DNA of 64,000 nucleotides from a virus (lineage: Duplodnaviria; Caudoviricetes), in IMG/VR virus record IMGVR_UViG_3300034053_000029, positions 128,001-192,000 of that record; one strand, given 5' to 3'. Position numbers and translations under genes: made by a program. Shown piece after piece: positions 1 to 64,000 of this stretch. The notes below the pieces were generated by a model. That model made no database searches, was not told the origin of the DNA, and saw nothing but the letters and a program-made list of their open reading frames with translations. Within the stretch, counting starts at the first letter, position 1, and each line of letters starts with the position of its first letter.

Positions 1-1
1 A

Positions 2-862
2 TTTATACCCACACTTACTTGCCTGTTGTGTCTTGTCAAGATGATATGATCTACCTTTACCTGCAATTTCTGAATGAGAATATACGCCGTTATATTCAAA
101 ACAAATCTTCAGTTCATCACACACAATGTCAATCTCTTGACCTTTAAGGATTGATCGATTTGAGTGTGTGGTTGATACTCCAAGACTTTGAATGAACTCT
201 TCAAGTTCGATCTCTTGTGCAGACCTTTTCTTTATTGATCTTTCATATTCATTTGGAGATTTTGATTCGATACCATGATCTTTCATCTGTAATGAAACTG
301 TTGCTTTAGATGATCCAATCTCGTCTGCAATCTCTTGCATAGTCTTACCATCATTATACAATTGGGATAATAATTCTTTATTATTTAATTTCAATTGAAC
401 CGAATATTCGGATTCATTAAAACGAACTTCTGGAAGTCCCATCTTAATACAAGCACGTTTTACTGCAATGTGAGATATACCTAAGAGACTGGCGATGTTA
501 TCATATGATAAACGATCTTGAATTCTCTTTTCCTTGAGCCAGTCACCTTGTAATTTTTCCTTAACGTCATCCGACAAATGTCCATGTTTTCTAGAACACG
601 ACGGCGAACAAAATGATTTAAATTCATCATGATAACTTACATTCGCACCACAACATTTACATTTAGGGAATGTGTGTTCTGTTATCCCATTAAGGATAGC
701 CAAACACCTGATACGAAGCGATGGTTGAATTGTAAATGAGTCGAACCATTTAGTTGCATCCAATATTTTATTTTTATCTTCACTTAGAGATAACTTAATC
801 ATTTTGGATTTGTCATTTACAGCTTCCGATAATAGTATCACATCGTCTGAATACATATACAT
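2..862 (-). CDS. Free-standing homing endonuclease, Hef/PD-(D/E)XK (DUF559-like) type with Zn-binding module and two HTH repeats; 3' end runs off the window
   Basis: Not in the ORF track; translated by hand from ATG at 862 and open to position 2. Contains PKCKCCG...FCSPSCS, LSYDNIASLLGIS, KTMQEIADEIGSSKATVS and EIDIVCDELKICFEYNGVYSH...YHLDKT. Preceded by CATAAATA. Confidence 0.75.
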   Translation of the reverse strand, partial: MYMYSDDVILLSEAVNDKSKMIKLSLSEDKNKILDATKWFDSFTIQPSLRIRCLAILNGITEHTFPKCKCCGANVSYHDEFKSFCSPSCSRKHGHLSDDVKEKLQGDWLKEKRIQDRLSYDNIASLLGISHIAVKRACIKMGLPEVRFNESEYSVQLKLNNKELLSQLYNDGKTMQEIADEIGSSKATVSLQMKDHGIESKSPNEYERSIKKRSAQEIELEEFIQSLGVSTTHSNRSILKGQEIDIVCDELKICFEYNGVYSHSEIAGKGRSYHLDKTQQASKCGYK

Positions 863-884
863 CCTATCTTGGGTTGGTATGATG

Positions 885-892
885 TATTTATG
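885..892 (-). promoter_or_regulatory. T4-type late promoter CATAAATA
   Basis: One-mismatch match to TATAAATA, 23 nt upstream of the ATG at 862. Confidence 0.65.
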
Positions 893-924
893 ATATCATG
901 AAATTCACTATTATTCGAGGTAAT

Positions 925-950
925 AAAAAAGGGAGCCGAAGCTCCCTTTT
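925..950 (-). terminator. Rho-independent terminator after gp23
   Basis: Minus strand reads AAAAGGGAGC-TTCG-GCTCCCTTTTTT: GC stem, cUUCGg tetraloop and U tract. Confidence 0.92.
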
Positions 951-967
951 CTTGATTCCTAACTTGA

Positions 968-2278
968 TTAGCTTAGGTTTGCGATCTTCATAATGCGGAA
1001 GTAGGTGTTGGTGTTATCAGCAAGTGTATCACTGATTGCACCAGTAGTACCAACCTTAGCCATTGGATGACCTGCAATTGCGTAACGAGTCTTGAACCCA
1101 ATCTTTGGTTGGAACGTGGTTGGATCAACAGCACGAAGCAACTGAAGTGGAACGTATGGGCAATAGAAAGCACCTGCATCAAATGGGCTAGTACCACGAT
1201 AACCAACTACACAGAACTGATTTGCATTGTCGCCATTTGACATGTATGGATCAACATACACTTTATACTTGCCATTCAAAGTACCTGCGAATGTGGTGCT
1301 TGTGTCATCAACATTAAGATTTGCTTGGATAGCAGTCTTATAGTCAAGAACACCTGCCATTGCTAGAGCAGAAGCTACGTCTGCAGAAACAATGATGAAG
1401 TTACCACGACCACGACGAGTTTGCTGACCGATTAGGTTAGCTTCACGCTCGATCTGGAACATCAAACCTTTGAAACGCTCAACTGACCAACGACCATTTG
1501 CATCAACGTCAAGGTCGAAAGTACCAGCAGTAGTACAGTTTTGTGCGCCAAGAACAGCAGCATTGTAAACGGTACGAACAACTTCACGATTGATTTCAGC
1601 AGTGATTTCTGAAGAGAGAATGTTGCTCAACTCAGCTTCTGCATCAAGACCATGAACTGCTTTAAGGTCTTGCTGAAGTTCGATGGTGTAACCTGCCTTC
1701 AATGCACGGGAACCGGCAGTAACAGTCATCTTCTCGATTGAGAAGCTCATCTCGGCTGGGTCTTTAATTTCAGCAGCACCTGCAGTAGTTGAACCAGATA
1801 CGAATGCAGACTTCACTGATGTCATGTGAGTGCCAGTATTATCACCTGCACGAACTGTAAATGGATTTGTTCCTGACTGAGTACCTGTACCAGAGTAATC
1901 GGTATCAGCTTCGTTGAACAATGCCTCTTCACGAGTCAATGGGCTATTTGTACCATCATCACCACCGTAACGGGTCTTCATTGCGAAGATAAGACCAGAT
2001 GGGCCTGACATTGGCTGAACACCAAGAATGTCATATGCCATAAGTTGTGGCATTGAACGACGAACTAGACCAATAAGAATTGGATCATAGTTAGCTACGT
2101 TACCTGCAAAGTTACCTGCCTCTTGAAGCATGGTACGCTCTTCACGAAGTGAACGCTCTTGATTCTCAAGCATTACGGAAAGGGTACGACGCTTGTGGAA
2201 GGTGTCGATCTTTGGAAGATCAGGATGATCAAGGACTGGTGTCCATTTTTCCAACAGTTGATTTTCATTTAATTGCAT
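968..2278 (-). CDS. gp23: Major capsid protein
   Basis: LLEKWTPVL, YDPILIGLVRR.MPQL.AYDI.GVQPMSGP, SFSIEK.TVTAGSRALKA, ERFKGL.FQIEREAN, FYCPYVPL, FQPKIGFKTRY. Confidence 0.98.
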   Translation of the reverse strand: MQLNENQLLEKWTPVLDHPDLPKIDTFHKRRTLSVMLENQERSLREERTMLQEAGNFAGNVANYDPILIGLVRRSMPQLMAYDILGVQPMSGPSGLIFAMKTRYGGDDGTNSPLTREEALFNEADTDYSGTGTQSGTNPFTVRAGDNTGTHMTSVKSAFVSGSTTAGAAEIKDPAEMSFSIEKMTVTAGSRALKAGYTIELQQDLKAVHGLDAEAELSNILSSEITAEINREVVRTVYNAAVLGAQNCTTAGTFDLDVDANGRWSVERFKGLMFQIEREANLIGQQTRRGRGNFIIVSADVASALAMAGVLDYKTAIQANLNVDDTSTTFAGTLNGKYKVYVDPYMSNGDNANQFCVVGYRGTSPFDAGAFYCPYVPLQLLRAVDPTTFQPKIGFKTRYAIAGHPMAKVGTTGAISDTLADNTNTYFRIMKIANLS

Positions 2279-2311
2279 TTGTGTTACTCCTTTTTATTGA
2301 TATTGAATTGT

Positions 2312-3553
2312 TTACTTTGAAAACTTCAGAGGACCACCAAGGGCTTGAACATATTTCGAGATATTATCTTCAACTTCTTCTGTGATAACTTCTGTATAGG
2401 TAGTTGGCTTCAAATCTTGTGTTGCTGCCTCTTTACCATCCTTGAAATATGATTCCTTGATTGTCTTTACTTTTTGCTCAAATTCCTCATCGGAACTATA
2501 CTCTAGACCTTCGCATAAAGATACAAACTTATCCTTTTGCATCAACGTCATACCCTTAGCAACTGATTCGACAACTGCTTGTTTCTTTAGGTTGTCATTC
2601 TCTTCGCATAAACGATCATGATCGCCGTTAATAACTAGAATAGCTTCCTCTAGTTCAGCAATACGGTTAGCTTGTTCTTCAACGACATCTAGCTTGTCTT
2701 CTGGCACTTCAACGTAGTTCTCTTTGAAAAGAGTCTTCAATCCATCAATAAAATTAGTAACCATCTCTACTTTGATACCACTTTCTAATGCAATTTGATT
2801 ATCACCAACCCACTGCTCAACTGCGTAGTTGAGGAATCCATCAATATTTTCGATAAGATCATTTTGCACTTCTTCAACTGCTTCACTGAGGGATGCCTCA
2901 ATGCGTGTTGTTTCTTCTTCTAATTTAAGTTGATACTGCTCTTCAAGTTCAACCATCTTTTGCTCAACGATTTGATTGACAGCAGATTCAAAAATTGTTG
3001 CGGCCTTTGACTGGAACTCTTCTGAAAGTTCTTCGCCTTGGAAGAGAGCATTCATTGACTCACCAACGGTAATTTTGAAAGGCTTAGTTGGGAGAGACTG
3101 ATCATCAACGGCATTTACTTTATTGTCATCATTCTGTGATGCAGACTGACCCTTAACGCCTTCGCCGTCTTTGCGTGACTGACCAACTGTTAGCTTAGAA
3201 TTCTTTGGGTCTTTGCCGCCTGATCCTGATGGTGGTGCAGCCAATTTAGTTCCCATTGACTTATCTCCTTGACCTTGACCTTTTTTCAACATTTCGTTTG
3301 ATGCCTCTTCATTGACTTTCTTTGGATTCTGCTTTGAGAAGTCAGTAGTTTCGTCATCATCTTCTTTGTCCTCATCCTTGTCACCATCTTGATCATCTGT
3401 ATCTACATCTTGATCTTTGGTGTCATCGGATTTATCATCTTCCTTGTCTTCATCTTTATCGTCTTCGTCAGTAGTAATGACATTACCATTCTTTGTGGTA
3501 ATGGTTTCCTTACCTTCCATCAACTGTCTAATTCTTTCTTCTAACGTACTCAT
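2312..3553 (-). CDS. gp22: Prohead core scaffolding protein with long acidic N-terminal extension
   Basis: ELSEEFQSKAATIFESAV, IDGFLNYAVEQW..DN.IALE.GIK.EM, KVKTIKESYF; lies between gp21 and gp23. Confidence 0.92.
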   Translation of the reverse strand: MSTLEERIRQLMEGKETITTKNGNVITTDEDDKDEDKEDDKSDDTKDQDVDTDDQDGDKDEDKEDDDETTDFSKQNPKKVNEEASNEMLKKGQGQGDKSMGTKLAAPPSGSGGKDPKNSKLTVGQSRKDGEGVKGQSASQNDDNKVNAVDDQSLPTKPFKITVGESMNALFQGEELSEEFQSKAATIFESAVNQIVEQKMVELEEQYQLKLEEETTRIEASLSEAVEEVQNDLIENIDGFLNYAVEQWVGDNQIALESGIKVEMVTNFIDGLKTLFKENYVEVPEDKLDVVEEQANRIAELEEAILVINGDHDRLCEENDNLKKQAVVESVAKGMTLMQKDKFVSLCEGLEYSSDEEFEQKVKTIKESYFKDGKEAATQDLKPTTYTEVITEEVEDNISKYVQALGGPLKFSK

Positions 3554-4125
3554 ATTGACTTTCTCCTATTTTGTGCCAATCTTCTTGCTTCACTCCAAGG
3601 TTTTCCTTTATGTGCCCAAGGAACTCCGCTTTCTGACCTTCTTCTAACACCAATTTTACAATTTTCTTTTTGGGATGCTGCTTGTTCTGAATTCATATAT
3701 TTTGTTATCTTTTCTACAAATTCTTTAGGTTTCGGTTTATCTTTATATTGCAGAGACTTTTTAATCTTTTGTTCTTCTGACCATACTCGACCAACTTGCC
3801 CTTTCTTTCCCCAAAAAGTATCTTTTGCAGTATCTGGATCAACAAAATTACCATTCATATTTAATTCATCATCAATATGTTCACGAATCATAAGTTGTTC
3901 ATACCAAAACACTACATCCTCATCACCATATTCCATCAATATTTTGTACTCATAATTATTTATATTAGATTTAATATCTTCTTTCAATTTTCCAGAAGTA
4001 AAATACTTAATAAACAAATCTTCTTCTGCAGACAATTTCAATCCAACATTAGCTTTTCTACTTCCAATATAATACTCATCAGTTACTTTGTTTTTGACCA
4101 TATACACATATGGTAAAATTTCCAT
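3550..4125 (-). CDS. GIY-YIG (Seg-like) homing endonuclease
   Basis: PYVYMVKNKVTDEYYIGSR...YFTS...EQLMI...N; basic C-terminal tail; has its own late promoter. Confidence 0.85.
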   Translation of the reverse strand: MEILPYVYMVKNKVTDEYYIGSRKANVGLKLSAEEDLFIKYFTSGKLKEDIKSNINNYEYKILMEYGDEDVVFWYEQLMIREHIDDELNMNGNFVDPDTAKDTFWGKKGQVGRVWSEEQKIKKSLQYKDKPKPKEFVEKITKYMNSEQAASQKENCKIGVRRRSESGVPWAHKGKPWSEARRLAQNRRKSI

Positions 4126-4153
4126 TTGTGCAACTCCTTAATTGTATTGATAT

Positions 4154-4161
4154 TATTTATG
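4154..4161 (-). promoter_or_regulatory. Late promoter CATAAATA
   Basis: Intergenic, followed by an AAGGAG RBS and the ATG at 4125. Confidence 0.7.
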
Positions 4162-4207
4162 AAAATTAAATTTTCACTATTTTTACTGCTCACGGTGTCC
4201 ATAAATT

Positions 4208-4849
4208 TTAACCTTTGAACGCTTCCATTAAGCGTTTAAATTCTTTTAATGCTTTACCTTCATCAATTTTCTTCTTAGCAACATCGACTGCTAACTGTTG
4301 AATAGTTCCGTCTGCAAGCATCTCATATTCGATATTTTCCATCATTGCCATCGGCATACAACCGTGCCCGGAAGGGTCTGACACAATATCTATTGCATTT
4401 AAGACGAAATCTGAACCAACAAATCGCTTACCATTTCTTTCTATCAATGACCCTAATCCACGAGTAGAAACCCCAAGTTGCACACCTTCTTCGATCAGTG
4501 CCTTTGCAATAGCTCCCATAGGAGTTGACTCGATAATTCTTGCTCTACCAAATACTCCATTCTTAGACTCATCAATTTTTAGTCTTTCGATAATATGAGA
4601 AACTCTTTCAAGGTTTACTGTTGGATTTGCTGGGTGTCCAAGTTCTGATAAAGCCCTCTTTTGTGAGATGTAATCTTCATCATATCTCTTCAGTGCAGGT
4701 GCCCATACAGTAGATTCGTATGTTCGTCCATTTTTAACTTCTTCATTTACACATGCAAATTTACCTTCAAGATATATTTTCTTTCCTGTGGCAGTATTCT
4801 CTGTCAATACCTCAACGTCTTGAATAGCTTGTTCAACTAGTAATTTCAT
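4208..4849 (-). CDS. gp21: Prohead protease (start reassigned to MKLLVEQ at 4849)
   Basis: IYLEGKF, KNGRTY, RALSELGHP, LGVSTRGLGS, DIVSDPS. The track start at 4912 overlaps the upstream gene. Confidence 0.94.
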   Translation of the reverse strand: MKLLVEQAIQDVEVLTENTATGKKIYLEGKFACVNEEVKNGRTYESTVWAPALKRYDEDYISQKRALSELGHPANPTVNLERVSHIIERLKIDESKNGVFGRARIIESTPMGAIAKALIEEGVQLGVSTRGLGSLIERNGKRFVGSDFVLNAIDIVSDPSGHGCMPMAMMENIEYEMLADGTIQQLAVDVAKKKIDEGKALKEFKRLMEAFKG

Positions 4850-4850
4850 G

Positions 4851-5411
4851 TTAGCACCCCGATTTATATGCTTTGATTGTATTTGCGCCACCTGCTGCAA
4901 CGGTAATGGCACCAGAAAACACTAACCTACCGTAAACATATGGTTTGGTTACTGCAACCTCACCCATAGCACCTGCAGTTAGTGATGCAATAGCAGAGCC
5001 AATGTCAATCCAATGAATTCCATCCAATGAACCTTGTAGCTTAACTCCAGTTGATGCTAGTGCTGCTGTTCCATTTGAAACCACATGAACTAATCCATTA
5101 ATGGTATCGACATAACTAAATGTGAATACGTCTGAGTTTCCAGTAAAGCCTGTACCATAATTTTCAACTTCAAGGAATTCAGGAAATTTTACATATGGGT
5201 CTGTAGAAGAAAACACTACGGTAGAACCAGTAGTTCCTGCAGCAGTCGTTACGTTGTATTGAATGCCGCTTACTGGATCGGTAAACTTAATCGCATCTGT
5301 TGCAGCTAAAAGATTATGCGCTGCAGATGTTGTGATCGTCCATGTACTTGCACCACTACTAAAAGTCGGAGCAGAGATTGTAAGTTTTCGTTTAATTTGG
5401 GTTAGTTTCAT
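4851..5411 (-). CDS. Hypothetical Thr/Gly/Ala-rich beta-structured protein, possibly a virion/capsid accessory protein
   Basis: 186-aa ORF with RBS, ATGA-coupled to the upstream small gene; occupies the gp68 position. Confidence 0.65.
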   Translation of the reverse strand: MKLTQIKRKLTISAPTFSSGASTWTITTSAAHNLLAATDAIKFTDPVSGIQYNVTTAAGTTGSTVVFSSTDPYVKFPEFLEVENYGTGFTGNSDVFTFSYVDTINGLVHVVSNGTAALASTGVKLQGSLDGIHWIDIGSAIASLTAGAMGEVAVTKPYVYGRLVFSGAITVAAGGANTIKAYKSGC

Positions 5412-5578
5412 GCTAAATCCTTACTTTCCTGTTGATTAAACATAGTGTGCCCGACATCTTGCTTGAAAGAATCTAATCTCTCAGCAACCTTTTGTGAGAA
5501 GATGCGGTTCAACGATTCTGTTGCTGAGTCTTTATCGCCACTAACCAATTGACTTACCATATTTTCGATATCTGACAT
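5408..5578 (-). CDS. Small prohead core protein, gp67-like
   Basis: Not in the track; hand translation is MSDIENMVSQLVSGDKDSATESLNRIFSQKVAERLDSFKQDVGHTMFNQQESKDLA*. GGAG RBS; directly after gp20; helical K.V.ERL..K..V pattern. Confidence 0.65.
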   Translation of the reverse strand: MSDIENMVSQLVSGDKDSATESLNRIFSQKVAERLDSFKQDVGHTMFNQQESKDLA

Positions 5579-5590
5579 TTTTATCTCCGT

Positions 5591-7252
5591 TTACATTCCA
5601 TATGGGTCTTGTTGTTGACCCTGTTGTGGTTGCCCAAATTGACCTTGAGGCTGACCTCCCATAGCATTTGGATCACCACCCATACCACCCATCATACTTG
5701 GGTCCATACCAGGTGGCATCCCAGGAATTGTTGGTTGTGCTGTTGGATCACCCTTTTCTCCATCAATCTGACTTTCCATTTCTTCAATTTGCTCATCTGT
5801 CATAAACAGAATATTCTTTTGAACCCATTCTTTACTGAAATATTTACCCAAGTACTGATCAGCTTGTTGTAATGACATTAGCCTATTTTGAAGAAGTTCA
5901 AGACTCTTTAATTCGGCAAAGGCATTATCTGATTGGAATTCAAATGTGATATCTTGACGTAGTTCTTCCCACTCAATATCGTTACAAATTCCCTTTAGAA
6001 GTAACTGAGTTTTAAGGGTATCAACAAATAATTTGCTAAACTTACGTCTTTGTTTTTGAATGAATTTTTGGAATTTCAGTTCGTCTCTAGATATCTCGGT
6101 CGATCTACCAAGGGAAAATCCTTCCTCACCTTGAAGTCTTGAAACAGGTATATTCAGAGCTTGATACACCTTCTCTTTGAAGTATGTTGTATCGGTAATT
6201 TGATCTAGATTTTGTGCACCAGGCAACGTGGATATCTCAGTACCTTTTCCACCGTCTCTTCTTGGCAACCAGAAATCTTCTAGCATACTCATGTATTTTT
6301 TGTCATCACGAATCGATCCAGTAGCTGAATCATATACCATCTTATTACGGTACTGGTTCATGATGTCTTTTACATATTGTTCTGCCTTAGCTTTAGGTAA
6401 TGCACCAACATCAATATAGAATATTCTACGTTCTGGTGCACGAGCAATACGGGTTACTACCATTGCATCTTCCATCATGCGTAGCTGATTGATAGGACGA
6501 ATGGCTTTTTGTAGGTTGCTAATGACGGTGTATCCATTGACATCAGTTATGCCAGATGGAACGAAGATGATAGCATCAGAACTTATCTTAACACCAGTTG
6601 TGTTAGATAATTGGCCTGACATTTTTTGCTGTTGATTATTACTTACGAATCCTTGTTCACTATAAACGAAGTACTCGGTAATCTTACCTATAGAATCAAC
6701 GCCAGATGGGGTCTTCACTTTTTCGACTTCTCTGACTTTTCGTATCTTTAATGCGTCAATTGGTCTAAGTTCAACTATACCATCTGATAAGTTTGATTTG
6801 TCAACGATGACTTGGTATACCAATCTTCCATCAATATACCATTGACGAAATATATCTGATGACATATTTCCAAAGTTAAGCATATCTAAAACATGCTTAA
6901 ATTCTTCATTTATTGCTTCTTTCAATTCATCTGAACAAGCAGTATCCTCATTGAATATTAAATCAACTTGATTACTTGAAACGTCGGACTCATGAGGGAT
7001 AGCTTCATTAACAATGTCCTGAATTGCGATATCGATTTCAGGATATTGTGCGATCTGTCTATATGTTTGTATTGCATTAAACTCTGATGATGCGGAACCA
7101 CTTGAATCCAAATACACACCATAATAAAGCGAACCAAGTGAAGGGGCAGTATCTTGTGCCCCTTCATCATTGATTGGTGGTGTTAGTGCGGCTGAGAGAT
7201 CATTTGCTTTTTTTAGCTTGGTGATCTCTAGCCCAAATAGACTAATACTCAT
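5591..7252 (-). CDS. gp20: Portal vertex protein
   Basis: YRQIAQYPEID.AI.DIVNE, FRQWYIDGR, QLRMMEDA.V..RI.RAPERRIFYIDVG.LPK.KAEQY, EDFWLPRRDGGKGTEISTLPG. Confidence 0.98.
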   Translation of the reverse strand: MSISLFGLEITKLKKANDLSAALTPPINDEGAQDTAPSLGSLYYGVYLDSSGSASSEFNAIQTYRQIAQYPEIDIAIQDIVNEAIPHESDVSSNQVDLIFNEDTACSDELKEAINEEFKHVLDMLNFGNMSSDIFRQWYIDGRLVYQVIVDKSNLSDGIVELRPIDALKIRKVREVEKVKTPSGVDSIGKITEYFVYSEQGFVSNNQQQKMSGQLSNTTGVKISSDAIIFVPSGITDVNGYTVISNLQKAIRPINQLRMMEDAMVVTRIARAPERRIFYIDVGALPKAKAEQYVKDIMNQYRNKMVYDSATGSIRDDKKYMSMLEDFWLPRRDGGKGTEISTLPGAQNLDQITDTTYFKEKVYQALNIPVSRLQGEEGFSLGRSTEISRDELKFQKFIQKQRRKFSKLFVDTLKTQLLLKGICNDIEWEELRQDITFEFQSDNAFAELKSLELLQNRLMSLQQADQYLGKYFSKEWVQKNILFMTDEQIEEMESQIDGEKGDPTAQPTIPGMPPGMDPSMMGGMGGDPNAMGGQPQGQFGQPQQGQQQDPYGM

Positions 7253-7279
7253 AACGAATAAATCCTCAAATTGATCAAA

Positions 7280-7867
7280 TTATATTGTTGCGCCAATACT
7301 TCCGAATGGAGTATTGATACCAACCGAACCACCAACCGAACCAGATGATGTTTCTGTAGTCCAATGGGTGTATACGAATTGAACTGGGAATGACTCAAGT
7401 TGAGTATTTGCGCCGAAGTCCAATTGGATTTCACCAATATTGGTAGGCCAAGCATCATAGATCGTGTAAGTCTTGATGGTAGCATTGTTACGATCAAGTT
7501 GCTTAACGGTAAGTTGTGATGTGTATAGCATTGGGTTTGTAACACCAGTGTTTTCTTTAACATCATTAATCTTACCCATCCAGTTCTCAAATGCATCACG
7601 AATGGAGAAGTCTGTATCGTTATACACGTTGATGCTCCATGGGTTGAATGTTCTCTCACCTGCTAGTGGAACTTCACGACCACGGTAATTTGCCATTGCA
7701 ATACCTAGTTGTGATCCAGGTAATGTAGTACTAAAGCATAAAAATTGTGCTTTGCGAGCAACATCACCAGTTCCTGTTACGATTGCAGGGAAGGAAAGTT
7801 CTACACGGAACTGATTCGGCCTCGCACCCCCACCTGTGAAATTGGCCTTAAAGTCGAGTATTGACAT
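7280..7867 (-). CDS. gp19: Tail tube protein
   Basis: GGGARPNQFRV, YRGREV.LAG.RTF.PW, V.QLDRN, Y...DAWPTNIGEI.LD. Confidence 0.95.
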   Translation of the reverse strand: MSILDFKANFTGGGARPNQFRVELSFPAIVTGTGDVARKAQFLCFSTTLPGSQLGIAMANYRGREVPLAGERTFNPWSINVYNDTDFSIRDAFENWMGKINDVKENTGVTNPMLYTSQLTVKQLDRNNATIKTYTIYDAWPTNIGEIQLDFGANTQLESFPVQFVYTHWTTETSSGSVGGSVGINTPFGSIGATI

Positions 7868-7870
7868 TTA

Positions 7871-8752
7871 TTAAACTCCTTCTTCTAAATTATTGTTATA
7901 TTTATGATTAATCATTGAGTCGATCTCAATTGAACACAGTAATTCACCAAAAGTGATGCTGTTATCCGTCCACTTACTTCTATTACTTATAGCCTTGATT
8001 AATTCTAGATTTTGAATTGATCCAATTAGTAATGGATTTATTTTATTTGAATATCCATATAAGCAAGAAATTTTATGATCAACATGTAGTCCGTTAATTG
8101 ATCTACCTTCAGTAATGAAAGATGAATCTCTACGAATGTATTTTCTTGTATATGAATAAACCAAACGGCGATATTGGTGAAAAGATTTCTTATCATAATC
8201 AAAATCAACTGGCACAATTTTATTTTTATTGAATATTGTCTTTATTCGCTTTTCCTGTACTTCTTCTGAAGACATTGAATTCTTATGCTTTTCTTTTACA
8301 GAATCAACCATCATTGGATTTGATACTCCACGATTTTTGATCATTGACTCTCTCGATTTTTTGTACGCATTTTTTGCATTATCTTTTTGAGCTTGTTTTG
8401 GTGTCGATTGTAGATTGCAAGAATGTCCGAATTTTTCAAAATTTGTTGATTTTGTTTTATTTCTAACATCATCATTATTCGAAGAGCATTGAATACTACA
8501 AAAATCAGCATATTTAGAAAGTGCTGCATGATATTTTGTTGATGATCCACACATTGTACATGTTGGTTTAGATTTTATTCCTAATAATAACGCACGAACT
8601 CTAACCGAAAGTTTTTCTTGCGTATCAAGAAAAGAAGTTGAACTAATAACCAAATCTCTCAGATCATTTGATATTTTTCTTTCAATCCACGGACTGATCT
8701 TATTATTCATATTGATCAGTCCGTTAGATTTTAGTGTATCCAACAAATTCAT
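7871..8752 (-). CDS. HNH-type homing endonuclease with N-terminal Zn module
   Basis: PTCTMCG...FCSIQCS; KYG/RGVSNP-type repeats; LHVDHKIS...IQNLELI...N.SK HNH core. Confidence 0.75.
   Translation of the reverse strand: MNLLDTLKSNGLINMNNKISPWIERKISNDLRDLVISSTSFLDTQEKLSVRVRALLLGIKSKPTCTMCGSSTKYHAALSKYADFCSIQCSSNNDDVRNKTKSTNFEKFGHSCNLQSTPKQAQKDNAKNAYKKSRESMIKNRGVSNPMMVDSVKEKHKNSMSSEEVQEKRIKTIFNKNKIVPVDFDYDKKSFHQYRRLVYSYTRKYIRRDSSFITEGRSINGLHVDHKISCLYGYSNKINPLLIGSIQNLELIKAISNRSKWTDNSITFGELLCSIEIDSMINHKYNNNLEEGV
7899..7906 (-). promoter_or_regulatory. Late promoter CATAAATA for gp19, inside the 3' end of the HNH gene
   Basis: Encoded by codons CAT AAA TAT; followed by a GAAGGAG RBS and the gp19 ATG. 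Confidence 0.6.
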
Positions 8753-11079
8753 TATCTACCCACTACTGTAGAAAAATCTACTCCAGTCGACGTTGCTACA
8801 AATGTTAACGTAACGAAATTTATTGATCTGGTTGGTTTTATGTAGATGCTTGCTCTAAACTCGTTGCGGTCAATAACATCACCGGTATTATTCGAACTAT
8901 CGCAAACGGTCAAGAATTCAGTAATACCACGACGGCCCTGAATATCTCTCAAGTAAGAATCAACCTTTGTCTTAAAGTCAGAACGGGTAAAGTTGTCGTT
9001 AATTTCGAACAACTTGTACTTTGCCATTTGACCAATTGACTTCTCAAGGATATTAAACAAACGACGAACATTGATGCGATCAAATGCACTTGGCTTACTT
9101 GTCATGGTGCGATCACCATATAGAACTGTGCCACCACCAGAAGGAAGAACCACAACTGGATTAATTCCCTTTGGATAAATTGCATCACGCTCAGATTGAG
9201 TTGGATTCCAAGAAAGTTTTAGAACGTTCTTAACACCACCACGATCAAAACCACCAGGACTAAACCATGCCTCTGAAGTTGTTTCTAGTCTTGCAACAAT
9301 ACCTGCGATATCGCCATTCATAGGAACCCAACGATATTTGTTATTGTATTTGTCGAAGATGTACTTCCAACCAGAATCCATAACTGCATATTGAGCATAT
9401 TGATCGGCAATTGCAAGCTCATTCTGCTTGTATGCAATCATGTCATTAGCATTCTTAAACAAAACGTATTTGTTGATAGACAAGTCGGAATTTTTGTAAT
9501 CGTATGGTGATAAGAATGCCATTGCATCACCACGCTTACTTGCAACATTCTCAACAACGTGCTTAACAACATCAACGCTAAATGCTCCTGTTGGGAAGCA
9601 AGCGACATCATACATATCAACATTTGCTAGTAGATCGTATGCTTCTTTAATTTCTCCATCAGTTACGGTAGAACCGTTTGCACCACCAGTTAATGAAACT
9701 GGAGCGAATGGGCTGAAATTATATAACTGCTTGAATACTTTACCATCTTCAACTATCGTTGTGATAACCGATTTGATATCTTGATCCCATGCTAACTTGT
9801 TGCCATCTGAAGCAATATTGAAATTTGATGTTCCGGTTGCAGGGGTAGATAACCAATAGATTAGATTTGAAGAATTGTTTATTGTTGTCTTGTAATAGTT
9901 ATCCGAATTTGAGGTATTTTTAGCATCTTTGATCTTTGAAAGCCCTTCATATTTCTCTACGATGCGATTTGGAACACCACCAATTAGACCACCGTTATCG
10001 ATAACTAAAACATGAATTTCATCATCGATTGATGGGTTGAACAAGGTTGCCCAAACACCTGCAGTACCGTAACCAGAACCACCGTTATCAACTGAAACTG
10101 CGGTAACAATACCATTCTTGATTCCACCGATTGCAGGAACCGACAATACCAATCCAGAACCAGTTCCACCTGAAGAAGAAATTGTAGGAATACTTTCGTA
10201 TCCAGAACCACCATCAGTGATTGTTACGGAACCAATTTTCCCACCATCAACTGCGACGGTTGCTGTAGCAGTAACACCACCTGCTCCTGTTGGTGCTGAG
10301 ATTGTGATTGATGGTGCCACGGTATATGAGCCGGCATCGTCAATATTGATTTTGGTTATAACACCATTTTTGATTGTTACAGTAGCAGATGCGCCAACTC
10401 CAGAACCATTAAACTCTAGGTAGCATCCACTAGTTGGATAGTTTTCACCACCACTAACAATTGACACACCAGAAACGGCACCACCAGAAGTAGTAACATT
10501 GAACTTTGCACCAGAACCATTGACGATTTTTTCTTGCGCCCATGGTGATGTTTTTGGTGGTTGTGAAAACAGTGAAAGAAGATTTAGGCCATACAAATTA
10601 ACGTTCTGATTTGCATAAGTCTCGAATGATGACCAGTTACCTGAGTCTACAGCAATAACTGATAATGTATTTCCGATATCTCCTGGTAGCTTTGATGCCC
10701 ATGTGCCATATGAACCAGATGCAATTGTGGCATCACCCATCAACTGCTCTTCAAAATCTTCTCTAGTTTTGAATAATGGTGCGCCACCTACTGGTACGGT
10801 TTGAACTGAAGTCTTTGCATCGGTTGCTACGGCACGAACAACGTATGCAGAACCAGAGTACTTTAGGAACTCAGCAGCAGCAAACCACTCAGGGAAATTG
10901 GAATCATTTGGATACCCAAACGTATTAGCCAAATCTGCTTCGGTTGAAATTAAAGTTGGCACACCAATTGGGCCATTTGTGAATCGACCGGCAATACCAC
11001 CTACGGTACTTGAAACGTTTGGTACGATTAAAGTCTTATCTTGTTCCTTGATCTCTATTCCTGGACTAGTGAGAGCCAT
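8752..11079 (-). CDS. gp18: Tail sheath protein with Gly-rich repeat insertion
   Basis: TSPGIEIKEQD, GPIG.PTLI, A.EFLKY, DSGWKY.FDKYN..YRWVP.NGDIAG, WFSPGGF.RG, FDRINVRRLF, IKPTRSINFVTL.F.A. Confidence 0.97.
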   Translation of the reverse strand: MALTSPGIEIKEQDKTLIVPNVSSTVGGIAGRFTNGPIGVPTLISTEADLANTFGYPNDSNFPEWFAAAEFLKYSGSAYVVRAVATDAKTSVQTVPVGGAPLFKTREDFEEQLMGDATIASGSYGTWASKLPGDIGNTLSVIAVDSGNWSSFETYANQNVNLYGLNLLSLFSQPPKTSPWAQEKIVNGSGAKFNVTTSGGAVSGVSIVSGGENYPTSGCYLEFNGSGVGASATVTIKNGVITKINIDDAGSYTVAPSITISAPTGAGGVTATATVAVDGGKIGSVTITDGGSGYESIPTISSSGGTGSGLVLSVPAIGGIKNGIVTAVSVDNGGSGYGTAGVWATLFNPSIDDEIHVLVIDNGGLIGGVPNRIVEKYEGLSKIKDAKNTSNSDNYYKTTINNSSNLIYWLSTPATGTSNFNIASDGNKLAWDQDIKSVITTIVEDGKVFKQLYNFSPFAPVSLTGGANGSTVTDGEIKEAYDLLANVDMYDVACFPTGAFSVDVVKHVVENVASKRGDAMAFLSPYDYKNSDLSINKYVLFKNANDMIAYKQNELAIADQYAQYAVMDSGWKYIFDKYNNKYRWVPMNGDIAGIVARLETTSEAWFSPGGFDRGGVKNVLKLSWNPTQSERDAIYPKGINPVVVLPSGGGTVLYGDRTMTSKPSAFDRINVRRLFNILEKSIGQMAKYKLFEINDNFTRSDFKTKVDSYLRDIQGRRGITEFLTVCDSSNNTGDVIDRNEFRASIYIKPTRSINFVTLTFVATSTGVDFSTVVGR

Positions 11080-11132
11080 TCTTTACTCCTTCATATTATT
11101 TGTAAATTCGGTACAGTGGTTATCTGTTTGAT

Positions 11133-11140
11133 TATTTATC
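11133..11140 (-). promoter_or_regulatory. Late promoter GATAAATA for gp18
   Basis: Intergenic, just after the HEG stop; an AAGGAG RBS precedes the gp18 ATG. Confidence 0.65.
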
Positions 11141-11148
11141 TAATTCTA

Positions 11149-11985
11149 TTATTCACAAGATTTTATTCTGCCAAGAATCCACCCGTTTGGTTGACTTCCT
11201 TCGTCAAAGAACTTTGCAATAATTCCATTATTGTATATTTTCTTATTTTTGGTGTGGTTATTTGGCCTATCTAATTTTCCTTTTATCCAATCTAGATTTG
11301 GATTTTTTGTAAAATATTCACGAACTCCATCATTAAACCATTCTTTACCTTTTGATCCGTTTGGTTTCCCTCTCTTCGCAAGTGATATGTTTATTTTATG
11401 TTCTTCTGAAAATTTTCTTCCGGACAATGCCAAACTATTTTTTCGGTTATGCTCTTCTGATTTTGGTATTCCTCTTGTCGATAGTGATTGCTTCTGTTTA
11501 GATTCTTCGGTTCGTATGTTTCCTTTTGATTTTCTTCCACCAACTTTGTATTTCTCTTCAGTGAGTTTCAATCCTTTATTCCAAGCTGATTTTTTGTTTT
11601 TATGTTTTGTTTGTTTCATCTTACTGATAGATTCTTTTGACTTTGGTACTCCCTTCAAGGGCGACACTTCTGGACACATCCATAATATTTCTTTGTTTTT
11701 GTGTACCTTTTTATTTAATTTGAGTGGGTTGTTCCAATTTTCAAGAATCATGTCCTGTTCAAATAAATATGCGTCCTTGTAGTCAAAAAATTCTGCAAGT
11801 ATGTCAATGTGAAAGTCGTAGAACATTGGTTTCACATATTTAGATGAAGTGAAATACTTAATTCCTAAATCTTCTGAAGAAGGAACAATGTTTGCCCATC
11901 TTGATCCAAAATAGAATTGTCCTGTTTCTTTATGTGTGAGCTTATAAACATAAGGCAATACTTTTGTTGATTCATAAATAATCAT
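11149..11985 (-). CDS. GIY-YIG homing endonuclease with NUMOD3-like repeats (start reassigned to 11985)
   Basis: PYVYKLTHKETGQFYFGSR...YFTSSK...EQ.MI...LN; repeats SEE(S/H)K.K.S; AAGGAG RBS before the ATG at 11985. Confidence 0.88.
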   Translation of the reverse strand: MIIYESTKVLPYVYKLTHKETGQFYFGSRWANIVPSSEDLGIKYFTSSKYVKPMFYDFHIDILAEFFDYKDAYLFEQDMILENWNNPLKLNKKVHKNKEILWMCPEVSPLKGVPKSKESISKMKQTKHKNKKSAWNKGLKLTEEKYKVGGRKSKGNIRTEESKQKQSLSTRGIPKSEEHNRKNSLALSGRKFSEEHKINISLAKRGKPNGSKGKEWFNDGVREYFTKNPNLDWIKGKLDRPNNHTKNKKIYNNGIIAKFFDEGSQPNGWILGRIKSCE

Positions 11986-11986
11986 G

Positions 11987-12060
11987 CTGGTTCTCCTTGT
12001 CAATGTGTTTAGAACTAGAGTGGGTAGAGATTGCAGTCTCGTGACCCACAATTATTTATC
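11987..12060 (-). promoter_or_regulatory. Late promoter GATAAATA followed by a two-hairpin 5' leader
   Basis: GTGGGT-CAC-GAGA-CTGCAA-TCTC-T-ACCCAC stem-loop, then CTAGTTCT/AGAACCAG stem abutting the RBS. Confidence 0.6.
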
Positions 12061-13696
12061 ATAATAGAAGTTCCATCGCTTCTCTAGAATTTACCATATT
12101 TGGATTTTCTTCATATTCGTCCGATGCGTTGTGTATGATTAATGCTGGTGCTAGTTCGTCTTCTAGTTCTTTTTCTAAATTTGAATAAAGTTTATTTCTC
12201 ATAGAAACGTCATACAAATCCACGAACCAATTTTGAGTTACGCACCAGGCATGCAACCAAAGGCAACATACCATGTCATCATTAAACCCTTCATCTGCTT
12301 CCCACGATCCAGAATCATTTTGAACAAAAGTGCTTAGTTGCTGTATGCAAGTTAGATCATCAACTATTAATTGTTTTTTCTCTGCAATGTCTTTTAAATT
12401 GGCACAACCAATTCTTTTAGTCTTCTTAGTGGTACGAATTCCTGGGTAAGGGTCTGCCCCTTTCTTTCCAAGTTGATCACCAGATTTTGTCCAATATAAT
12501 CCTTCATACTCATATGTATAGTACATTTCTTCAGCAACTTGAGCGCCAACGTCATTAATCTCAATCAAGACATATGCCTCATTATATTGCTTTGCTATTT
12601 GATAACAAAGACCGGCATATTTAAGTGGAGCAATATCATTATTGTTATATGATGCAACTATTCGATGTGGATAATCTGAAATGTCAAATATTAAGAAAGC
12701 AGATGCGTCAAGGTGCCTTCCTCTAGATACATCAACCGTCATGGTATAGCTATGACCAGTTTTTGGGTGTTGATATATCTTCAACCCTTTGTACTGATCT
12801 GTAAATTCTTTAATCGGTTGAATTGGTGAAAGTGATGCCATGGTTGCTGCTGTTAATAACTGACGAGATGATCCTTGAAATTCACAATCCAACTCTTGGG
12901 CAGTTTTCAACTCACCCAATACTGACTTTTGTTCTTCATACCACTCTTGATTTCTTTCTGGATGTTCCCACCACATACTCTTTACTGGTGTGAATCCATT
13001 TATATTATTCTCTGCCTCATTCCATATTTTATGAAAATGGTTAAATCCATTTGGGGTTGATGTGATAATCAACTTCGATTCTTTTGATGCAGATAGGGTA
13101 GGGAATACTGATGTGAAGAATTCTTCTGCTTGAGTATTCTGAACGAATGCAAACTCGTCAAGTAACATCAATTGAACAGATCGACCACGAATCGCATTCT
13201 TTGAAGTTGCGGCACCAAAACACTTTGAACCATTTTCAAATTCTACGGAACCACGATTCCATCGTTTGACGCCTTGTTGCAACCACTTAGGTAAGCATTC
13301 AATGGCAAATCGAATTCGATCCATAATTTCAAATGCTTGGGCTTGCTTGTTTGCTAGAATTGCTGACGTTTTTTCGTCATTAAACAAAAGGAACCATATG
13401 ATATATGCTGCTGCTGTAGTCGTTTTACCTAACTGTCGACTTGCCATACCACAAACCTTACGGTTCTCATGATATGCTCTAACCATTTTCTTCTGGTAAT
13501 CATACAACTTCATCAAGACTGAACCACGATCAGGGTGGATTACTCTGACGTAGTTTTCGATAAAATAAATCGGGTCTTTCATACATCTAGAGATTTCAAT
13601 CATCATCTCTGGTGTGTATGATATTTGGGCGTTACATGGTCTAAGATTTGGGTTGTTCTTAAACTGTATCTCGACTAATTGTTCTAAGTCACTCAT
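12059..13696 (-). CDS. gp17: Terminase large subunit
   Basis: DPIYFIENY, LYDYQ, Walker A SRQLGKTT, Walker B LLDEFAF, ITSTPNG.NHF, QE.DCEF.GS, VDVSRG..LD.SA, DDMV. Confidence 0.97.
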   Translation of the reverse strand: MSDLEQLVEIQFKNNPNLRPCNAQISYTPEMMIEISRCMKDPIYFIENYVRVIHPDRGSVLMKLYDYQKKMVRAYHENRKVCGMASRQLGKTTTAAAYIIWFLLFNDEKTSAILANKQAQAFEIMDRIRFAIECLPKWLQQGVKRWNRGSVEFENGSKCFGAATSKNAIRGRSVQLMLLDEFAFVQNTQAEEFFTSVFPTLSASKESKLIITSTPNGFNHFHKIWNEAENNINGFTPVKSMWWEHPERNQEWYEEQKSVLGELKTAQELDCEFQGSSRQLLTAATMASLSPIQPIKEFTDQYKGLKIYQHPKTGHSYTMTVDVSRGRHLDASAFLIFDISDYPHRIVASYNNNDIAPLKYAGLCYQIAKQYNEAYVLIEINDVGAQVAEEMYYTYEYEGLYWTKSGDQLGKKGADPYPGIRTTKKTKRIGCANLKDIAEKKQLIVDDLTCIQQLSTFVQNDSGSWEADEGFNDDMVCCLWLHAWCVTQNWFVDLYDVSMRNKLYSNLEKELEDELAPALIIHNASDEYEENPNMVNSREAMELLL

Positions 13697-14135
13697 GATT
13701 GATAATAGACGGGTCTTTCAACATTTTGGTTATGTCTCTCAATGAACCTGTCATAATAATATTGTTAGTAGTCTGCTGACCAATTGGAACGTTTCCACCA
13801 ACTCCCTTTTTAGCTTGTTTGACCTCAACACGATCCTTTGATTGTTGAACAAGTTGTCTATTTAGCTCAGATGCAGTTTTAAGCATACCTGCTAACGTTT
13901 CAATTGCTCGTGGGGATTCGGATTGAGATGCGATTCTCATAGCTGTATTGACGGCAGCTTTACTTATTTCAATTAATTCGATTTGATTTTTTCTAGTATA
14001 ATCCGCATCAACGTCTTCAGTTTCTCCCTCTTGATCTAGTGGAGAATCTATTGTTTCTGGAAGATTTATTGATGATAGTTGAGGAAGTTGCATATCAACA
14101 GGATCAACATTAAGTGCATCATCTAATTTACCCAT
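13689..14135 (-). CDS. gp16: Terminase small subunit
   Basis: DADYTRKN..ELIE, SESPRAIETLA.MLK, TTNNII.TGS; overlaps the gp17 start. Confidence 0.85.
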   Translation of the reverse strand: MGKLDDALNVDPVDMQLPQLSSINLPETIDSPLDQEGETEDVDADYTRKNQIELIEISKAAVNTAMRIASQSESPRAIETLAGMLKTASELNRQLVQQSKDRVEVKQAKKGVGGNVPIGQQTTNNIIMTGSLRDITKMLKDPSIINHE

Positions 14136-14147
14136 TTTAAATTTTAC

Positions 14148-14780
14148 CTATTCGTCGTGACCTAAAAGTTCTGCTCTCCAATAATGAGTTCGTTTACCAT
14201 TTGGGTGTTCGACTATTCTTGGATTCGCATGAATTCTCAATTTTGCGTTTCTTTTAATTAAAGTTTCTCGTTCATTGTCATATCTTGCTGCATCATTTAA
14301 TGGTATAGCATTTTGACCTTTTTTTGTTTCTATTTCTAGTATATGTTTATCTTTTTCGTTTCTATGTGTGTATGTAAAATTGTGTGCAACCTTTTCATCA
14401 TGAGTGGTGCTTATATACGCAGGGCAATGAACATCAATATGTGGTCTTGATTCGCCACCTTCATGTTTCTGAATTCTATCGAAAGTCTTTTGTGGTGATT
14501 CCCTTAATCCGTGATACAATTTTGCATCTTTTTTTATTCTGTTTGCTCCGTTACCCTCATCAAAAAGGGCATCAGTTTTATCTACCACTCTTTGATGCTG
14601 TTTAGATAATGGTTTTGGTTTCTTCATCTTTCCTTTAGAGTCAACGCCACCACCATCATGTTGTGCATGTAGAGCAGCATTAATTGGGGCACTATGAAAT
14701 GAATAGTCGTAAATGTCATGTGTATGGCTTTTATCTAAACCACCATATTCATGTTTTCTTTTTAAGTCCTCGAACTTCAT
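14148..14780 (-). CDS. ADP-ribosyltransferase of the Alt/VIP2 (exoenzyme) family
   Basis: YSFHSAPINAALH helix, LYHG strand, YISTT motif, VAHNF, ILEI, GQNAI, NERETLI (ExE). Confidence 0.75.
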   Translation of the reverse strand: MKFEDLKRKHEYGGLDKSHTHDIYDYSFHSAPINAALHAQHDGGGVDSKGKMKKPKPLSKQHQRVVDKTDALFDEGNGANRIKKDAKLYHGLRESPQKTFDRIQKHEGGESRPHIDVHCPAYISTTHDEKVAHNFTYTHRNEKDKHILEIETKKGQNAIPLNDAARYDNERETLIKRNAKLRIHANPRIVEHPNGKRTHYWRAELLGHDE

Positions 14781-15547
14781 ACGTTTCTATCCCATGTTTC
14801 AATTATCGTATGTGGGTCTTCTTTATCTGCATCGAATGGATCAACTACGACAGTTTGCGTTAAGTCAATATCCATAGGATTCTTAGTAGCAATATCGACA
14901 ATAGTACGTTTGATAATCTTATCGGTACTGAAGATTGGTCCGAAGAAGTCCATCTTAGCTGTAAATGAGAATGTTTGAACAACGGTTCTTTGAGTTTGCA
15001 CACTCAAGTCTGCATAATTATCATCTACGGCAACTGCATCCAATTGAATTGGAATAGATTTCATCATACTAACTTCAGGTAAGTAGTTGATATTTAAATT
15101 TAATGATGGTGTGAAGTATGGAAGAATCTGCTCCATCATCTGAAGAGAATCATCATTATCCTTGGCATATGTGTATAACTTTATAATTAAGTCATATGGT
15201 ACAGGGTTGAATACCTTCGTCATCGACTCACCAATCTTACCTGGAATGAATGCGCCTTGAGTACCAATCTTCCTAGTTGGATCGTATCTATAATCGGTAA
15301 TCTCAAATGAAATACGAGGCATCGTGACTTTAACTCTAGGTGCAGTCAAATCTGGTTGCTCTCTAAGTCTTTCTAACCACTTACTCTTTGGTCCATATGC
15401 AACAGGAACTTTGATATGTTGAATGACTTTACAATCATCGTCATATTCGATAATGTTCATTCCTGAGAACAAGGCACCAAAAGCAGTTACGAGTTTTCGT
15501 ACTGATTGATGGTAGAATGGTTGTGATCCGAATAATGTTTGAGTCAT
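14777..15547 (-). CDS. gp15: Tail sheath terminator/stabiliser
   Basis: FYHQSVRK.V.AFG.LF, VP.AYGPK.KWL.RL, PRISFEI, PVPYDL, QM.EQILPYF.P. Confidence 0.94.
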   Translation of the reverse strand: MTQTLFGSQPFYHQSVRKLVTAFGALFSGMNIIEYDDDCKVIQHIKVPVAYGPKSKWLERLREQPDLTAPRVKVTMPRISFEITDYRYDPTRKIGTQGAFIPGKIGESMTKVFNPVPYDLIIKLYTYAKDNDDSLQMMEQILPYFTPSLNLNINYLPEVSMMKSIPIQLDAVAVDDNYADLSVQTQRTVVQTFSFTAKMDFFGPIFSTDKIIKRTIVDIATKNPMDIDLTQTVVVDPFDADKEDPHTIIETWDRNV

Positions 15548-15550
15548 AAT

Positions 15551-16321
15551 TTACATACCACTAAAAGGGTTTGATGCTGAGAATGAAACGTCTTCAGCAG
15601 CAACATCAAACTCATGAGAATTGTCGTATGAAATCTTACCAGAAGTAAATTCTGGAATCTCTTGTGTCTCTTGCATAAATCCGCCACCATTTTCTTGTAA
15701 CAGCAAACCACCATCCTCAAGAAGAATTTGATATGAAGTCATGTCGAGAGAATTCAAGTCCTCGATAGAATCTATATCAGATATTCCTGTATTCAATTCC
15801 TCTGAGTTGTATTGGAATGCTTCACATGATAGCTTGTAGATGTAATTCTTTCCGACTTGGTAGAACTCAGATTCGTGGTCACAAAATTTTATCTCTAGTA
15901 GCATCTTGGTTAGGGGATCATAAATCAAATCTCCCTCTTGTGGTCTTCCACTAACTAACACATCGAATGATGCTTCGCCGTTACCCTGATCGTTATCGAA
16001 TTGAGATTTGACTTCGGTTTCCCACCTATCAACAGATACGATCAAGTTATATGATGAATTGATTTCCAGACCAAACTTTGAATAGAGTTCCTTCTCGCCT
16101 TGGAATCCAAGCACATTCTCCATATACATTTCAATCTCAATAGCCAAAGGAAATTTGGATATATCCGTTTCACCTAACACCAAATCCCTAGTCACAACTT
16201 GTCTAGGAAGGTAGTAGAACATATGTCCTAAAACCTGAATCGATTCAGTTTTAAGTGAATTGAATAAACCTTGCTCTCCGGCAAAGGATTTATTGAAGTA
16301 TGGATTGTGTAATGATGCCAT
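15551..16321 (-). CDS. gp14: Neck protein
   Basis: EQ.L...L..ESIQ..G...YYLPR, GE....F, SKFGLE, RPQEGDLIY.P, E.EFYQ.GK, CE.FQY. Confidence 0.93.
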   Translation of the reverse strand: MASLHNPYFNKSFAGEQGLFNSLKTESIQVLGHMFYYLPRQVVTRDLVLGETDISKFPLAIEIEMYMENVLGFQGEKELYSKFGLEINSSYNLIVSVDRWETEVKSQFDNDQGNGEASFDVLVSGRPQEGDLIYDPLTKMLLEIKFCDHESEFYQVGKNYIYKLSCEAFQYNSEELNTGISDIDSIEDLNSLDMTSYQILLEDGGLLLQENGGGFMQETQEIPEFTSGKISYDNSHEFDVAAEDVSFSASNPFSGM

Positions 16322-16322
16322 A

Positions 16323-17252
16323 TTATCCTACTAGAAAACCCAGCGGTGCTCCATTACCTGCTGCTTCGTCCTCTAGTGCTTTCAATTCAGTCATTGCTTG
16401 TTCTAATATGTATTTTCCATCGTACTGTACTCCACCCGGCAGGGACATTCCAGAATATTTCGACAGCACCTGACCCCATGTTCTTTTCATTTTTGCCGTG
16501 GTGTATTTCTTTAACCAAGGATCGTTATACACCTCAGAATACACCTCTGGATCAAGACCAATGTAGCATTCAAACACATACCATGTTCCCACGTTCAAAT
16601 CCCAACTTGAATCATAGTATAAGTTATTCATCCGACGATTAAAACGATACGTCTTCTCTTTTCTCAATATGAAATCTAGATGACCAAGATAATTGAACGT
16701 CGAATACAAATAATTTGCCTGACCAGATGTGATGTTTCTAATCTCGTTAGCCATAATTTGATACTGGACATTAAACAAAATATCTGGATGATTCAATAAT
16801 CCGTTTGTATTCAATACTCTAGTGACAGAAAACACTTCATCTGGAAGCTCGATATAACCTTTATCCACGGTTCCTTTTGAAACGGTACTTATGACAGATG
16901 ATTGAGTTCCATTTGTCAAGGTCTGACCTGATGCACATATCGTACCAGTCGATGATTGAGTTGCTGATATGATATTTCCATCAACGGAAACTATGGTAGC
17001 AGAATATCCTTGTGAAGTCGTAACAGTTTGGTTTTCGACAAATCCTGTAGCATCGGCAACCGTAATTTTGGTTGGTGCAATTTGAAATTTGATGTAATTT
17101 CTCTCAATGCCCTCGTAATGATAGTCATTGAAATACTGAACGGCATCCTCTACTGCATCCTCAATTTGGTCTGGTGTCAATTCAATATTGACGATGCCGC
17201 CACCAAGTTGACGAAGTGCGTAACTTGCTAACTCCTGCCTACTTGAAATCAT
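16323..17252 (-). CDS. gp13: Neck protein with inserted beta domain
   Basis: SRQEL..YALRQLGGG..NIELT.DQIED, YHYEG, YRFNRR.N.L, YND.WLKKY.TA, WGQ.LSKY.G..LPGG. Confidence 0.93.
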   Translation of the reverse strand: MISSRQELASYALRQLGGGIVNIELTPDQIEDAVEDAVQYFNDYHYEGIERNYIKFQIAPTKITVADATGFVENQTVTTSQGYSATIVSVDGNIISATQSSTGTICASGQTLTNGTQSSVISTVSKGTVDKGYIELPDEVFSVTRVLNTNGLLNHPDILFNVQYQIMANEIRNITSGQANYLYSTFNYLGHLDFILRKEKTYRFNRRMNNLYYDSSWDLNVGTWYVFECYIGLDPEVYSEVYNDPWLKKYTTAKMKRTWGQVLSKYSGMSLPGGVQYDGKYILEQAMTELKALEDEAAGNGAPLGFLVG

Positions 17253-17950
17253 AGTCGATCCTTAATATGTTTGGTAAAATTTCCTATATCAAAAACTCTT
17301 TTACAACATATACAAGATACCTCTCTTTTGACCTCAGATATATGTTTAATGAAATTTCCATAATCAAATGTTCTATTACAACAAACACATGAACATTTGA
17401 TTATATGTCTGTTCATTGCTTTTTCTTTAATTTTGCCTTTTGTTTCATCAGAAACCAAATGTCCCCTGTTAATTTTACTAATTTTTCTCCCTAACGATTT
17501 GATTCTTTCATCAGTTTCTTTTGTTTTTCCTTTTGTCCAAGGCGTAATTCCTTTTAAACTAATACTCAATTTTTTCCTAGTTTCATCAGAAACAACTACA
17601 GTTTTTCCTTTATGAATTTTAGATAACTTTTGACGACCTTCTTCTGTTATATAGAATATTTTTTTATTGTTATGAGTACAAGACCTATTTAATAGTAGTG
17701 GATTTCCTAAATTGTTGAATATTAGTTCTTGTTCATATTTAATTGCATCAATTGGATCATCAAATTCTTTCAAAACTGTCCACTCATAATCATCTACATT
17801 ATTTTTTATTATCTTACTAGATGAAAAATATTTTATACCTAAATCGAATTCAGCCTTACATTTATTTGCTCTACGATATCCATAATAAAATTGATCAGTA
17901 AGTCTATTTACTGCAATATATACATATGGTTTCACATCGTCTTGCGTCAT
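17249..17950 (-). CDS. GIY-YIG homing endonuclease with NUMOD3 and two C-terminal Cys/His fingers
   Basis: PYVYIAVNRLTDQFYYGYR...YFSSS...EQELI; SDETRKKLS; C.CC.R.FD.GNF.KH present twice. Confidence 0.87.
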   Translation of the reverse strand: MTQDDVKPYVYIAVNRLTDQFYYGYRRANKCKAEFDLGIKYFSSSKIIKNNVDDYEWTVLKEFDDPIDAIKYEQELIFNNLGNPLLLNRSCTHNNKKIFYITEEGRQKLSKIHKGKTVVVSDETRKKLSISLKGITPWTKGKTKETDERIKSLGRKISKINRGHLVSDETKGKIKEKAMNRHIIKCSCVCCNRTFDYGNFIKHISEVKREVSCICCKRVFDIGNFTKHIKDRL

Positions 17951-18492
17951 TTTGATAGTTCCTCAACCAATTCAGCAATCGTATCGAATGGAGTCTTGGA
18001 CTTCATGATCTTTGATTCAGATACTAGGCCACAATATTTTCCATCTTTCTTTAAGACGTTGAAGTTATTCATACTGACTACTTCATATCCTTCATCAATT
18101 GCATTTTGAGTAGGAGTCTTTCTAGTGTCCTCGGAAGTCATCTTGTTTTTAACTGTAACTTTGACTCCCTCTTTAACTGGAGATATTCCCTTCTTCTTCA
18201 CATCAAATTCGATGAGTGGATTGAGTTCAATCTGCTCTTTAAGAGGGCAAAATATTTTATCTCCAACCACAACTTCAAGACGAGATTCATATACGCCAGA
18301 AGGAAGGATTCCTTTTAATTTAGGAACAGCGGCAATGACTTCACCGTTTTCGATCTTGCACTTACATGCGACATCGAAATCTGGCCCCTCAATTACCAAT
18401 CTTGCATATTGGGTTTGTTCTGTTGTGCCAAACACTTCAAGGCTAAATGCCATGTCGGTTTGTTCAGTAAGTTCAAGTTTTCCTAAAATCAT
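17947..18492 (-). CDS. Hypothetical protein
   Basis: 181-aa ORF with AGGA RBS, coupled to its neighbour. Confidence 0.7.
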   Translation of the reverse strand: MILGKLELTEQTDMAFSLEVFGTTEQTQYARLVIEGPDFDVACKCKIENGEVIAAVPKLKGILPSGVYESRLEVVVGDKIFCPLKEQIELNPLIEFDVKKKGISPVKEGVKVTVKNKMTSEDTRKTPTQNAIDEGYEVVSMNNFNVLKKDGKYCGLVSESKIMKSKTPFDTIAELVEELSK

Positions 18493-18501
18493 AATAATTC
18501 C

Positions 18502-18813
18502 TTATTCTGTACGAGACATACCAGATAATTCGTCTCTATCATCTGCTCGTTTAGGTAATGCTCCTGTATGTTTGGTTATGCTATGAATTTTTCCGTATAC
18601 ATTCTTACCACCACCACCATATTGACTATGAAGATGTGTTGTCATCGCAGAAAGATGTTCATCATCACCAACTTTACCACCTTCTAATGGGTCTGGTCCA
18701 CTAACAACTCTTGTGTTTTTCTTGTCTCCATGAGTAACAATGTAATTTGAGTGATCACGGAATTTTTCCGTTATAACTTGTCTGATTGCTTCGTGTAGTG
18801 AGTCAAAGTTCAT
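18502..18813 (-). CDS. Hypothetical His-rich protein, possible internal head protein
   Basis: Own late promoter and AAGGA RBS; N-terminus MNFDSLHEAIRQVITE; 8 His in 103 aa. Confidence 0.6.
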   Translation of the reverse strand: MNFDSLHEAIRQVITEKFRDHSNYIVTHGDKKNTRVVSGPDPLEGGKVGDDEHLSAMTTHLHSQYGGGGKNVYGKIHSITKHTGALPKRADDRDELSGMSRTE

Positions 18814-18837
18814 GATAATTCCTTTATGTGTATCGTA

Positions 18838-18845
18838 TATTTATT
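18838..18845 (-). promoter_or_regulatory. Late promoter AATAAATA
   Basis: Overlaps the stop of the upstream gene; RBS follows. Confidence 0.55.
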
Positions 18846-20208
18846 ACTTACTGTCTATAGAAAATACTTTTCCACGAATCGTTGTTCCGCCATCCCTTGT
18901 GTAAAATGTCAAAATATCAACCCCATCTGAAGTCAATGTAGGAATGGTGCCACCATCCCATTTTGTATTGGCAAACCATGTTTGAGCAAATAAACCACCA
19001 TTCGTCAATTCGACAGTCCATGACGCAATTGTTCCACTTGATGGTAATCCAGTAATTGCCCATGATGTTACTGCAGTAGCACAAGTTGCATAATAAACAG
19101 CATCTGGTGAATATGCGATTGTCGTAGTTCCACTTGGAGTATATGAAGCAGCAACGGATGATGTACTATGTTTATGAACATCCATCTTGTTTAGGATGGT
19201 GTGCATGTTTGTGTCTGTGTTATCAAAGAACCCAACAAACGGCGCAACATCGACAATGATTTGGTCATCAGTCACTCCAGCAGCAAGTATTCTTGTCAAT
19301 ATTTTTCCATTTACGGCATGTGAATGTGCTACCGCACCAACAGCAACCGGATTGTTTGGTGCACTCGGTTTTGTTTTTGTCATCGCCCCTGGTGTTGATG
19401 GATGTAAGAATAGCACATCACCGTCATTCCAAGTTTCACCAACTGCAGACCCCGTTGTATTTAAATTGTGCAATATACCACTAGTAGTAACAACACCAAA
19501 AGCATTGTTTGTCATATCTGATGTGGCGATACCCAATACATCATAATTTGAATCTGTACTTGCTACCGCTAATGATATTGTTGGTGTTTGTCCTGACGCA
19601 CCACTTAATTTTACTACTTGACCATCAACAATAGTAGACCCCGAGGTATTTTTAACCTTTATCCACTGCTCAAATCCAATCTGCATAGAAGAACCAGAGA
19701 TGTCAGAATAATATGACAATGCCTTTTTATCGGTGTCATACCAAATTCTACCTTCTTGATATGCTGGTGCGATAACAGATGTGAAATTCAAATGATTTGT
19801 TATTGACCCATTCGACTCATCCACTTTCAAATCTAATGCAGTTTGGGTTGCCGACGAAACTGGTTTATTTGCATCTGAAGTATTATCGACGTTGCTAAGA
19901 CCGACATCTGATTTAGTGACCCCATGAGGATTACCTGTAGTTCCAATATGTGTCTGAATGTTCGCATTTGCTGGTTCATATGAGTGAGAGTGTACTGTTG
20001 GTGCATATGTTCCATCGTGATTATGTCCTGTTGCTGATTTTCCGCTTAATGCAGAATTCAAATCAGTTTGGTCTGCTAAAGTACCGGTAATGTCTCCCCA
20101 TACAAGATTTCCATCACCTGCTGGTCCTTGAACGCCTTGCGGTCCTTGAGTCCCAACAGTAACGACTGTAGTGACACCATTTTGCGAAATAACCGTAGTT
20201 TCACTCAT
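18844..20208 (-). CDS. Fibre-like virion structural protein
   Basis: Collagen-like GTQGPQGVQGPAG, WGDITGTL.DQTDL, H.H repeats, GVTKSDVGL.NVDNTSDANKPVS, C-terminal WDGGT.PTLT..GVDILTFYT.DGG domain. Confidence 0.8.
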   Translation of the reverse strand: MSETTVISQNGVTTVVTVGTQGPQGVQGPAGDGNLVWGDITGTLADQTDLNSALSGKSATGHNHDGTYAPTVHSHSYEPANANIQTHIGTTGNPHGVTKSDVGLSNVDNTSDANKPVSSATQTALDLKVDESNGSITNHLNFTSVIAPAYQEGRIWYDTDKKALSYYSDISGSSMQIGFEQWIKVKNTSGSTIVDGQVVKLSGASGQTPTISLAVASTDSNYDVLGIATSDMTNNAFGVVTTSGILHNLNTTGSAVGETWNDGDVLFLHPSTPGAMTKTKPSAPNNPVAVGAVAHSHAVNGKILTRILAAGVTDDQIIVDVAPFVGFFDNTDTNMHTILNKMDVHKHSTSSVAASYTPSGTTTIAYSPDAVYYATCATAVTSWAITGLPSSGTIASWTVELTNGGLFAQTWFANTKWDGGTIPTLTSDGVDILTFYTRDGGTTIRGKVFSIDSK

Positions 20209-20549
20209 CTCGTTACTTCCTTAGAAACTTTGACTTTACCCTCAACCAATCGAGTGACGGTTGATCCGATAACTACTTCAAGGTCATATACCCCTTTTAC
20301 CCATGTCATTGCAGCAGTATCAGTAGCAGAAATTTCCAAATGAATTTTCCCATCAGTACCCACAGGGATCGAAAGGCGATCATTTTCCGTAGTCAATTCG
20401 ATTAGCACTTCTCCATCAATACTATCTCTAACTTGCATCCTTGCGGTTGCTCCAGTTAGGTTAATGGCAACATCAAGTTCATCCTTCCACGTTAGTACAT
20501 GAGTGAATGTAGCACCTTGTTCAATTGATAAATTTAATTTTCCTGCCAT
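20205..20549 (-). CDS. Small Ig-like virion protein (BppU/LtfC-like N-terminal fold)
   Basis: NLSIEQGATF, NLTGATARMQVR, GVYDLEV...VTRLVEGKVKVS.EVTR. Confidence 0.7.
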   Translation of the reverse strand: MAGKLNLSIEQGATFTHVLTWKDELDVAINLTGATARMQVRDSIDGEVLIELTTENDRLSIPVGTDGKIHLEISATDTAAMTWVKGVYDLEVVIGSTVTRLVEGKVKVSKEVTR

Positions 20550-20966
20550 TTATTTTCTCCAAAATGCTTTAACCTTGATTTCTTTCGTCAATACACTATT
20601 TATGGTTGCTATGACATCTACAATAGATGTGTTCATTCTTCTAAACGATGCAAACACTTTTTCTAACGATGCTGCCATTAAGTAACTAACTGTTCTTCTC
20701 TGCTCCCATGTCTTACCTTTATGCTTTACTCTAACGATAATCTCATACGGACCTTCCCACGGTGTTTCAATGAATGGAGGTCTAACAATTCCTCCACCAC
20801 CTGCACCTTGTGGATTCTGAGGTACGATCTCAATTTCAATCGAACAACCAAATCCATTCGTTGCCATATTGAACGTAGAGAATCCTGGATAGATTCCCAT
20901 CGTAGCAATCTGCAAATGCTCCTGACAGACCGATTCAGATTCATTATGAAATACACCTAATAGCAT
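20550..20966 (-). CDS. Hypothetical virion-module protein
   Basis: ORF packed between structural genes; IATMG/ATNGF repeat and GGGG linker. Confidence 0.6.
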   Translation of the reverse strand: MLLGVFHNESESVCQEHLQIATMGIYPGFSTFNMATNGFGCSIEIEIVPQNPQGAGGGGIVRPPFIETPWEGPYEIIVRVKHKGKTWEQRRTVSYLMAASLEKVFASFRRMNTSIVDVIATINSVLTKEIKVKAFWRK

Positions 20967-20975
20967 GATTGGTTA

Positions 20976-22457
20976 TCAGATTTCCTCACCCCAACCAAGA
21001 ACCACTTCACTTGATCCGGCAGTGGAATCGTTGGTCACAATAAGGTAATCACCACGAACCAAATTCAATTCTAAATGACTATACGACAACTCTATAGATA
21101 CTCTAGCACCTGCTTCCACAGTAATCGCACGAATAAACTCAAGATTTGCCACGGTTACTGCCGTTGCTCTTACTGCACTCACATTCATGTCAGTTGAATC
21201 GGATTGAACGAATGAATGTTTACCACCATATCCTGCAACTAAAGTTTCACCTGTAATATCAGCAGCACTTCGAGTACGCCATAATTTAAACGTGCATTTC
21301 TTAGTGTTATGAACTGATAATGTTCTCAAATGAATAGTGCGAGTATTAACTAACGTACCAATTAAAAGAGGATTATGAACAACTAAAACTGGTTTATCTG
21401 CACCAGTAGTCGCTACTGCTTGTGAATAGGCTGATCCCCATTGTTCTGGCGTCTCTTTACCATTCTCAGATGTTATATCTACGCAACCAATTATAAGAGA
21501 GCAATTGGCAACTGCTGCATTTGCTGTGGTTGCTTTGAATGCTATAGGTAGAGCAGGATTACTCATACTTAATGCAGTAAGAGTCCCCAACAAAGACATA
21601 GTATGAACATGAATGTTGTTGATGAAGAACTTATAATTTCCCATTCCACGCCATTGATATTGAATATCGTAAGTGTTACCCGCTTCAACATTGAATCCTG
21701 GAACTCCTGCAGTACTAATTAGTTGCTCTGCTACTTCAACGGTTAGCGATCTGCGTACTGCGTATAACAAACCATCTGCTTTTAGGCGAAAGAATATACC
21801 CGCATCAATGTTTTGAACACCCCACTCTCTAACACATCCTGTTGCAGTCTTGCTTGGACAAATCAGTGCAGTTGAAAACAAATGACCACGATTGGGTTGA
21901 TATGGTGGGCACACTCTAGATTCAAGTAATAAATTTGTTTTTCCTGTTGATGTAGTAAGAACTGCTGCTCCACCTGTAGATACGATGTTAGTAGAGGTGT
22001 AAACTTGTACGCCACCTTCGTATGTAAACCACATTTTTGTTGGTATGTCAAAAGTGAACATCCCATGAAATAGCGAGAACGGAAGAGACATTTTCTGAAC
22101 ACCCCAAGCATCTTCCGTAAGATCACCAGAACCTAGAGTGCCACTAATAGGAACAGGTGTTGCTCTCAATTGAGCATCGGTCAATGGTCCTGAGACTGGT
22201 TGTGTCGCTTGATAAAACGATCCAGAAACAGGAACTGCTGCTGCTCTCAATTGTGCATCTGTCAATGGTTGCGATAACCCAGTATTGGCAGTAACTGTGC
22301 CGGAAACAGGCAATGGATTGGTAGCACTAATGTCACCATCATTCACTCCATCATCACCATGAATCAGTTTTACTCTCTGGTATTTTGCACCGGCAATCTC
22401 ATCTGCTGCAATGACTGCTCCACCAATACCAGGATTTAGGGTTACATTATCTGCCAT
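20976..22457 (-). CDS. Virion structural protein with PLTDAQLRA repeats
   Basis: MADNVTLNPG.GGAVIAADEI; QPLTDAQLRAAAVPVSG / GPLTDAQLRATPVPISG; lectin-like YQPNRG..F.TA domain. Confidence 0.75.
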   Translation of the reverse strand: MADNVTLNPGIGGAVIAADEIAGAKYQRVKLIHGDDGVNDGDISATNPLPVSGTVTANTGLSQPLTDAQLRAAAVPVSGSFYQATQPVSGPLTDAQLRATPVPISGTLGSGDLTEDAWGVQKMSLPFSLFHGMFTFDIPTKMWFTYEGGVQVYTSTNIVSTGGAAVLTTSTGKTNLLLESRVCPPYQPNRGHLFSTALICPSKTATGCVREWGVQNIDAGIFFRLKADGLLYAVRRSLTVEVAEQLISTAGVPGFNVEAGNTYDIQYQWRGMGNYKFFINNIHVHTMSLLGTLTALSMSNPALPIAFKATTANAAVANCSLIIGCVDITSENGKETPEQWGSAYSQAVATTGADKPVLVVHNPLLIGTLVNTRTIHLRTLSVHNTKKCTFKLWRTRSAADITGETLVAGYGGKHSFVQSDSTDMNVSAVRATAVTVANLEFIRAITVEAGARVSIELSYSHLELNLVRGDYLIVTNDSTAGSSEVVLGWGEEI

Positions 22458-22467
22458 TTTTCACTTT

Positions 22468-23019
22468 CTATTTTGCCCTAGCTACGACGTATGTATTTTT
22501 CAAATGATTTTTAACTGTATGTTTATCTTTCTTTTTTGGAACTTCATCACCATACTCATTGTCTGGTTTCTCAATTTGCTTTCTACCTTTGTGATATGTT
22601 AATTGAGTATCTGACATTTCACCAACTCTATCCATAACAGTTTTTCCACCTTCAGAATACTCATCTGAACCAATTGCTTTGATGCCTTGCTTATGAATGA
22701 GGTGATGAATGAGGTGATGCATCTTCATTGATCCATCAGACTTTTCATGTTTAGACATGGCATCTATACTTAGATGACCTTCATGTTCCTCGCCCCATAT
22801 TGAAAGATCATTCACTTTTGTCTTCTTATTCTTTGCCCAATATACGGTTTGGTCATGAATATTGGTTCCTCTATGGATAGTATGAGTATCGGTCTCACCA
22901 ATCTTCTTATGATCAAGATTCCAGTTTTCATCTTTTTTAGAGACATTCCAATCCATATTTTTTGGGATGTTTTTGTTTATGAATGCCATTTCTGAAATAT
23001 ATTCTTTAAAGGTTATCAT
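22468..23019 (-). CDS. Putative internal head protein with capsid-targeting sequence
   Basis: N-terminus MITFKEYISE resembles T4 IPIII MKTYQEFIAE; about 15 His in 183 aa. Confidence 0.7.
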   Translation of the reverse strand: MITFKEYISEMAFINKNIPKNMDWNVSKKDENWNLDHKKIGETDTHTIHRGTNIHDQTVYWAKNKKTKVNDLSIWGEEHEGHLSIDAMSKHEKSDGSMKMHHLIHHLIHKQGIKAIGSDEYSEGGKTVMDRVGEMSDTQLTYHKGRKQIEKPDNEYGDEVPKKKDKHTVKNHLKNTYVVARAK

Positions 23020-23021
23020 GA

Positions 23022-25442
23022 TTACACCCTTTGTACCGTTGTTTGTTCTGTATTAGTGGTTATTGATTGTGTTATGTCACCTGCGAATCTACCTGTCTTG
23101 GTTACAATGAGTGGTTTCGCTGGATCAAGTCCCATCATATTGTAGAGTTCAAGTAACATCGTCGCCTGAGTACCAGTCAATCCAGGGTTGCTACTAAGTG
23201 TCATAATATGAGCAAGTTCTGGAGTCAATTCGGTTCTAACTGCATCTGCCAATGCACCATAATCAACACCACCAGATGAAGCGGTATTGAGTTTATTTCC
23301 AAATGTTCCTACATCGTTGTAATCGGCGGCAACTGAATTCCAAATGTCATCAGGAATCGTATCACCACGACTACTTACCATAGCAAATTGTGCAGCAGGA
23401 TCAACAAACACTTCATTTTCTGGTGCAGAAGTTCCTGTTGGGAATGTCTTATTATCTCTGATGAAGTTATCAAACAGAATCATCGTTCTTTGAGTGTTTG
23501 GTCCTATGTTGATACCATAATCGCTATTATTCTGAATGCGTGATGCTGATACCACATTCAATCGTGTCGAGTTTGAACTTGTGCCAGTAAATTTGATACC
23601 GCATCCACGGTTGTAGTAGATGTTGCAATTATCGAAGCGAACTTCTCTTGGTGATCCTTCTCCTGCTATTGGTGCATCCGTAAATCGGACACCATCCGAT
23701 CCAAATTTCTCAATCTCACAACCGAATACTTTATGATAATCGCCACCCTTGAAATGCACACCAACACCGGTTCCTATTGCCGAACCACCACCGGTATCTG
23801 GTCCTACGATATACATATTCTCAAGTCGAGTAAATTTCGCATTGACCACGATACCATCTTCTGATCCGTTTGCCGAAGTTTTTAGGTAGATACCATTCAA
23901 TGAGCAATTGTTTGCTGTGATATTGATAACAGGATCAGCAGTAATGGTACTTGGTTGAATCATAATACCACGACCTGGTGCACGAATATGCACATCTTCT
24001 TTATTCATTACAATTCGTTCATCGAGTGGAGTTCCAACAGCACCTGGTGATAACAAGAAGATAACGTCACCACGACCAGACACCGCTTTACCGATAGCAG
24101 CAGTAATCGTTTTCAATGGAGAAGCAGGTGAATTTCCTGGTGCCAAATCCGTACCATTTATGTGATCTACATACCAACGTGATCCGAATCCTTGGTGTGA
24201 TTGACGTAGCGATTCCACATCAAGTTTTGCTTGTTCTGCAACTGCTGCTGCGAAACCTGACGCATCAACTTCCGTACCTAATGAATAATTGACAAGCGTT
24301 CCGAATCCTGTAACCGTGATCTTCCCTTTGGTGCAAGTCGAATCAACGGTAACAGTTCCACCATTCAAGTGAATCCATACTTGACCAGATTGAGTAGCAT
24401 GATTTTGATTGATGAATTTGATACGTCCATGAAATCCATCAAACGTCATATTCAGGCGAGCGCCGTTACGATCAATAATTGCCGTACCTTCGTCCGAATA
24501 GCAATCTTTGAAATATGACGCATGACCATTAGATACTGCTGATGTTTGACGAATCGTATATGTTAGTGTGGATGGAGTAAGCAAACCGCATCGTTCATAG
24601 AAACAATGTGCATTATCTAACCCATCAATAATACAATCGTGATAAATCGACTCACCACCTTGATATCCAGTGATTCTACAATGTGTCCAATGGGAATTTG
24701 TGGTGACACAACCAGAAGTCAAAGTGACTAAGGTTCTTGTAACATTCAATGTGGCACCGTCACCCTCAAATCTCAGCGCAGTAAGATTACCACCGGATGA
24801 GTCGGTCGCTGTTGATGGAACCGTGAGATTTCCACGAATGTAAAAATTATCGAAACCTCTTGTTGTAGCAATGGTTTTCGCATCTGCGATATTGTTTACT
24901 GGAACTTTGAATGTTCCGATTGGGTATGCCGTACCTGATGTTGCAACCGTGGAAACATTGCCTTGGTCAATGGTAATTTCACCATTGAATGCTGCTTGTT
25001 CGATTTCAGCAATTTGTGCCAATGAAGAATCGACAAGGGATGATACTTGCAATTCGATGGTGACGCTGTAATTACCAACAGCAGGTAGGAACGGAGAAGA
25101 ACCGGAAGGGTCTGTATAAAGGTTTCCATTGACGGTTAGTCGATGATCGCCAGAATATGGACGAATACGCCAACCATTAGTTAAGAAGTACGTCGAACCA
25201 AGAGTTTTTGTGTCACTAATTGCGTCACCGCCCACTGCTCGCATGGCAGGTAAGTACTTTACGTTATCACTAACTAGTACCCATTCTTTCCAAGCAGAAT
25301 ATATGTCTTGAACTTCAACTAAAGTGACACCAACAGAGATTTCTATGACCTTATCATTGCCATAGAAAGTAAAATCTCTAATAGTATCGAATTCGGATAT
25401 GTAACCTGCAGCAACATATCCAGTTGAGACATAATTACTCAT
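23022..25442 (-). CDS. Virion structural protein with right-handed beta-helix (pectin lyase-like) domains
   Basis: VQDIYSAWKEW, GDAIS....LG.TYFL.NGWRIRP; YVDHINGTD...G.SP..PLKTI..A; parallel beta-helix repeats. Confidence 0.75.
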   Translation of the reverse strand: MSNYVSTGYVAAGYISEFDTIRDFTFYGNDKVIEISVGVTLVEVQDIYSAWKEWVLVSDNVKYLPAMRAVGGDAISDTKTLGSTYFLTNGWRIRPYSGDHRLTVNGNLYTDPSGSSPFLPAVGNYSVTIELQVSSLVDSSLAQIAEIEQAAFNGEITIDQGNVSTVATSGTAYPIGTFKVPVNNIADAKTIATTRGFDNFYIRGNLTVPSTATDSSGGNLTALRFEGDGATLNVTRTLVTLTSGCVTTNSHWTHCRITGYQGGESIYHDCIIDGLDNAHCFYERCGLLTPSTLTYTIRQTSAVSNGHASYFKDCYSDEGTAIIDRNGARLNMTFDGFHGRIKFINQNHATQSGQVWIHLNGGTVTVDSTCTKGKITVTGFGTLVNYSLGTEVDASGFAAAVAEQAKLDVESLRQSHQGFGSRWYVDHINGTDLAPGNSPASPLKTITAAIGKAVSGRGDVIFLLSPGAVGTPLDERIVMNKEDVHIRAPGRGIMIQPSTITADPVINITANNCSLNGIYLKTSANGSEDGIVVNAKFTRLENMYIVGPDTGGGSAIGTGVGVHFKGGDYHKVFGCEIEKFGSDGVRFTDAPIAGEGSPREVRFDNCNIYYNRGCGIKFTGTSSNSTRLNVVSASRIQNNSDYGINIGPNTQRTMILFDNFIRDNKTFPTGTSAPENEVFVDPAAQFAMVSSRGDTIPDDIWNSVAADYNDVGTFGNKLNTASSGGVDYGALADAVRTELTPELAHIMTLSSNPGLTGTQATMLLELYNMMGLDPAKPLIVTKTGRFAGDITQSITTNTEQTTVQRV

Positions 25443-25452
25443 GCCTCATTCC

Positions 25453-26175
25453 TTAGACAGCATAAAATGATGGAGAAGGAGATTTGTTCTTCGTCGCTAA
25501 GTTTGAACTTTGATAATGTAAATCAATTGTTATGATGGCAGGTTCATTTATTGTACCACCTGTAATCGTTGGAATCGTCGCAACTTCGAAGTGGAACAAA
25601 AAGATTCCATCGACCTCAATCAAATTGGTATTGAGTTGATTTGGTCCAGGTGTTGATGATGTCAATTGAATTTCATCCACACGGTGATGATATTGTGGGC
25701 AATTACCAATAGTCAAGCCAGGTATTGTAATCGTAGGTGCAATCTCAGCAGAGAAGTTTGCTTGCTGATGACCTTTTGCGTAAGTGGTGAATACGTTTAT
25801 GACAAAGTTTCCACTTATGCTTGTACCATTATGTGTCCAGTGAGCATGAAGGTGCATATCTGTACCAGGGACATAATCGTGTGGTACATGGAATACGCAA
25901 TCTGAATCATCACCAACAGAATAAAACCATACACGAACTTTTCCACCACTTCTCAATTCGGAACAAGTTGGTGGACTTGCTGCTGTTGCTCTTGATAGTT
26001 CTCCGGTCAAATCATGCCAACCGAATACCGGTGTGCCTAATGAATCGACTTTGATGCCAGTGCCGCTAACACCAGTGACTAAAGGATTTACCCCATCCCT
26101 TAGATCAGTAAAATTGGTGTCTAAATCGTTATGGGTAAGTTCAGACCCTTTACCTGCTCTTGTTGTGATTGCCAT
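25453..26175 (-). CDS. Virion structural protein
   Basis: MAITTRAGKGSELTHNDLDTNFTDL N-terminus typical of fibre genes; HVPHDY.PGTD.HLH.HW jelly-roll-like core. Confidence 0.72.
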   Translation of the reverse strand: MAITTRAGKGSELTHNDLDTNFTDLRDGVNPLVTGVSGTGIKVDSLGTPVFGWHDLTGELSRATAASPPTCSELRSGGKVRVWFYSVGDDSDCVFHVPHDYVPGTDMHLHAHWTHNGTSISGNFVINVFTTYAKGHQQANFSAEIAPTITIPGLTIGNCPQYHHRVDEIQLTSSTPGPNQLNTNLIEVDGIFLFHFEVATIPTITGGTINEPAIITIDLHYQSSNLATKNKSPSPSFYAV

Positions 26176-26206
26176 TTTCTACCGTCCATAATTTACATTA
26201 TCACTA

Positions 26207-26214
26207 TATTTATT
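26207..26214 (-). promoter_or_regulatory. Late promoter AATAAATA
   Basis: Intergenic, upstream of the ATG at 26175. Confidence 0.55.
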
Positions 26215-26223
26215 CATGGTGTG

Positions 26224-26508
26224 TTAAGATGATTTCACACTCTTATGCTTCAAGATGTCCTCTTTAGGGATAAGTTTGTTCAAATCAGAAATGTATTTCT
26301 TTACAATTTTACCAGTGACAATCTTTGAGAAATCGTTTTTGTCAATATCCCATTCAATCGAAAAATCTGTTGAGTCTAATCCGTATTCACTAACATCTTG
26401 AAGATAAAATGAATAAATGTTTAGATGTTCATTTGTTGGTGTTCCCGCCTTGCATCTAAACAATGCATAACGAATTTTGCTTCTTGTCATCCCGTCTATC
26501 GCTACCAT
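26224..26508 (-). CDS. Hypothetical protein
   Basis: 94-aa ORF with GGAGGA RBS filling the gap between genes. Confidence 0.6.
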   Translation of the reverse strand: MVAIDGMTRSKIRYALFRCKAGTPTNEHLNIYSFYLQDVSEYGLDSTDFSIEWDIDKNDFSKIVTGKIVKKYISDLNKLIPKEDILKHKSVKSS

Positions 26509-26541
26509 AATAAAAATCCTCCAGAATAGGTTGTTGTATAT

Positions 26542-27363
26542 TTATTCTGTTTTTTTGATAACTCTTCCTTTTCTCCAACCTTCGGGAATTTCATCGTTTT
26601 TTGGTACAGATTTTGAATCAACTCCATTTGTTATCCAATGCTTTCCTGAGTTTGTACCAAATCTTTTTATTTTCTCTTCTGGTGTCATTTTTGCTGCATT
26701 CTCTATAAAAGTTTGTCTACTTCTTTCTCTTGCTTCTGGTGTTGTCATTGCGTCTATTCGATACTTAGTATATTCTGGATCAGCAGAAAATTCCTTTTGC
26801 TTCTCTGATCTTTGTTTTCTCCACGACTCTCTGCTAGTTATTTCTTTGTTTATCTCTGTTTGTTTTCTTCTATTTTCTTCTATTGAAAAGTATTCATTTC
26901 GTCTATTAGACTGTGCACTTCTATTCTCTTCATCGTCCCAATATTCTTGTCTGTGTTTTGTTAGTCTACTTCTAATTGCGTCATCGTCCCACATTTCTTT
27001 TGATTGTTGCGACATATGAGAAGACAAGTTTTTTCTACACATCTCGAATAAGCGACTATTACCAAATACTATCCTATTATTTTTTGTATTGGTCAGTTTC
27101 ATCATAGACAATAAGGATAGAAGCATTTTCTTTTCTGATGAAATATCATTATTTTTGAAAATTTTATATAACAAAAGGTGTGCGATATAATGTTCTTTAT
27201 GTGTCAAATTTACTACAAATTTATTTTTACCATAAATCGACTGTGGGAAGACATGGTGTGCTTCTGTTTCCCCTTGTACTTTAGTATTAAATTTCCTAGA
27301 TTCAATCAAATTAACATACCATTTTTTATACTTATTGTTAGAGAACGATTCATAACTAAACAT
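26542..27363 (-). CDS. HNH (Mob-like) homing endonuclease
   Basis: KYKKWYVNLIE, EAHHVFPQS...V.LT.KEHYIAHLLL.K; helical basic repeats; WITNG...PEGWRKGR tail. Confidence 0.88.
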   Translation of the reverse strand: MFSYESFSNNKYKKWYVNLIESRKFNTKVQGETEAHHVFPQSIYGKNKFVVNLTHKEHYIAHLLLYKIFKNNDISSEKKMLLSLLSMMKLTNTKNNRIVFGNSRLFEMCRKNLSSHMSQQSKEMWDDDAIRSRLTKHRQEYWDDEENRSAQSNRRNEYFSIEENRRKQTEINKEITSRESWRKQRSEKQKEFSADPEYTKYRIDAMTTPEARERSRQTFIENAAKMTPEEKIKRFGTNSGKHWITNGVDSKSVPKNDEIPEGWRKGRVIKKTE

Positions 27364-27433
27364 ATTAAAATTCCTTTCATCATGTTGTATCTTATATTTA
27401 TAAGAGTCACACTGTTAGAAAGGAATGTTTAAT
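27364..27433 (-). promoter_or_regulatory. RBS-sequestering hairpin enclosing a perfect late promoter TATAAATA (27395-27402)
   Basis: 15-bp inverted repeat with one bulge: 27364-27378 versus 27418-27433. Confidence 0.75.
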
Positions 27434-27442
27434 TAAATAAAA

Positions 27443-29095
27443 TTAAAGATTCGAGTAGTTTCTTTCCAACGCAGCAACCAATGACACGGCATTCGCTTTT
27501 GATTTTGCGATAGTTGTTGTCGCTTTAACGTATTGTCCTGAACTCAAACCAATACCAACTGCGGTTACATCAGCGTTAGTGTTTGCGGTGCGATCACCAC
27601 CTGCAGTTTCATTATCGTAGTCGAATGTCCAAGTCACATTTGATGCAGAAGATACATCGCCGGTAATGTCAGTGCCATCTTTGTTCTTAACCAATTTAGC
27701 ACCAGACTCACCGAAGTCATTATTTGCACCGGTCAATGTGGTGTAGAACAACCAATACTTTGCTGACGCATCATTCTTCAAATTATCACCGAAGTTAATA
27801 GTGATAGTAGCAACGTATGGGAAGGTTCTCTTGTTACCGAGTGCATCGTAAAATTCAATATCGTTGGTGTCATTTGAATTGAATGAGTCAATATAAACGC
27901 CATTCGATGTTACCAATGTATCGCCCACGAAACGCAATAGTAGGTCAGCAGTTTTACCTGTTACGGAAGCACTAGCATCAGCATCAATATCCGAATTCTG
28001 ACGAAGTTGATATTGAACCTTCTCATATACTTCAGCACGAACCGCAGCACCGGATGCAGTTGCACCAACCGTAGTGTCAGCATCAATAATAACAGTGAAT
28101 GGGTAATAAACTGTACCAACTAATCTTTCACCTTCATACGCCGCCCAATTGGTTGCATTTGCTGATGGAAGTGTACCAGTTGAGGTATAAGCAAGTATAC
28201 ACTTATACCAACGATTATTTCCTGTATCTTTTACGACATCTGCGAGTGCATATACAGTTGCAGCAGCAAAATCGCCACGGACATTATATAACTCATCGCC
28301 GGTATGACGGAGATATGTGATATTGATATTCGTGTATGGTGCTAACGTAGAAACATCACCATCAATGTGAGTAACTTTAAGGTCGGCACCGTTCGATAGT
28401 GGAAAACGATACGCTTGATACGTCATTGAAGACGCACCGATTTCCGTGTTTGCTGACTGAACATACGTCTTAGCATATTCACGAAGGAATACTTTGAAGT
28501 ATGATCGTCTATCGTAACCGTCACCAAAAGCACCGTCGCCATTTGGATCAGAGTAAATCTGAACTGCTTGGTTGACGTTATTCGTTAGTTTGATGTTAGT
28601 TGCTGCACCACCTGCAACTTGTTGGAAATATGCTTGGTCAGTATTAGCAGCAAACGATCCCAAAGTGATGATACCTGCCCACATTTCTGTAACGGCACCG
28701 GCATTAGGCGCATCGGGTTTAACCACCGACCAACCACCAGTTCTAAGCAACTCAACTGTTGTCAATGACGCTGCAGTACCAGATGTCTCGGTCTTGTCCC
28801 AGTTCCAACCATTGATCATTTCAAACTGCTCGTCCGTGATTGGACCCATTGGGAATGCGAATTTGATGAGAGTGGTGTCTGTACGCCAAATTTCTTTTAA
28901 CTTTGAGTAGACACACTTGATGGTTACACCATCATTAGTCAAAGTTCCAGCTACTTTCAATGCCAATCTTTTATTAGCATAATCGATCAAAAGTTCGTCA
29001 GTTGCTGCTGCGAATATGGAAGCAATACTTACACCAGTAGCGGCATAAGAAAGCGAATCTGGATCGATAATTGGGTTTGAACCATATACTGCCAT
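27443..29095 (-). CDS. Virion structural protein
   Basis: IIDPD.L, DGVTIKCVYSKLKE.W, FPMGPITDEQFE, FDYD.....G.RT, VTAVGIGLSSGQYV; AAGGAG RBS and late promoter. Confidence 0.75.
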   Translation of the reverse strand: MAVYGSNPIIDPDSLSYAATGVSIASIFAAATDELLIDYANKRLALKVAGTLTNDGVTIKCVYSKLKEIWRTDTTLIKFAFPMGPITDEQFEMINGWNWDKTETSGTAASLTTVELLRTGGWSVVKPDAPNAGAVTEMWAGIITLGSFAANTDQAYFQQVAGGAATNIKLTNNVNQAVQIYSDPNGDGAFGDGYDRRSYFKVFLREYAKTYVQSANTEIGASSMTYQAYRFPLSNGADLKVTHIDGDVSTLAPYTNINITYLRHTGDELYNVRGDFAAATVYALADVVKDTGNNRWYKCILAYTSTGTLPSANATNWAAYEGERLVGTVYYPFTVIIDADTTVGATASGAAVRAEVYEKVQYQLRQNSDIDADASASVTGKTADLLLRFVGDTLVTSNGVYIDSFNSNDTNDIEFYDALGNKRTFPYVATITINFGDNLKNDASAKYWLFYTTLTGANNDFGESGAKLVKNKDGTDITGDVSSASNVTWTFDYDNETAGGDRTANTNADVTAVGIGLSSGQYVKATTTIAKSKANAVSLVAALERNYSNL

Positions 29096-29121
29096 TTGTT
29101 ATCTCCTTAAAGTTCTTATTA

Positions 29122-29129
29122 TATTTATG
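29122..29129 (-). promoter_or_regulatory. Late promoter CATAAATA
   Basis: Intergenic, followed by an AAGGAG RBS. Confidence 0.65.
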
Positions 29130-29130
29130 T

Positions 29131-32100
29131 TTATGCTGGGTTAGAGTACTGACGATCAAATGTTTGTTGAACTGGAATGGTCAACGTAGTACCATCCAAC
29201 ACCTGATCTTCTAAACGAATTGGTAAATAGTTTAGATGATGAATGACGATGATAATATCAGTATTTTCGTAGTAATCATAATTCAATGTGAATGTCGTAC
29301 CTGAACTTTCCGTACCACCCAATTCAAATCCATCAGAAATACGAAACACTCTAACTTCAGAATCTGTTTGCAATCCTGTTAGAACAAGTGATCCGGATGA
29401 ATATGCGTAGTTATATGCAGTATCTGTATCGGTCTCAGTGAATAATCTAAACGAATTCAAACGACTCGTAGGTTGTGGTGCAAACACGAAACTAGTGTTT
29501 ACTGCCGTAATGGTTGAATGAATACCACCGATAGGACATGAGCCTGATGCAGTCGATAATGTCGCATTCGTCCCAGCAAGGGCATTATTAAAAGAAGTGG
29601 CGATTGCAATTTGTGTGCTACCTATTACTTCAGATACATAATTAGTCGATCCTGATGCAATACCACCAAATGTCGTTCCGATAGCAACCACGCCCGCACC
29701 AACATAGAAGTTAGCATTAGATGTCAATGTGATAAGATTATTCGTTCCGTTTATGTTTTGTGTTCCAGTAGCAGAATGTGATTTGCTTACCAGCCAAGTC
29801 GAACCAGAGCCCGATCCTGCTATGTTGCTAACGATGTAAGTTCCTGTAAGGACGTTTGTTCCAGTTAGCATCATACCTGCTGCTACCACGCCAGTTGCTT
29901 GAGTCCCCACGGTAAATGTCGTACCAGTAATGTTAGAACCAGTCGTGGTTGCAGAAGCATTCGTTGTATTTGTCATCGTGGTATTCATCGTACCAGAATA
30001 AATGGTATTTGATGTCAACCATTCACCCGTGATATTCGAAACCACTAGCGATCCTGCAACAGTAGTAACCGCTTCATCATCGACCACCACTGCTGTTGCT
30101 GTTGGACTAGTAAGCGCATTTTGTACCACCCACCCAGGCATAAACTGCCCAACTTGAGCAGTATATTTTAGTGTTGGTCTCGCAGTAATTCTGAACTTTG
30201 GTCTAACTCCAGTTGATGGTGATATTCCAGTTTCGTCGGCAAGATTATTCATTCCGATTACGCCGTTCAACTGTTTCCACGTTCCACCGTAACCTGATCC
30301 TTTATCGAGTTGATATTCGATCAATACACCTAACGAAGTTACCAAATTCAACCCAAGGTCAGTCGAATAGATATGTGGTAATCTTCTTGTGAATCCAGTC
30401 AACCCCTTGACAAAATGAGGCCATTCGATAACTACTTGGTCTCCTGCTGTAGTCAACGCTAAGTTTCCGTCATTAGTGAAGAATGGAGTTCCTGAAGTAA
30501 TCGTGTATGGTTTCGATGCCTTTGAAGAAGCGATCAATCTAATATCCAAACATCCTCTTGGTTGTGATCCATAAGTATACTCACGAAACATACCATCAAA
30601 CACAGACTGACTTGTAATTTGTGATCCAGAATATGTTGGTTCTGAACTCAAATTCCATGTTGTCCCATTCTGTAACGGATACGGATCACCACCAAAAACA
30701 CCACGAATTTGTGTATCCAATGATTGAACATACCAAGGAACTCTTGCGACTCGATTCGATCTCACATTTTGAACTTTGATACCACTTGATGCGTTTGAAG
30801 TACTTGAACTATCCATATATGCTGTAGAAACATATGGTCTTACATTAATCACATCAATATTATGTAAGTACACTGAATATCCTGGACCAGCATAATAAAC
30901 ATATCCCAATGATCCATTGATTGTGTGCGTCGAATCTTTTACACTTACATTTGTTGCACCAGAAATCGGAAATAACAAAAATCCATGATGAATTTGTTTT
31001 GTATTGATTGGTTGGTAATTCGATACATTTATATTCGCTGCAGAAGTTATAGCAGAAATAACTGGTTCGACACCAGGAGATTGGTTACTGAATAGTAAAT
31101 TCTGAACCGTTGGTGTAAATGATGGTGTAGTTCCAATATGTAAATCTGCCCAAAATTGCCATGGTGAAGTGGACAACGTAGTTTCGATACCTGCTCCGCC
31201 GTCAATGTTCCATCCATATAATCCACCAGATGAATTCAAAAATTGTTGTGGAAATTGATACACAGGGAACGTGGTGGTGGCGTTTGCAATTGGTGGTGGT
31301 ACTGCACTTGTTCTTGTTACAGTAACGTGTGCCACATTTATTGATGACCCAATCGCAGGAAGTGTTATGACAGCATTGGTTGTCGATGCGGTTGTCGTAA
31401 ATGATACTGAGAATCTCTGCCATTGATTTGTTAGGTTCTTCGTTTCTGAAGTCGTACCCAAATCCATCTTCATGGTGATGTATGTTCGATTATCAGGTAA
31501 GTTTGCCCTTGCCCAAAGAGCAAAAGTGTGAACTGTACCAACTCCAGTCTGAATCGTTTGCGTTAGAGTTCCGTTTGCTGACGTAGCAATTAATTGAGTA
31601 GTAGTTGTGGCTGGGTTTGCTGAGTTGATACCGACAAAATTATTAAGTGGGGAAAACTGACCGGTTGCGTTGGTTGCAGTTATACCAGATGCAGTCCAAG
31701 GTGCAGTTGCTAAAGTTTCATTCTGTAATGCAAGATTCAAATAACACAAAGGTGCTTGTGGAATACAAGTGATCTCAGGCAACTCAAATCCTGCGACGAA
31801 TCTTAGTGTCTGCGTGGTGAATGTATTTGTGTTAGCAATTGAAACCGTCATGGAAGTATTACTATCAACCGTAACCACTTTACAATTCATACCGACGTTT
31901 GAACCATACACAAACATACCAGGAGCTGGACTAAACCCAACGTATGTTCTTGAATTACCACGATTTTTTACATCGGCAGTCAAATTGGCAGATAAGCGAA
32001 CGGTATCGAAGTCGATAACATCAATGACGGTTGTTCCAACAGGAATACCCACACCAGTTACGATTGATCCAGGAACAATACCTGCCGCATAGAAGTTCAA

Positions 32101-35100
32101 TGATAACGAAGTAAGTCTATCGGTTCCATTCTTACCTTCAACGTCATAAGTCGCTTGCCAGTAATAGAAACCAGTTGTTGGATTAGGAACATCGGTGAAT
32201 GTCGTAGTGATCGTAGATGCTGCTGCCGTACCAGAACAGTTTGCTACCGTATTGCTACCTGATAACTTTCTTACGACATAATGATACTCGGTGTCTCTTA
32301 CCACACCTAAAGGATCATCAAAATAACATACACTGGATGCACCCGTACCTAACGTGGTTCCTATGAAAGTTGTATTATCTCTTGCGGTGAATCCCGGTGT
32401 AGTCGATCTGAATATCTGATAAGCGTGCTTGTAAATTGTAAATGTCTGACCACTTATTGTTCTTAATGCAGGTTTACTTATTTCAAATGTCGTGGAGTTT
32501 GTGATAGAAGTCACCAATGTTCCACTGGTATTCGTTCCAACAGCAGGAGTACCGAAATAAATTGCACCAGAAATTGTACCACCGTTTGTAAGTACTGCAC
32601 CTACATATAATCCGGCAGTAGACGCACAAGTTACTGTCGTACTACCTAGTGTGGTTGCCACTGAAGTAAGAGTTAGACCCGCTGTCGTATATTCTTGCGC
32701 TTGTGATAATAATGAAATACGATTCCAAACTGGATAAACATTATCATATAACGTCCAAGTAGGAGTTCCTGCAGTAATGTCGGGTGTGTAAGCGAACTTA
32801 CCTGTTTGAGTAGAGATAACACCAACGGCATTACCGTTGTTTGTCATACTAATCCAATGGGTGCGTTCTGGCAAATATTTGAGTGCACCCCATGTTATCG
32901 AAGTTGCAGTATTTGATGTGGATACGACGTAACATTGACTTGCTCTTTGTGCATTTGTTGCATCGACTTGTGGATTACCACCATTGAGTGGAGTTGTTCC
33001 TGCAAGTAATACGAATGCGGTTCCGGTATAAATGATCTTGTTGTATGACATACCTGTGGGTAATGTAGGTGCGGTTCCTGCCGTCCAAGCAACACCATCA
33101 GCAGAACACGCTGTTGGACCATTAGTTGCTGACGCAGACACGCAACAGAATGTACCGTTACCATAAGCAATTGATTGCCATAACGATGACACATTCACAC
33201 CACCTACACTCCAAGTTGCCCCATCTGTAGAATATGATGTTGCCGTACTAGCAGTACCACCACCAGAAATCGCAACGTATCTTCCTGCACTATTTGAAGT
33301 AACATCGATCCAAACTGCAGATGCAAGAGTTGTTGCTGCAAATACGATAGACCCGTTTGTGATCGTTCCTCTTGTTCCTGCCGTACTTACTGCCGTACTT
33401 CCACCAACCGCCACCCACTTGTTAGTTGCTTGTGAATTATCAAATGCGAGTGCTGACCAAATGACAGATGCAGGTTCTGTTGTTACTGTCGACCAATCTT
33501 TACCATTCGTTGAATATGCGACTCTGGTAGAAGCAACACCACCACCTTGTATTGCCATGAAGTAATTTTGAGTAGGGCACCAAATAACTTTCCACCAGCC
33601 AGTTGTTGCTGAACCAATAGGCATCATCCATGAAGTCCAAGTTGCGCCATTATCCTCTGACACTAAGCAAGTATTCACACCTATATCTGATACTAATGCC
33701 ACCCATACTCCGTTACCATAAGCAAGCGTCGGTGCCGTGCTAGTTGCCCAAGCAGGTAATGCGCCCATTCTTAGTGGTAATTGTTTCCACTTCTCAGGAG
33801 CAGACATGATACCACACATCTTCATACCTTCAACATGGGTAGAAGTATCTGCAAAATTGAAACTTTTGTATGATTTTGTCTTAAACCAATACTTTGTATC
33901 GTTTGCTAAGAATGTTCCCGTTTCTGGATTGGTAAATGCACGATAACCAGATGCCCACGAATATCCTTCATTATGCAGACCAATTTTGTGAGTTATATTT
34001 GAAACACTGACGGTGTTAACTGCAGCCGCAGTTAAAATCGTAGATAAATTGTACGCTTTGATATTATTAAATGTTTGATTTGCCCCCGCAGTAGTTGTTG
34101 ATATTACACCATTATACGGGCGAGTTCTTGGGTAACTACCAACGGCAATGACTTTCAGTCCATCCACTGTTACGTTATTTGAATATGAAATACTAAATAC
34201 GCCAGCATTTGATGAACCAACACCAGGATTAGTGCTTGATCCCGCCGCCTGATGACCACCAAATGTCAAAACGATATTCGTAAATGTGGCGCCAGAAATA
34301 TATATCCAATATATTGCAGTGAATGAAGTCCCAGCTGATTGTCCCGTACCAGTATTCATTCTATGCTCACGCATTACCCAGTTGCCATAATATGTGAATG
34401 CAATAGTTCCTGCCGTGCCGAAAGCAGCAGTAGAAACTGTAACCGATGTTGCACTATTGACTGTTGTTACCGTACAAGCATGAAGGTTCGTTCCGGTCAA
34501 CAATACACCAGGAATAATTGCTGTTGATGATGGAATGGTAACGGTTGTCGTACTATTAGTCGAACCGGTTGCACCAAGAGCAGTTGCAGCAGTCAAACAC
34601 ATATTTGATGGTGGTAATCCAAACGCAGTATTAGTTACCGTGACCTGATAACACTCGGATACGAATGGAACGTAAGCAAATCCACAATTGGTTATGGTTA
34701 ACTTTGACGCTTGAGTGTAGTTAGAATACGATTCCCCAAACAAACACTTATTGAATGTGAATACCCCTCCGAATGGCGTAGTGAAATAACACCCTGCATT
34801 ATTTGACGCAAAGTTATTCAGTTGGAAGTTTGCGGTTGATGTATCGGTCAAGAGAATATTCTGAACACGAATCTTAGCACCGTTTGGTGGAATCTTTCCA
34901 TTTGTGCCATCACCAAAGCGCAGCGTAGTTGAATATTGCGAGCAGATTGGTAATATACCAATGATAGGAATGTTTGCAAATACGTTAGCGGCAATGACAG
35001 TCGAGTTTGTCGTGAATATAGTTGCACTAATAATTTGTTCAACTACGCAAGTTGCCGCTAAACCACGACCTGTTATCCATGTACCAGGAACCAATCCTGC

Positions 35101-36609
35101 CGTCGAAGTACAAGTGATGACGTTTGTATTTGGTATGCAATTACAATTTGCTAAGTTCAAATATTGAACTGCTGCTTGATTGAAATCTTGAGTGAAACAA
35201 GTACCAGAATCTCCATCAGATACAGATTGGAATCCGTTTCTGAAATATTTGTATGTTTGGAAATCGGATGCACCAGTTACATTCGTCCAAAGTTCATAAA
35301 TGCCTGTACCACTTCCTGTTTCAACTTCCAATGTTGGTATGTAATCACCATAAACGTATGGAGAAGTAAATGTTTGTCCTGCAGCACCATTAGATGTTCC
35401 GATTTGAATATAATCACCTTCAACTTCAACTGTTGCTAATCCTGACGCAGCAATAATTGTATTGAGAGCGACAGCAGTTGCAAGTTTGTTTGTGGTGAAT
35501 CGAATAGGAGTCGTGGTGCTAGTATTCTCTATGCGTAATTTACCATTGGTGATATTGAGTGCACTTGCACCAGTTAATGCTTTCTTTTGATCCGTATTTA
35601 CGGTTAGTGTTGCACCATTATTGATCGTGAGTGTATCGCCGGTCATGACCTTTGGTTCGATGAGATACACACCCAAAATTGCAGCATTAGGACCAGTGAA
35701 TGGTGTCCATGTAATACCATCAAATGAGAATGCAGCATTGGTCGAAAGTACCGTCAATGCGATAAACATCTGGCGGCCATCCCATGCCGCTTTACCACCA
35801 CCGATCAACCAGTTAGCAGACGCAGGTAGCGTAGTAGATGTCCATGTTGCTCCGTTGTCGGTTGAATATGCAGAAGCAGTACCTGTACTTGGAACGACAA
35901 CCCATGTTCCATTTGCTCCACCCATACTTGCCCACGAAATACTTGCCCATGCTGCTGTTGATGGGAGTGCTAATGATACCGTCGACCAACTTTGTCCATT
36001 GGTGCTAGTGTAAATGTCTCTTGTACCACTTCCAATAAGAATGAATTTACCATTACGATATTTTAGATCAGTCCATGTACCGGTTGCAGGTAAAGCGACC
36101 GGATTCCATGTGGTGCCATTGTCAGTTGAATATGCACTTGAAGTAGAACCAGACGCTACTGTGACGAATGTACCATTACCAAATTCAATCAAGTTCCATG
36201 CTGCTGCTGATGGTAAAGCACCACCTGCTGCCCAATCGAGGCCTGCTCTTGGTTTGAATAATGCACAAGAAGTTGATGACGTATTGACAGTGATAAACGT
36301 ACCATTACCAAAAGCGAGACCTTTCCATGCAGCACCTGCAGGGAGTGCGGTTGCTCGGTTTGTTGCACCACCGGTCAATTCTGGAGTAGTTGTTGCTGTT
36401 ACCGTCCTATTTGCTGCAATAAAAACTGCCAATTCATCTCCGAATGCGAATCCAGTCCAAGCGACGGCAGCATCATTGATGTTACCGGAAGTTGTCCATG
36501 TGAATCCATTGACCGATGATGAAATCGTTCTTGAAGATGCAATAGGTGCGTAGAATCTGTATCCTACTTCATTTAAATTTTGATTTGTTGTTGCTACATA
36601 AGCAGTCAT
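29131..36609 (-). CDS. Giant (2492 aa) fibre/adhesin-like virion protein with two beta-propeller repeat regions
   Basis: Repeats of W..(L/I)A(F/Y)GNG.F(V/C).V and S.DNG.TW in two clusters; Thr/Gly/Ser-rich; C-terminal LTGLQ.DSEVRVFR Ig/transthyretin-like domain. Confidence 0.8.
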   Translation of the reverse strand: MTAYVATTNQNLNEVGYRFYAPIASSRTISSSVNGFTWTTSGNINDAAVAWTGFAFGDELAVFIAANRTVTATTTPELTGGATNRATALPAGAAWKGLAFGNGTFITVNTSSTSCALFKPRAGLDWAAGGALPSAAAWNLIEFGNGTFVTVASGSTSSAYSTDNGTTWNPVALPATGTWTDLKYRNGKFILIGSGTRDIYTSTNGQSWSTVSLALPSTAAWASISWASMGGANGTWVVVPSTGTASAYSTDNGATWTSTTLPASANWLIGGGKAAWDGRQMFIALTVLSTNAAFSFDGITWTPFTGPNAAILGVYLIEPKVMTGDTLTINNGATLTVNTDQKKALTGASALNITNGKLRIENTSTTTPIRFTTNKLATAVALNTIIAASGLATVEVEGDYIQIGTSNGAAGQTFTSPYVYGDYIPTLEVETGSGTGIYELWTNVTGASDFQTYKYFRNGFQSVSDGDSGTCFTQDFNQAAVQYLNLANCNCIPNTNVITCTSTAGLVPGTWITGRGLAATCVVEQIISATIFTTNSTVIAANVFANIPIIGILPICSQYSTTLRFGDGTNGKIPPNGAKIRVQNILLTDTSTANFQLNNFASNNAGCYFTTPFGGVFTFNKCLFGESYSNYTQASKLTITNCGFAYVPFVSECYQVTVTNTAFGLPPSNMCLTAATALGATGSTNSTTTVTIPSSTAIIPGVLLTGTNLHACTVTTVNSATSVTVSTAAFGTAGTIAFTYYGNWVMREHRMNTGTGQSAGTSFTAIYWIYISGATFTNIVLTFGGHQAAGSSTNPGVGSSNAGVFSISYSNNVTVDGLKVIAVGSYPRTRPYNGVISTTTAGANQTFNNIKAYNLSTILTAAAVNTVSVSNITHKIGLHNEGYSWASGYRAFTNPETGTFLANDTKYWFKTKSYKSFNFADTSTHVEGMKMCGIMSAPEKWKQLPLRMGALPAWATSTAPTLAYGNGVWVALVSDIGVNTCLVSEDNGATWTSWMMPIGSATTGWWKVIWCPTQNYFMAIQGGGVASTRVAYSTNGKDWSTVTTEPASVIWSALAFDNSQATNKWVAVGGSTAVSTAGTRGTITNGSIVFAATTLASAVWIDVTSNSAGRYVAISGGGTASTATSYSTDGATWSVGGVNVSSLWQSIAYGNGTFCCVSASATNGPTACSADGVAWTAGTAPTLPTGMSYNKIIYTGTAFVLLAGTTPLNGGNPQVDATNAQRASQCYVVSTSNTATSITWGALKYLPERTHWISMTNNGNAVGVISTQTGKFAYTPDITAGTPTWTLYDNVYPVWNRISLLSQAQEYTTAGLTLTSVATTLGSTTVTCASTAGLYVGAVLTNGGTISGAIYFGTPAVGTNTSGTLVTSITNSTTFEISKPALRTISGQTFTIYKHAYQIFRSTTPGFTARDNTTFIGTTLGTGASSVCYFDDPLGVVRDTEYHYVVRKLSGSNTVANCSGTAAASTITTTFTDVPNPTTGFYYWQATYDVEGKNGTDRLTSLSLNFYAAGIVPGSIVTGVGIPVGTTVIDVIDFDTVRLSANLTADVKNRGNSRTYVGFSPAPGMFVYGSNVGMNCKVVTVDSNTSMTVSIANTNTFTTQTLRFVAGFELPEITCIPQAPLCYLNLALQNETLATAPWTASGITATNATGQFSPLNNFVGINSANPATTTTQLIATSANGTLTQTIQTGVGTVHTFALWARANLPDNRTYITMKMDLGTTSETKNLTNQWQRFSVSFTTTASTTNAVITLPAIGSSINVAHVTVTRTSAVPPPIANATTTFPVYQFPQQFLNSSGGLYGWNIDGGAGIETTLSTSPWQFWADLHIGTTPSFTPTVQNLLFSNQSPGVEPVISAITSAANINVSNYQPINTKQIHHGFLLFPISGATNVSVKDSTHTINGSLGYVYYAGPGYSVYLHNIDVINVRPYVSTAYMDSSSTSNASSGIKVQNVRSNRVARVPWYVQSLDTQIRGVFGGDPYPLQNGTTWNLSSEPTYSGSQITSQSVFDGMFREYTYGSQPRGCLDIRLIASSKASKPYTITSGTPFFTNDGNLALTTAGDQVVIEWPHFVKGLTGFTRRLPHIYSTDLGLNLVTSLGVLIEYQLDKGSGYGGTWKQLNGVIGMNNLADETGISPSTGVRPKFRITARPTLKYTAQVGQFMPGWVVQNALTSPTATAVVVDDEAVTTVAGSLVVSNITGEWLTSNTIYSGTMNTTMTNTTNASATTTGSNITGTTFTVGTQATGVVAAGMMLTGTNVLTGTYIVSNIAGSGSGSTWLVSKSHSATGTQNINGTNNLITLTSNANFYVGAGVVAIGTTFGGIASGSTNYVSEVIGSTQIAIATSFNNALAGTNATLSTASGSCPIGGIHSTITAVNTSFVFAPQPTSRLNSFRLFTETDTDTAYNYAYSSGSLVLTGLQTDSEVRVFRISDGFELGGTESSGTTFTLNYDYYENTDIIIVIHHLNYLPIRLEDQVLDGTTLTIPVQQTFDRQYSNPA

Positions 36610-37145
36610 GCGTACACCTCAGGCCAATTATTTTCAATATCAAAATGCTCAGGATACTCCAATGCCTCACATTGCGCTTTCAGGTATTCTGCATACCCAT
36701 AAATGGTTTGTTCTTGTGTCATTTGGGCATAATATATCGATGTTGCTAATTCAGGTGTCATCTCAACCTTCTCGCCTGACATTGTTTTCCACATGATCCC
36801 TGCAGGTAAATTATTTCCTGCGATAATCAATGATAGTTGTTGCACTTTTGAATGCGTGTCTGAGTGATACCAATACTCACCGACCTTGCATCCACCAGTA
36901 TGAATCTTGGTGTCACGAATCTCTTGAATGCGCTTCCATACCGTGTCGAATATGTCTAATCGTGCGTTATTGATGGGACCAAATTCTCCGGCAGCAGCAC
37001 GGGTGAAAAGTTCTCTATTGTATTCATCGGTATCATCACTATGAGCAATGAATGGGACTTCAGAATCGTGGTCAACAAATTTAACGATCAAACTTATCGA
37101 AGTTCTTGTCTTCCATATTGGTTTTAGCGCATACTCATAGTTCAT
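36606..37145 (-). CDS. Tail fibre assembly chaperone, DUF4376-like (start reassigned to 37145)
   Basis: PFIAH.DD...Y.RELF.RA..GEFGPI; WYHSD..S..Q; I.WKT..G..V.MT. A late promoter at 37175 favours Met32 of the track ORF as the start. Confidence 0.75.
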   Translation of the reverse strand: MNYEYALKPIWKTRTSISLIVKFVDHDSEVPFIAHSDDTDEYNRELFTRAAAGEFGPINNARLDIFDTVWKRIQEIRDTKIHTGGCKVGEYWYHSDTHSKVQQLSLIIAGNNLPAGIMWKTMSGEKVEMTPELATSIYYAQMTQEQTIYGYAEYLKAQCEALEYPEHFDIENNWPEVYA

Positions 37146-37174
37146 TGTATTTCCAACACTGTTAGGTAATACTA

Positions 37175-37182
37175 TATTTATG
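37175..37182 (-). promoter_or_regulatory. Late promoter CATAAATA
   Basis: Immediately after the stop of the 37186 gene. Confidence 0.55.
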
Positions 37183-37185
37183 TCA

Positions 37186-37527
37186 TCACTTGCAATATAT
37201 CTTGCGCTCCCATCGATCCTTACAATTTTCACCGGCACATGATTTGATTTCGTTCTTCAACCACTGCAAGTTTTCAATCTTATCACACCCACCACACGCT
37301 AACGGAATAACATGATCTATCGCCCAACCGAGGCAAGAACCCATCGCTTTACCTGTTGATGGGCAATGGTATAACTTCCTGAACTCAAATAAAACCTTGT
37401 TGTCTCGTTTTATCTTACCATCAACCGTTCTTTCTGGTGCCCCACATATTCTTGAATCTGCAGCATGATATGGATCAGGATGAGCAAGTGCAAGTGTTGG
37501 GAGTATCAATAGAAATAAGAATTTCAT
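37186..37527 (-). CDS. Signal-peptide-bearing small HNH nuclease-like protein
   Basis: MKFLFLLILPTLALA signal; CPSTG...C.GWAIDHVIPLACGGCD..ENLQWL; 8 Cys. Confidence 0.72.
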   Translation of the reverse strand: MKFLFLLILPTLALAHPDPYHAADSRICGAPERTVDGKIKRDNKVLFEFRKLYHCPSTGKAMGSCLGWAIDHVIPLACGGCDKIENLQWLKNEIKSCAGENCKDRWERKIYCK

Positions 37528-37823
37528 CTTAATGTTGGTGTTGTCGTTGCTGCATGAGTTGGTGGGCGGCGATCCATACGATCAAGTAACATTTCGATCA
37601 ATCTTTCTTGTCTTGCTTGTGACGCTTGGATCGATTGTGTTCTTTCATCAACTCGGTCACTTTGCGAACGAATCTGGACAATTTCTTTCTTAACTTCCGC
37701 ATTTGATTTGACTGCCTCTTCCAAAGACTGAATCTTGTATTGTGCTTGACCCCATGCTGCACTCATTGAAGATAAAGCAACGATGAGAAACCAATGTTTT
37801 TGGAGCCATTCAACCATTTTCAT
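37524..37823 (-). CDS. Single-TM coiled-coil membrane protein (holin/spanin-like)
   Basis: WFLIVALSSMSAAWG hydrophobic segment followed by a heptad-rich region. Confidence 0.6.
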   Translation of the reverse strand: MKMVEWLQKHWFLIVALSSMSAAWGQAQYKIQSLEEAVKSNAEVKKEIVQIRSQSDRVDERTQSIQASQARQERLIEMLLDRMDRRPPTHAATTTPTLR

Positions 37824-38046
37824 GTCCCTTCACTTTAAATCCAAAACTCTTAGCCCTCTTGACAAAATCACCTAAATCTTTTGCATGGATGTTTACATTA
37901 TGAGTGCCTAGCTTTTTACCGTGTAATGGTAAACCTGCAGTTGATTGATGATGAATAATAGAAACTGGATGCATTCCATTCTCATTTGGTTCACCCACAT
38001 GAACTGTTGCCATTTCCAATATAAAATCTTTAAATGTTTTCATCAT
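37810..38046 (-). CDS. Putative internal head protein with capsid-targeting sequence
   Basis: MKTFKDFILE N-terminus; 8 His in 78 aa; GGAG RBS. Confidence 0.65.
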   Translation of the reverse strand: MMKTFKDFILEMATVHVGEPNENGMHPVSIIHHQSTAGLPLHGKKLGTHNVNIHAKDLGDFVKRAKSFGFKVKGHENG

Positions 38047-38068
38047 TTCTCCGTCGATTCAATAATAA

Positions 38069-38383
38069 TTATCCAAAATATAATATATTGTCTGAAAATC
38101 TATCTCTTTTACATTCATGTAACACTTTTGGTATCTTGTGGTTGTCAAGCAAAGTACCAATCTCCAATTTAATAACTTTATATGAATCGCATTGTATATC
38201 TATATACTTACCATTTTTCTCTTCATAAAAAGGTTTTTTGAATTTTAAAGCTAAAGCTCCATTCAGATTGCCCTCTAATGGTTCTTCATTTAATGCAGAT
38301 TGTATCTCATTCAATTCTGTGTCATTCAATTCATAGAATCGATGAATTAAATCGGTTGCAACAATTTTTAATGTAGTTATCAT
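38069..38383 (-). CDS. Hypothetical protein
   Basis: 104-aa ORF, ATGA-coupled to the upstream gene. Confidence 0.6.
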   Translation of the reverse strand: MITTLKIVATDLIHRFYELNDTELNEIQSALNEEPLEGNLNGALALKFKKPFYEEKNGKYIDIQCDSYKVIKLEIGTLLDNHKIPKVLHECKRDRFSDNILYFG

Positions 38384-38940
38384 AATGTGTCCTTGCTCAA
38401 TATAATGTGCTTATCAGAATCAATATCGTCTTCAAAATATTTATCTAGATGATCATTCAAGTTGCTATGATCCAATTTCGTCAAAGATTTACCGTCATGA
38501 TAATAAACGTGGTGCCCATCATCGAGTGCTCGTTTAGTCAATCTCTTCCACATACCATGAGCAGAATCAGATTGAGTTTTATCTGTCTTTAGTGGTAAAT
38601 TTGACTGTTTAAAATGATCATAAATCACATTAGTTGCATGATGTTTAGGTAAATCGCCATGCTTTACTACACCAGTTTGTACTTCACATGGTATAGGACT
38701 ATGAGTCTTTTTTATTGAACAGTAGTGTAATGTTTCTTGTTTGTCATGATCTAAAGTATGATATTCTGTTGTTCCTTTATATTCATCTCTATGAACTTTA
38801 ACATTATGGGAAATGTGATTTATTATCGGAGAATCTTTTATAGCAACAAACATCTTTTTGCGTTCATGCTCTTGTTCTAATTGATTAGGCACATTTAACC
38901 TAAATGATTGTTCATTTAAATATTCTCTAAATGTTTTCAA
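38380..38940 (-). CDS. Putative internal head protein (TTG start, MKTFREYLNE); possible GNAT-like fold
   Basis: TTG at 38940 overlaps the upstream TGA (TTGA); capsid-targeting-like N-terminus; TDKTQSDSAHGMWKRL; about 19 His. Confidence 0.68.
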   Translation of the reverse strand: MKTFREYLNEQSFRLNVPNQLEQEHERKKMFVAIKDSPIINHISHNVKVHRDEYKGTTEYHTLDHDKQETLHYCSIKKTHSPIPCEVQTGVVKHGDLPKHHATNVIYDHFKQSNLPLKTDKTQSDSAHGMWKRLTKRALDDGHHVYYHDGKSLTKLDHSNLNDHLDKYFEDDIDSDKHIILSKDTL

Positions 38941-39422
38941 TCTTTTTCCACCCAATTCAATTGGCATCCTTTTTTTATCAGTGCCATAACTATGTTTGCA
39001 GGTATCGGTTCAGATTCAACCACACCACCTTTTTGTAATATCGAACTAACATACTCAGCACATTGCCACTCATCATTTTTACCAACAACGACTTTCTTGA
39101 AAAATGCTCGCAATGCTTCCATTCTTGAATATTTATTACCGACCAATGAAAGTGCATACTCTTCTAAATCAGCATGCCAATATTCATCTACGGGAATCCA
39201 ATAGAACGGAACCTCTTTACTCAAAGGGAATATTCTGATCTTTGGTGATACTGCTTCGAGAATGAATACTCTTCCTGCAATAACCCAAGCGATACCCACA
39301 TGAGTATATTCAGATCGAGTGAATATTCTGACCATTTGTGCTTCTAAGTGTTCCCAACTAGTATCCGTCCAAGCAAGAACGTCACCGGATTTGATTTTTG
39401 GGCGGGCGTCAGAGTATTTCAT
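38937..39422 (-). CDS. Permuted papain-like amidase (YiiX/YebB, permuted NlpC/P60)
   Basis: IKSGDVL, SEYTHVGIA (His first), ILEA, G.KYS, WQCAEYV (Cys last). Confidence 0.82.
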   Translation of the reverse strand: MKYSDARPKIKSGDVLAWTDTSWEHLEAQMVRIFTRSEYTHVGIAWVIAGRVFILEAVSPKIRIFPLSKEVPFYWIPVDEYWHADLEEYALSLVGNKYSRMEALRAFFKKVVVGKNDEWQCAEYVSSILQKGGVVESEPIPANIVMALIKKGCQLNWVEKD

Positions 39423-39955
39423 GGTAGTCTCGTACTTTTCATATGTGATTCCGTAAACATTGGGAACATTTTATTTTCTTTCAATGTTCTCTTTATTGTA
39501 GAGGTATGCATTTCATTTCCTCCAATATTTTCAAAATCATGATTTACATCATATCCATTGTGCTTACCAATTCTATCTATTATTGGCTTTAATTTTTTAT
39601 GTATGTCTGGTCGAGCAACTATCTTAATTGTTTTATCGCTATCGATTAAATCTTTTGCATAATGTAAAGCAGTTCCAATAAATTTTGGGTTTGGTGAAGA
39701 AAGTTTTGGTGGAGCATCTCCAGAAGAATTATCACTAGCTATATGATGAAGTTCGTGATAACCTTTTCGGATAGCATGAATCAAATGTCCATTATCGCCT
39801 TCTAACTTAAATACTTTAACCGCACCAAATTTATGATCTTTATATGCTTCATCATTATTGAAATGATGTCTAACCATTTCTTCCATGTCTGGATCATGTT
39901 CCATTTTCCATGGCTTATCAAATAACTCAAACAAATACTCTTTAAAGGTGTTCAT
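39419..39955 (-). CDS. Putative internal head protein with capsid-targeting sequence
   Basis: MNTFKEYLFE N-terminus; about 15 His in 178 aa. Confidence 0.68.
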   Translation of the reverse strand: MNTFKEYLFELFDKPWKMEHDPDMEEMVRHHFNNDEAYKDHKFGAVKVFKLEGDNGHLIHAIRKGYHELHHIASDNSSGDAPPKLSSPNPKFIGTALHYAKDLIDSDKTIKIVARPDIHKKLKPIIDRIGKHNGYDVNHDFENIGGNEMHTSTIKRTLKENKMFPMFTESHMKSTRLP

Positions 39956-40293
39956 TTCTTTTGTTCTTTTACCGGTTCTTTATGTGCATGATGAAACTCG
40001 ATATCCTTTTGTAGTTTCTCAATTCGCAAATATGCAATCTGCAATTCATGTTGAGTCTTCAAATCCTGCTGCTGATGCATGAATAGTAGAATGATTATAC
40101 CAATAATGGATAACCATGTAACAAACATACCCCATGTGAAGAATGTTTTTAACATTCCAAGTTGATTGATTATGTTATCATTTATCGTGTCAAAGATGCG
40201 AATCTTATCGATAACTCCACACTTGATGCAATGATCTTTTTCAACAATGCGTGGTCTGTGACGACGATCAACGGTGATAGTTTCGTTTTCCAT
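39952..40293 (-). CDS. Single-TM membrane protein (holin-like)
   Basis: DRR motif, CIKC, TM FFTWGMFVTWLSIIGIIILLFM, C-terminal coiled coil. Confidence 0.62.
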   Translation of the reverse strand: MENETITVDRRHRPRIVEKDHCIKCGVIDKIRIFDTINDNIINQLGMLKTFFTWGMFVTWLSIIGIIILLFMHQQQDLKTQHELQIAYLRIEKLQKDIEFHHAHKEPVKEQKK

Positions 40294-40295
40294 GA

Positions 40296-41366
40296 TTAAA
40301 ACCTATAAGTTAGTGTTAGGACATAAGTGTTCCATTTTTCACCTGATGAAATTGGGGATGTGTGTTTCTTCCATTCTCTACCTGATCCAATATGCCATTC
40401 TGCTGATATGGTAAATGAATCAATGAGTTTTGTCACACCAATATAGTTATCCTGATATGCTCTTGACGTTACCTTGTTGTTACCGTATGAACGACCAACG
40501 TATGCGAACCAACTATCCGTGATACATTTACCTACCATGTAATTATATCCAACGGAATCAATGGAAGCAGTTTGTCTCCCTGATGCACTAAATCCTTTGG
40601 TGATACCATGATACCATTCGACTTGGGCAACAAAATCATTCTCGTTAGCGTATTGAACCCCAATCTTGTTGATGTAGTATTCCATGTTGTCAATTGATCT
40701 GAATACTGCTTTTGCTATTGGAGAATTGTTATCTGCTTCTCCGGTCACTCTGTAATGATTTCTCGACACATACAAGTGCCAATTTTGCATTTCCATGTGA
40801 CCCGATATATCATAATTGTTTGATGTGCTGTTATGGGTGTAACCAGGAACCAATCGATTGAATGCTTCATAGTGAAGATCAGTTTGTCTAGGAATGTTCG
40901 CCTTACCGTATGACACTTTGGTTTTATAAAGAACGTGATCTGTCTTGAATGTCATTTCGTTCTTGATGCCATCCATCAATGTGAATGTGCCATTGAGCAT
41001 ACGGAATGAATAACCTGCAAATGGTAGGATTGCTTGACGATAATTAGCAGGTGAATCGGTGATGCCTTCGTAGAATGAATCCAAACGACTGAATCTACCA
41101 ACTTGAAATGTAGTTTCAATGCGCTCCGATAATGGAATCGAATATTCCAAAACTGCTCTTCTGATGGTTTGATCTTTGAATGTTGAGAGTTGAGTTCTCG
41201 CAGCAAAGGCACCGTTGAAGTAATCAACATTGACCGAAACTATCGTGCGAGGATCATGCCAATCGTGATCACCAAACTGAGTCGTATATGCAAATCCAGT
41301 AACACTTGTCTCTGCAAATGCTGACGTTATGAAGAATGAGAGTAAAAAGAGAATGTGTTTCATCAT
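40296..41366 (-). CDS. Outer-membrane beta-barrel (porin-like) protein
   Basis: Sec signal ending SAFA; alternating amphipathic strands; FQVGR; C-terminal beta-signal WNTYVLTLTYRF. Confidence 0.78.
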   Translation of the reverse strand: MMKHILFLLSFFITSAFAETSVTGFAYTTQFGDHDWHDPRTIVSVNVDYFNGAFAARTQLSTFKDQTIRRAVLEYSIPLSERIETTFQVGRFSRLDSFYEGITDSPANYRQAILPFAGYSFRMLNGTFTLMDGIKNEMTFKTDHVLYKTKVSYGKANIPRQTDLHYEAFNRLVPGYTHNSTSNNYDISGHMEMQNWHLYVSRNHYRVTGEADNNSPIAKAVFRSIDNMEYYINKIGVQYANENDFVAQVEWYHGITKGFSASGRQTASIDSVGYNYMVGKCITDSWFAYVGRSYGNNKVTSRAYQDNYIGVTKLIDSFTISAEWHIGSGREWKKHTSPISSGEKWNTYVLTLTYRF

Positions 41367-41836
41367 GGTGCTCCGTCATCGTAAATCTTGAATATTTCAA
41401 CCTCACCAGTATTGATGATCATTTGGTTTGAATCTAGATATCCAATTGCCCCAATCGTTTTTGCCACTTTTCTAACGACATCTGCTTGGTTCTCTGCTTT
41501 GATGAAATATGCAGCATTACCCTTGTTGATGTATGTAGAGACATTTCTCTCAAATCGTGATACGGAAACACCTAGCACTTTCTCACAAAATTCTTGGTGT
41601 TCCTTTGAATTGAAATCTTGATAGATCACCGTGATCTTCGTACCGTCATCCCAAAATCGTTTCTTCATAGTATACATCCAGAATACTTCCAATTTGGATA
41701 TTTGATGTGTGTGTTTAGGGATGATACTTTTGATGGGTGCGACTTCAGCAAACACTTTACCAGTAACCGGACCTACCATTGCGATAGATGCTCCGATGAG
41801 GAATGGCAACCAGAATTTTCTAAGGAATTTAATCAT
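41363..41836 (-). CDS. Small periplasmic binding-protein homologue (PstS-like type II PBP family)
   Basis: Signal peptide; ISKLEVFWMYTMKKRFWDDGTKITVI, HQEFCEKVLG, NQADVVRKVAKTIGAIGYLD. Confidence 0.75.
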   Translation of the reverse strand: MIKFLRKFWLPFLIGASIAMVGPVTGKVFAEVAPIKSIIPKHTHQISKLEVFWMYTMKKRFWDDGTKITVIYQDFNSKEHQEFCEKVLGVSVSRFERNVSTYINKGNAAYFIKAENQADVVRKVAKTIGAIGYLDSNQMIINTGEVEIFKIYDDGAP

Positions 41837-42477
41837 TTAGGTAAACTAACCTGTTTCAATGCTCTGACGTTGGTTTGAATCAGCTCCATCTGTCTTTCAT
41901 TCTCTGCAAAGCGATTATCCATCTTTTGTAGAGACACTTTCGTATCTGACATATGGGATTCTATGTCACTAAAATATTTGTAGAGGAAGTATTGGGCACC
42001 GGAACTGAATATGGCAAATGCAGCGAATATACCCTTGAAGAATGACACCCGACTATTGTAATCATCTTTCAGTGTTTTGAGTTTTTCGTTGGTGTCTTTG
42101 ATGAGGTCTTGAATCGACGTATTGGTTACTTTGGTTGTAACTTCATGCTCTTTGTCATAAGCATCAAAGTCCTTGTTAATTGCATCAATTCTCTCATGTA
42201 TGCGATCAACATTTTTCACTCTCTCAAGTTCGATCTTGTCAATTTTTGTTTCGACCAAAGCGATCTTTTTATCAAGAAGATCACCAAGAATGGATACCGA
42301 TCCTTCGACTTTTTTGATGTTCTCTGAGTTCTGACCTTGCTTCTCTTGAAGAACGGATACATTCTTCAATAAATCCATCAAGAGGTCTAGTTTTTTATCT
42401 TGCTCATTGAAACGCTTATTTGAGGTTTCAATAAATTGAGAGAGCATTCTCTCTAGCAGTTCGTCACTATTAGCCAT
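41833..42477 (-). CDS. Coiled-coil protein with one C-proximal TM segment (holin-like?)
   Basis: Long heptad region, then FFKGIFAAFAIFSSGAQYFLY, then a short coil; first gene after the late promoter. Confidence 0.65.
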   Translation of the reverse strand: MANSDELLERMLSQFIETSNKRFNEQDKKLDLLMDLLKNVSVLQEKQGQNSENIKKVEGSVSILGDLLDKKIALVETKIDKIELERVKNVDRIHERIDAINKDFDAYDKEHEVTTKVTNTSIQDLIKDTNEKLKTLKDDYNSRVSFFKGIFAAFAIFSSGAQYFLYKYFSDIESHMSDTKVSLQKMDNRFAENERQMELIQTNVRALKQVSLPK

Positions 42478-42515
42478 TTAATTCGTCCATGAAGTTGTCT
42501 TCATTATTATTCTTA

Positions 42516-42523
42516 TATTTATC
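42516..42523 (-). promoter_or_regulatory. Late promoter GATAAATA heading the envelope operon
   Basis: Intergenic; directly preceded by the inverted repeat TCAATAACT...AGTTATTGA. Confidence 0.6.
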
Positions 42524-42558
42524 AATAACTAAAGTTGAACTCAGTTATTGAAGACCGC

Positions 42559-43131
42559 TTATGGCTTAGTAATCTTCTTCCAGAATCCTGTTGGTGAAAA
42601 GACGAACATACATTTGCGATCTCTAGAAATATCGTTTCTGGACCAGAGTTTGTGTCCGAAGTTGAGCTTAGTGCAGTGAGTATCATTCCAATGATGATTG
42701 ATGTATAATTGCCATGCATAGTCACATCTAGCGAAGAACCACCCACCCATAGTTAAGTCACCAGAGATTAATCTAATGTCATTCTTGACAATCTCACCAT
42801 TGATCTTACGTCTTCCCCATACCTTAACTTCATCACCTTCTTTGTATTGGAACGCTAAAACATCCCAGTCAAAAGAATATGCAGGATTGCGAAAATACCA
42901 AAATACTCTATTGACATACCTTTGCCAACGTGTTATGTTATCCCCTCTATATGGGGCATGATGTTCTTTAAATGGTTCATCACCATCTGCGGTATTATCA
43001 GGAGTATCTAGATATTTTAACCATCGTGGAAGGTGTCCATTTTCTTGAACAAATAGCGCCCATATAGGAGAACCAAGACCACCAATAATAGCCATTATAA
43101 TATTTAATGGTAAATATAAAAACCAACGCAT
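42559..43131 (-). CDS. Conserved phage membrane-associated hypothetical protein
   Basis: Hydrophobic N-terminus, LPRWL..LDTPDN..DGD, W..RNPAY.F; GGAG RBS. Confidence 0.72.
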   Translation of the reverse strand: MRWFLYLPLNIIMAIIGGLGSPIWALFVQENGHLPRWLKYLDTPDNTADGDEPFKEHHAPYRGDNITRWQRYVNRVFWYFRNPAYSFDWDVLAFQYKEGDEVKVWGRRKINGEIVKNDIRLISGDLTMGGWFFARCDYAWQLYINHHWNDTHCTKLNFGHKLWSRNDISRDRKCMFVFSPTGFWKKITKP

Positions 43132-43151
43132 ATTAAACTCCAGAGGAAATT

Positions 43152-43760
43152 ATGTTAAAAGATGAAACTAATAATATTTATGGTAGATTGACTGTTATAT
43201 CAAGATCAGAAAACTATAAAGATGGAACTGCAATGTGGAATTGTTTGTGTTCATGTGGAAATACAACTACCCAAAAAGGAACATTTTTGCGAAGTGGTAC
43301 TGTAGTATCATGTGGATGTTACAATAATGATCTACATTCCACCCACAGAATGTCCAAATCTAAAGAATATAAAACTTGGCAAGGCATTAAAGAAAGATGT
43401 TGCAATGTTCATAGTGAGGATTATCTAAATTATGGAGCAAAAGGAATTACTGTGTGCGAAGAATGGAAAAATTCATTTGAAAAATTCTTAGAAGATATGG
43501 GATCAAGACCAACAGGATGTTCAATAGATAGAATAGATAATTCAAAAGGATATTATTTAGAAAATTGTCGTTGGGCAACTGCAAAAGAACAAGCTATTAA
43601 TAGATCATCAACACATTTTGTAACCATTAACGGCGTAACAAAAAGTTTAAGTGATTGGGGAAAATTTCTTGGTATGTCTCACGCTGCATTTAATAAAAGA
43701 TTATCAAAAACTAATGATCCAAATAAACTACTTGCACCAAAAGATTCCAGATTCATATGA
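43152..43760 (+). CDS. HNH homing endonuclease, inverted orientation
   Basis: YGRLTVI, WNCLCSCG, SCGC, EYKTWQGIKERC, YGAKGITVCEEW, SIDRIDN.KGY..ENCRWAT.KEQA.N; GAGGA RBS. Confidence 0.9.
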   Translation: MLKDETNNIYGRLTVISRSENYKDGTAMWNCLCSCGNTTTQKGTFLRSGTVVSCGCYNNDLHSTHRMSKSKEYKTWQGIKERCCNVHSEDYLNYGAKGITVCEEWKNSFEKFLEDMGSRPTGCSIDRIDNSKGYYLENCRWATAKEQAINRSSTHFVTINGVTKSLSDWGKFLGMSHAAFNKRLSKTNDPNKLLAPKDSRFI

Positions 43761-43860
43761 TCCACCCTTCCTTGTTAGAGAAGAGTGGTAGGAATGGTGC
43801 TAATAGTGCGGATAACAGCACCATTAGAATGTTAGCGGGTAGTAAAAAGAACCATCTCAT
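43753..43860 (-). pseudogene. Orphaned 5' fragment of the 42559-43131 gene
   Basis: Hand translation MRWFFLLPANILMVLLSALLAPFLPLFSNKEGWII*; 14/34 identities to MRWFLYLPLNIIMAIIGGLGSPIWALFVQENGHL; ATGA-coupled to the upstream gene. Confidence 0.8.
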
Positions 43861-44084
43861 GTTAGATTGGCTAACTGTGCTTGAATTGCAGCTAATTGAG
43901 CCTCTAGCTGTGCTCTCTGCACGTTAGGGTCTACTGGAACGTCTTCCCATACTCCATTAACGTATTTCTTTCCAATATATCCAAAACTAGCAGTCTCAAT
44001 CATAGTATTCTTATTAACTATATTTGAGGTTTCTAATTCTGCAAAACAAATGTTTTGATTGTTTATTTCTGCATAATATGTCAT
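43857..44084 (-). CDS. Small fibre-associated hypothetical protein (start reassigned to MTYYAEIN)
   Basis: YYAEIN..NIC...ET...GKKYVNGVWEDVP; C-terminal coil; GGAG RBS. Confidence 0.65.
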   Translation of the reverse strand: MTYYAEINNQNICFAELETSNIVNKNTMIETASFGYIGKKYVNGVWEDVPVDPNVQRAQLEAQLAAIQAQLANLT

Positions 44085-44085
44085 T

Positions 44086-44421
44086 TTAATAATACTCCGT
44101 AACTTCGTAACCAATATACACCGAATACCCACCTCCGGCTGCACTATTTAATGTGGCAGTAAGTGTTGTGCTGTTTGTTAATACTAAAGTAGCATGAGAT
44201 GACCTAGACTCTGAGTATGAGGTAGTGCCTGTCCCAACGCCTGCCCAAGCTCTAGTGCCCGTGGGCCAGCTACCTAAAATCCCCATGTACCTAAGAACTG
44301 ACTTGCTAGTATTAGTACTAGATATAGTGGCTGTTCCTGATGAAGCATTAGCTGCAATAGTTATCCAACCACGTTGTATGGACTTAATGTTTCCCGAAAA
44401 ATTTTGACTTAAAGTAGACAT
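44086..44421 (-). CDS. Small fibre-associated beta protein, paralogue A
   Basis: MSTLSQ...IKSIQRG.ITI......TATIS..NTSKS.L. Confidence 0.7.
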   Translation of the reverse strand: MSTLSQNFSGNIKSIQRGWITIAANASSGTATISSTNTSKSVLRYMGILGSWPTGTRAWAGVGTGTTSYSESRSSHATLVLTNSTTLTATLNSAAGGGYSVYIGYEVTEYY

Positions 44422-44699
44422 TAAAAATACTCCACCACTATATATGTTACATCATATGTTTCTGTACCCGAAGTTGGTTTCTGGAAGGAAATCTGTGTAC
44501 TACTAGTTAATTCACCCCCATAACACTGTGCGGATTGTCCTGTGCATTTAAATGATACCAGATGTAACTCCGATTTCGTTGTGACGACTGACGAAATAGT
44601 AACCGTTGTTGCGGCATCTCCATAAGAGCCATAAGAGGAATTTACCGTACCAGTTTGAATACTTTTAATTCTGGAATTAAATTGACTCAATGTGCTCAT
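44421..44699 (-). CDS. Small fibre-associated beta protein, paralogue B (start reassigned to 44699)
   Basis: MSTLSQ..IKSIQTG.V......TVTISSV.TTKSEL; TAATG overlap with the upstream stop. Confidence 0.7.
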   Translation of the reverse strand: MSTLSQFNSRIKSIQTGTVNSSYGSYGDAATTVTISSVVTTKSELHLVSFKCTGQSAQCYGGELTSSTQISFQKPTSGTETYDVTYIVVEYF

Positions 44700-45238
44700 T
44701 ACATAATCCTCCATTTACTAGTTGCATCTATATACCTTAGCTGCAATGTAGCATATGCACTATCAATAGTCATATTAGTTGCATCACCATTAACACTTTG
44801 AGAATTGGTAGTAACATTTAATACGTTATCAACTCTACCATTGGCTACCGTCACCCATACAATATCCCCAGCTGCAGGAGTATGCAAAGTTACCGTGGTT
44901 GCTGCAGCGTTAGTTAATACATAATGATTATTTACCGCAGTTGTTTGAGTTGGGCCACTAACGACCACAATGGTAGGTGCAACCGCAGATGCCGTAGCAG
45001 GTGCAGGAGTTTGCCAAGTAGCGGTCGTGCTACTTGTAGCCATTAACACTTGACCATTACTTGGAGCAGTTGCACCGCTAACAGAAACATCCGTAGTTGC
45101 AGACTTTAGCTTACCTGCGACGGTATTAGCTGTAGTAGTGACTCCAGTTCCTCCATTAACTACGGGGGTTACGAAGTTAGGGTCTAAATCGGTTGCATTA
45201 ACTAATTGATCTGTTGCCGCATTTCCAACGTAGCTCAT
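44699..45238 (-). CDS. Short tail-fibre-like protein
   Basis: PVVNGGTG, LKSATTDVSVSGATAPSNGQVLMATS, TVTL..PAAGD.V.V. Confidence 0.7.
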   Translation of the reverse strand: MSYVGNAATDQLVNATDLDPNFVTPVVNGGTGVTTTANTVAGKLKSATTDVSVSGATAPSNGQVLMATSSTTATWQTPAPATASAVAPTIVVVSGPTQTTAVNNHYVLTNAAATTVTLHTPAAGDIVWVTVANGRVDNVLNVTTNSQSVNGDATNMTIDSAYATLQLRYIDATSKWRIM

Positions 45239-45582
45239 GGTGTTAATATCTCCGTTGCTCTTTCTTCGGTGAGGATTCCTGCAGTTACTAAGGATTGGAT
45301 ACCTGATACAGTACGAGAATCTGTAAGATTGACTTCAGTAGTCGCTTTGAATTTCTCTAGCCAGATTTCCATTTGCACATTAGTTTTTGCTAGTGTATAG
45401 ATTGCTGCGAGTTCTTCGTCAGTGAAGCGTTCCATGTATTGGAGCTTAGTGATTGGGAGGATTGGTTGTGGTGGAACTACCTCTTCTCCTTCGTACTCCC
45501 AATCATTAGGGAAATATTCTTCACAGAAATACTGATCTGCAACAATACGAGTATTTGTGCTAATAATTTTATATATAGGCAT
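45235..45582 (-). CDS. Fibre assembly/chaperone-like protein
   Basis: ITKLQYMERFTDEELAAI...VNL.D.RT..GIQ.LV..GILT.ERA.EIL. Confidence 0.65.
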   Translation of the reverse strand: MPIYKIISTNTRIVADQYFCEEYFPNDWEYEGEEVVPPQPILPITKLQYMERFTDEELAAIYTLAKTNVQMEIWLEKFKATTEVNLTDSRTVSGIQSLVTAGILTEERATEILTP

Positions 45583-45591
45583 TTGTTATCC

Positions 45592-46551
45592 TTACCATTC
45601 AATTACTACGAAACCATCACCACCGGCACCGGAACTTCCACCACTATACCCATACCCTCCGCCCCCTCCGCCCCCCGCACCGCCTGCGCCTCCGTAGGAC
45701 CACTGATTCTGTACGTTTACCCACCCAGCCCCTCCGCCCCCCGCACAAAATCCTCCACGACCTCCATAACCTGTTCCACCGTCTGTAGAAGTCCAAATTG
45801 ACCCTCCACCACACCCCGGGTCTCCTGGATTTGCAGTGCCCTGTCCCGACGCAACAGCGCCGCCCGCACCTGTAAATATAAAAGGAGAATAATGTATATT
45901 AGAACCTATTGCTGTACCTGAGGCTGCTCTAGTACCACAACCGTTATCTGCCTGATACCCCGTTCCTACAGGATAAAAGTATACGCTAGAACCGCCATGC
46001 GTTAGAAATGTATTTGCGGGGCCTATAGCAGCGGATGGCGGGGTCCCCCACACTCCCCCAGCTGCACCTCCACCCCCTACAGCAGCAGCGGCAGTATTTG
46101 TAAATGTTACTGCTGCACCTCCAGTAACATTTAAGTCCCCATTAAGCGCAGTACCTCCAGTACCCCCATTACATTGAACTGAACTAGCAGAGCGCTGTCC
46201 GGCTCCCGCCCCTCCTCCCGTAATAGTATATCCCCCATACGTTACTGTGGTACTACCCCCGCCATTTCCATTCCCTACTCCCGAGACTGCAGCACCACCA
46301 GCCCCTATAACTATAGTAAGTCTATCTCCTGGTACAGTATTGAAGGTTTTAATAGCACATCCCCCTCCTCCGCCTCCTGTAACTCTGCCGCCACTTGCAG
46401 GAGTAGAGTACCCTCCGCTCCCCCCTGCACCGGTAGCATGTACTCTAATCTTATATACATCTGGAGGGACTATCCAGGTAGTTGATATAGGAATTAGTAC
46501 TATATTACTATAGTTACCCAATTTCCCATTCTTATAATCAAAAGCACCCAT
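45592..46551 (-). CDS. Glycine-rich tail fibre tip domain protein
   Basis: WIVPPDVYKIRVHATGAGGSGG...GGGGGG; ends GAGGDGFVVIEW. Confidence 0.78.
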   Translation of the reverse strand: MGAFDYKNGKLGNYSNIVLIPISTTWIVPPDVYKIRVHATGAGGSGGYSTPASGGRVTGGGGGGCAIKTFNTVPGDRLTIVIGAGGAAVSGVGNGNGGGSTTVTYGGYTITGGGAGAGQRSASSVQCNGGTGGTALNGDLNVTGGAAVTFTNTAAAAVGGGGAAGGVWGTPPSAAIGPANTFLTHGGSSVYFYPVGTGYQADNGCGTRAASGTAIGSNIHYSPFIFTGAGGAVASGQGTANPGDPGCGGGSIWTSTDGGTGYGGRGGFCAGGGGAGWVNVQNQWSYGGAGGAGGGGGGGYGYSGGSSGAGGDGFVVIEW

Positions 46552-46553
46552 GA

Positions 46554-46964
46554 TTAGTATGCTCCACCAAATGCAGCAACATTAACCAGTTGACTAGCCA
46601 CTGTACTTGTAGCATATAGCTTAAAGTTAGGACCAAATATTACACTATCATATGTTTTACTAGTAGTGAAACCTGATGCGGTTGTACTAGGTGTTACTAC
46701 TGTTACAACGAATTCATCAAATACATAAGCATCCGTTCCATCATATGCCCATATGATGACTACACCTGCTAGTGTGGTTCCATTTCCAATCAACGAGATT
46801 TTATCCAAACGGATTCCATTAGTATTGGTATTTGGAGTGATTAGAACGCCGTTAGTAGGAACAGCCGCTGCGGACTTCGATCTTGATGTATTTGCCGTAG
46901 CAGATACCGCATTAGTAATACCAAAAGGCGTCTGTGCAAAAATAGGTGTTGATGTTACTGGCAT
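46554..46964 (-). CDS. Hypothetical virion-module protein
   Basis: 136-aa beta-rich ORF, tightly packed in the operon. Confidence 0.65.
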   Translation of the reverse strand: MPVTSTPIFAQTPFGITNAVSATANTSRSKSAAAVPTNGVLITPNTNTNGIRLDKISLIGNGTTLAGVVIIWAYDGTDAYVFDEFVVTVVTPSTTASGFTTSKTYDSVIFGPNFKLYATSTVASQLVNVAAFGGAY

Positions 46965-47396
46965 TTAAAATCCTCCGAAATTAGCAGCAAGATATAAGTT
47001 GCCACCTGTTGATACTGAATTTAAGTTTGTTGCTCCCGTACCGCCGTTAGCAATGGGTAGGATGAAACCTGCATTTAGTTTTGGCACAGTAACAGCACCA
47101 TCCTGAATCGAAATTGTTTCAACCGTATTATCTGCAGGTTTATACAAAGCTCCCATTGCCAAACCAACTACGGTAATATTTACCCCATTTGGTGGAGCAG
47201 AAGTAAATGTTAATGTAGTACCAGATATCGTGTAATCTGTGGTTGGTCTTTGTTGAACACCGGAGAGAAATACGATAACGGTATTAACGGTTCCTGGTGT
47301 CCATGTCAAAGTATGAGCAGTTGTTGTTCCATTACCAGTTGCAGTATAAATTGGAACATTCAAATACTTCGGTTGATTTCCTACATAGGTACTCAT
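46965..47396 (-). CDS. Fibre-like protein with baseplate-wedge-type repeat
   Basis: YVGNQP, TGNGTTTA.TL, V.LSGVQQRPTTDYTISGTTLTFTSAPPNG. Confidence 0.72.
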   Translation of the reverse strand: MSTYVGNQPKYLNVPIYTATGNGTTTAHTLTWTPGTVNTVIVFLSGVQQRPTTDYTISGTTLTFTSAPPNGVNITVVGLAMGALYKPADNTVETISIQDGAVTVPKLNAGFILPIANGGTGATNLNSVSTGGNLYLAANFGGF

Positions 47397-47752
47397 AGTG
47401 ATTTAGCCAATTCAAAAAGGTTGGTTAATTGCTCTTCTGATATATTTAATGCAGTTGCCCTCTCGATAACTTGTGGATGATTTGATTCAATTTGAGTGGA
47501 GAACTCCCACCAGTCTTTAAGGTCTTGATCACCAGAAGATACTGCAGATTCGACTTGAGAACGTAGATTTGAGGCTGTTAGAGCTTGGCGAATCTGTCTT
47601 GGCGAAACGATGATTGGTTGCGGCGGAATTGGATCGGCGGGTTCGATGGTGATGTCATCAGGGAATGCAGAGCGCAGACCTGAAATACGACATATACCAT
47701 CTTCATCGAACTGTTGAACCATACCATCAGCAGCGTATTTGTAAGTCTTCAT
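47393..47752 (-). CDS. Fibre assembly chaperone-like protein (start reassigned to MKTYKY)
   Basis: VSPRQIRQAL....LRSQVE, WWEFSTQIE.NHP, L..LF.LAKSL; ATGA overlap. Confidence 0.68.
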   Translation of the reverse strand: MKTYKYAADGMVQQFDEDGICRISGLRSAFPDDITIEPADPIPPQPIIVSPRQIRQALTASNLRSQVESAVSSGDQDLKDWWEFSTQIESNHPQVIERATALNISEEQLTNLFELAKSL

Positions 47753-49461
47753 AGTTCTGCGCTCCATCCGAGATACGCTGCATTGCCGTTAGTTGCGTCA
47801 GTTCGTATTTGACAAGCATGACCAGGGGTAAGAACTGACGCAAAATTAAATGTGGTGGACGCAAAATGTTGAGTAGCAACATTGAATCCAGGGATGGCAT
47901 TACAAACCACCGTAGAACCTGCTACTACAGCAGCATAATGACTCCCACTACCAGATTGTTCTAAAGCACTTGGTGGAATTCGCATCGGCACAGGGAAATG
48001 TGTACCACCAAAAGCGGTCGATGAAGTCCAAACCATACCATTAGCAATACCAACTCCATTATTTCCAGGAGCAATTCGATAGTAATACCTCTGACACAGA
48101 GCCAACTCCACACCATAAGGACGGCGCTCAAACGGTGTTGCCACTGTCCCGGATTCTACTTGCACATCTTCAAGGGTAAAACTATCATCTGCACCGGCAG
48201 TTCCACTTGGCGTATATCCGAATCGCAAACCCAATTCATTAACTGCACTTGATAACGGGACAAAAGAAGTGAACGTAAATTTGGTTAGTGTAGTTGTGGT
48301 GTTTGGTATATTTACCGACCCAACTGTGGCAAATCCGGTATATGCTCCACCAATAATACCAGTCGCAGCCTCTTGATCTATTCCTGTGCCTGAAACCAAA
48401 ACTGCTTGTAAGATCGTGCCTGAAAAGTTTGCTCCAACTTTAACCCAAAACGAAACGGTTACATATTCATCGTGCATACCCCATACGTTTTTAGATTCAA
48501 TTGCTTGGCAAATGTATGCACCCAAACCAACAGTAGCATCACCGGCGTTTCTTTGATACTTTAATGCGTACTTCTTTCTCGACCCAGCAACGACACTCAC
48601 TGTATTGTTTGCTGAACTATAACGATATGCAAACCACCTATCTGCGGTATATACTTTAGTATCTGCTGCCACGGCAATTGATGAACCACGTTGCCAAGGA
48701 TTGGTTGCGAAGTCGCCACCAATGATTTTGTTCCTAAAATTGAACGATCCTGCGGCTTGCAAATATGGATTAGAATCTGAACCAATACTAGATGAAGAAT
48801 TAGGTATTCCGCATAATAGTTTCTCTATAGAAGACGGTCTGGTTTCAAATGGGGTTGCTGCTTGTCCGGCTTCTAATTGAACTAGCGCAAGATCAATAAT
48901 TCTAGCTGCAGGAATAGATGTCAATCCGCCAAAAGTAAGACTAAGGTGATCATCCCCTCCAGAAACTGTTTTACCAGAGATTGAAGGAACAGAAAACGTA
49001 ACGGTGAATAACTGCCAAGATGTATTCAAGTTTACCGTTGTGTCTCCTATGTTGTATACTGCTGTTGATCCAGTTGATCCATAGTATTGATTAAGTGACA
49101 CTGAAAATGTTGTTGCTGAATCTGATTTAGCATAAAATGATACAGTAGCAGTACTACCAGAAAGAGTTGATACTTGTGCAATTCTTTGCGATATCGATTT
49201 GGATGCAGCACCTGAACCTATAGTTAAATAGTACGTTGGATTATACGGAACACTCGTTTGTCCAACGGTAAAAGCATTTCTTGAGACTGTGAATGCTGAA
49301 ACAGAGTAACCGTACCACATATCGGCAGTATAAGTTCCTGAAGTGCTAGAAATGCTCGTTCCACGTTGCCAGATATCGAACGTACCATTAATAATTTTAT
49401 TTCTAAAACCAAGAGTTCCACCTTCTACTGATAATAACCCATTATTGACTGTCTGAGTCAT
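47749..49461 (-). CDS. Tail fibre protein with two carbohydrate-binding-like modules
   Basis: FRNKIING.F.IWQRG...Y.AD.W present twice; VQ(L/V)E.G..ATPFE.RP; ELALCQRYY. Confidence 0.8.
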   Translation of the reverse strand: MTQTVNNGLLSVEGGTLGFRNKIINGTFDIWQRGTSISSTSGTYTADMWYGYSVSAFTVSRNAFTVGQTSVPYNPTYYLTIGSGAASKSISQRIAQVSTLSGSTATVSFYAKSDSATTFSVSLNQYYGSTGSTAVYNIGDTTVNLNTSWQLFTVTFSVPSISGKTVSGGDDHLSLTFGGLTSIPAARIIDLALVQLEAGQAATPFETRPSSIEKLLCGIPNSSSSIGSDSNPYLQAAGSFNFRNKIIGGDFATNPWQRGSSIAVAADTKVYTADRWFAYRYSSANNTVSVVAGSRKKYALKYQRNAGDATVGLGAYICQAIESKNVWGMHDEYVTVSFWVKVGANFSGTILQAVLVSGTGIDQEAATGIIGGAYTGFATVGSVNIPNTTTTLTKFTFTSFVPLSSAVNELGLRFGYTPSGTAGADDSFTLEDVQVESGTVATPFERRPYGVELALCQRYYYRIAPGNNGVGIANGMVWTSSTAFGGTHFPVPMRIPPSALEQSGSGSHYAAVVAGSTVVCNAIPGFNVATQHFASTTFNFASVLTPGHACQIRTDATNGNAAYLGWSAEL

Positions 49462-49462
49462 A

Positions 49463-49804
49463 TTATGCTGCCTCTAACACGCTAAGAACACAATCAGCAC
49501 TTGATGCAATACTAGAAACAACATTCACCACATCACCACTCTTGATAACAACTTTATCGGCATCACCAGAAATAACCACAATACTACCACCAACAGGAAC
49601 GTCTGCTCCCATCGTACCATTTGTTGGACCACCCACCAAATAAACATCACCAGTTCCACCTATAGTCACATATGCAGAAACCTTAATTAAGTTTGCGGTT
49701 CTATTTGTAATTCTCATACCGATAATTACGTCGGTCGAAGTTGCAGTCCTAATTCCAGATGCACTCGTACCTATATTAATTGCAGCATATCTATTAAAAG
49801 CCAT
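49463..49804 (-). CDS. Small conserved virion protein of T4-like phages
   Basis: IIG..I.N.T...I.VSA, VP.GGS..VI.G..KVVIKSGD...V.SS...S.D..LSVLE. Confidence 0.7.
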   Translation of the reverse strand: MAFNRYAAINIGTSASGIRTATSTDVIIGMRITNRTANLIKVSAYVTIGGTGDVYLVGGPTNGTMGADVPVGGSIVVISGDADKVVIKSGDVVNVVSSIASSADCVLSVLEAA

Positions 49805-49824
49805 TTAAATTATCCTCTGTTTTA

Positions 49825-50808
49825 TCAACCTAAAGCAATTGCCATCGCAGTTGCATAATCATTTGTTGCTAACGTTCCTGCCAATGGTGGCAACGTAATA
49901 TTTCCATTAACACCTTGAATCAACGTAGTTTGTCCCACTTTAGTTTTACCTGTTGGAAGTTGAACCGCAGTTGCACTCGTGGAACCAATCGTAATCGTTC
50001 CTGTAGTAGCACCACCAAGTGTTATCGCTTGACTTCCCGTTGCAGGGAATAATGAAACTGCTCCGGTTGATCCTGTTGCCCCAACCGTAAATGTGCCTGA
50101 AGTTAATCCAGTTGCAACCGTAATATTTGTTGTAGTATTTCCTGCAAATAATGATGCTGCTACGTTACCTGCAGTAATATCACCACCAGATACCGTCAAG
50201 TCTCCACCAATGGCAACGTTACCTGTTGATGGATTAATGTTGAAACTTGAATTAGTTGCCGTAGCTACCGATACACCTTGAGTTGTTGCAAATACAGGGT
50301 AGTAAGTTGCAGAGGTCGTATTATTGGAACCACCAATGGTTACTCTTGCACCATTAATCGTGGTTGTTCCTTGATTCAATATGGTAATAGCATTATCTGG
50401 AGTGACTTCTTCGGTGTCTCCTGCAGCAGCACTAATTCTACCTAGAATACGATATTGGGCAGAGATGTTTTGCATCTTTGCATAGGTAACGGCATCATCC
50501 GTAATACCTGCAGTGACTATCGTACCCCATGTTGGAGCAGCACCATTAGTTCCTGTACCAGTTTGAGTTAAGTATTTTGGAGTAGTAGTTGTATTTGGAG
50601 CCAACATCGTTGTAACGTCAGCACCAGATTGATATGGGATAGAACCTAGTAAGGTAGTAGAGTTGCCGCCTTCCAAATTGGGCACGGAAAATGAATCAGC
50701 ATCTTGAAATGCAAGTGATCCTACGTCGGCAGCAGTTAAAACTTCTGTTGGGCCTGAACCCGTAATAATCTTGTTTCCAAGACTAATACCTTCTTTTACC
50801 TTAAACAT
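49825..50808 (-). CDS. Tail fibre-like protein
   Basis: GSIPYQSGA..T.ML, VTYAKMQN, ILGR.S...GD.EE, FNINPSTG; ends ATAMAIALG. Confidence 0.75.
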   Translation of the reverse strand: MFKVKEGISLGNKIITGSGPTEVLTAADVGSLAFQDADSFSVPNLEGGNSTTLLGSIPYQSGADVTTMLAPNTTTTPKYLTQTGTGTNGAAPTWGTIVTAGITDDAVTYAKMQNISAQYRILGRISAAAGDTEEVTPDNAITILNQGTTTINGARVTIGGSNNTTSATYYPVFATTQGVSVATATNSSFNINPSTGNVAIGGDLTVSGGDITAGNVAASLFAGNTTTNITVATGLTSGTFTVGATGSTGAVSLFPATGSQAITLGGATTGTITIGSTSATAVQLPTGKTKVGQTTLIQGVNGNITLPPLAGTLATNDYATAMAIALG

Positions 50809-50845
50809 GTCGTCCCTTTATTCAATCAGAAATGTTTGTATTCAT

Positions 50846-50853
50846 TATTTATA
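50846..50853 (-). promoter_or_regulatory. Late promoter TATAAATA
   Basis: Perfect consensus, intergenic, within the inverted repeat gtttgtat/atacaaac. Confidence 0.72.
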
Positions 50854-50857
50854 CAAA

Positions 50858-53800
50858 CTAACTTGTGACTCTTGTAATATCTCGTAGTTGATCTTCGGAT
50901 AGCTTATCTGCATAATAGATGAACTTTGAAACGTGCCCATTTGTTTGCGCTCCACCTGAAAGATTACCAATTCCCAATTGATTCATTGTTGGAAACCCTT
51001 CTAATGTAGAATCTATACTTCCCTTGGTTCCATCTGCAGCACCAAGAAGTGTCGTTTGATCGTATGAACATGCAATAGTATTAAATGATCCAGAAGTTGT
51101 AGTTACGCCAGTAGTGTATCCTCTAGACAAACTATTATCCCATACACTCCAATATGAGTTATTTCCTGCAGTAGCGCATAAGCATTGGATACATTCGGTT
51201 TGACCAGTACCATCGTTTATTGCTATTAATCTAGGGAAAGCAGATACTGATGAGTTGTATACTACATTACCTCTTACGATTATTGATCCTTCATTCTTGT
51301 TGAACCATGAAGTGAAATTCGTACCTGTCATGGTGGCAACGTCTGCTGCTCTTGTCGTTGATCCTGTAGCTAAATTTGGAATATATGACGTTGGGAATGC
51401 ACCTGCTTCTAATTGTGCACCCCAAACATAAAAACTTGTTGTTGTGTCGAAGTTATTAAATTGAGTTGTTCCTGTAGATTGAATAGATAATGCCCATCTA
51501 CCTAAAGTGGAAACCGTTCCTGCAGTACCAGTAATAGTTATTCTATACCAACCATTACCAACTGAAGTTATTGATGATGTCGCATTTGCCCCTGTACCAT
51601 ATGTTACTGCTGCTCGACTAATTGTTCCGTTCAATAAATCAAATGTAGTCGTTACGCCATTGGTTGTTGCATTATCATCAAATGTAAATGAAACATATCT
51701 AGCATCATTTTGTTTGATGTAACATGACGCAGTATATGTAGTTCCTGCAGTAATTGATATTGCACTAGTTGGAGCAATAATCTTTAGTGTCGCACCGGAA
51801 ACACCGGTAATCGTTTCTGATGTTGTGTTTCCTGCCGGAGTAACTATTGAATTAGCTAATGCTGTCACATTAGCTTTAGTCCAATTTGCATGAGTAAAAT
51901 CTTCACTATATGTTATGTAGTTAGTCCTACTCTCTTCCACCAACAACCCAAGATTCTTCAACGTGACGGGATCATAATCAAATCTTGCCACGTTTGCAGC
52001 AGCAGTTCTCATGACACCTAGCTTATCGAAATATGTTGCACAAGTAGTTGCATCAGCACGAGTGAATGTGATGCCTCTTGGTATCTCACTCATACGATCA
52101 AAATGGAATGCCAACGTTGGAGTGTTTCTAGTTTGAATCGAATCAGAAACCATCTCTTGAAGTTTTGACGTTGGCACTTGTTCACCATAAATCATAACTT
52201 TATCGATATAACCGTGCCAAGGAGAACCACCAGATACATAGGCACCAATTCTCAAAATAGAACAACTTGGTAAAGTTTTACCAGAGACAGAAACGGGAAC
52301 TCTATTATCTAAAACTGTGGTTACGATTCCATTACCAACAGTTAGTCCATGATTGAATCTGGTTCCTCGAACGATAGACTCATTATTCGGATGACTATTA
52401 AATTGTGAAACACTATTATCAAATATTTCCGTATACAATCTTGGAAAATTCTGATCATATGTTAAATGGATACGTTCTGCTGCAGAATCATTAGATAGCG
52501 AATAAATTGTTGGATATGCAGTACCACTAGTTTGTCCCAAATATGTTCCTGAACAAAGTACGGTATATTCTGCAGATGATGATGTGTTAAACCAATTTGT
52601 GAATGTCGTTCCTGACACGATACAATTTTCTGCTTGTCTTGTTACTGCTGTGGTTGTTGTTGGGATATATGATGTTATAACACTCCCAATTTCAAGTTGC
52701 ATACACCTATATTGAAATCCAGAAGAACCATCTGCAGTATATGTGGCAGTATTTGCTTCGTTATAGCACTGAATATAAAATCTATTTTTTGTTCTTAGTA
52801 ATGCTTGTTGAGTATATCGAACTATCCAAGTAACATACCACATACCACAAGGCATTAGTGTTGCCGATGGTGCTTGAATTTCCGTCCATCCACCAGAATA
52901 TGCTTTAAGCGAAAATGTTCCAGCAGATGCATCAAATAATACTAAGGCATATAATATATTTCCATTTCCTGCATCAACTGCATCAATTACAATATATGGT
53001 TTGTAGTTTAATGGACCAAAATTCTTAAAATATCCAGAGAATGCGAAATCAGTAGTACCACCGGCAGAAGTTCCGTTTGCAAATTGTTCTCCACCGTTAC
53101 CTCTAGTTGGGAACGAAACTGCACCTGCAGTTGGTACAAATTTATATGCTAAATTACCATCAGGTCCAATAGCAGTTCCAGTGCTAACAGTACCTAAAGA
53201 TGCGCTAGTTGCTGTATTGAAAATACCATTAGTCCTACTAGGTTCCATCAACAAACCTTTACATTCCAACGTTGCGGGATCATAATCGATTCGAGGTTGA
53301 TCATTGGTTGCGGTTCTCAGTACTCCGGTTTTATCGAAGTACGTTGCAACAGCATCATTTCTTGTGAATTGAATATTTGGTTGGTATATGTCACCCTTAC
53401 CAAAGTTAAACTCTTGAGATTCCTTTGGATAATATTCAAGTTGATTAAGAGAAAGTGATCTTAGTTGATTATTCGTTAATCGTTTTGGGTAGTACCTTAT
53501 TGAATTAATACATCCATTCCAAATTTGATCACCATCACCAATTTCCAATCTATCCATTGTTGGTAATGATGTTGCATTAGAACTTGTTGTGATCGAACTG
53601 CCATCAAATATTGAAGCATGATCAGAAACTTTATAACCAGTTGCTGAAGTAAAATTTGTATTAGCTACAGAGGTCATTGTCGCACTATACAAAGAAACGT
53701 TTGCAACTTTAACCGTCGAAGTGATAGTCATCGAACTAGGATTATTGTATATTAATATTGAATTTGTTGTACTAGCAGAGTTTGATATGTTCAATGCAGC

Positions 53801-54670
53801 AGGGTATGTTGTTGCGGCAGCAGGGTATGGTCTTTGTGCAGTAATAACAACCGATCCTTCACTCTGGTTATACCATGAAGTGAAATTAGTTCCTGTCATG
53901 GTGGCAGAATCTGCTTGTCTTACCGTAGTTCCTGATCCTAAATTTGGAATGTATGAAGTAGGAAATGCTCCAACTTCAACTTGAGCGCCCCAAACGTAAA
54001 CCGTACCAGTTCCTGTACCACCAAGACCCCAATCTTCTAATTGCACTCTTGGATCAAATCTTGTTGCTCCAACTTGAGTATTTTGAACGGTAATTGATAC
54101 CCTAAACCACCCATTTCCAACGTTGGTGATTGTATGTGATCCAGTGCTACCAGCTAACATCGTACCAACACCAGCCGTACTAATTTTAACACCATATGAC
54201 AACCAGGCAGAACCATTATAATACCCACCCCAAATAACAGGTAGTGGGGCCGTACCATGTTTCAAGAAAACTGAAAATGTTCTGTAAAGATTATCTGCAC
54301 TTGTCACGCCAGAAGTTACTGATAGTGCCGAATAACCTTCTGCTGCAGCATTTGTGTCAGTTAATCTATCTGCATTATTTGATCCATCTGGAGCAACTGT
54401 ATCAGCAGTATTTGTCGCAACAGTTATGTTTGAGTTTCCCCAAAGACTAAAATCTTCACTGTAAACTGCTAAATTGGTTCTCGACTCTTCCACCAACAAA
54501 CCCAAAGAAACCTTCGACACAGGATCATGATCGAATCGAGGAATGTTTGCAGCAGCAGTCTTTAATATGCCATTACGATCAAAATAAGTACCCACACTAT
54601 TTCTAGTGAAGGTAACTCGTTTATCTAATTTCTTTGTTTCAGCAAAATTCAGATTCAATGATGGAAGCAT
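50858..54670 (-). CDS. Head spike/fibre protein with three tandem LamG-like modules
   Basis: Three copies of F.R....TYFD..G..RTA....R.D.DP...GLL.E.SRTN...GAQ.E.G...TSYIP...TRxAD. Confidence 0.8.
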   Translation of the reverse strand: MLPSLNLNFAETKKLDKRVTFTRNSVGTYFDRNGILKTAAANIPRFDHDPVSKVSLGLLVEESRTNLAVYSEDFSLWGNSNITVATNTADTVAPDGSNNADRLTDTNAAAEGYSALSVTSGVTSADNLYRTFSVFLKHGTAPLPVIWGGYYNGSAWLSYGVKISTAGVGTMLAGSTGSHTITNVGNGWFRVSITVQNTQVGATRFDPRVQLEDWGLGGTGTGTVYVWGAQVEVGAFPTSYIPNLGSGTTVRQADSATMTGTNFTSWYNQSEGSVVITAQRPYPAAATTYPAALNISNSASTTNSILIYNNPSSMTITSTVKVANVSLYSATMTSVANTNFTSATGYKVSDHASIFDGSSITTSSNATSLPTMDRLEIGDGDQIWNGCINSIRYYPKRLTNNQLRSLSLNQLEYYPKESQEFNFGKGDIYQPNIQFTRNDAVATYFDKTGVLRTATNDQPRIDYDPATLECKGLLMEPSRTNGIFNTATSASLGTVSTGTAIGPDGNLAYKFVPTAGAVSFPTRGNGGEQFANGTSAGGTTDFAFSGYFKNFGPLNYKPYIVIDAVDAGNGNILYALVLFDASAGTFSLKAYSGGWTEIQAPSATLMPCGMWYVTWIVRYTQQALLRTKNRFYIQCYNEANTATYTADGSSGFQYRCMQLEIGSVITSYIPTTTTAVTRQAENCIVSGTTFTNWFNTSSSAEYTVLCSGTYLGQTSGTAYPTIYSLSNDSAAERIHLTYDQNFPRLYTEIFDNSVSQFNSHPNNESIVRGTRFNHGLTVGNGIVTTVLDNRVPVSVSGKTLPSCSILRIGAYVSGGSPWHGYIDKVMIYGEQVPTSKLQEMVSDSIQTRNTPTLAFHFDRMSEIPRGITFTRADATTCATYFDKLGVMRTAAANVARFDYDPVTLKNLGLLVEESRTNYITYSEDFTHANWTKANVTALANSIVTPAGNTTSETITGVSGATLKIIAPTSAISITAGTTYTASCYIKQNDARYVSFTFDDNATTNGVTTTFDLLNGTISRAAVTYGTGANATSSITSVGNGWYRITITGTAGTVSTLGRWALSIQSTGTTQFNNFDTTTSFYVWGAQLEAGAFPTSYIPNLATGSTTRAADVATMTGTNFTSWFNKNEGSIIVRGNVVYNSSVSAFPRLIAINDGTGQTECIQCLCATAGNNSYWSVWDNSLSRGYTTGVTTTSGSFNTIACSYDQTTLLGAADGTKGSIDSTLEGFPTMNQLGIGNLSGGAQTNGHVSKFIYYADKLSEDQLRDITRVTS

Positions 54671-56574
54671 TATGCCATTAACTTTCTAAACGTGAATGTG
54701 TAGGTTTGTGTCGATCTTGTGGCATTAGCAGATAGTTGAATCTTAGGAGCAGCACTTGATACTCTTAGTATTCTTGCATATACGACACCTGCTTCGTTAC
54801 CATCACTATACTTAGTTAATGGAATCTCAGTATATTCGTCACCTAACGTAGCTACACCATTACCAGAGTACCAAGGCATAACTCCCATGTACCATTCATT
54901 CGATGCTGCCACTTGCAACTTGAATACATACAAACCATTTGTCGTTAGTTGAGTTGTTCCAGAGATACCAGAATCAGTCCATGTTGTTTGATTAAGAATA
55001 ATCGATCCAGAAGTAAACGCAACGGTCTGATCTACGTTATTACCTGCAGACATGGATAAGCCACTATGTTGCAAGAATCCACCACAATCTACCGTAGAGG
55101 TAGCAGAACCAATATTAATCGTTCCTGTAGATGACGTAGCAATATTGACCGTACTTGTTGACGTTGCAAATATGTTTACAGCATTACCAACTGTGGTTGC
55201 AACTAACGTTGGAGTTCCGCTTATAGTTAGATCGCCACCTGAGATAGTTACGTCTGCAGAGAATGTTGCATTATTTGATGCATCCAAAGACAAACCACCA
55301 TCTGCAGCAGCATTACTAACGAAGTTCGATCCAATAGCTAGATTTGAGGAACTTCCTGTTAGAGTGATACCTGCAGATACATCCATATCATCTATGGATA
55401 AACCTTTACCTGCTCCTGCATTTGTTACGGTGATTGCAGGACTTGCCGAGTTTACCGTATATGTATTCGTGTTAGTAAATGTTTGTGATGTTCCCAATCC
55501 GGCAACGGTTGTCGTTGCTGCAGGAAACGTAAAGGTTTGTCCATCTGCACCTGCTGCTAACGTGATCGTATTGCTTGATGCTAAGGTCTTGCCATCTGTA
55601 ATGGTTAGAGTTGATCCGGTTGCAGGTTGAGTAATGGTAACTTTATTGATCGTTGAGCCAACATGCAATGCGCCAGAAATACCCACACCACCGGTTACAA
55701 CTAACGTACCCGTAGTAGTCGTTGTAGATGCCGTTCCTGCGGTGAATGTCGTAGCACCATTAGATGCTAACGTAGTAAATGCTCCAGAACCTCTAACGCT
55801 TACACCGATATTCGTGCCATCAACGGTTCCACCATTAATATCTACTGTGGTTACGGCACCTAGATTTGACCATGTTGCACTTGCAGCACTATTTGCCGCA
55901 CCAGATAAAGTTAAATTACCAGTTACACCTAAAGTTCCTGCAACTAAAGTATTTCCAGAAGTATCTACACTGAATTTACTGACAGCAGACGAATCCTTCA
56001 AATTCAAAATGGTTGCGATAGAAGAATCGAATGCCTTAACATTCAATGCGGTAGTTTGAGTAACTGCTTCACCAATTGACAACAATCTTTCAGTAGTTAC
56101 TTCTCCACCGATAAGAGCAGCACCTGTTCCTGCACCACCAGACGAAGCATGAGTTATGTCAAATGTGTTTGTTGCAGCATTAGAAACGGTATAGAGTGCG
56201 GTTGGTGGCTTATTTGTGCCAGTTGAGAAATATATGGTAACTGCATTACCGTTAACCAAACCATGATTATTATAGGTGATGGTGGTAGTCGTACCATTTC
56301 CAGACCATGTAGCTGCAACACCAACCTTCAAGTTACCAACTGCAGTAACGTTTGCAGGAAGAGTTCCTGTGGTGGAAATTAATATCGTATTTGATGTCGG
56401 ATTGGTAATTGTAATACCTGCGCCAGAGGAAATGGTTTTCCACTCTGCTGCTGTATTTCCTGCGTTATTACCGATTACTTGTTGGGCACTTCCTGCTGAC
56501 CCCGATAACTTAATCTTTGAATTAGCTACATCAAGACCGTTCTTTACGACGAATTCTTTTTCTTGTAATGCCAT
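54670..56574 (-). CDS. Long tail fibre-like protein
   Basis: KEFVVKNGL, STTTTTGTL.VTGG.G..G.LHVG.TINK, DINGGT.DGT.IG repeats. Confidence 0.78.
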   Translation of the reverse strand: MALQEKEFVVKNGLDVANSKIKLSGSAGSAQQVIGNNAGNTAAEWKTISSGAGITITNPTSNTILISTTGTLPANVTAVGNLKVGVAATWSGNGTTTTITYNNHGLVNGNAVTIYFSTGTNKPPTALYTVSNAATNTFDITHASSGGAGTGAALIGGEVTTERLLSIGEAVTQTTALNVKAFDSSIATILNLKDSSAVSKFSVDTSGNTLVAGTLGVTGNLTLSGAANSAASATWSNLGAVTTVDINGGTVDGTNIGVSVRGSGAFTTLASNGATTFTAGTASTTTTTGTLVVTGGVGISGALHVGSTINKVTITQPATGSTLTITDGKTLASSNTITLAAGADGQTFTFPAATTTVAGLGTSQTFTNTNTYTVNSASPAITVTNAGAGKGLSIDDMDVSAGITLTGSSSNLAIGSNFVSNAAADGGLSLDASNNATFSADVTISGGDLTISGTPTLVATTVGNAVNIFATSTSTVNIATSSTGTINIGSATSTVDCGGFLQHSGLSMSAGNNVDQTVAFTSGSIILNQTTWTDSGISGTTQLTTNGLYVFKLQVAASNEWYMGVMPWYSGNGVATLGDEYTEIPLTKYSDGNEAGVVYARILRVSSAAPKIQLSANATRSTQTYTFTFRKLMA

Positions 56575-56605
56575 AGGTTCACTCTCCCCTATTTAATTGT
56601 TATAA

Positions 56606-58582
56606 TTACACTTTTATCAACGTCGCATGTATCTTGTAAACGGTCGAAGTTGCCAATGTCTGATTAATATTTATCCTCCAATCATTGGATACGATAGCGG
56701 TATCAATAGCTCCTGGTGCAGTTCCAAGTGATCCGAATTCAGTTTCAAACGTATCCGTACCATCATGACTCATCAATAACTTAGTTACATGGTATGTTGT
56801 GCCCTGAGTCGATTGGATAATGACCTCGGCAGAACGATAAACAGTTTTATCTAATGTGACTAACGTAGAAACTCCACTTGCAGAAATTGTGGCAGTTGTC
56901 GTTAATGTATCTGCAATAACACCAAAGCTAAGATTGGTATTCAACGTCATCGTTGGAGTATTACCTGCCGTCAAGGTAATCATATCCACATAAGTTGTGC
57001 CATCTACGTCATATGCTTGCAATTTCAAGGTGTTACCGGAACCAGTTCCAGTTTTCAAAGGCGCACCATTAGCAAACAATATTCCATCTGAATTTACGGT
57101 AGCATTAATATCTAATACATCACCGACAGCATTACCCAAAGTGACATTACCGTTTGCCGTGAATGATGATCCATCAGCAACTGTAGTATTACCGTTTAAT
57201 GATACTGCGCCAGTTCCTGTAGCAAACGTTCCTGATCCATTTTGAGTAAATGTATAGTTAGCAGGAATGGTTACGTTGCCGTTGACTGTTGTTGTACCGT
57301 ATAGTGATACTGATCCAGTAGCACCACCAGTCGATGACCCTAATGTAATGTTAGTGATGCTACCAGAAGCGCCACCAGAACCTAAAGTTACTGTTTTTGT
57401 TACCCCAGTGGTAGTGAGTGCACTAGCAATATTGGTTGTTTGGGTACTTGTTGCAGTATTTCCGATGTTAAAGGTTGCAGATGATGTTGTTATGTCTCCA
57501 CCATTAACCGCTAGGTCTAATGTGACAACTGCATTATTGTTGATCGTGGTGTTTCCAGAACCTGCACTAATTGAAGTGGTTGTAGAAGCACCTGCAAAGT
57601 TGACCGTAGTAGCATTCGTATTAATCAAATTGAATGTTGTTTCGGTGGTTGTCAAATCAAATTGGGTATCACCAGAATCAGTTAGAGTCAATGAACCACC
57701 ATTTATCGTGGTCATGCCATGAATCGTGGTGGTATCTGCAAGAGTTGTGTTTAGAACCACATCACCAACCAAATTTTGAGTTCCTGCTGCTGATCCAATG
57801 TTGGTTGTCGTAGCGGCACCAGAAATATTCACGATTCCGGTTGATGTATTGAAAACGGAAGCAGTATTGGCAACGTTTGTTGCTACAATATTAGGAGTAC
57901 CACCAACGGAAACATCTCCACCAGTAACCGTCAAATCACCATCTAGAGATACGGTTGCATTCTTAATATTCAAATCACCTGTAGCAGCACCGATATTGAT
58001 ATCTGTGCCTGCACCAAATGCATTTACCGTAGTAGCATTCGTATTAATCAAATTGAATGTTGTTTCGTTTGTTCCTAATATACCAGTCGTACTTGCCGCT
58101 GCATTACCATCAACTATTAGATCACCACGAATAGTATCACCATGACGGTCAACTTTTCCCATTTCAAGGTCATTGATATGGGACATCACAGTTTTAGTGA
58201 AAGTGAATATGCAGTTTGTATAAGTTGTCGAGAATGAATTCGATAAAGTTAGTACGACATTCCCTGCCGAATATGTAATTGCATTAATAACGGTTCCTAC
58301 AGGAAGAACCTCAACGCTCGATACGGTTGCACTAACATTCATCCCTGGTCTTAGTTTTCTCCCATTCGAAGTATCCGTAATGGTTACGGTAGCACCAGAT
58401 GGTTGTGATGCAATAGTCAAAGATGAAACATCTGCATGGTTAACAAGATATTCTTGATCATTAGGGACATCTGCATTGTTTAATACTTTAACAGATGCGT
58501 CTCCAATAATATCTGTAGTGACATTTACCGTTTGTCTCCAGAAATCGAAGCTATCATCTTGATTTACATATTGTTTTGTCAT
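56606..58582 (-). CDS. Fibre/whisker-like protein
   Basis: V...DSFD.WRQ.VN N-terminus; DL.V.GGDI.T...TFN repeats; C-terminal YRSAE..IQ..QG..YH..KLL..HDG...F.TE(F/Y)G. Confidence 0.78.
   Translation of the reverse strand: MTKQYVNQDDSFDFWRQTVNVTTDIIGDASVKVLNNADVPNDQEYLVNHADVSSLTIASQPSGATVTITDTSNGRKLRPGMNVSATVSSVEVLPVGTVINAITYSAGNVVLTLSNSFSTTYTNCIFTFTKTVMSHINDLEMGKVDRHGDTIRGDLIVDGNAAASTTGILGTNETTFNLINTNATTVNAFGAGTDINIGAATGDLNIKNATVSLDGDLTVTGGDVSVGGTPNIVATNVANTASVFNTSTGIVNISGAATTTNIGSAAGTQNLVGDVVLNTTLADTTTIHGMTTINGGSLTLTDSGDTQFDLTTTETTFNLINTNATTVNFAGASTTTSISAGSGNTTINNNAVVTLDLAVNGGDITTSSATFNIGNTATSTQTTNIASALTTTGVTKTVTLGSGGASGSITNITLGSSTGGATGSVSLYGTTTVNGNVTIPANYTFTQNGSGTFATGTGAVSLNGNTTVADGSSFTANGNVTLGNAVGDVLDINATVNSDGILFANGAPLKTGTGSGNTLKLQAYDVDGTTYVDMITLTAGNTPTMTLNTNLSFGVIADTLTTTATISASGVSTLVTLDKTVYRSAEVIIQSTQGTTYHVTKLLMSHDGTDTFETEFGSLGTAPGAIDTAIVSNDWRININQTLATSTVYKIHATLIKV
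57603..58067. repeat. Perfect 42-bp direct repeat (57603-57644 and 58026-58067)
   Basis: accgtagtagcattcgtattaatcaaattgaatgttgtttcg occurs twice; encodes ETTFNLINTNATTV. Confidence 0.9.
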
Positions 58583-58585
58583 TTA

Positions 58586-58813
58586 CTAACCTTTTTGCAG
58601 AAGTAGTTGAAGCATTTCTTTAATCGAGCTTATGTCATCTTTCATATTATTTATTTGATCCTTCATACGATTGATTTCATTATCTTTTGCCTCAAGCTCC
58701 ATTCGTCTTTTCTTGTATGCATTCACGGTAGAACGATCATTAGCAAAGAGGAAGGTTCCTTCATTCGTTTTGAATAAACCTTCGACCTCTGTTTTCTCAA
58801 TCTTATTCATCAT
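58586..58813 (-). CDS. Small coiled-coil protein typically following the VrlC-like gene
   Basis: KTEVEGLFK...G......D......YK.RR...K..EI..MK.DISSIKEMLQLLLQK. Confidence 0.72.
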   Translation of the reverse strand: MMNKIEKTEVEGLFKTNEGTFLFANDRSTVNAYKKRRMELEAKDNEINRMKDQINNMKDDISSIKEMLQLLLQKG

Positions 58814-61800
58814 GCTAGAGCAATAACTCTCAAATCTTTGAATGATGCATAATTTTGATTCGTGCTAACTGGAACAAACTTAATCTGGAACTTAGTAAAT
58901 TCTGCCAAGTTATTGATCTCTAATCTGTTTTCGTAGAATGTGCGTGAATCATTTGTTGGTACTGTTGTGTAAGTATGCTGATACCATCTTGCATCCCTCA
59001 AATCTTGAGAAGACGTTCTATACCACAATTCAAGATCAGTTCCTGTTGGAGTTGACATTGCAACCGTGATATGGAGTGATGATGAAGTCTCTGCCAATTC
59101 AATTTCACGAGAGATAAACTTGGATTGTGATGTTCCGCCACCAGGGTTTGACTCGCTAATGAACTCCATACCCATTTTGAGAGTGGTTGCAGCAGCAGTT
59201 TCATTCACCAAGTTTGCATCAACATATACCTTACGGGTTTCTACATCCAACCCAATAATATTGCATGATACGTTATTGCTTGATGTTCCTGTAATCTCAA
59301 GTCTTCCGCCGATCATGAAATGGGTGATGGTATTGGTTGAGAGTGGGACAGTGATCGAATCATCACTTGTAGCAAACACACATGACTCACCAGAAAGAAT
59401 CGTAACGAAGTCAGTAGTTCCAGAAACGTTATCCGTATCAGCATGTGTCCTAGCAAGATTTCTAGCCACAGACAATGTTAATGAAGGTAGAAGAACGATT
59501 GGAGAAATCCACTTGTTGTTGGTAGAGCAATGTAATCTGAAGTTATGACCATATTGAGATTGGGTATTTGCTGATGCTGCCCCAACGTCAAACGATGCAT
59601 CTGTATTAAGTTTATGACGTTGAACTTCACCACCCAAGAATGATACAAACTGACCTGTTCCTTGAATGTCTTGGTTCGCAGGAATGGTTGTGTATGCAGA
59701 ATCTAACACATATCCAGTTGTGGCATTATGAGTTACCATCTTAGCAGTAAAGTACAAGTCGGTATCAGGTAGAACCATGGTTCCTGCATTCAACTTGAAC
59801 AAATCAAAGTAACCACCACCAGAAATCCCCCACATATTGCTGCCCCAACGTCTTACGCCACCTGATGATGGTTTTGTTCCAAGAGCATTGATAGTTGCAG
59901 TAACGTCGGTTACGGTAAGAATTCCATTTACCAACTCATAACGATTATTCAAATTGAGTTCGTATGAATTTGGTTTTGCATTCTCTACCTTGAAGTAGTA
60001 ATTATCGATAACTGCCTTGATTGCATGAGTTAATGTATCAGATGACGTATCGGTAACGATGGTCGTTAATCTAACAAATGAGCTACCCTTTACACTTGAG
60101 TAGAATTGGTGGTATGGGTGATACACTTTGATAGTGTTGTTTGTCCCATTAGCACCAAATGCGTTAGTAGGCAATACTCTAAACTCGTCCTGAATTTGTG
60201 TGTAGCTATTTGGAACGAAGGTCGAAGGAGCAGAAATTCCATTATATCCAGGAACTGGATTTGCGCCACCTAATTCGGTTCTTAGTTGAACTGCAGTAGG
60301 CATATCCGTTGGATAATTAACAACGTTAATGATTGCACCCAAGTCAGCATATTGATCTGCAGTCCAAGTCGATGAATTTTGTGACTTGAATAATGATCCG
60401 TCAGCTTGTTGCTCGGTAATCACTTGTCCCAAGTAATTCACGGATATCTTACCCATTTCAGAACACCACACTTCAAAACCATTAGTCGTTGGTGCCATGA
60501 TACGGATTGCATACTCTTCACCTGTTCTTAGAAGAACTGGAGCAGGGAATCTAAACACGGTAGACTGGAATGAGTTTGCTAAGGTTGCCACATAGACATC
60601 TGGATCAACGGAGAACTTGGTTGAAACAGCATGTTCTGCAGCAAGTTCTGGAGCAGGATATCCATTATCTGTTCTAATGATGGAAACGCTAATCTCATGA
60701 CGAGCAGATGGTTTAGTTGCAATGAAGATTTCGATGTTATCTACCATAATGAAATCGGTATTGACAGTATCATTCTTCTTGATTCTAAACGTTTGAGCTA
60801 GAGGATCACCCCATCTCCATTGCCATAATTGAGACACGTTATTCATTGAGAAATTGGCTAGAAGTCTATATGTGAATTTCTCTACATGAATTTCGGTGAT
60901 ACCTGTTCCAGTATAAGTACATTCTGCAGATGAATCAGATGAGACGGTTTCTTCAGCAGCAACTTTAATTGCAGTAGTCTTAGCTGCAGCAACATTTGAA
61001 GAAGTAATCAACTTGGATAATGTTACTTTTCTCTCACCTGTTCTAAACACATCGGGAAGAATCTGAATCAAGAAGTACAAGTTGCCTTGTGAAGTTGATT
61101 TTGGAATATATCTTCCAGAAGTTGTTGACGTTAATGGTGAAGTCCAATCGGTTAACAATTGTTTTTGGGCACCGGTAAACTTCATGAATGGTGAAAGAAC
61201 GGTTGTCGTTCCAGAAGCATTCTCATTTTGGAACTCTACGGTGATTGCAGTATTTTCTGCTAGTGCGTATAACGTGTCCTTATTTGATGACGTTGGGAAG
61301 ATGAACAAATCAACGGTGTTTGTTGCGGTGTGTTCCCATCCAACTAGAATACCATAACAATCTGCACCTGAAGTGAGCTTAACAAGCTGACCATAGAACG
61401 CATTGTCATAATTCATCCCTGTCCAATTAGCAAATGTTCTATGTGATGACCATGACGTAACGGTATTAATAGTCCATTTGTTATCCAAAGTAGATGCAGA
61501 TGATTCTACGTTAGCATTTGATCCATATACCGAAAACTCATCATAGAACTTAAACATTCTGCTAGTAACAAGAGAATCAATCGTCGTTCCTGCGGCAACA
61601 GATGCCCCACTCAAAGTAGAACCAGTGATGGTCACTTTCAATGGACGATGCACTCTGAAACTTCCACCAAATGCCCATGACATATTGTCAAAGTTCACAT
61701 CATGGTGCATGTTTGGCATCAAGTTTCTTGCCACATGAACTAGAGTTCTTGGACGAATTGTGGTATCGGTCTCAGCATGACTAAATGCTCTTGGTTGAAC

Positions 61801-63999
61801 TGAAGCAAGCTCAACGTTAGAAGGACTTAATGAGTTTGTGTTAAGGTTGATTGTAGACGATGTTAATCCCCACCATGCACCATTCCAAGCAGAGTTCCAC
61901 AGATTTGAATCTCCGGTTTGTGTTGATTGCGCCCCCCATTGACCCTGAAACCAACCATTAAACCATGATTGATTGAGTGTTGATGTGCTGAGAGTATTTC
62001 CACCCAATCTTTGATTCAAAGTGTCTGGATTTAATGCAAATGTGTTAATTGCTGAACCGTTGTTCCATGCACTTCTAAAACTTGCTGCTGCTTGCTCGAA
62101 GGTTCCTGTTCTTGCTTGAGCAGATGACACACCAAGACTTCCTGATGTGGTGAATAAGGTCTCACTACGAAGGACGGAGTTTCTCCATGTATCAACTGAT
62201 GGATATACATTCGATCTACCAAAATAATGGAACGCATTGAATGGGTTGACATTAATCTTTGAAGTTAGTTTTGGTTGAGTTGCATCAACAACACCCTTTA
62301 AGTTGAACTTTGACATTGCCGTTGGGCGAAGTGTCATTAGCAAGTTTGGGTACATTGCCATATCAGCAACGGAACCAACGCTATCGGCAATCTCGCTATT
62401 CGTATTAGATATTAGAACTGGATATTCTGTTGTAAATCTACCAGGAATACATGCAGCATATGCAGGATCGACGTTACAACGATAATCTGCCGTGTTTGAT
62501 CCCATGTTGATATGAACATTATTATCATTAAATTCAACGACATAGAATCCATTCTTCAAGCGATCTAGACCATACTTGTCCTTAACATCATACTTTGCAG
62601 TATTCTGCTCAAGTAATGTAAGTTGAACATAATCTTCCACATTAGAAAGTCTTTTTTCCAACTTCTCAATTTCCTTCATCGTGTAATTCTTGTTGCCTAA
62701 CACTTTGTAAGTTACTTCGGTCTCGGCATCATGGGTGTATGGTGCAATATCAAGAGACAATATTGGCATCGAATCACCAACGATGTTTACACTTGGAAGT
62801 TGTGGAAATTCAGCAGGTGTTCCATAGATGTACTCAAGTTGATTTTGTGGCTTCAACACGAGCATGTCTTTTCTTCCAAGGTAGTATGAGAAATCAAATA
62901 CGAATATCTCATTAGTCTGCATGGTATCACCTACCATACTAAACTTACTACCAACAGAGGAATCATTAACACGAATACGGAAGTCGACACAATCTCTTAG
63001 GTTAAGTCGTTTTTTATTCAACTCGATTGTTGGAATCAATGCATATGGAATATCAACGTAGGAATCTACGGTGAAGTAATCTCCAGAGGTATGCTCGAAG
63101 TAATCATACGAAATACGAAGTGGTCCAGTAATAACTGCAGAAGTGTTCTTCAACTTAACTGCACCAAAGTCGTAGAATTCAGGTCTCTGACCGCTATCTA
63201 GATCGAAGTATGAGGTCATATCAGTTGCGGTTGCATCTGCCCACACAACGGCATCTGCTGCCATTGCATGGATAGAATTAACACGAATTACGTCGGCCTT
63301 ACCAAGATTGATCCAATCTTTTCTCTTGTAGTTATTCTTAGCGTACTCAGGAATCCATGTAAGTTGAGTTCCACCAGTTTTATTTGGAGTTGACCATACA
63401 CCATCAGCAAACACATAAACGGTGATCGACTTGAAGTTCTTTTGACGTTCTGCGGCAGCAACATTTGACTTCGTGATCTTTGCATGGATACGATACGTTT
63501 GTGATGCATCTAGAGAAGAATTAGGAACTGTTAGAGTTGATCCATCACCACTAATCCATGCATCTAAAATAACGACAGAAGTTGTTGTGTTATCCTTATA
63601 TAAGAAATGACCAGATGGCATAAACTTCTCACCAGGAGGCAATGTGTGAACTAATCCACCTGCTGCTGTAGAGTTTTGAGTGATTTGTTTGATACAACGA
63701 TATGATGTATTAGTATTACCATTCGCATCAACTGAACGAAGAGTCTTAATATTTGTTTTAGGTAATTGTGAAACGTAAGTGTCAGCACCCTTAGTAAACG
63801 ATACGATGTTCACATATAGGTCTTGATTTGATAATGCTGGTGATGGTGCAGGAGTAACCGACATCTGAACACTTGAAGTAATCGAAGTGACTTTATGAAG
63901 AGTCTTTGTTCTTGTTCCCACAGAAACATAATTTCCAACACGAACTTCAGTTTCAAAGTTTGCCCCATTCTCACCAGTAACCGTAGTGGTTGATGATGA
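58810..63999 (-). CDS. Large VrlC/DUF4815-like virion structural protein; 5' end outside the window
   Basis: Frame is open from the track start (GTG 63921) to the window edge. D.GQRP.FYD, YF.HT.GDYFTVDSY, LRDC.DFR, YTMK.I..LEKR...E.Y..L.LLEQ, D..GL.R.KNGF.V, DPLAQTF, G.LFKSQN.STW...Q..DL. Confidence 0.88.
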   Translation of the reverse strand, partial: SSSTTTVTGENGANFETEVRVGNYVSVGTRTKTLHKVTSITSSVQMSVTPAPSPALSNQDLYVNIVSFTKGADTYVSQLPKTNIKTLRSVDANGNTNTSYRCIKQITQNSTAAGGLVHTLPPGEKFMPSGHFLYKDNTTTSVVILDAWISGDGSTLTVPNSSLDASQTYRIHAKITKSNVAAAERQKNFKSITVYVFADGVWSTPNKTGGTQLTWIPEYAKNNYKRKDWINLGKADVIRVNSIHAMAADAVVWADATATDMTSYFDLDSGQRPEFYDFGAVKLKNTSAVITGPLRISYDYFEHTSGDYFTVDSYVDIPYALIPTIELNKKRLNLRDCVDFRIRVNDSSVGSKFSMVGDTMQTNEIFVFDFSYYLGRKDMLVLKPQNQLEYIYGTPAEFPQLPSVNIVGDSMPILSLDIAPYTHDAETEVTYKVLGNKNYTMKEIEKLEKRLSNVEDYVQLTLLEQNTAKYDVKDKYGLDRLKNGFYVVEFNDNNVHINMGSNTADYRCNVDPAYAACIPGRFTTEYPVLISNTNSEIADSVGSVADMAMYPNLLMTLRPTAMSKFNLKGVVDATQPKLTSKINVNPFNAFHYFGRSNVYPSVDTWRNSVLRSETLFTTSGSLGVSSAQARTGTFEQAAASFRSAWNNGSAINTFALNPDTLNQRLGGNTLSTSTLNQSWFNGWFQGQWGAQSTQTGDSNLWNSAWNGAWWGLTSSTINLNTNSLSPSNVELASVQPRAFSHAETDTTIRPRTLVHVARNLMPNMHHDVNFDNMSWAFGGSFRVHRPLKVTITGSTLSGASVAAGTTIDSLVTSRMFKFYDEFSVYGSNANVESSASTLDNKWTINTVTSWSSHRTFANWTGMNYDNAFYGQLVKLTSGADCYGILVGWEHTATNTVDLFIFPTSSNKDTLYALAENTAITVEFQNENASGTTTVLSPFMKFTGAQKQLLTDWTSPLTSTTSGRYIPKSTSQGNLYFLIQILPDVFRTGERKVTLSKLITSSNVAAAKTTAIKVAAEETVSSDSSAECTYTGTGITEIHVEKFTYRLLANFSMNNVSQLWQWRWGDPLAQTFRIKKNDTVNTDFIMVDNIEIFIATKPSARHEISVSIIRTDNGYPAPELAAEHAVSTKFSVDPDVYVATLANSFQSTVFRFPAPVLLRTGEEYAIRIMAPTTNGFEVWCSEMGKISVNYLGQVITEQQADGSLFKSQNSSTWTADQYADLGAIINVVNYPTDMPTAVQLRTELGGANPVPGYNGISAPSTFVPNSYTQIQDEFRVLPTNAFGANGTNNTIKVYHPYHQFYSSVKGSSFVRLTTIVTDTSSDTLTHAIKAVIDNYYFKVENAKPNSYELNLNNRYELVNGILTVTDVTATINALGTKPSSGGVRRWGSNMWGISGGGYFDLFKLNAGTMVLPDTDLYFTAKMVTHNATTGYVLDSAYTTIPANQDIQGTGQFVSFLGGEVQRHKLNTDASFDVGAASANTQSQYGHNFRLHCSTNNKWISPIVLLPSLTLSVARNLARTHADTDNVSGTTDFVTILSGESCVFATSDDSITVPLSTNTITHFMIGGRLEITGTSSNNVSCNIIGLDVETRKVYVDANLVNETAAATTLKMGMEFISESNPGGGTSQSKFISREIELAETSSSLHITVAMSTPTGTDLELWYRTSSQDLRDARWYQHTYTTVPTNDSRTFYENRLEINNLAEFTKFQIKFVPVSTNQNYASFKDLRVIALA

Positions 64000-64000
64000 A

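Follow-up and report, generated by a model that had tools for sequence, protein, structure and literature searches.

Capsid-targeting-type tags on four genes of an uncultured T4-like phage and their candidate role in marking injected head proteins

Four tagged genes and their surroundings

The window (the whole stretch of DNA analysed, 64,000 nucleotides, to which all coordinates refer) contains four minus-strand ORFs, called here genes A to D, that begin with M-x-T-F-[KR]-[ED]-[FY]-[IL]-x-E. The source is an uncultured freshwater T4-like phage with a genome of 210,171 bp. The tagged genes and the features around B, C and D are listed below, a slash marking the predicted cleavage point.

22468 to 23019, minus strand: gene A, a 183-aa precursor, MITFKEYISE/MAF...
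37810 to 38046, minus strand: gene B, a 78-aa ORF, MMKTFKDFILE/MAT...
38069 to 38383, minus strand: untagged 104-aa gene between B and C, no family
38380 to 38940, minus strand: gene C, 186 aa from a TTG, MKTFREYLNE/QSF...
38937 to 39422, minus strand: untagged gene of 161 aa (phrog_1128) separating C from D, with translational coupling on either side
39419 to 39955, minus strand: gene D, 178 aa, MNTFKEYLFE/LFDKPW..., with an ATGA start/stop overlap
42516 to 42523, minus strand: late-promoter-like box GATAAATA, in an 81-nt gap

The tags read MITFKEYISE (A), MKTFKDFILE (B), MKTFREYLNE (C) and MNTFKEYLFE (D), and these N-termini, with their match to the T4 tag, were all recovered on the minus strand where the sequence-only reading had placed them. 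The T4 reference, MKTYQEFIAE, is the start of both ipII and ipIII as given in the T4 record. I, K or N occurs at position 2, F or Y at positions 4 and 7, and I or L at position 8. The tag of gene B is in register from the second ATG (38043), with a GGAG 6 nt ahead of the first ATG. Regarding gene C, TTG is the inferred start codon; it overlaps the stop of the upstream gene as TTGA, in all five database homologues the aligned residue is the first, and the longest ORF, from the ATG at 38967, would add 9 residues.

The predicted mature A protein has 173 aa (20.0 kDa, pI 9.0, 8.7% His) and begins MAFINK, and that of gene B has 67 aa (7.2 kDa, pI 9.6, 11.9% His) and begins MATVHVGEPNENG. Gene C, with 10.8% His and a conserved DGHHVYYHDG motif, is predicted to give a mature protein starting QSFR, and mature D is predicted to begin LFDKPWK.

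Gene A lies 2 nt after an 806-aa gene and 10 nt before a 493-aa virion-protein gene. Genes D, C and B belong to a tightly coupled gene string running from 42477 to 37810, headed by the 81-nt gap with its GATAAATA box. Similar ATAAATAT boxes occur in other intergenic gaps of the structural module, and a shorter ATAAATA box was also found in intergenic gaps. The strict T4 late promoter TATAAATA gave 3 matches vs 5 expected, and being not enriched it is not informative. Gene order and the ATAAATA boxes place A to D in predicted late structural operons.

The tag and its predicted processing

A degenerate DNA pattern for the tag, T-[FY]-x-[DE]-[FY]-[ILF..]-x-E, matched 4 times in the window and not once in 100 shuffles that preserved dinucleotides. 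When all 210,171 bp of the genome were translated in six frames, the peptide pattern ..T[FY].[DE][FY][ILVM].E had 5 matches, each of them at the start codon of a minus-strand ORF (77-491 aa). Since the shuffles gave no match and the whole-genome matches are confined to ORF starts, chance is excluded. Seven genes of the genome are tagged, four in the window and the following three outside it.

Outside the window: 491 aa, MKTYKEFIVE
Outside the window: 188 aa, MITFKTFITE
Outside the window: 159 aa, MISFKQYLEE

Homologues of gp23, gp22, gp21, gp20, gp18 and gp17 in T4 order identify the phage as a T4-superfamily myovirus. The head genes that bear on processing are as follows.

968 to 2278, minus strand: gp23-type major capsid protein, with an L-Q-E/A cut site
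2312 to 3553, minus strand: gp22-type scaffold (prohead core) protein, phrog_237, E 5e-68
4208 to 4912, minus strand: gp21-type prohead protease, phrog_207, E 1.4e-55

The capsid protein is 41% identical to that of T4, and its L-Q-E/A aligns with the T4 gp23 maturation site L-T-E65/A. The protease shares 35% identity with T4 gp21 and retains both the LxHP His and the GVSxRGLGS Ser; the catalytic residues of T4 gp21 are H85 and S140 (PMC12991175). This protease is the enzyme predicted to remove the tags, and the gp22-type scaffold is the presumed docking partner. When the DNA of the region was compared at near identity with 50,697 phage records, no match emerged.

We propose that genes A to D and the three tagged genes elsewhere in the genome encode precursors of internal head proteins. 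The first ten residues would act as a T4-type capsid targeting sequence, docking the precursor on the gp22 scaffold core during prohead assembly, and the gp21-type protease would cleave at [IL]-x-E, behind Glu10. The mature products (7-21 kDa in the case of A to D) would then remain inside the head alongside the DNA and reach the host cell at infection, ahead of phage gene expression. By analogy with T4, we consider it probable that all seven are such precursors, cut by the gp21-type protease and injected; that A to D, given their tags, are injected cargo appears very probable.

Mutagenesis of T4 IPIII assigned targeting to the aromatic residues at positions 4 and 7, and processing to I/L at position 8 and E at position 10 (PMC9026906). 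F4 and Y/F7 are present in all four window genes, and so is the site at positions 8 to 10, as I-S-E (A), I-L-E (B), L-N-E (C) and L-F-E (D); the cleavage specificity of gp21 is I/LxE (PMC12991175). In T4, an E10D change prevents cleavage and leaves targeting intact. One genome thus holds the tags, a gp21-type protease and a gp22-type scaffold. The scaffold carries 15 [IL]xE sites in 414 aa, against a proteome rate of 0.0092 per residue, and the six mature cargo proteins carry 4 vs 11.5 expected; enrichment in the one and depletion in the others fit a single protease specificity. The tag is kept in homologues of A, C and D while the protein body drops to 37-58% identity, two database homologues retaining it for gene A. 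Gene E joins the tag to a phrog_2319 domain whose homologues in other phages are untagged, which suggests that the tag is portable. The earlier proposal that the tag is a T4-type capsid-targeting sequence is thus supported, at the level of sequence.

It should be noted that T4 gene 61.1, to which the T4 record gives no virion-protein annotation, begins MKTFKEFIKE, so that the motif alone may not prove packaging. This would suit an explanation in which the shared N-terminus is an element of translation initiation or of the mRNA, a linker for recombination, or just an amphipathic first helix of a common sort, and conserved tag DNA could promote cassette exchange. However, at residues common to two tags the codons agree in 46% of pairs, close to the value predicted from the codon usage of the genome; the tag shows random codon choice, and conservation therefore acts on the amino acids. 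The motif is never found off ORF starts and, among the matches listed, occurs almost only on T4-like contigs. It also ends in a predicted protease site, which in the family of gene C coincides with the boundary between leader and body: the leaders vary, nearly all end in [ILM]-x-E directly before a conserved mature start, M-A-x-N-I-G, and some members begin at that mature-start Met. That this boundary is a protease site counts against a non-packaging role, which we regard as very improbable. The exact tag pattern was absent from HTVC008M, Melnitz and S-SKS1, the closest cultured relatives by capsid protein, and from Aeromonas phage PX29; the tag is therefore not universal in the clade.

Predicted folds of the cargo proteins

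Comparison of genes A to D, and likewise gene F, with Pfam and PHROGs gave no family match, tblastn of A, C and D against the 50,697 phage records found no match in cultured phages, and for gene B no relatives were detected beyond the tag. A PDB sequence search with gene E found none. Comparison of A with C by hhalign gave 93.7% over 35 columns and, with a 76-sequence profile, 84% over 129 columns (E 7.6e-6). On this profile evidence A and C are remote homologues. By contrast, when D was compared with the A and C families, and B, F and G with A, C and D, the hhalign alignment was confined to the tag, and no sequence homology is claimed. The description of A to D as four unrelated genes thus holds for pairwise BLAST and fails at the level of profile and fold, given the A-C alignment and the GNAT-like models of both C and D.

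The C family comprises about 100 clusters at 50% identity and has no Pfam family. The model of gene C (pLDDT 84.8) adopts a GNAT-like fold, with best structural matches at Z 9.1 (121 aa, rmsd 3.3) and Z 8.8 (121 aa, rmsd 3.4), and in a wide Foldseek-independent search the best 50 chains were all acetyltransferases (Z 8.8 to 6.5), scores that, like those of the D model below, lie in the range rated middling by the search tool itself. Against viral Atlas clusters that partly carry PF00583, the C model reached TM 0.61-0.66. Gene A is tied to the GNAT fold through C only, by hhalign. Neither A nor C has a Pfam match, the Acetyltransf_1 match in 1 of 76 C-family members (E 0.089) is noise, and the 76-sequence profile searched against PDB sequences found none. 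A and C are without a clear Q/R-x-x-G-x-G/A loop and may therefore be binders rather than enzymes.

The model of D (pLDDT 75.8) gave a best Z of 7.0 (119 aa, rmsd 4.0), acetyltransferases making up 48 of the 50 chains listed, and its Atlas model matched, at TM 0.45-0.49, clusters whose members carry Pfam GNAT domains with few or no exceptions. In our reading of the D alignment, a conserved [KR]-F-[IV]-G-T-[AMS] stands where the helix that follows strand 4 begins, and D itself has K-F-I-G-T-A at the position of the acetyl-CoA loop.

From these models, A, C and D look like proteins of GNAT acetyltransferase type. A and C probably form one diverged, histidine-rich GNAT-fold family. D looks like a separate GNAT-like fold, and B would be a small basic protein resembling T4 IPI and IPII in size and charge. 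The most likely job of this cargo would be the early modification or neutralisation of a host component.

A narrower role, as stoichiometric inhibitors of host defence nucleases, has its precedent in the action of T4 IPI* on GmrSD (PMC3012670). Tagged SAM lyases on related contigs, a classic anti-restriction activity, and the hypervariability of the tag loci are also in line with it. Nevertheless, nothing links A to D to any defence system, they share no similarity with IPI, and three of the four look like acetyltransferase-fold proteins, for which catalysis or another target (RNA polymerase, translation) would be as readily expected as anti-defence; the GNAT protein Rac of phiKMV is an example of a phage acetyltransferase-fold protein (PMC7824862). 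We consider this role rather unlikely for the four proteins. Their earlier designation as strong candidates for anti-defence proteins is reduced to the T4 precedent, as A to D have neither a Pfam or PHROG family, nor a cultured-phage match, nor similarity to a known inhibitor.

The tag repertoire of related phages

A tag scan of IMG/VR returned at least 120 loci; T4-like core genes accompany the tag in at least 100 of those listed, and BLAST groups the tagged proteins into at least 49 mutually unrelated clusters. Among the matches listed, the tagged cargo includes a SAM lyase (PF23780), ART-PolyVal (PF18760), DUF6267 and a HAD/PNK-like protein. The commonest listed family (at least 39 loci, about 190 aa) had no Pfam or PHROG match and one weak match only in cultured phages. 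In a close relative, contig L026, an array of at least seven tagged genes occupies the syntenic place; it has only D in common with the window, as a homologue 52% identical to it within the array, and in this it resembles the variable ip loci of T-even phages.

These data bear on a further possibility, in which the tag does package the proteins but their role lies inside the particle, as core, scaffold-accessory or DNA-condensing components. Gene A lies within a run of genes for virion proteins, the mature forms of A, B and D have a basic pI (8.1-9.6), and histidine is abundant in all four. The T4 internal proteins are likewise basic and bind DNA at low salt, and loss of IPIII disturbs head assembly (PMC9026906), a role in head morphogenesis having been proposed for it. 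However, the set of tagged genes turns over fast between close relatives, a pattern that suits conflict genes more than structural components, enzymes of related phages begin with this tag too, and C and D model as enzyme-type folds. We judge a purely structural role improbable.

Tag-bearing internal proteins are a kind already known from T-even phages: a capsid targeting sequence on T4 IPII, IPIII and IPI is credited to Mullaney and Black (1996), as cited in PMC9026906 and PMC12991175. The tagged genes described here share with them the ten-residue tag, with aromatics at 4 and 7, I/L at 8, E at 10 and a K/I-T start, the presence of a T4-type protease and scaffold in one genome, and dissimilar, small, basic, variable cargo. 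They differ in having no sequence similarity beyond the tag, in a phage only distantly related to T4 (see the capsid and protease identities above), in the scattering of seven tagged genes over the genome vs two loci, and in three cargo proteins that are GNAT-like in predicted fold. T4 Alt is an ADP-ribosyltransferase that is packaged, processed by gp21 from a different propeptide, and injected (PMC9026906); it is comparable as a head-carried enzyme delivered with the DNA, and on related contigs an ART-PolyVal domain bears the tag. The four window genes do not include an ART. The GNAT domains of injected polyvalent proteins and phiKMV Rac (PMC7824862) are also acetyltransferase-fold phage proteins aimed at the host early, whereas the proteins described here are small, single-domain and headed by a presumably cleavable tag rather than modules of giant proteins, with no Pfam GNAT match. 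As at the variable ip loci of T-even phages (Repoila et al. 1994, as cited in PMC3012670), different tagged genes stand at one syntenic place in relatives (B to D vs the array of L026) with only the tag conserved, the difference being that the phages here are uncultured freshwater T4-like ones and the arrays reach at least seven genes.

It is possible, though we hold the view with some reserve, that the tag is a portable address label whose letters hardly change between distant aquatic T4-superfamily phages, and that the A/C family represents a new class of acetyltransferase-type effectors that are injected, besides SAM lyases, ADP-ribosyltransferases and ligase-like and phosphatase-like enzymes bearing the tag. 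Proteins injected with the DNA act before phage gene expression, when restriction and first-line defences strike, T4 IPI* being the textbook example. The tag is also a handle for loading foreign proteins into T4 heads, and the variation it tolerates is thus of practical use. If the tag is a portable label, the injected repertoire of uncultured phages would be readable from sequence. If it reliably marks cargo, early effectors could be listed for phages that have never been cultured, and to these the present genome would add an uncharacterised GNAT-fold family.

Tagged genes in a distant T4-like phage

The 64-kb window (bases 128,001-192,000 of one 210,171-bp contig, G+C 38%) carries head and tail genes in T4 order on the minus strand, including homologues of gp19, gp18 and gp17; neck, baseplate and fibre genes come next.

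968-2278, minus, gp23 homologue (capsid protein)
2312-3553, minus, gp22 homologue (scaffold)
3550-4125, minus, homing-endonuclease-like gene
4208-4912, minus, gp21 homologue (protease)
5591-7252, minus, gp20 homologue (portal)
7871-8752, minus, homing-endonuclease-like gene
26542-27363, minus, homing-endonuclease-like gene
43152-43760, plus, homing-endonuclease-like gene

The capsid protein shares 60% identity with its counterpart in Pelagibacter phage HTVC008M and 41% with T4 gp23, and no near-identical DNA was found among 50,697 phage records. Together with the T4 order of the head genes, these results place the source phage in the T4 superfamily as a distant, uncultured member. The structural module is broken up by the four homing-endonuclease-like genes, one of which separates the scaffold gene from the protease gene. 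An ORF of 2,492 aa with a high content of Thr, Ser, Gly and Asn (29131-36609, minus) lies downstream of a fibre-like gene with DUF4376 (36606-37238) and is presumably a giant fibre or adhesin.

The sequence-only reading had reported four N-termini resembling a T4 capsid targeting sequence (tag), and all four were confirmed at their positions.

A, 22468-23019, minus, start 23019, MITFKEYISE
B, 37810-38046, minus, starts 38046/38043, M-MKTFKDFILE
C, 38380-38940, minus, TTG start 38940, MKTFREYLNE
D, 39419-39955, minus, start 39955, MNTFKEYLFE
E, outside the window (L001, same genome: 991-2466, minus; genome 98990-100465), 491 aa, MKTYKEFIVE
F, outside the window, 188 aa, MITFKTFITE
G, outside the window, 159 aa, MISFKQYLEE

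The DNA pattern of the common residues occurs four times in the window and not once in 100 shuffles. A peptide pattern applied to six frames of the whole genome gave five matches, all at ORF starts, and a position-weight scan together with an N-terminus scan added two extra genes, bringing the genome total to seven. The TTG start of C, which overlaps the upstream stop as TTGA, corresponds to the aligned Met at which all five homologues from a 5.8-billion-protein collection start. An 86-aa ORF adjoining E (L001:694-954, minus) starts MLKEYILE, resembling the tag without its first three residues.

A is flanked by two large virion-protein genes, 2 nt from one and 10 nt from the other, and D, C and B belong to a gene string (42477 to 37810) joined by 4-nt start/stop overlaps, with an ATAAATA box in the sole gap upstream. 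This tight coupling and the box would fit late expression of A-D, as needed for prohead loading. Between C and D lies an untagged 161-aa gene (38937-39422, minus; phrog_1128, E 1.3e-11) with a 56% identical homologue on contig L085. The same putative late operon encodes two exported-looking proteins with signal-peptide-like starts, one of 113 aa with a weak HNH match (37186-37527, minus) and one of 356 aa (40296-41366, minus).

Capsid targeting as the probable reading of the tag

Mutagenesis of T4 IPIII assigned targeting to residues 4 and 7 and processing to residues 8 and 10 (PMC9026906), and gp21 cleaves after the Glu of I/L-x-E (PMC12991175). The T4 record gives MKTYQEFIAE as the start of both ipII and ipIII. 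Each of the seven tags has F/Y at positions 4 and 7, I or L at 8 and Glu at 10. The protease shares 35% identity with T4 gp21, with invariant His and Ser in LxHP and GVSxRGLGS, respectively, and L-Q-E/A in the capsid protein (slash, cut) aligns with the T4 maturation site L-T-E65/A. The scaffold holds 15 [IL]xE sites in 414 residues (proteome mean, 0.0092 per residue) and the six mature cargo proteins counted hold 4 against 11.5 expected; these statistics agree with one protease specificity. At residues common to two tags, the codons were identical in 46% of pairs, close to the prediction from genome codon usage, which makes an RNA or DNA element unlikely and suggests that selection acts on the tag peptide. 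In agreement with the sequence-only reading, the tags are thus probably T4-type capsid-targeting signals, the best-supported interpretation of these sequences.

T4 gene 61.1 (NC_000866 18966-19130; T4 locus L013:667-831, minus), encoding a hypothetical 54-aa protein, starts with a full tag match, MKTFKEFIKE. Its product could be a T4 internal protein that has gone unrecognised; alternatively, the match cautions that the motif by itself does not prove packaging.

The leader as a module and its spread

The tag is kept in homologues of A (n=2), C (n=5) and D (n=5), with body identity down to 37-58%. Searching 1.84 billion representatives with a profile extended the C family to about 100 clusters, in which many members carry the canonical tag and others unrelated leaders of 12-25 residues. 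In nearly all of the leaders, a final [ILM]-x-E immediately precedes a conserved M-A-x-N-I-G, and a few members begin at the Met of this motif. The evolutionary leader boundary in the C family thus coincides with the predicted protease cut. E shows the same modularity: its tag is followed by a phrog_2319 domain (match over residues 19-398), in which there is a CxxC...C zinc-ribbon-like stretch, and its C terminus is extended by about 90 aa. Homologues of about 390 aa from Ackermannviridae, Schizotequatrovirus and Angelvirus phages have no tag. In Ackermannviridae and Schizotequatrovirus phages these tagless homologues lie near replication genes.

Scanning IMG/VR with M-[IKN..]-T-[FY]-K-[ED]-[FY]-[IL..]-x-E gave at least 125 matches in at least 120 loci, nearly all of the matches listed being at ORF starts; at least 100 of the at least 120 loci listed hold homologues of T4-like core genes of the source phage. 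The tagged proteins form at least 49 BLAST clusters. Domain assignment of ten representatives revealed a SAM lyase (PF23780; at least 19 of the loci listed), an ART-PolyVal ADP-ribosyltransferase, DUF6267 (KxDG motif seen by eye), a HAD/polynucleotide-kinase-like protein and a weakly cytidylyltransferase-like protein. The commonest family among the matches listed (at least 39 loci: L046, L111, L064 and 36 others; about 190 aa, MKTFKEYLxESKKxYxFKIKVAGELPE...) had no match in Pfam or PHROG searches; its loci belong to distant T4-like contigs and also hold sheath and terminase genes.

A close relative, contig L026, encodes homologues of D (52% identical) and of the 99-aa gene at 37524-37823. Its syntenic place holds at least seven tandem tagged genes (1041-6794), encoding a DUF6267 ligase-like protein (437 aa, GTG start), proteins of 154 and 94 aa, a HAD/PNK-like protein (204 aa), a 67-aa protein, the D homologue and a 713-aa protein; the last two carry a tag variant longer by one residue (MTKKFKEYL). 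D is the only one of these tagged genes shared with the window, a turnover mirroring the variable ip loci of T-even phages, in which the tag is the sole conserved part (PMC3012670). The tag is not universal: the exact pattern is absent from HTVC008M, Melnitz, S-SKS1 and PX29, and the SAM-lyase homologue of cyanophage S-N03 bears a diverged leader.

Folds and possible roles of the cargo

A-D had no match in Pfam, PHROGs or cultured phages. The description of the four genes as unrelated held in pairwise BLAST, which found nothing among them, but not in profile comparison, which linked A to C, at 93.7% over 35 columns and, with a 76-sequence profile, at 84% (E 7.6e-6, 129 columns).

Structural matches of the AlphaFold model of C (pLDDT 84.8, pTM 0.76) were almost exclusively acetyltransferases: the best Foldseek matches were GNAT or HAT domains, VIA-align gave Z 9.1 (121 aa, rmsd 3.3), and when 48,161 chains were searched independently of Foldseek, the best 50 listed were all acetyltransferases (Z 8.8 to 6.5). 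In the ESM Atlas, the model matched viral clusters at TM 0.61-0.66, with PF00583 in 18-48% of members. For the D model (pLDDT 75.8; Z at most 7.0), 48 of the 50 listed chains were acetyltransferases, and the Atlas's own model concurs. From these models, C is read as a GNAT-fold protein, A likewise through C, and D is probably one too; GNAT membership fails at the sequence level, so the claim is limited to fold, not activity. By eye, [KR]-F-[IV]-G-T-[AMS] is kept at the acetyl-CoA loop position in D and was not seen there in A and C. The motif DGHHVYYHDG is invariant in the C family. The predicted mature proteins are of 7.2-20.6 kDa, with pI 6.9-9.6 and 8.7-11.9% histidine; B is like T4 IPI/IPII in size and charge only.

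The anti-defence role proposed for A-D is kept as a hypothesis by analogy, with precedent only, and the proposed mechanism would be the one already known from T4. Particular to the source genome are the clean evidence, from sequence comparison, for a leader/mature boundary coinciding with the protease site, and the histidine-rich A/C family with its modelled GNAT fold.

Follow-up and report, generated by a model that had tools for sequence, protein, structure and literature searches.

Genes for outer-membrane barrels are rare in phages, and the finding of one in the 210-kb genome of an uncultured phage, next to a gene for a small secreted protein resembling PstS, raises the question of what such a pair could do in the envelope of an infected cell. 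We analysed this locus in a window of 64,000 nucleotides (the whole stretch of the phage genome considered here).

Gene order and upstream motif

The four ORFs of the cassette, here called A to D (Table 1), show 4-nt overlaps (ATGA) between A and B and between B and C and a gap of 2 nt between C and D, and the tight packing on the minus strand that a preliminary description of the locus had claimed was confirmed at the coordinates given for all four genes. Its proposal of a four-gene operon holds as far as A to D are packed together, but the chain of overlapping genes continues past D for at least eight further genes, into tail-fibre genes.

Table 1. Features of the cassette, in positions of the window
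Feature	Position	Strand	Basis or placement
Promoter-like motif GATAAATA	42516..42523	-	38 nt 5' of gene A start codon
Gene A, 214 aa, bitopic coiled-coil membrane protein	41833..42477	-	ORF
Gene B, 157 aa, secreted single PstS-type lobe (predicted)	41363..41836	-	ORF + model
Gene C, 356 aa, 16-strand porin-fold barrel (predicted)	40296..41366	-	ORF + model
Gene D, 113 aa, bitopic membrane protein	39952..40293	-	ORF

The motif ahead of gene A had been taken for a late promoter. Its core, ATAAATA, was found in 25 of the 92 upstream intergenic regions of the 210-kb genome as against 1.5 expected, which makes it a genuine recurring motif of this phage, and its copies mostly lie 20-40 nt ahead of a start codon. 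The word "late", however, would follow solely from the likeness of GATAAATA to late promoters of T4. An exact match to the T4 consensus, TATAAATA, has three copies in the window, not above chance, and scans for sigma-70 promoters and terminators also stayed at chance level.

Sequence-family searches of A-D in Pfam, PHROGs, and NCBIfam gave nothing significant, and blastn and tblastn searches of 50,697 GenBank phage records with the region, B, C, and a distant phage barrel found no match. Among sequencing runs, small parts of the stretch were detected in only two freshwater metagenome DNA runs, and the cassette was found in no RNA run.

Predicted structures of the four proteins

Protein C carries a signal peptide at its N-terminus and ends in Y-R-F, and its model (pLDDT 76, pTM 0.74) forms a 16-strand barrel by DSSP, which bears out the earlier proposal of a beta-barrel with a BAM signal. 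Its structural matches in the PDB are headed by porins, namely V. cholerae OmpT (E = 2.6e-12), DcaP, Omp32, and OmpF, and porins were also retrieved from AFDB. The model has what characterises a classical porin fold: 16 strands, an aromatic residue at the C-terminus, and an extended loop linking strand 5 to strand 6. This loop of 36 residues (94-129) is conserved and was modelled with low confidence (pLDDT 34-46), and C as a channel therefore stays a prediction. Across 10 phage copies, 37 residues of C are invariant. By sequence, C matches no porin family of Pfam or NCBIfam, and marginal matches to curated porins were obtained for only 2-4 of 21 bacterial relatives of the barrel. A lipobox is absent from both B and C, which have ordinary Ala-X-Ala-type signal peptides.

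Protein B has a signal-peptide-like N-terminus with a cleavage site (by eye) after residue 30, which would leave a mature protein of ~127 aa containing a lobe of ~110 aa, and its model reaches a pLDDT of ~90 over residues 45-150. Foldseek matched this model only to PstS-type proteins (best E = 1.6e-3) and small AFDB "PBP domain" proteins (best E = 4.3e-7), with TM-scores normalised to the target of 0.17-0.32. The profile of the B family, which comprises 763 representative clusters at E ≤ 1e-3, matches lobe 2 of PDB entry 1twy and nothing beyond it (residues 104-217, E = 7e-5), and 11 of 51 family members match PF12849; PDB sequence searches with small phage alignments gave nothing useful. As modelled, B is one lobe and not a whole PstS-type binding protein, so that of the PstS-like binding protein described earlier the signal peptide and the fold stand and the completeness does not. 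The two-lobe closed phosphate site of PstS is missing from B, and where 1twy has its S-G-T phosphate-binding stretch, the B family shows variable residues followed by an invariant His. On account of its single lobe and the absence of this motif, B was rejected as a simple binder of phosphate. Genes for a pstCAB-type permease or ATPase were found beside B neither in the window nor in any phage or bacterial locus.

Contact prediction for B and C gave a score of 0.37 compared with 0.00 for the best control, with at least 78% of contacts in agreement between runs and a partner pLDDT of at least 74. When the method was calibrated, 58 of 80 solved complexes and 2 of 110 mismatched pairs reached the mark, but among passes of 0.60 or below wrong calls outnumbered correct ones except for pairs that were likely beforehand; the result lends weak support to the predicted contact between B and C.

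Protein A is composed of a coiled-coil-like N-terminal part of ~145 aa, a hydrophobic helix (~146-169), and a 45-aa C-terminal tail, a layout in which the coiled coil would be cytoplasmic and the tail periplasmic. No recognisable signalling domain was detected in A with Pfam, PHROGs, NCBIfam, or the Atlas, its family matches being coiled-coil noise, and the Atlas search with A returned unnamed clusters and generic coiled coils only. Likewise, dCache_3, GGDEF, and receiver domains are absent from the whole 210-kb genome, in line with the earlier remark that no output domain is visible. A protein built like A is encoded immediately ahead of B in every phage locus seen. Identity in the three closest phages is 34-41% and includes the tail motif Q-K-x-[DE]-N-R-F; across distant phages it is 14-22%, the build being conserved and not the sequence. 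Protein D has a basic N-terminal part of 49 aa, one helix (~50-72), and a coiled-coil-like tail of 41 aa. Its counterparts in the same position of loci L002 and L003 have 131 and 121 aa, respectively (20-31% identity), and none was found in L006, L008, L009, or L091-L093. Being confined to the three closest phages, D is at most an accessory part, and the pair of flanking membrane proteins noted in the preliminary description applies to this phage and two relatives, A alone being general elsewhere.

Bacterial counterparts and distribution among phages

Homologues of B and C form a gene pair in hundreds of proteobacterial genomes. In 80 loci fetched from Gamma- and Betaproteobacteria, a B-like gene is nearly always followed by an aromatic-ended ORF of ~400 aa, often overlapping it by 32 nt, and then by a protein of 650-1080 aa. 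All ten third genes that were scanned encode GGDEF-EAL, GGDEF, or histidine-kinase outputs, and nine of them match dCache_3, which agrees with the earlier statement that such pairs of a small binding protein and a porin accompany sensors in bacteria. The same arrangement of small protein, barrel, and sensor was observed on one metagenome contig, and in one gammaproteobacterial order B-like genes occur in 118 of 301 sampled genomes. Among the best 80 of more than 595 loci, no V. cholerae locus was identified. Alignment of phage C with 21 bacterial barrels by hhalign gave a probability of 98.2% (E = 2.9e-14, 347 columns), and alignment of phage B with a second bacterial subfamily gave 96.7% (E = 4.7e-10). 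For both phage proteins, homology to a porin-first bacterial subfamily is weaker than that to the dCache_3-associated pair. A cognate inner-membrane sensor with a ligand-binding domain in the periplasm and an enzymatic or chemotaxis output was found neither in the cassette nor in any phage locus seen. It is possible that Shewanella PdeB represents a characterised sensor of the dCache_3 module, the paper on it giving no gene context. Our search of the literature for a dCache system coupled to a porin, or for porins of phages, returned nothing direct.

At least 11 distinct contigs of uncultured phages keep the A-B-C order, with differing neighbours, and all of the ORFs are intact. In the phylogeny of the barrels, the 13 phage sequences form one group (support 100/100) separated from 25 bacterial barrels by a long branch. 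The retention of A-B-C, the intact ORFs, and the deep branch of the phage barrels indicate long retention under selection, and recent capture from a host was rejected because this branch is long and well supported. Considering that the cassette is intact in so many divergent phages, it likely brings these phages a true benefit in the envelope of their infected host cell. Relatives were not recovered by the first pattern scans (the phage B alignment against genome contigs and the phage C alignment against IMG/VR); a broader barrel alignment detected three loci in IMG/VR. With C modelled as a barrel, B as half of a PBP fold, and the pair conserved together with the membrane protein ahead of it in all phage loci examined, the core of the preliminary description still stands. 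The neighbours of the cassette hint at other roles: in several phages they are genes for tail fibres, in others PhoH or lysis genes. In L092, large genes lie directly upstream of it.

Possible roles of the cassette

The A-B-C proteins are probably used by phages to read or admit something outside the infected cell. The explanation that we favour, tentatively and short of calling it probable, is that the cassette is an envelope-spanning module of channel, adaptor, and transducer in which A takes the place of the sensor. The cassette would descend from an envelope-signalling module of bacteria and have been adapted by phages. In that module, a PstS-like protein of a single lobe is secreted, a porin-like barrel sits in the outer membrane, and a sensor of the inner membrane drives a histidine kinase or a c-di-GMP enzyme through its periplasmic dCache_3 domain. 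Phages would have retained the first two, here B and C, and exchanged the sensor for the bitopic coiled-coil protein A, D having been added in this phage. C may be put into the host outer membrane by the Bam machinery and form a specific channel, its strand 5-6 loop being positioned as the constriction loop of a porin, and B, once exported to the periplasm, may dock on C or bind a solute that enters via C. The short periplasmic tails of A and D could then read the state of B, and the cytoplasmic coiled coil of A could relay it to a phage or host target, which most plausibly would control a choice in late infection, such as the time of lysis or the response to further phage or to the surroundings. 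Localisation, contacts, ligand, and output are what we infer for the cassette. The trans-envelope channel or sensor put forward in the preliminary description fits this ancestry, since B and C are homologous to the partners of dCache_3 sensors. The predicted B-C contact is weakly supported.

Similar logic is known from bacteria. V. cholerae VpvABC (VC2456-VC2454) is described as comprising a porin, a periplasmic binding protein, and a membrane cyclase, and in the published model the porin lets in a signal that is sensed by the binding protein and the membrane protein (PMC12456836). Stimulation of dCache-type sensors by binding proteins is an established mechanism, and in LuxP/LuxQ, NspS/MbaA, ScrB/ScrC, HptA/HptS, and PstS/CtpL a periplasmic binding protein reports its ligand to the periplasmic part of a membrane protein (PMC8050422). 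VpvABC, likened to phage B and C solely by its published description, and the bacterial one-lobe operons share with the cassette a small secreted binding-protein-like component beside a porin-like barrel gene; the phage, in contrast, has no cyclase, phosphodiesterase, kinase, chemoreceptor, or dCache_3 domain but the domain-less coiled-coil protein A, and the phage copies are a deep lineage of their own. The binding-protein-dependent sensors work in the way that we propose for B and its effect on A and D. However, they use full two-lobe proteins, no dedicated outer-membrane barrel, and enzymatic or chemotaxis outputs, whereas B is half a protein and its membrane partner offers a periplasmic tail of only 45 aa. 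No report of a phage copy of the binding-protein/porin signalling pair was found, and the VpvABC paper makes no mention of phages.

Outer-membrane barrels with a signal peptide and a C-terminal aromatic signal are known from phages and prophages, namely the Lc porin of PA-2, NmpC, and Lom of lambda, of which Lc and NmpC closely copy porins of the OmpC type from the host and are carried by temperate phages. C would resemble them as a phage-encoded barrel for the host outer membrane with the same two signals, but, unlike Lc and NmpC, it matches no porin family by sequence, belongs to a signalling-linked barrel family, and always occurs alongside B and A. In T4 lysis inhibition (RI, RIII, and the holin T), a secreted periplasmic protein reports an outside event to a bitopic membrane protein that controls lysis, which is the kind of output proposed as most plausible for the cassette. 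The T4 system shows no sequence or family similarity to the cassette in Pfam or PHROGs and, to our knowledge, has no outer-membrane component.

The cassette may offer a handle on the bacterial module, which phages would have cut to a barrel, half a binding protein, and a minimal membrane partner. Such a reduction points to the barrel and the half-protein as the functional unit and suggests that a signal can be passed through a very short periplasmic contact. If the output were lysis timing or a response to superinfection, this would amount to a phage decision circuit of a new type. A more specific version, in which channel, half binding protein, and coiled-coil transducer make up a self-contained sensor across the envelope, owned by phages of Gram-negative hosts, that reads an outside chemical cue and sets a late decision such as lysis timing, is unlikely as it stands; if true, phages would possess a further class of sensing, new and with no relation to either lysis inhibition of T4 or peptide signalling of the arbitrium type. 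Lysis timing, superinfection sensing, uptake, and hijacking of c-di-GMP signalling, the roles that had been listed for the locus, are indistinguishable on present data.

Among other explanations, the cassette could be a helper of nutrient uptake, C being a substrate-specific channel, B its binding protein, and A and D mere anchors or assembly factors, so that import of a limiting solute is raised. The obvious guess for this solute is a phosphate-like anion, by analogy with cyanophage PstS. The structural relatives of B are all phosphate-binding proteins, including the cyanophage PstS proteins of P-SSM2 and Syn19 (7xg8 and 7xg7; weak matches, E = 0.05-0.19), 4 of 21 bacterial barrels weakly match the phosphate porin family Porin_O_P (best E = 7.1e-6), and a PhoH-like gene lies just downstream of the cassette in L091, the downstream gene in L092 resembling it at the N-terminus. 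However, cyanophage PstS shares with B the phage-encoded fold but has both lobes, binds phosphate, and supplies the PstCAB transporter of the host, whereas B is a single ~110-aa lobe where PstS needs two to enclose phosphate, has variable residues and an invariant His in place of a conserved S-G-T stretch, and is linked to a barrel and to a membrane protein with a coiled coil. The bacterial relatives adjoin sensors and not ABC permeases, no permease or ATPase lies within or alongside the phage cassette, the phage barrels match no porin family by sequence, and the strict co-conservation of A would be left unexplained. We consider this explanation improbable.

Superinfection exclusion or receptor masking, in which the barrel with B and A would alter or occupy the envelope route of an incoming phage or shield progeny from receptors on debris, draws on the position of the cassette, which in several phages unrelated to one another has genes for tail fibres or receptor binding as neighbours: downstream of it in the window lie a tail-fibre gene with DUF4376 and a gene for a 2492-aa protein, DUF4376 and DUF7483 are its neighbours in L006/L007, and Mtd_N proteins are found beside it in the P0012 contig and L009. 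Genes for exclusion or receptor blocking, such as T5 llp, cor, and lambda lom, are indeed often located near tail-fibre genes. Yet gene position alone is weak evidence, A-D are similar to no known exclusion protein, no known exclusion system uses a porin-fold barrel with a binding-protein lobe, and the bacterial ancestry favours signalling, which makes such a role rather improbable. It is distinctly improbable, too, that phage B and C join a host dCache_3 (Vpv-type) sensor as agonist or decoy and reset c-di-GMP or two-component signalling. The homology of B and C to dCache_3 sensor partners, the lack of a sensor in the phage itself, and the commonness of the module in the gammaproteobacterial order sampled are in accord with this, but the very long branch between phage and sampled bacterial barrels argues against matching to a host partner, and the constant co-inheritance of A suggests a self-contained system.

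A part in the lysis machinery, as a spanin-like or holin-associated device that breaches the outer membrane, is very unlikely: L091 seems to carry its own spanin-like pair, so that the cassette is no substitute for it there, B and C have no lipobox, the bulk of A would be on the cytoplasmic side, and the only recognisable muralytic gene of this phage, with an SLT domain and a hydrophobic N-terminus, is ~95 kb away. What speaks for it is that A and D are both bitopic coiled-coil proteins and that some neighbours are suggestive, namely, upstream in L091, genes for a short coiled-coil protein, a lipoprotein-like product (lipobox by eye), and a membrane protein of several helices as well as a fragment resembling an endolysin, a membrane protein and a Peptidase_M15_4 endolysin downstream in L092, and a papain-like gene (phrog_1128) close downstream in the window and L009. 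With regard to the build of an inner spanin subunit, the helix and 41-aa coiled-coil-like tail of D follow 49 aa, and the coiled coil of A lies mostly before its helix.

Organization of the cassette and its surroundings

The source record is a 210,171-bp IMG/VR virus sequence with direct terminal repeats, of which the window represents bases 128001-192000, and the minus strand carries about 90% of its genes. Among these, A (membrane coiled-coil protein), B (one-lobe PstS-type secreted protein), C (porin-fold barrel), and D (small membrane protein) adjoin one another. The tight packing noted for them in the preliminary description was borne out, with ATGA overlaps at A/B and B/C and a gap of 2 nt between C and D. 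However, D is followed by overlapping or nearly overlapping genes for proteins of 178, 161, 195, 104, 78, 99, 113, and 210 aa and then by a 2492-aa protein, and the last genes of this run are tail-fibre-like (DUF4376 and tail PHROGs). Because the packing continues past D into these genes, A-D head a longer structural-gene run rather than forming a closed operon.

The gap of 81 nt upstream of A contains GATAAATA, 38 nt from the A start codon, which had been described as a late promoter. Genome-wide, 25 of 92 upstream intergenic regions contain its core, ATAAATA (1.5 expected), usually 20-40 nt ahead of the start codon, and the site upstream of A therefore represents a genuine motif that recurs in this phage. 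Several large structural genes of the window are preceded by the core, which is found ahead of early-looking plus-strand genes as well as structural minus-strand genes. The exact T4 late consensus was not enriched in a scan of the window. We consider ATAAATA a candidate promoter core that is similar to the T4 late promoter, the term "late" being an analogy with T4.

The DUF7338/phrog_2143 protein encoded directly upstream of the cassette (E 5e-32) has an N-terminal membrane helix, and a 178-aa gene occupies the same position in the contig of the closest relative. A single plus-strand ORF amid minus-strand genes looks by eye like a homing-endonuclease-type insert. Two genes downstream of D, a 161-aa protein matches phrog_1128 (E 1.3e-11), and a 139-aa member of the same group (E 3.2e-29) is encoded two genes downstream of the barrel in the phage locus L009 (25% pairwise identity, E 0.004); both have a His ... 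Cys order that by eye suggests a permuted papain-like (NlpC/P60-type) enzyme, and the "enoyl-CoA hydratase-like" label of phrog_1128 seems doubtful. Further downstream, two overlapping genes have a spanin-like layout without a lipobox: one encodes a 99-aa protein that combines a coiled coil with a helix at its N-terminus, the other a 113-aa signal-peptide protein. The latter protein gives weak HNH-motif matches (PF14279, E 8.5e-4), and a secreted HNH-like protein would be odd.

Locations of the cassette genes, related phage loci, and other features. Positions refer to the window unless a locus is named; G000 is the whole 210-kb genome, and L002-L009, L091, L092, and the P0012 contig are from uncultured phages.
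Feature	Location	Strand	Remarks
Gene A, 214 aa	41833-42477	-	ORF
Gene B, 157 aa	41363-41836	-	ORF
Gene C, 356 aa	40296-41366	-	ORF
Gene D, 113 aa	39952-40293	-	ORF
GATAAATA	42516-42523		upstream of A
ATAAATA example sites	27395-27402, 50846-50853, 42516-42522		heptamer
DUF7338/phrog_2143 gene	42559-43131	-
ORF, 202 aa	43152-43760	+
phrog_1128 protein, 161 aa	38937-39422	-
phrog_1128 member, 139 aa	L009:8716-9135
Overlapping 99-aa/113-aa pair	37186-37823	-
SLT-domain protein, 214 aa (E 3e-19)	G000:C1:74228-74872 (= L094:1429-2073), outside window	-	hydrophobic N-terminal segment
A/B/C/D order, 211/151/396/131 aa	L002		359-kb contig
A/B/C/D order, 209/149/362/121 aa	L003-L005
A-like/B/C cassette	P0012 contig		adjoins Laminin_G and Mtd_N proteins
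A-like/B/C cassette	L006/L007		tail-fibre genes on one side, terminase on other
A-like/B/C cassette	L008		B-C pair twice in tandem (5971-9040)
A-like/B/C cassette	L009		adjoins 1365-aa Mtd_N protein
Barrel gene and following genes	L091:3800-4840
Barrel gene and following genes	L092:9047-10610

Predicted structures of the four proteins

Searches of family libraries gave no curated-family match for A, B, C, or D. The model of C, built from six homologues (pLDDT 76, pTM 0.74), is a 16-strand barrel whose best structural matches are porins, namely V. cholerae OmpT (E 2.6e-12), DcaP, Omp32, OmpF, OmpC, and AFDB "Porin" clusters. C also has a signal peptide and a C-terminal Y-R-F, the usual aromatic terminus of barrels that the Bam machinery handles, and together with the predicted porin fold these features agree with its earlier assignment as a BAM-signal beta-barrel. 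Strands 5 and 6 are connected by a loop of 36 residues. This loop is modelled at pLDDT 34-46, yet it is the most conserved region of the barrel family and is placed where porins have their constriction loop.

For B, the model reaches a pLDDT of approximately 90 over residues 45-150, and structure comparison revealed resemblance only to PstS-type proteins and to short AFDB entries (120-200 aa) labelled "PBP domain-containing". The profile of its family (51 members, 11 of which touch PF12849) aligns to residues 104-217 of PDB 1twy (E 7e-5), which correspond to one lobe. By this comparison the family has not retained the S-G-T phosphate-binding stretch; its W62, H80, F83, L88, G106, G132, and Y133 are nearly invariant. 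Thus, the PstS-type fold claimed for this protein is predicted here as well, but only as a single lobe. In A, coiled-coil-like sequence occupies roughly the first 145 aa, and a helix (~146-169) joins it to a tail of 45 aa. D has a basic N-terminal part of 49 aa, and its helix (~50-72) leads into a tail of 41 aa; from their sequences we infer an N-in, C-out topology for both.

Relatives in phages and bacteria

Metagenomic homologues were identified for the barrel (five, 38-46% identity) and for B (four, 54-74%), and the contigs that encode them, L002-L005, retain the gene order of the window. A B-family profile search over 1.84 billion representatives (E<=1e-3) yielded 763 clusters, the nearest of which are again from phage-like contigs with consecutive A-like, B, and C genes; IMG/VR contributed three further loci (L091-L093), and the closest relative another. 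A search of GenBank phages gave no match for B or C. Of the two membrane proteins said to flank the pair, A-like proteins of constant build are present in all phage loci, but with 14-22% identity in distant copies, whereas among the phage loci compared D-like genes are confined to L002, L003, and the window itself. In L008, both tandem B-C pairs lie behind one A-like gene and the two barrels are mutual nearest neighbours in the tree, implying duplication inside a phage. Directly after the barrel gene, L091 encodes a free-standing receiver-domain protein (PF00072, E 9.8e-12) and then a PhoH-like ATPase. In the related L092, the barrel gene is followed by a membrane-protein gene, then by a Peptidase_M15_4 endolysin gene and one called PhoH-like by resemblance to the L091 protein only.

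Using a profile of bacterial-looking B proteins, at least 202 B-like loci were detected in representative genomes, in genera including Nitrosomonas, Methylomicrobium, Halomonas/Vreelandella, Shewanella, Alteromonas, and Colwellia; in one gammaproteobacterial order, 118 of 301 sampled genomes have B-like genes, often in multiple copies. In nearly all of the 80 fetched loci, B is followed by a ~400-aa ORF ending in S-Y-R-F or M-Y-W-F (overlap often 32 nt) and then by a 650-1080-aa gene. All 10 third genes scanned have GGDEF-EAL, GGDEF, or histidine-kinase outputs, confirming the bacterial pairing given in the preliminary description, and nine match dCache_3. One metagenome contig has the same arrangement. 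No A-like gene was found upstream of the pairs in the bacterial loci examined. In Nitrosomonas-type genomes (L019, L027, L029, L042, L047, L055, and others), a conserved ~262-aa gene with the N-terminus F-H-E-Y-F-E-I-V lies just upstream of B, ahead of the B-C-sensor operon, and may be similar to exosortase-associated acyltransferases.

The homology between phage and bacterial barrels extends from end to end (hhalign probability 98.2%, E 2.9e-14, 347 columns). A second bacterial subfamily (>595 loci in representative genomes) has the reversed order, barrel then small protein, and is more distant from the phage pair (B 96.7%, E 4.7e-10; C 89.5%, E 1.9e-6). In its gammaproteobacterial members L099-L105, the barrel ends in D-[AL]-V-F and the small protein has 131-138 aa; this subfamily is often beside a ~540-aa membrane protein that appears chemoreceptor-like by eye. 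When 38 barrels were placed in a tree, all 13 phage sequences grouped together (100/100); this group is itself deeply split, and the branch to the 25 bacterial copies has ~4 changes per site. The phage B-C pair most probably descends from the bacterial B/barrel/sensor module, and such a single deep group on a long branch indicates that the cassette is old and phage-specific. Recent pick-up of the cassette was rejected because of this long, well-supported branch. As previously noted, the cassette has no visible output domain, and a whole-genome search revealed no dCache_3, GGDEF, or receiver domain encoded by this phage.

V. cholerae VpvA and VpvB have been labelled hypothetical proteins of unknown function (PMC8754643). 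It was proposed that VpvA lets in an unknown signal that VpvB and VpvC sense, and vpvAB pairs without vpvC were reported in Shewanella, Alteromonas, and others (PMC12456836). That paper does not mention phages (PMC12456836). Among the binding-protein-dependent sensors listed in a review, none is porin-coupled or uses a half protein (PMC8050422). Judged by its published description only, VpvABC is like the bacterial module found here, and this kind of module has already been named (vpvABC). The phage form, in which the sensor is absent and a coiled-coil partner present, is new, and we found no earlier description of it in the literature.

Possible functions of the cassette

We tentatively favour a channel-adaptor-transducer relay. 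Considering their bacterial ancestry, B and C would act jointly and signal across the periplasm to an inner-membrane partner. Their contact is weakly predicted, with a score of 0.37 against 0.00 for the best control; contacts agree in at least 78%, and the partner pLDDT is 74 or higher. In calibration, 58 of 80 solved complexes reached the pass mark, as did 2 of 110 mismatched pairs, but passes this low are often wrong. The only possible phage partner would be A because it alone is co-inherited with them in every case; its conserved periplasmic tail may be the natural contact point and its 145-aa cytoplasmic coiled coil the output. Putative co-transcription with structural genes and the lysis genes adjoining the cassette in L091 and L092 suggest a late-infection decision. 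The trans-envelope channel/sensor proposed previously is partly supported and fits the homology of B-C to sensor partners.

It is unlikely that the pair aids solute uptake, since B has a single lobe and has lost the phosphate-binding motif and no transporter is present, although its PstS fold, faint OprO/P-like matches of bacterial barrels, and PhoH neighbours would fit. Superinfection exclusion, which the adjoining tail-fibre genes might suggest, is without known precedent or similarity and appears slightly less likely still. We give marginally less credence to hijacking of a host Vpv-type sensor by phage B-C: homology to bacterial sensor partners is consistent with it, but the phage branch is long and A is never missing, both of which argue against it. 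A direct role in lysis is the least probable, as, despite the cassette neighbours in L091 and L092, L091 has its own spanin-like pair, a lipobox is lacking, and the cassette is distant from the SLT-domain muralytic gene of this phage, which is located at ~74 kb in the genome. A search for four families revealed no recognisable muralytic enzyme other than the SLT-domain protein, which is possibly a signal-anchor-release endolysin.
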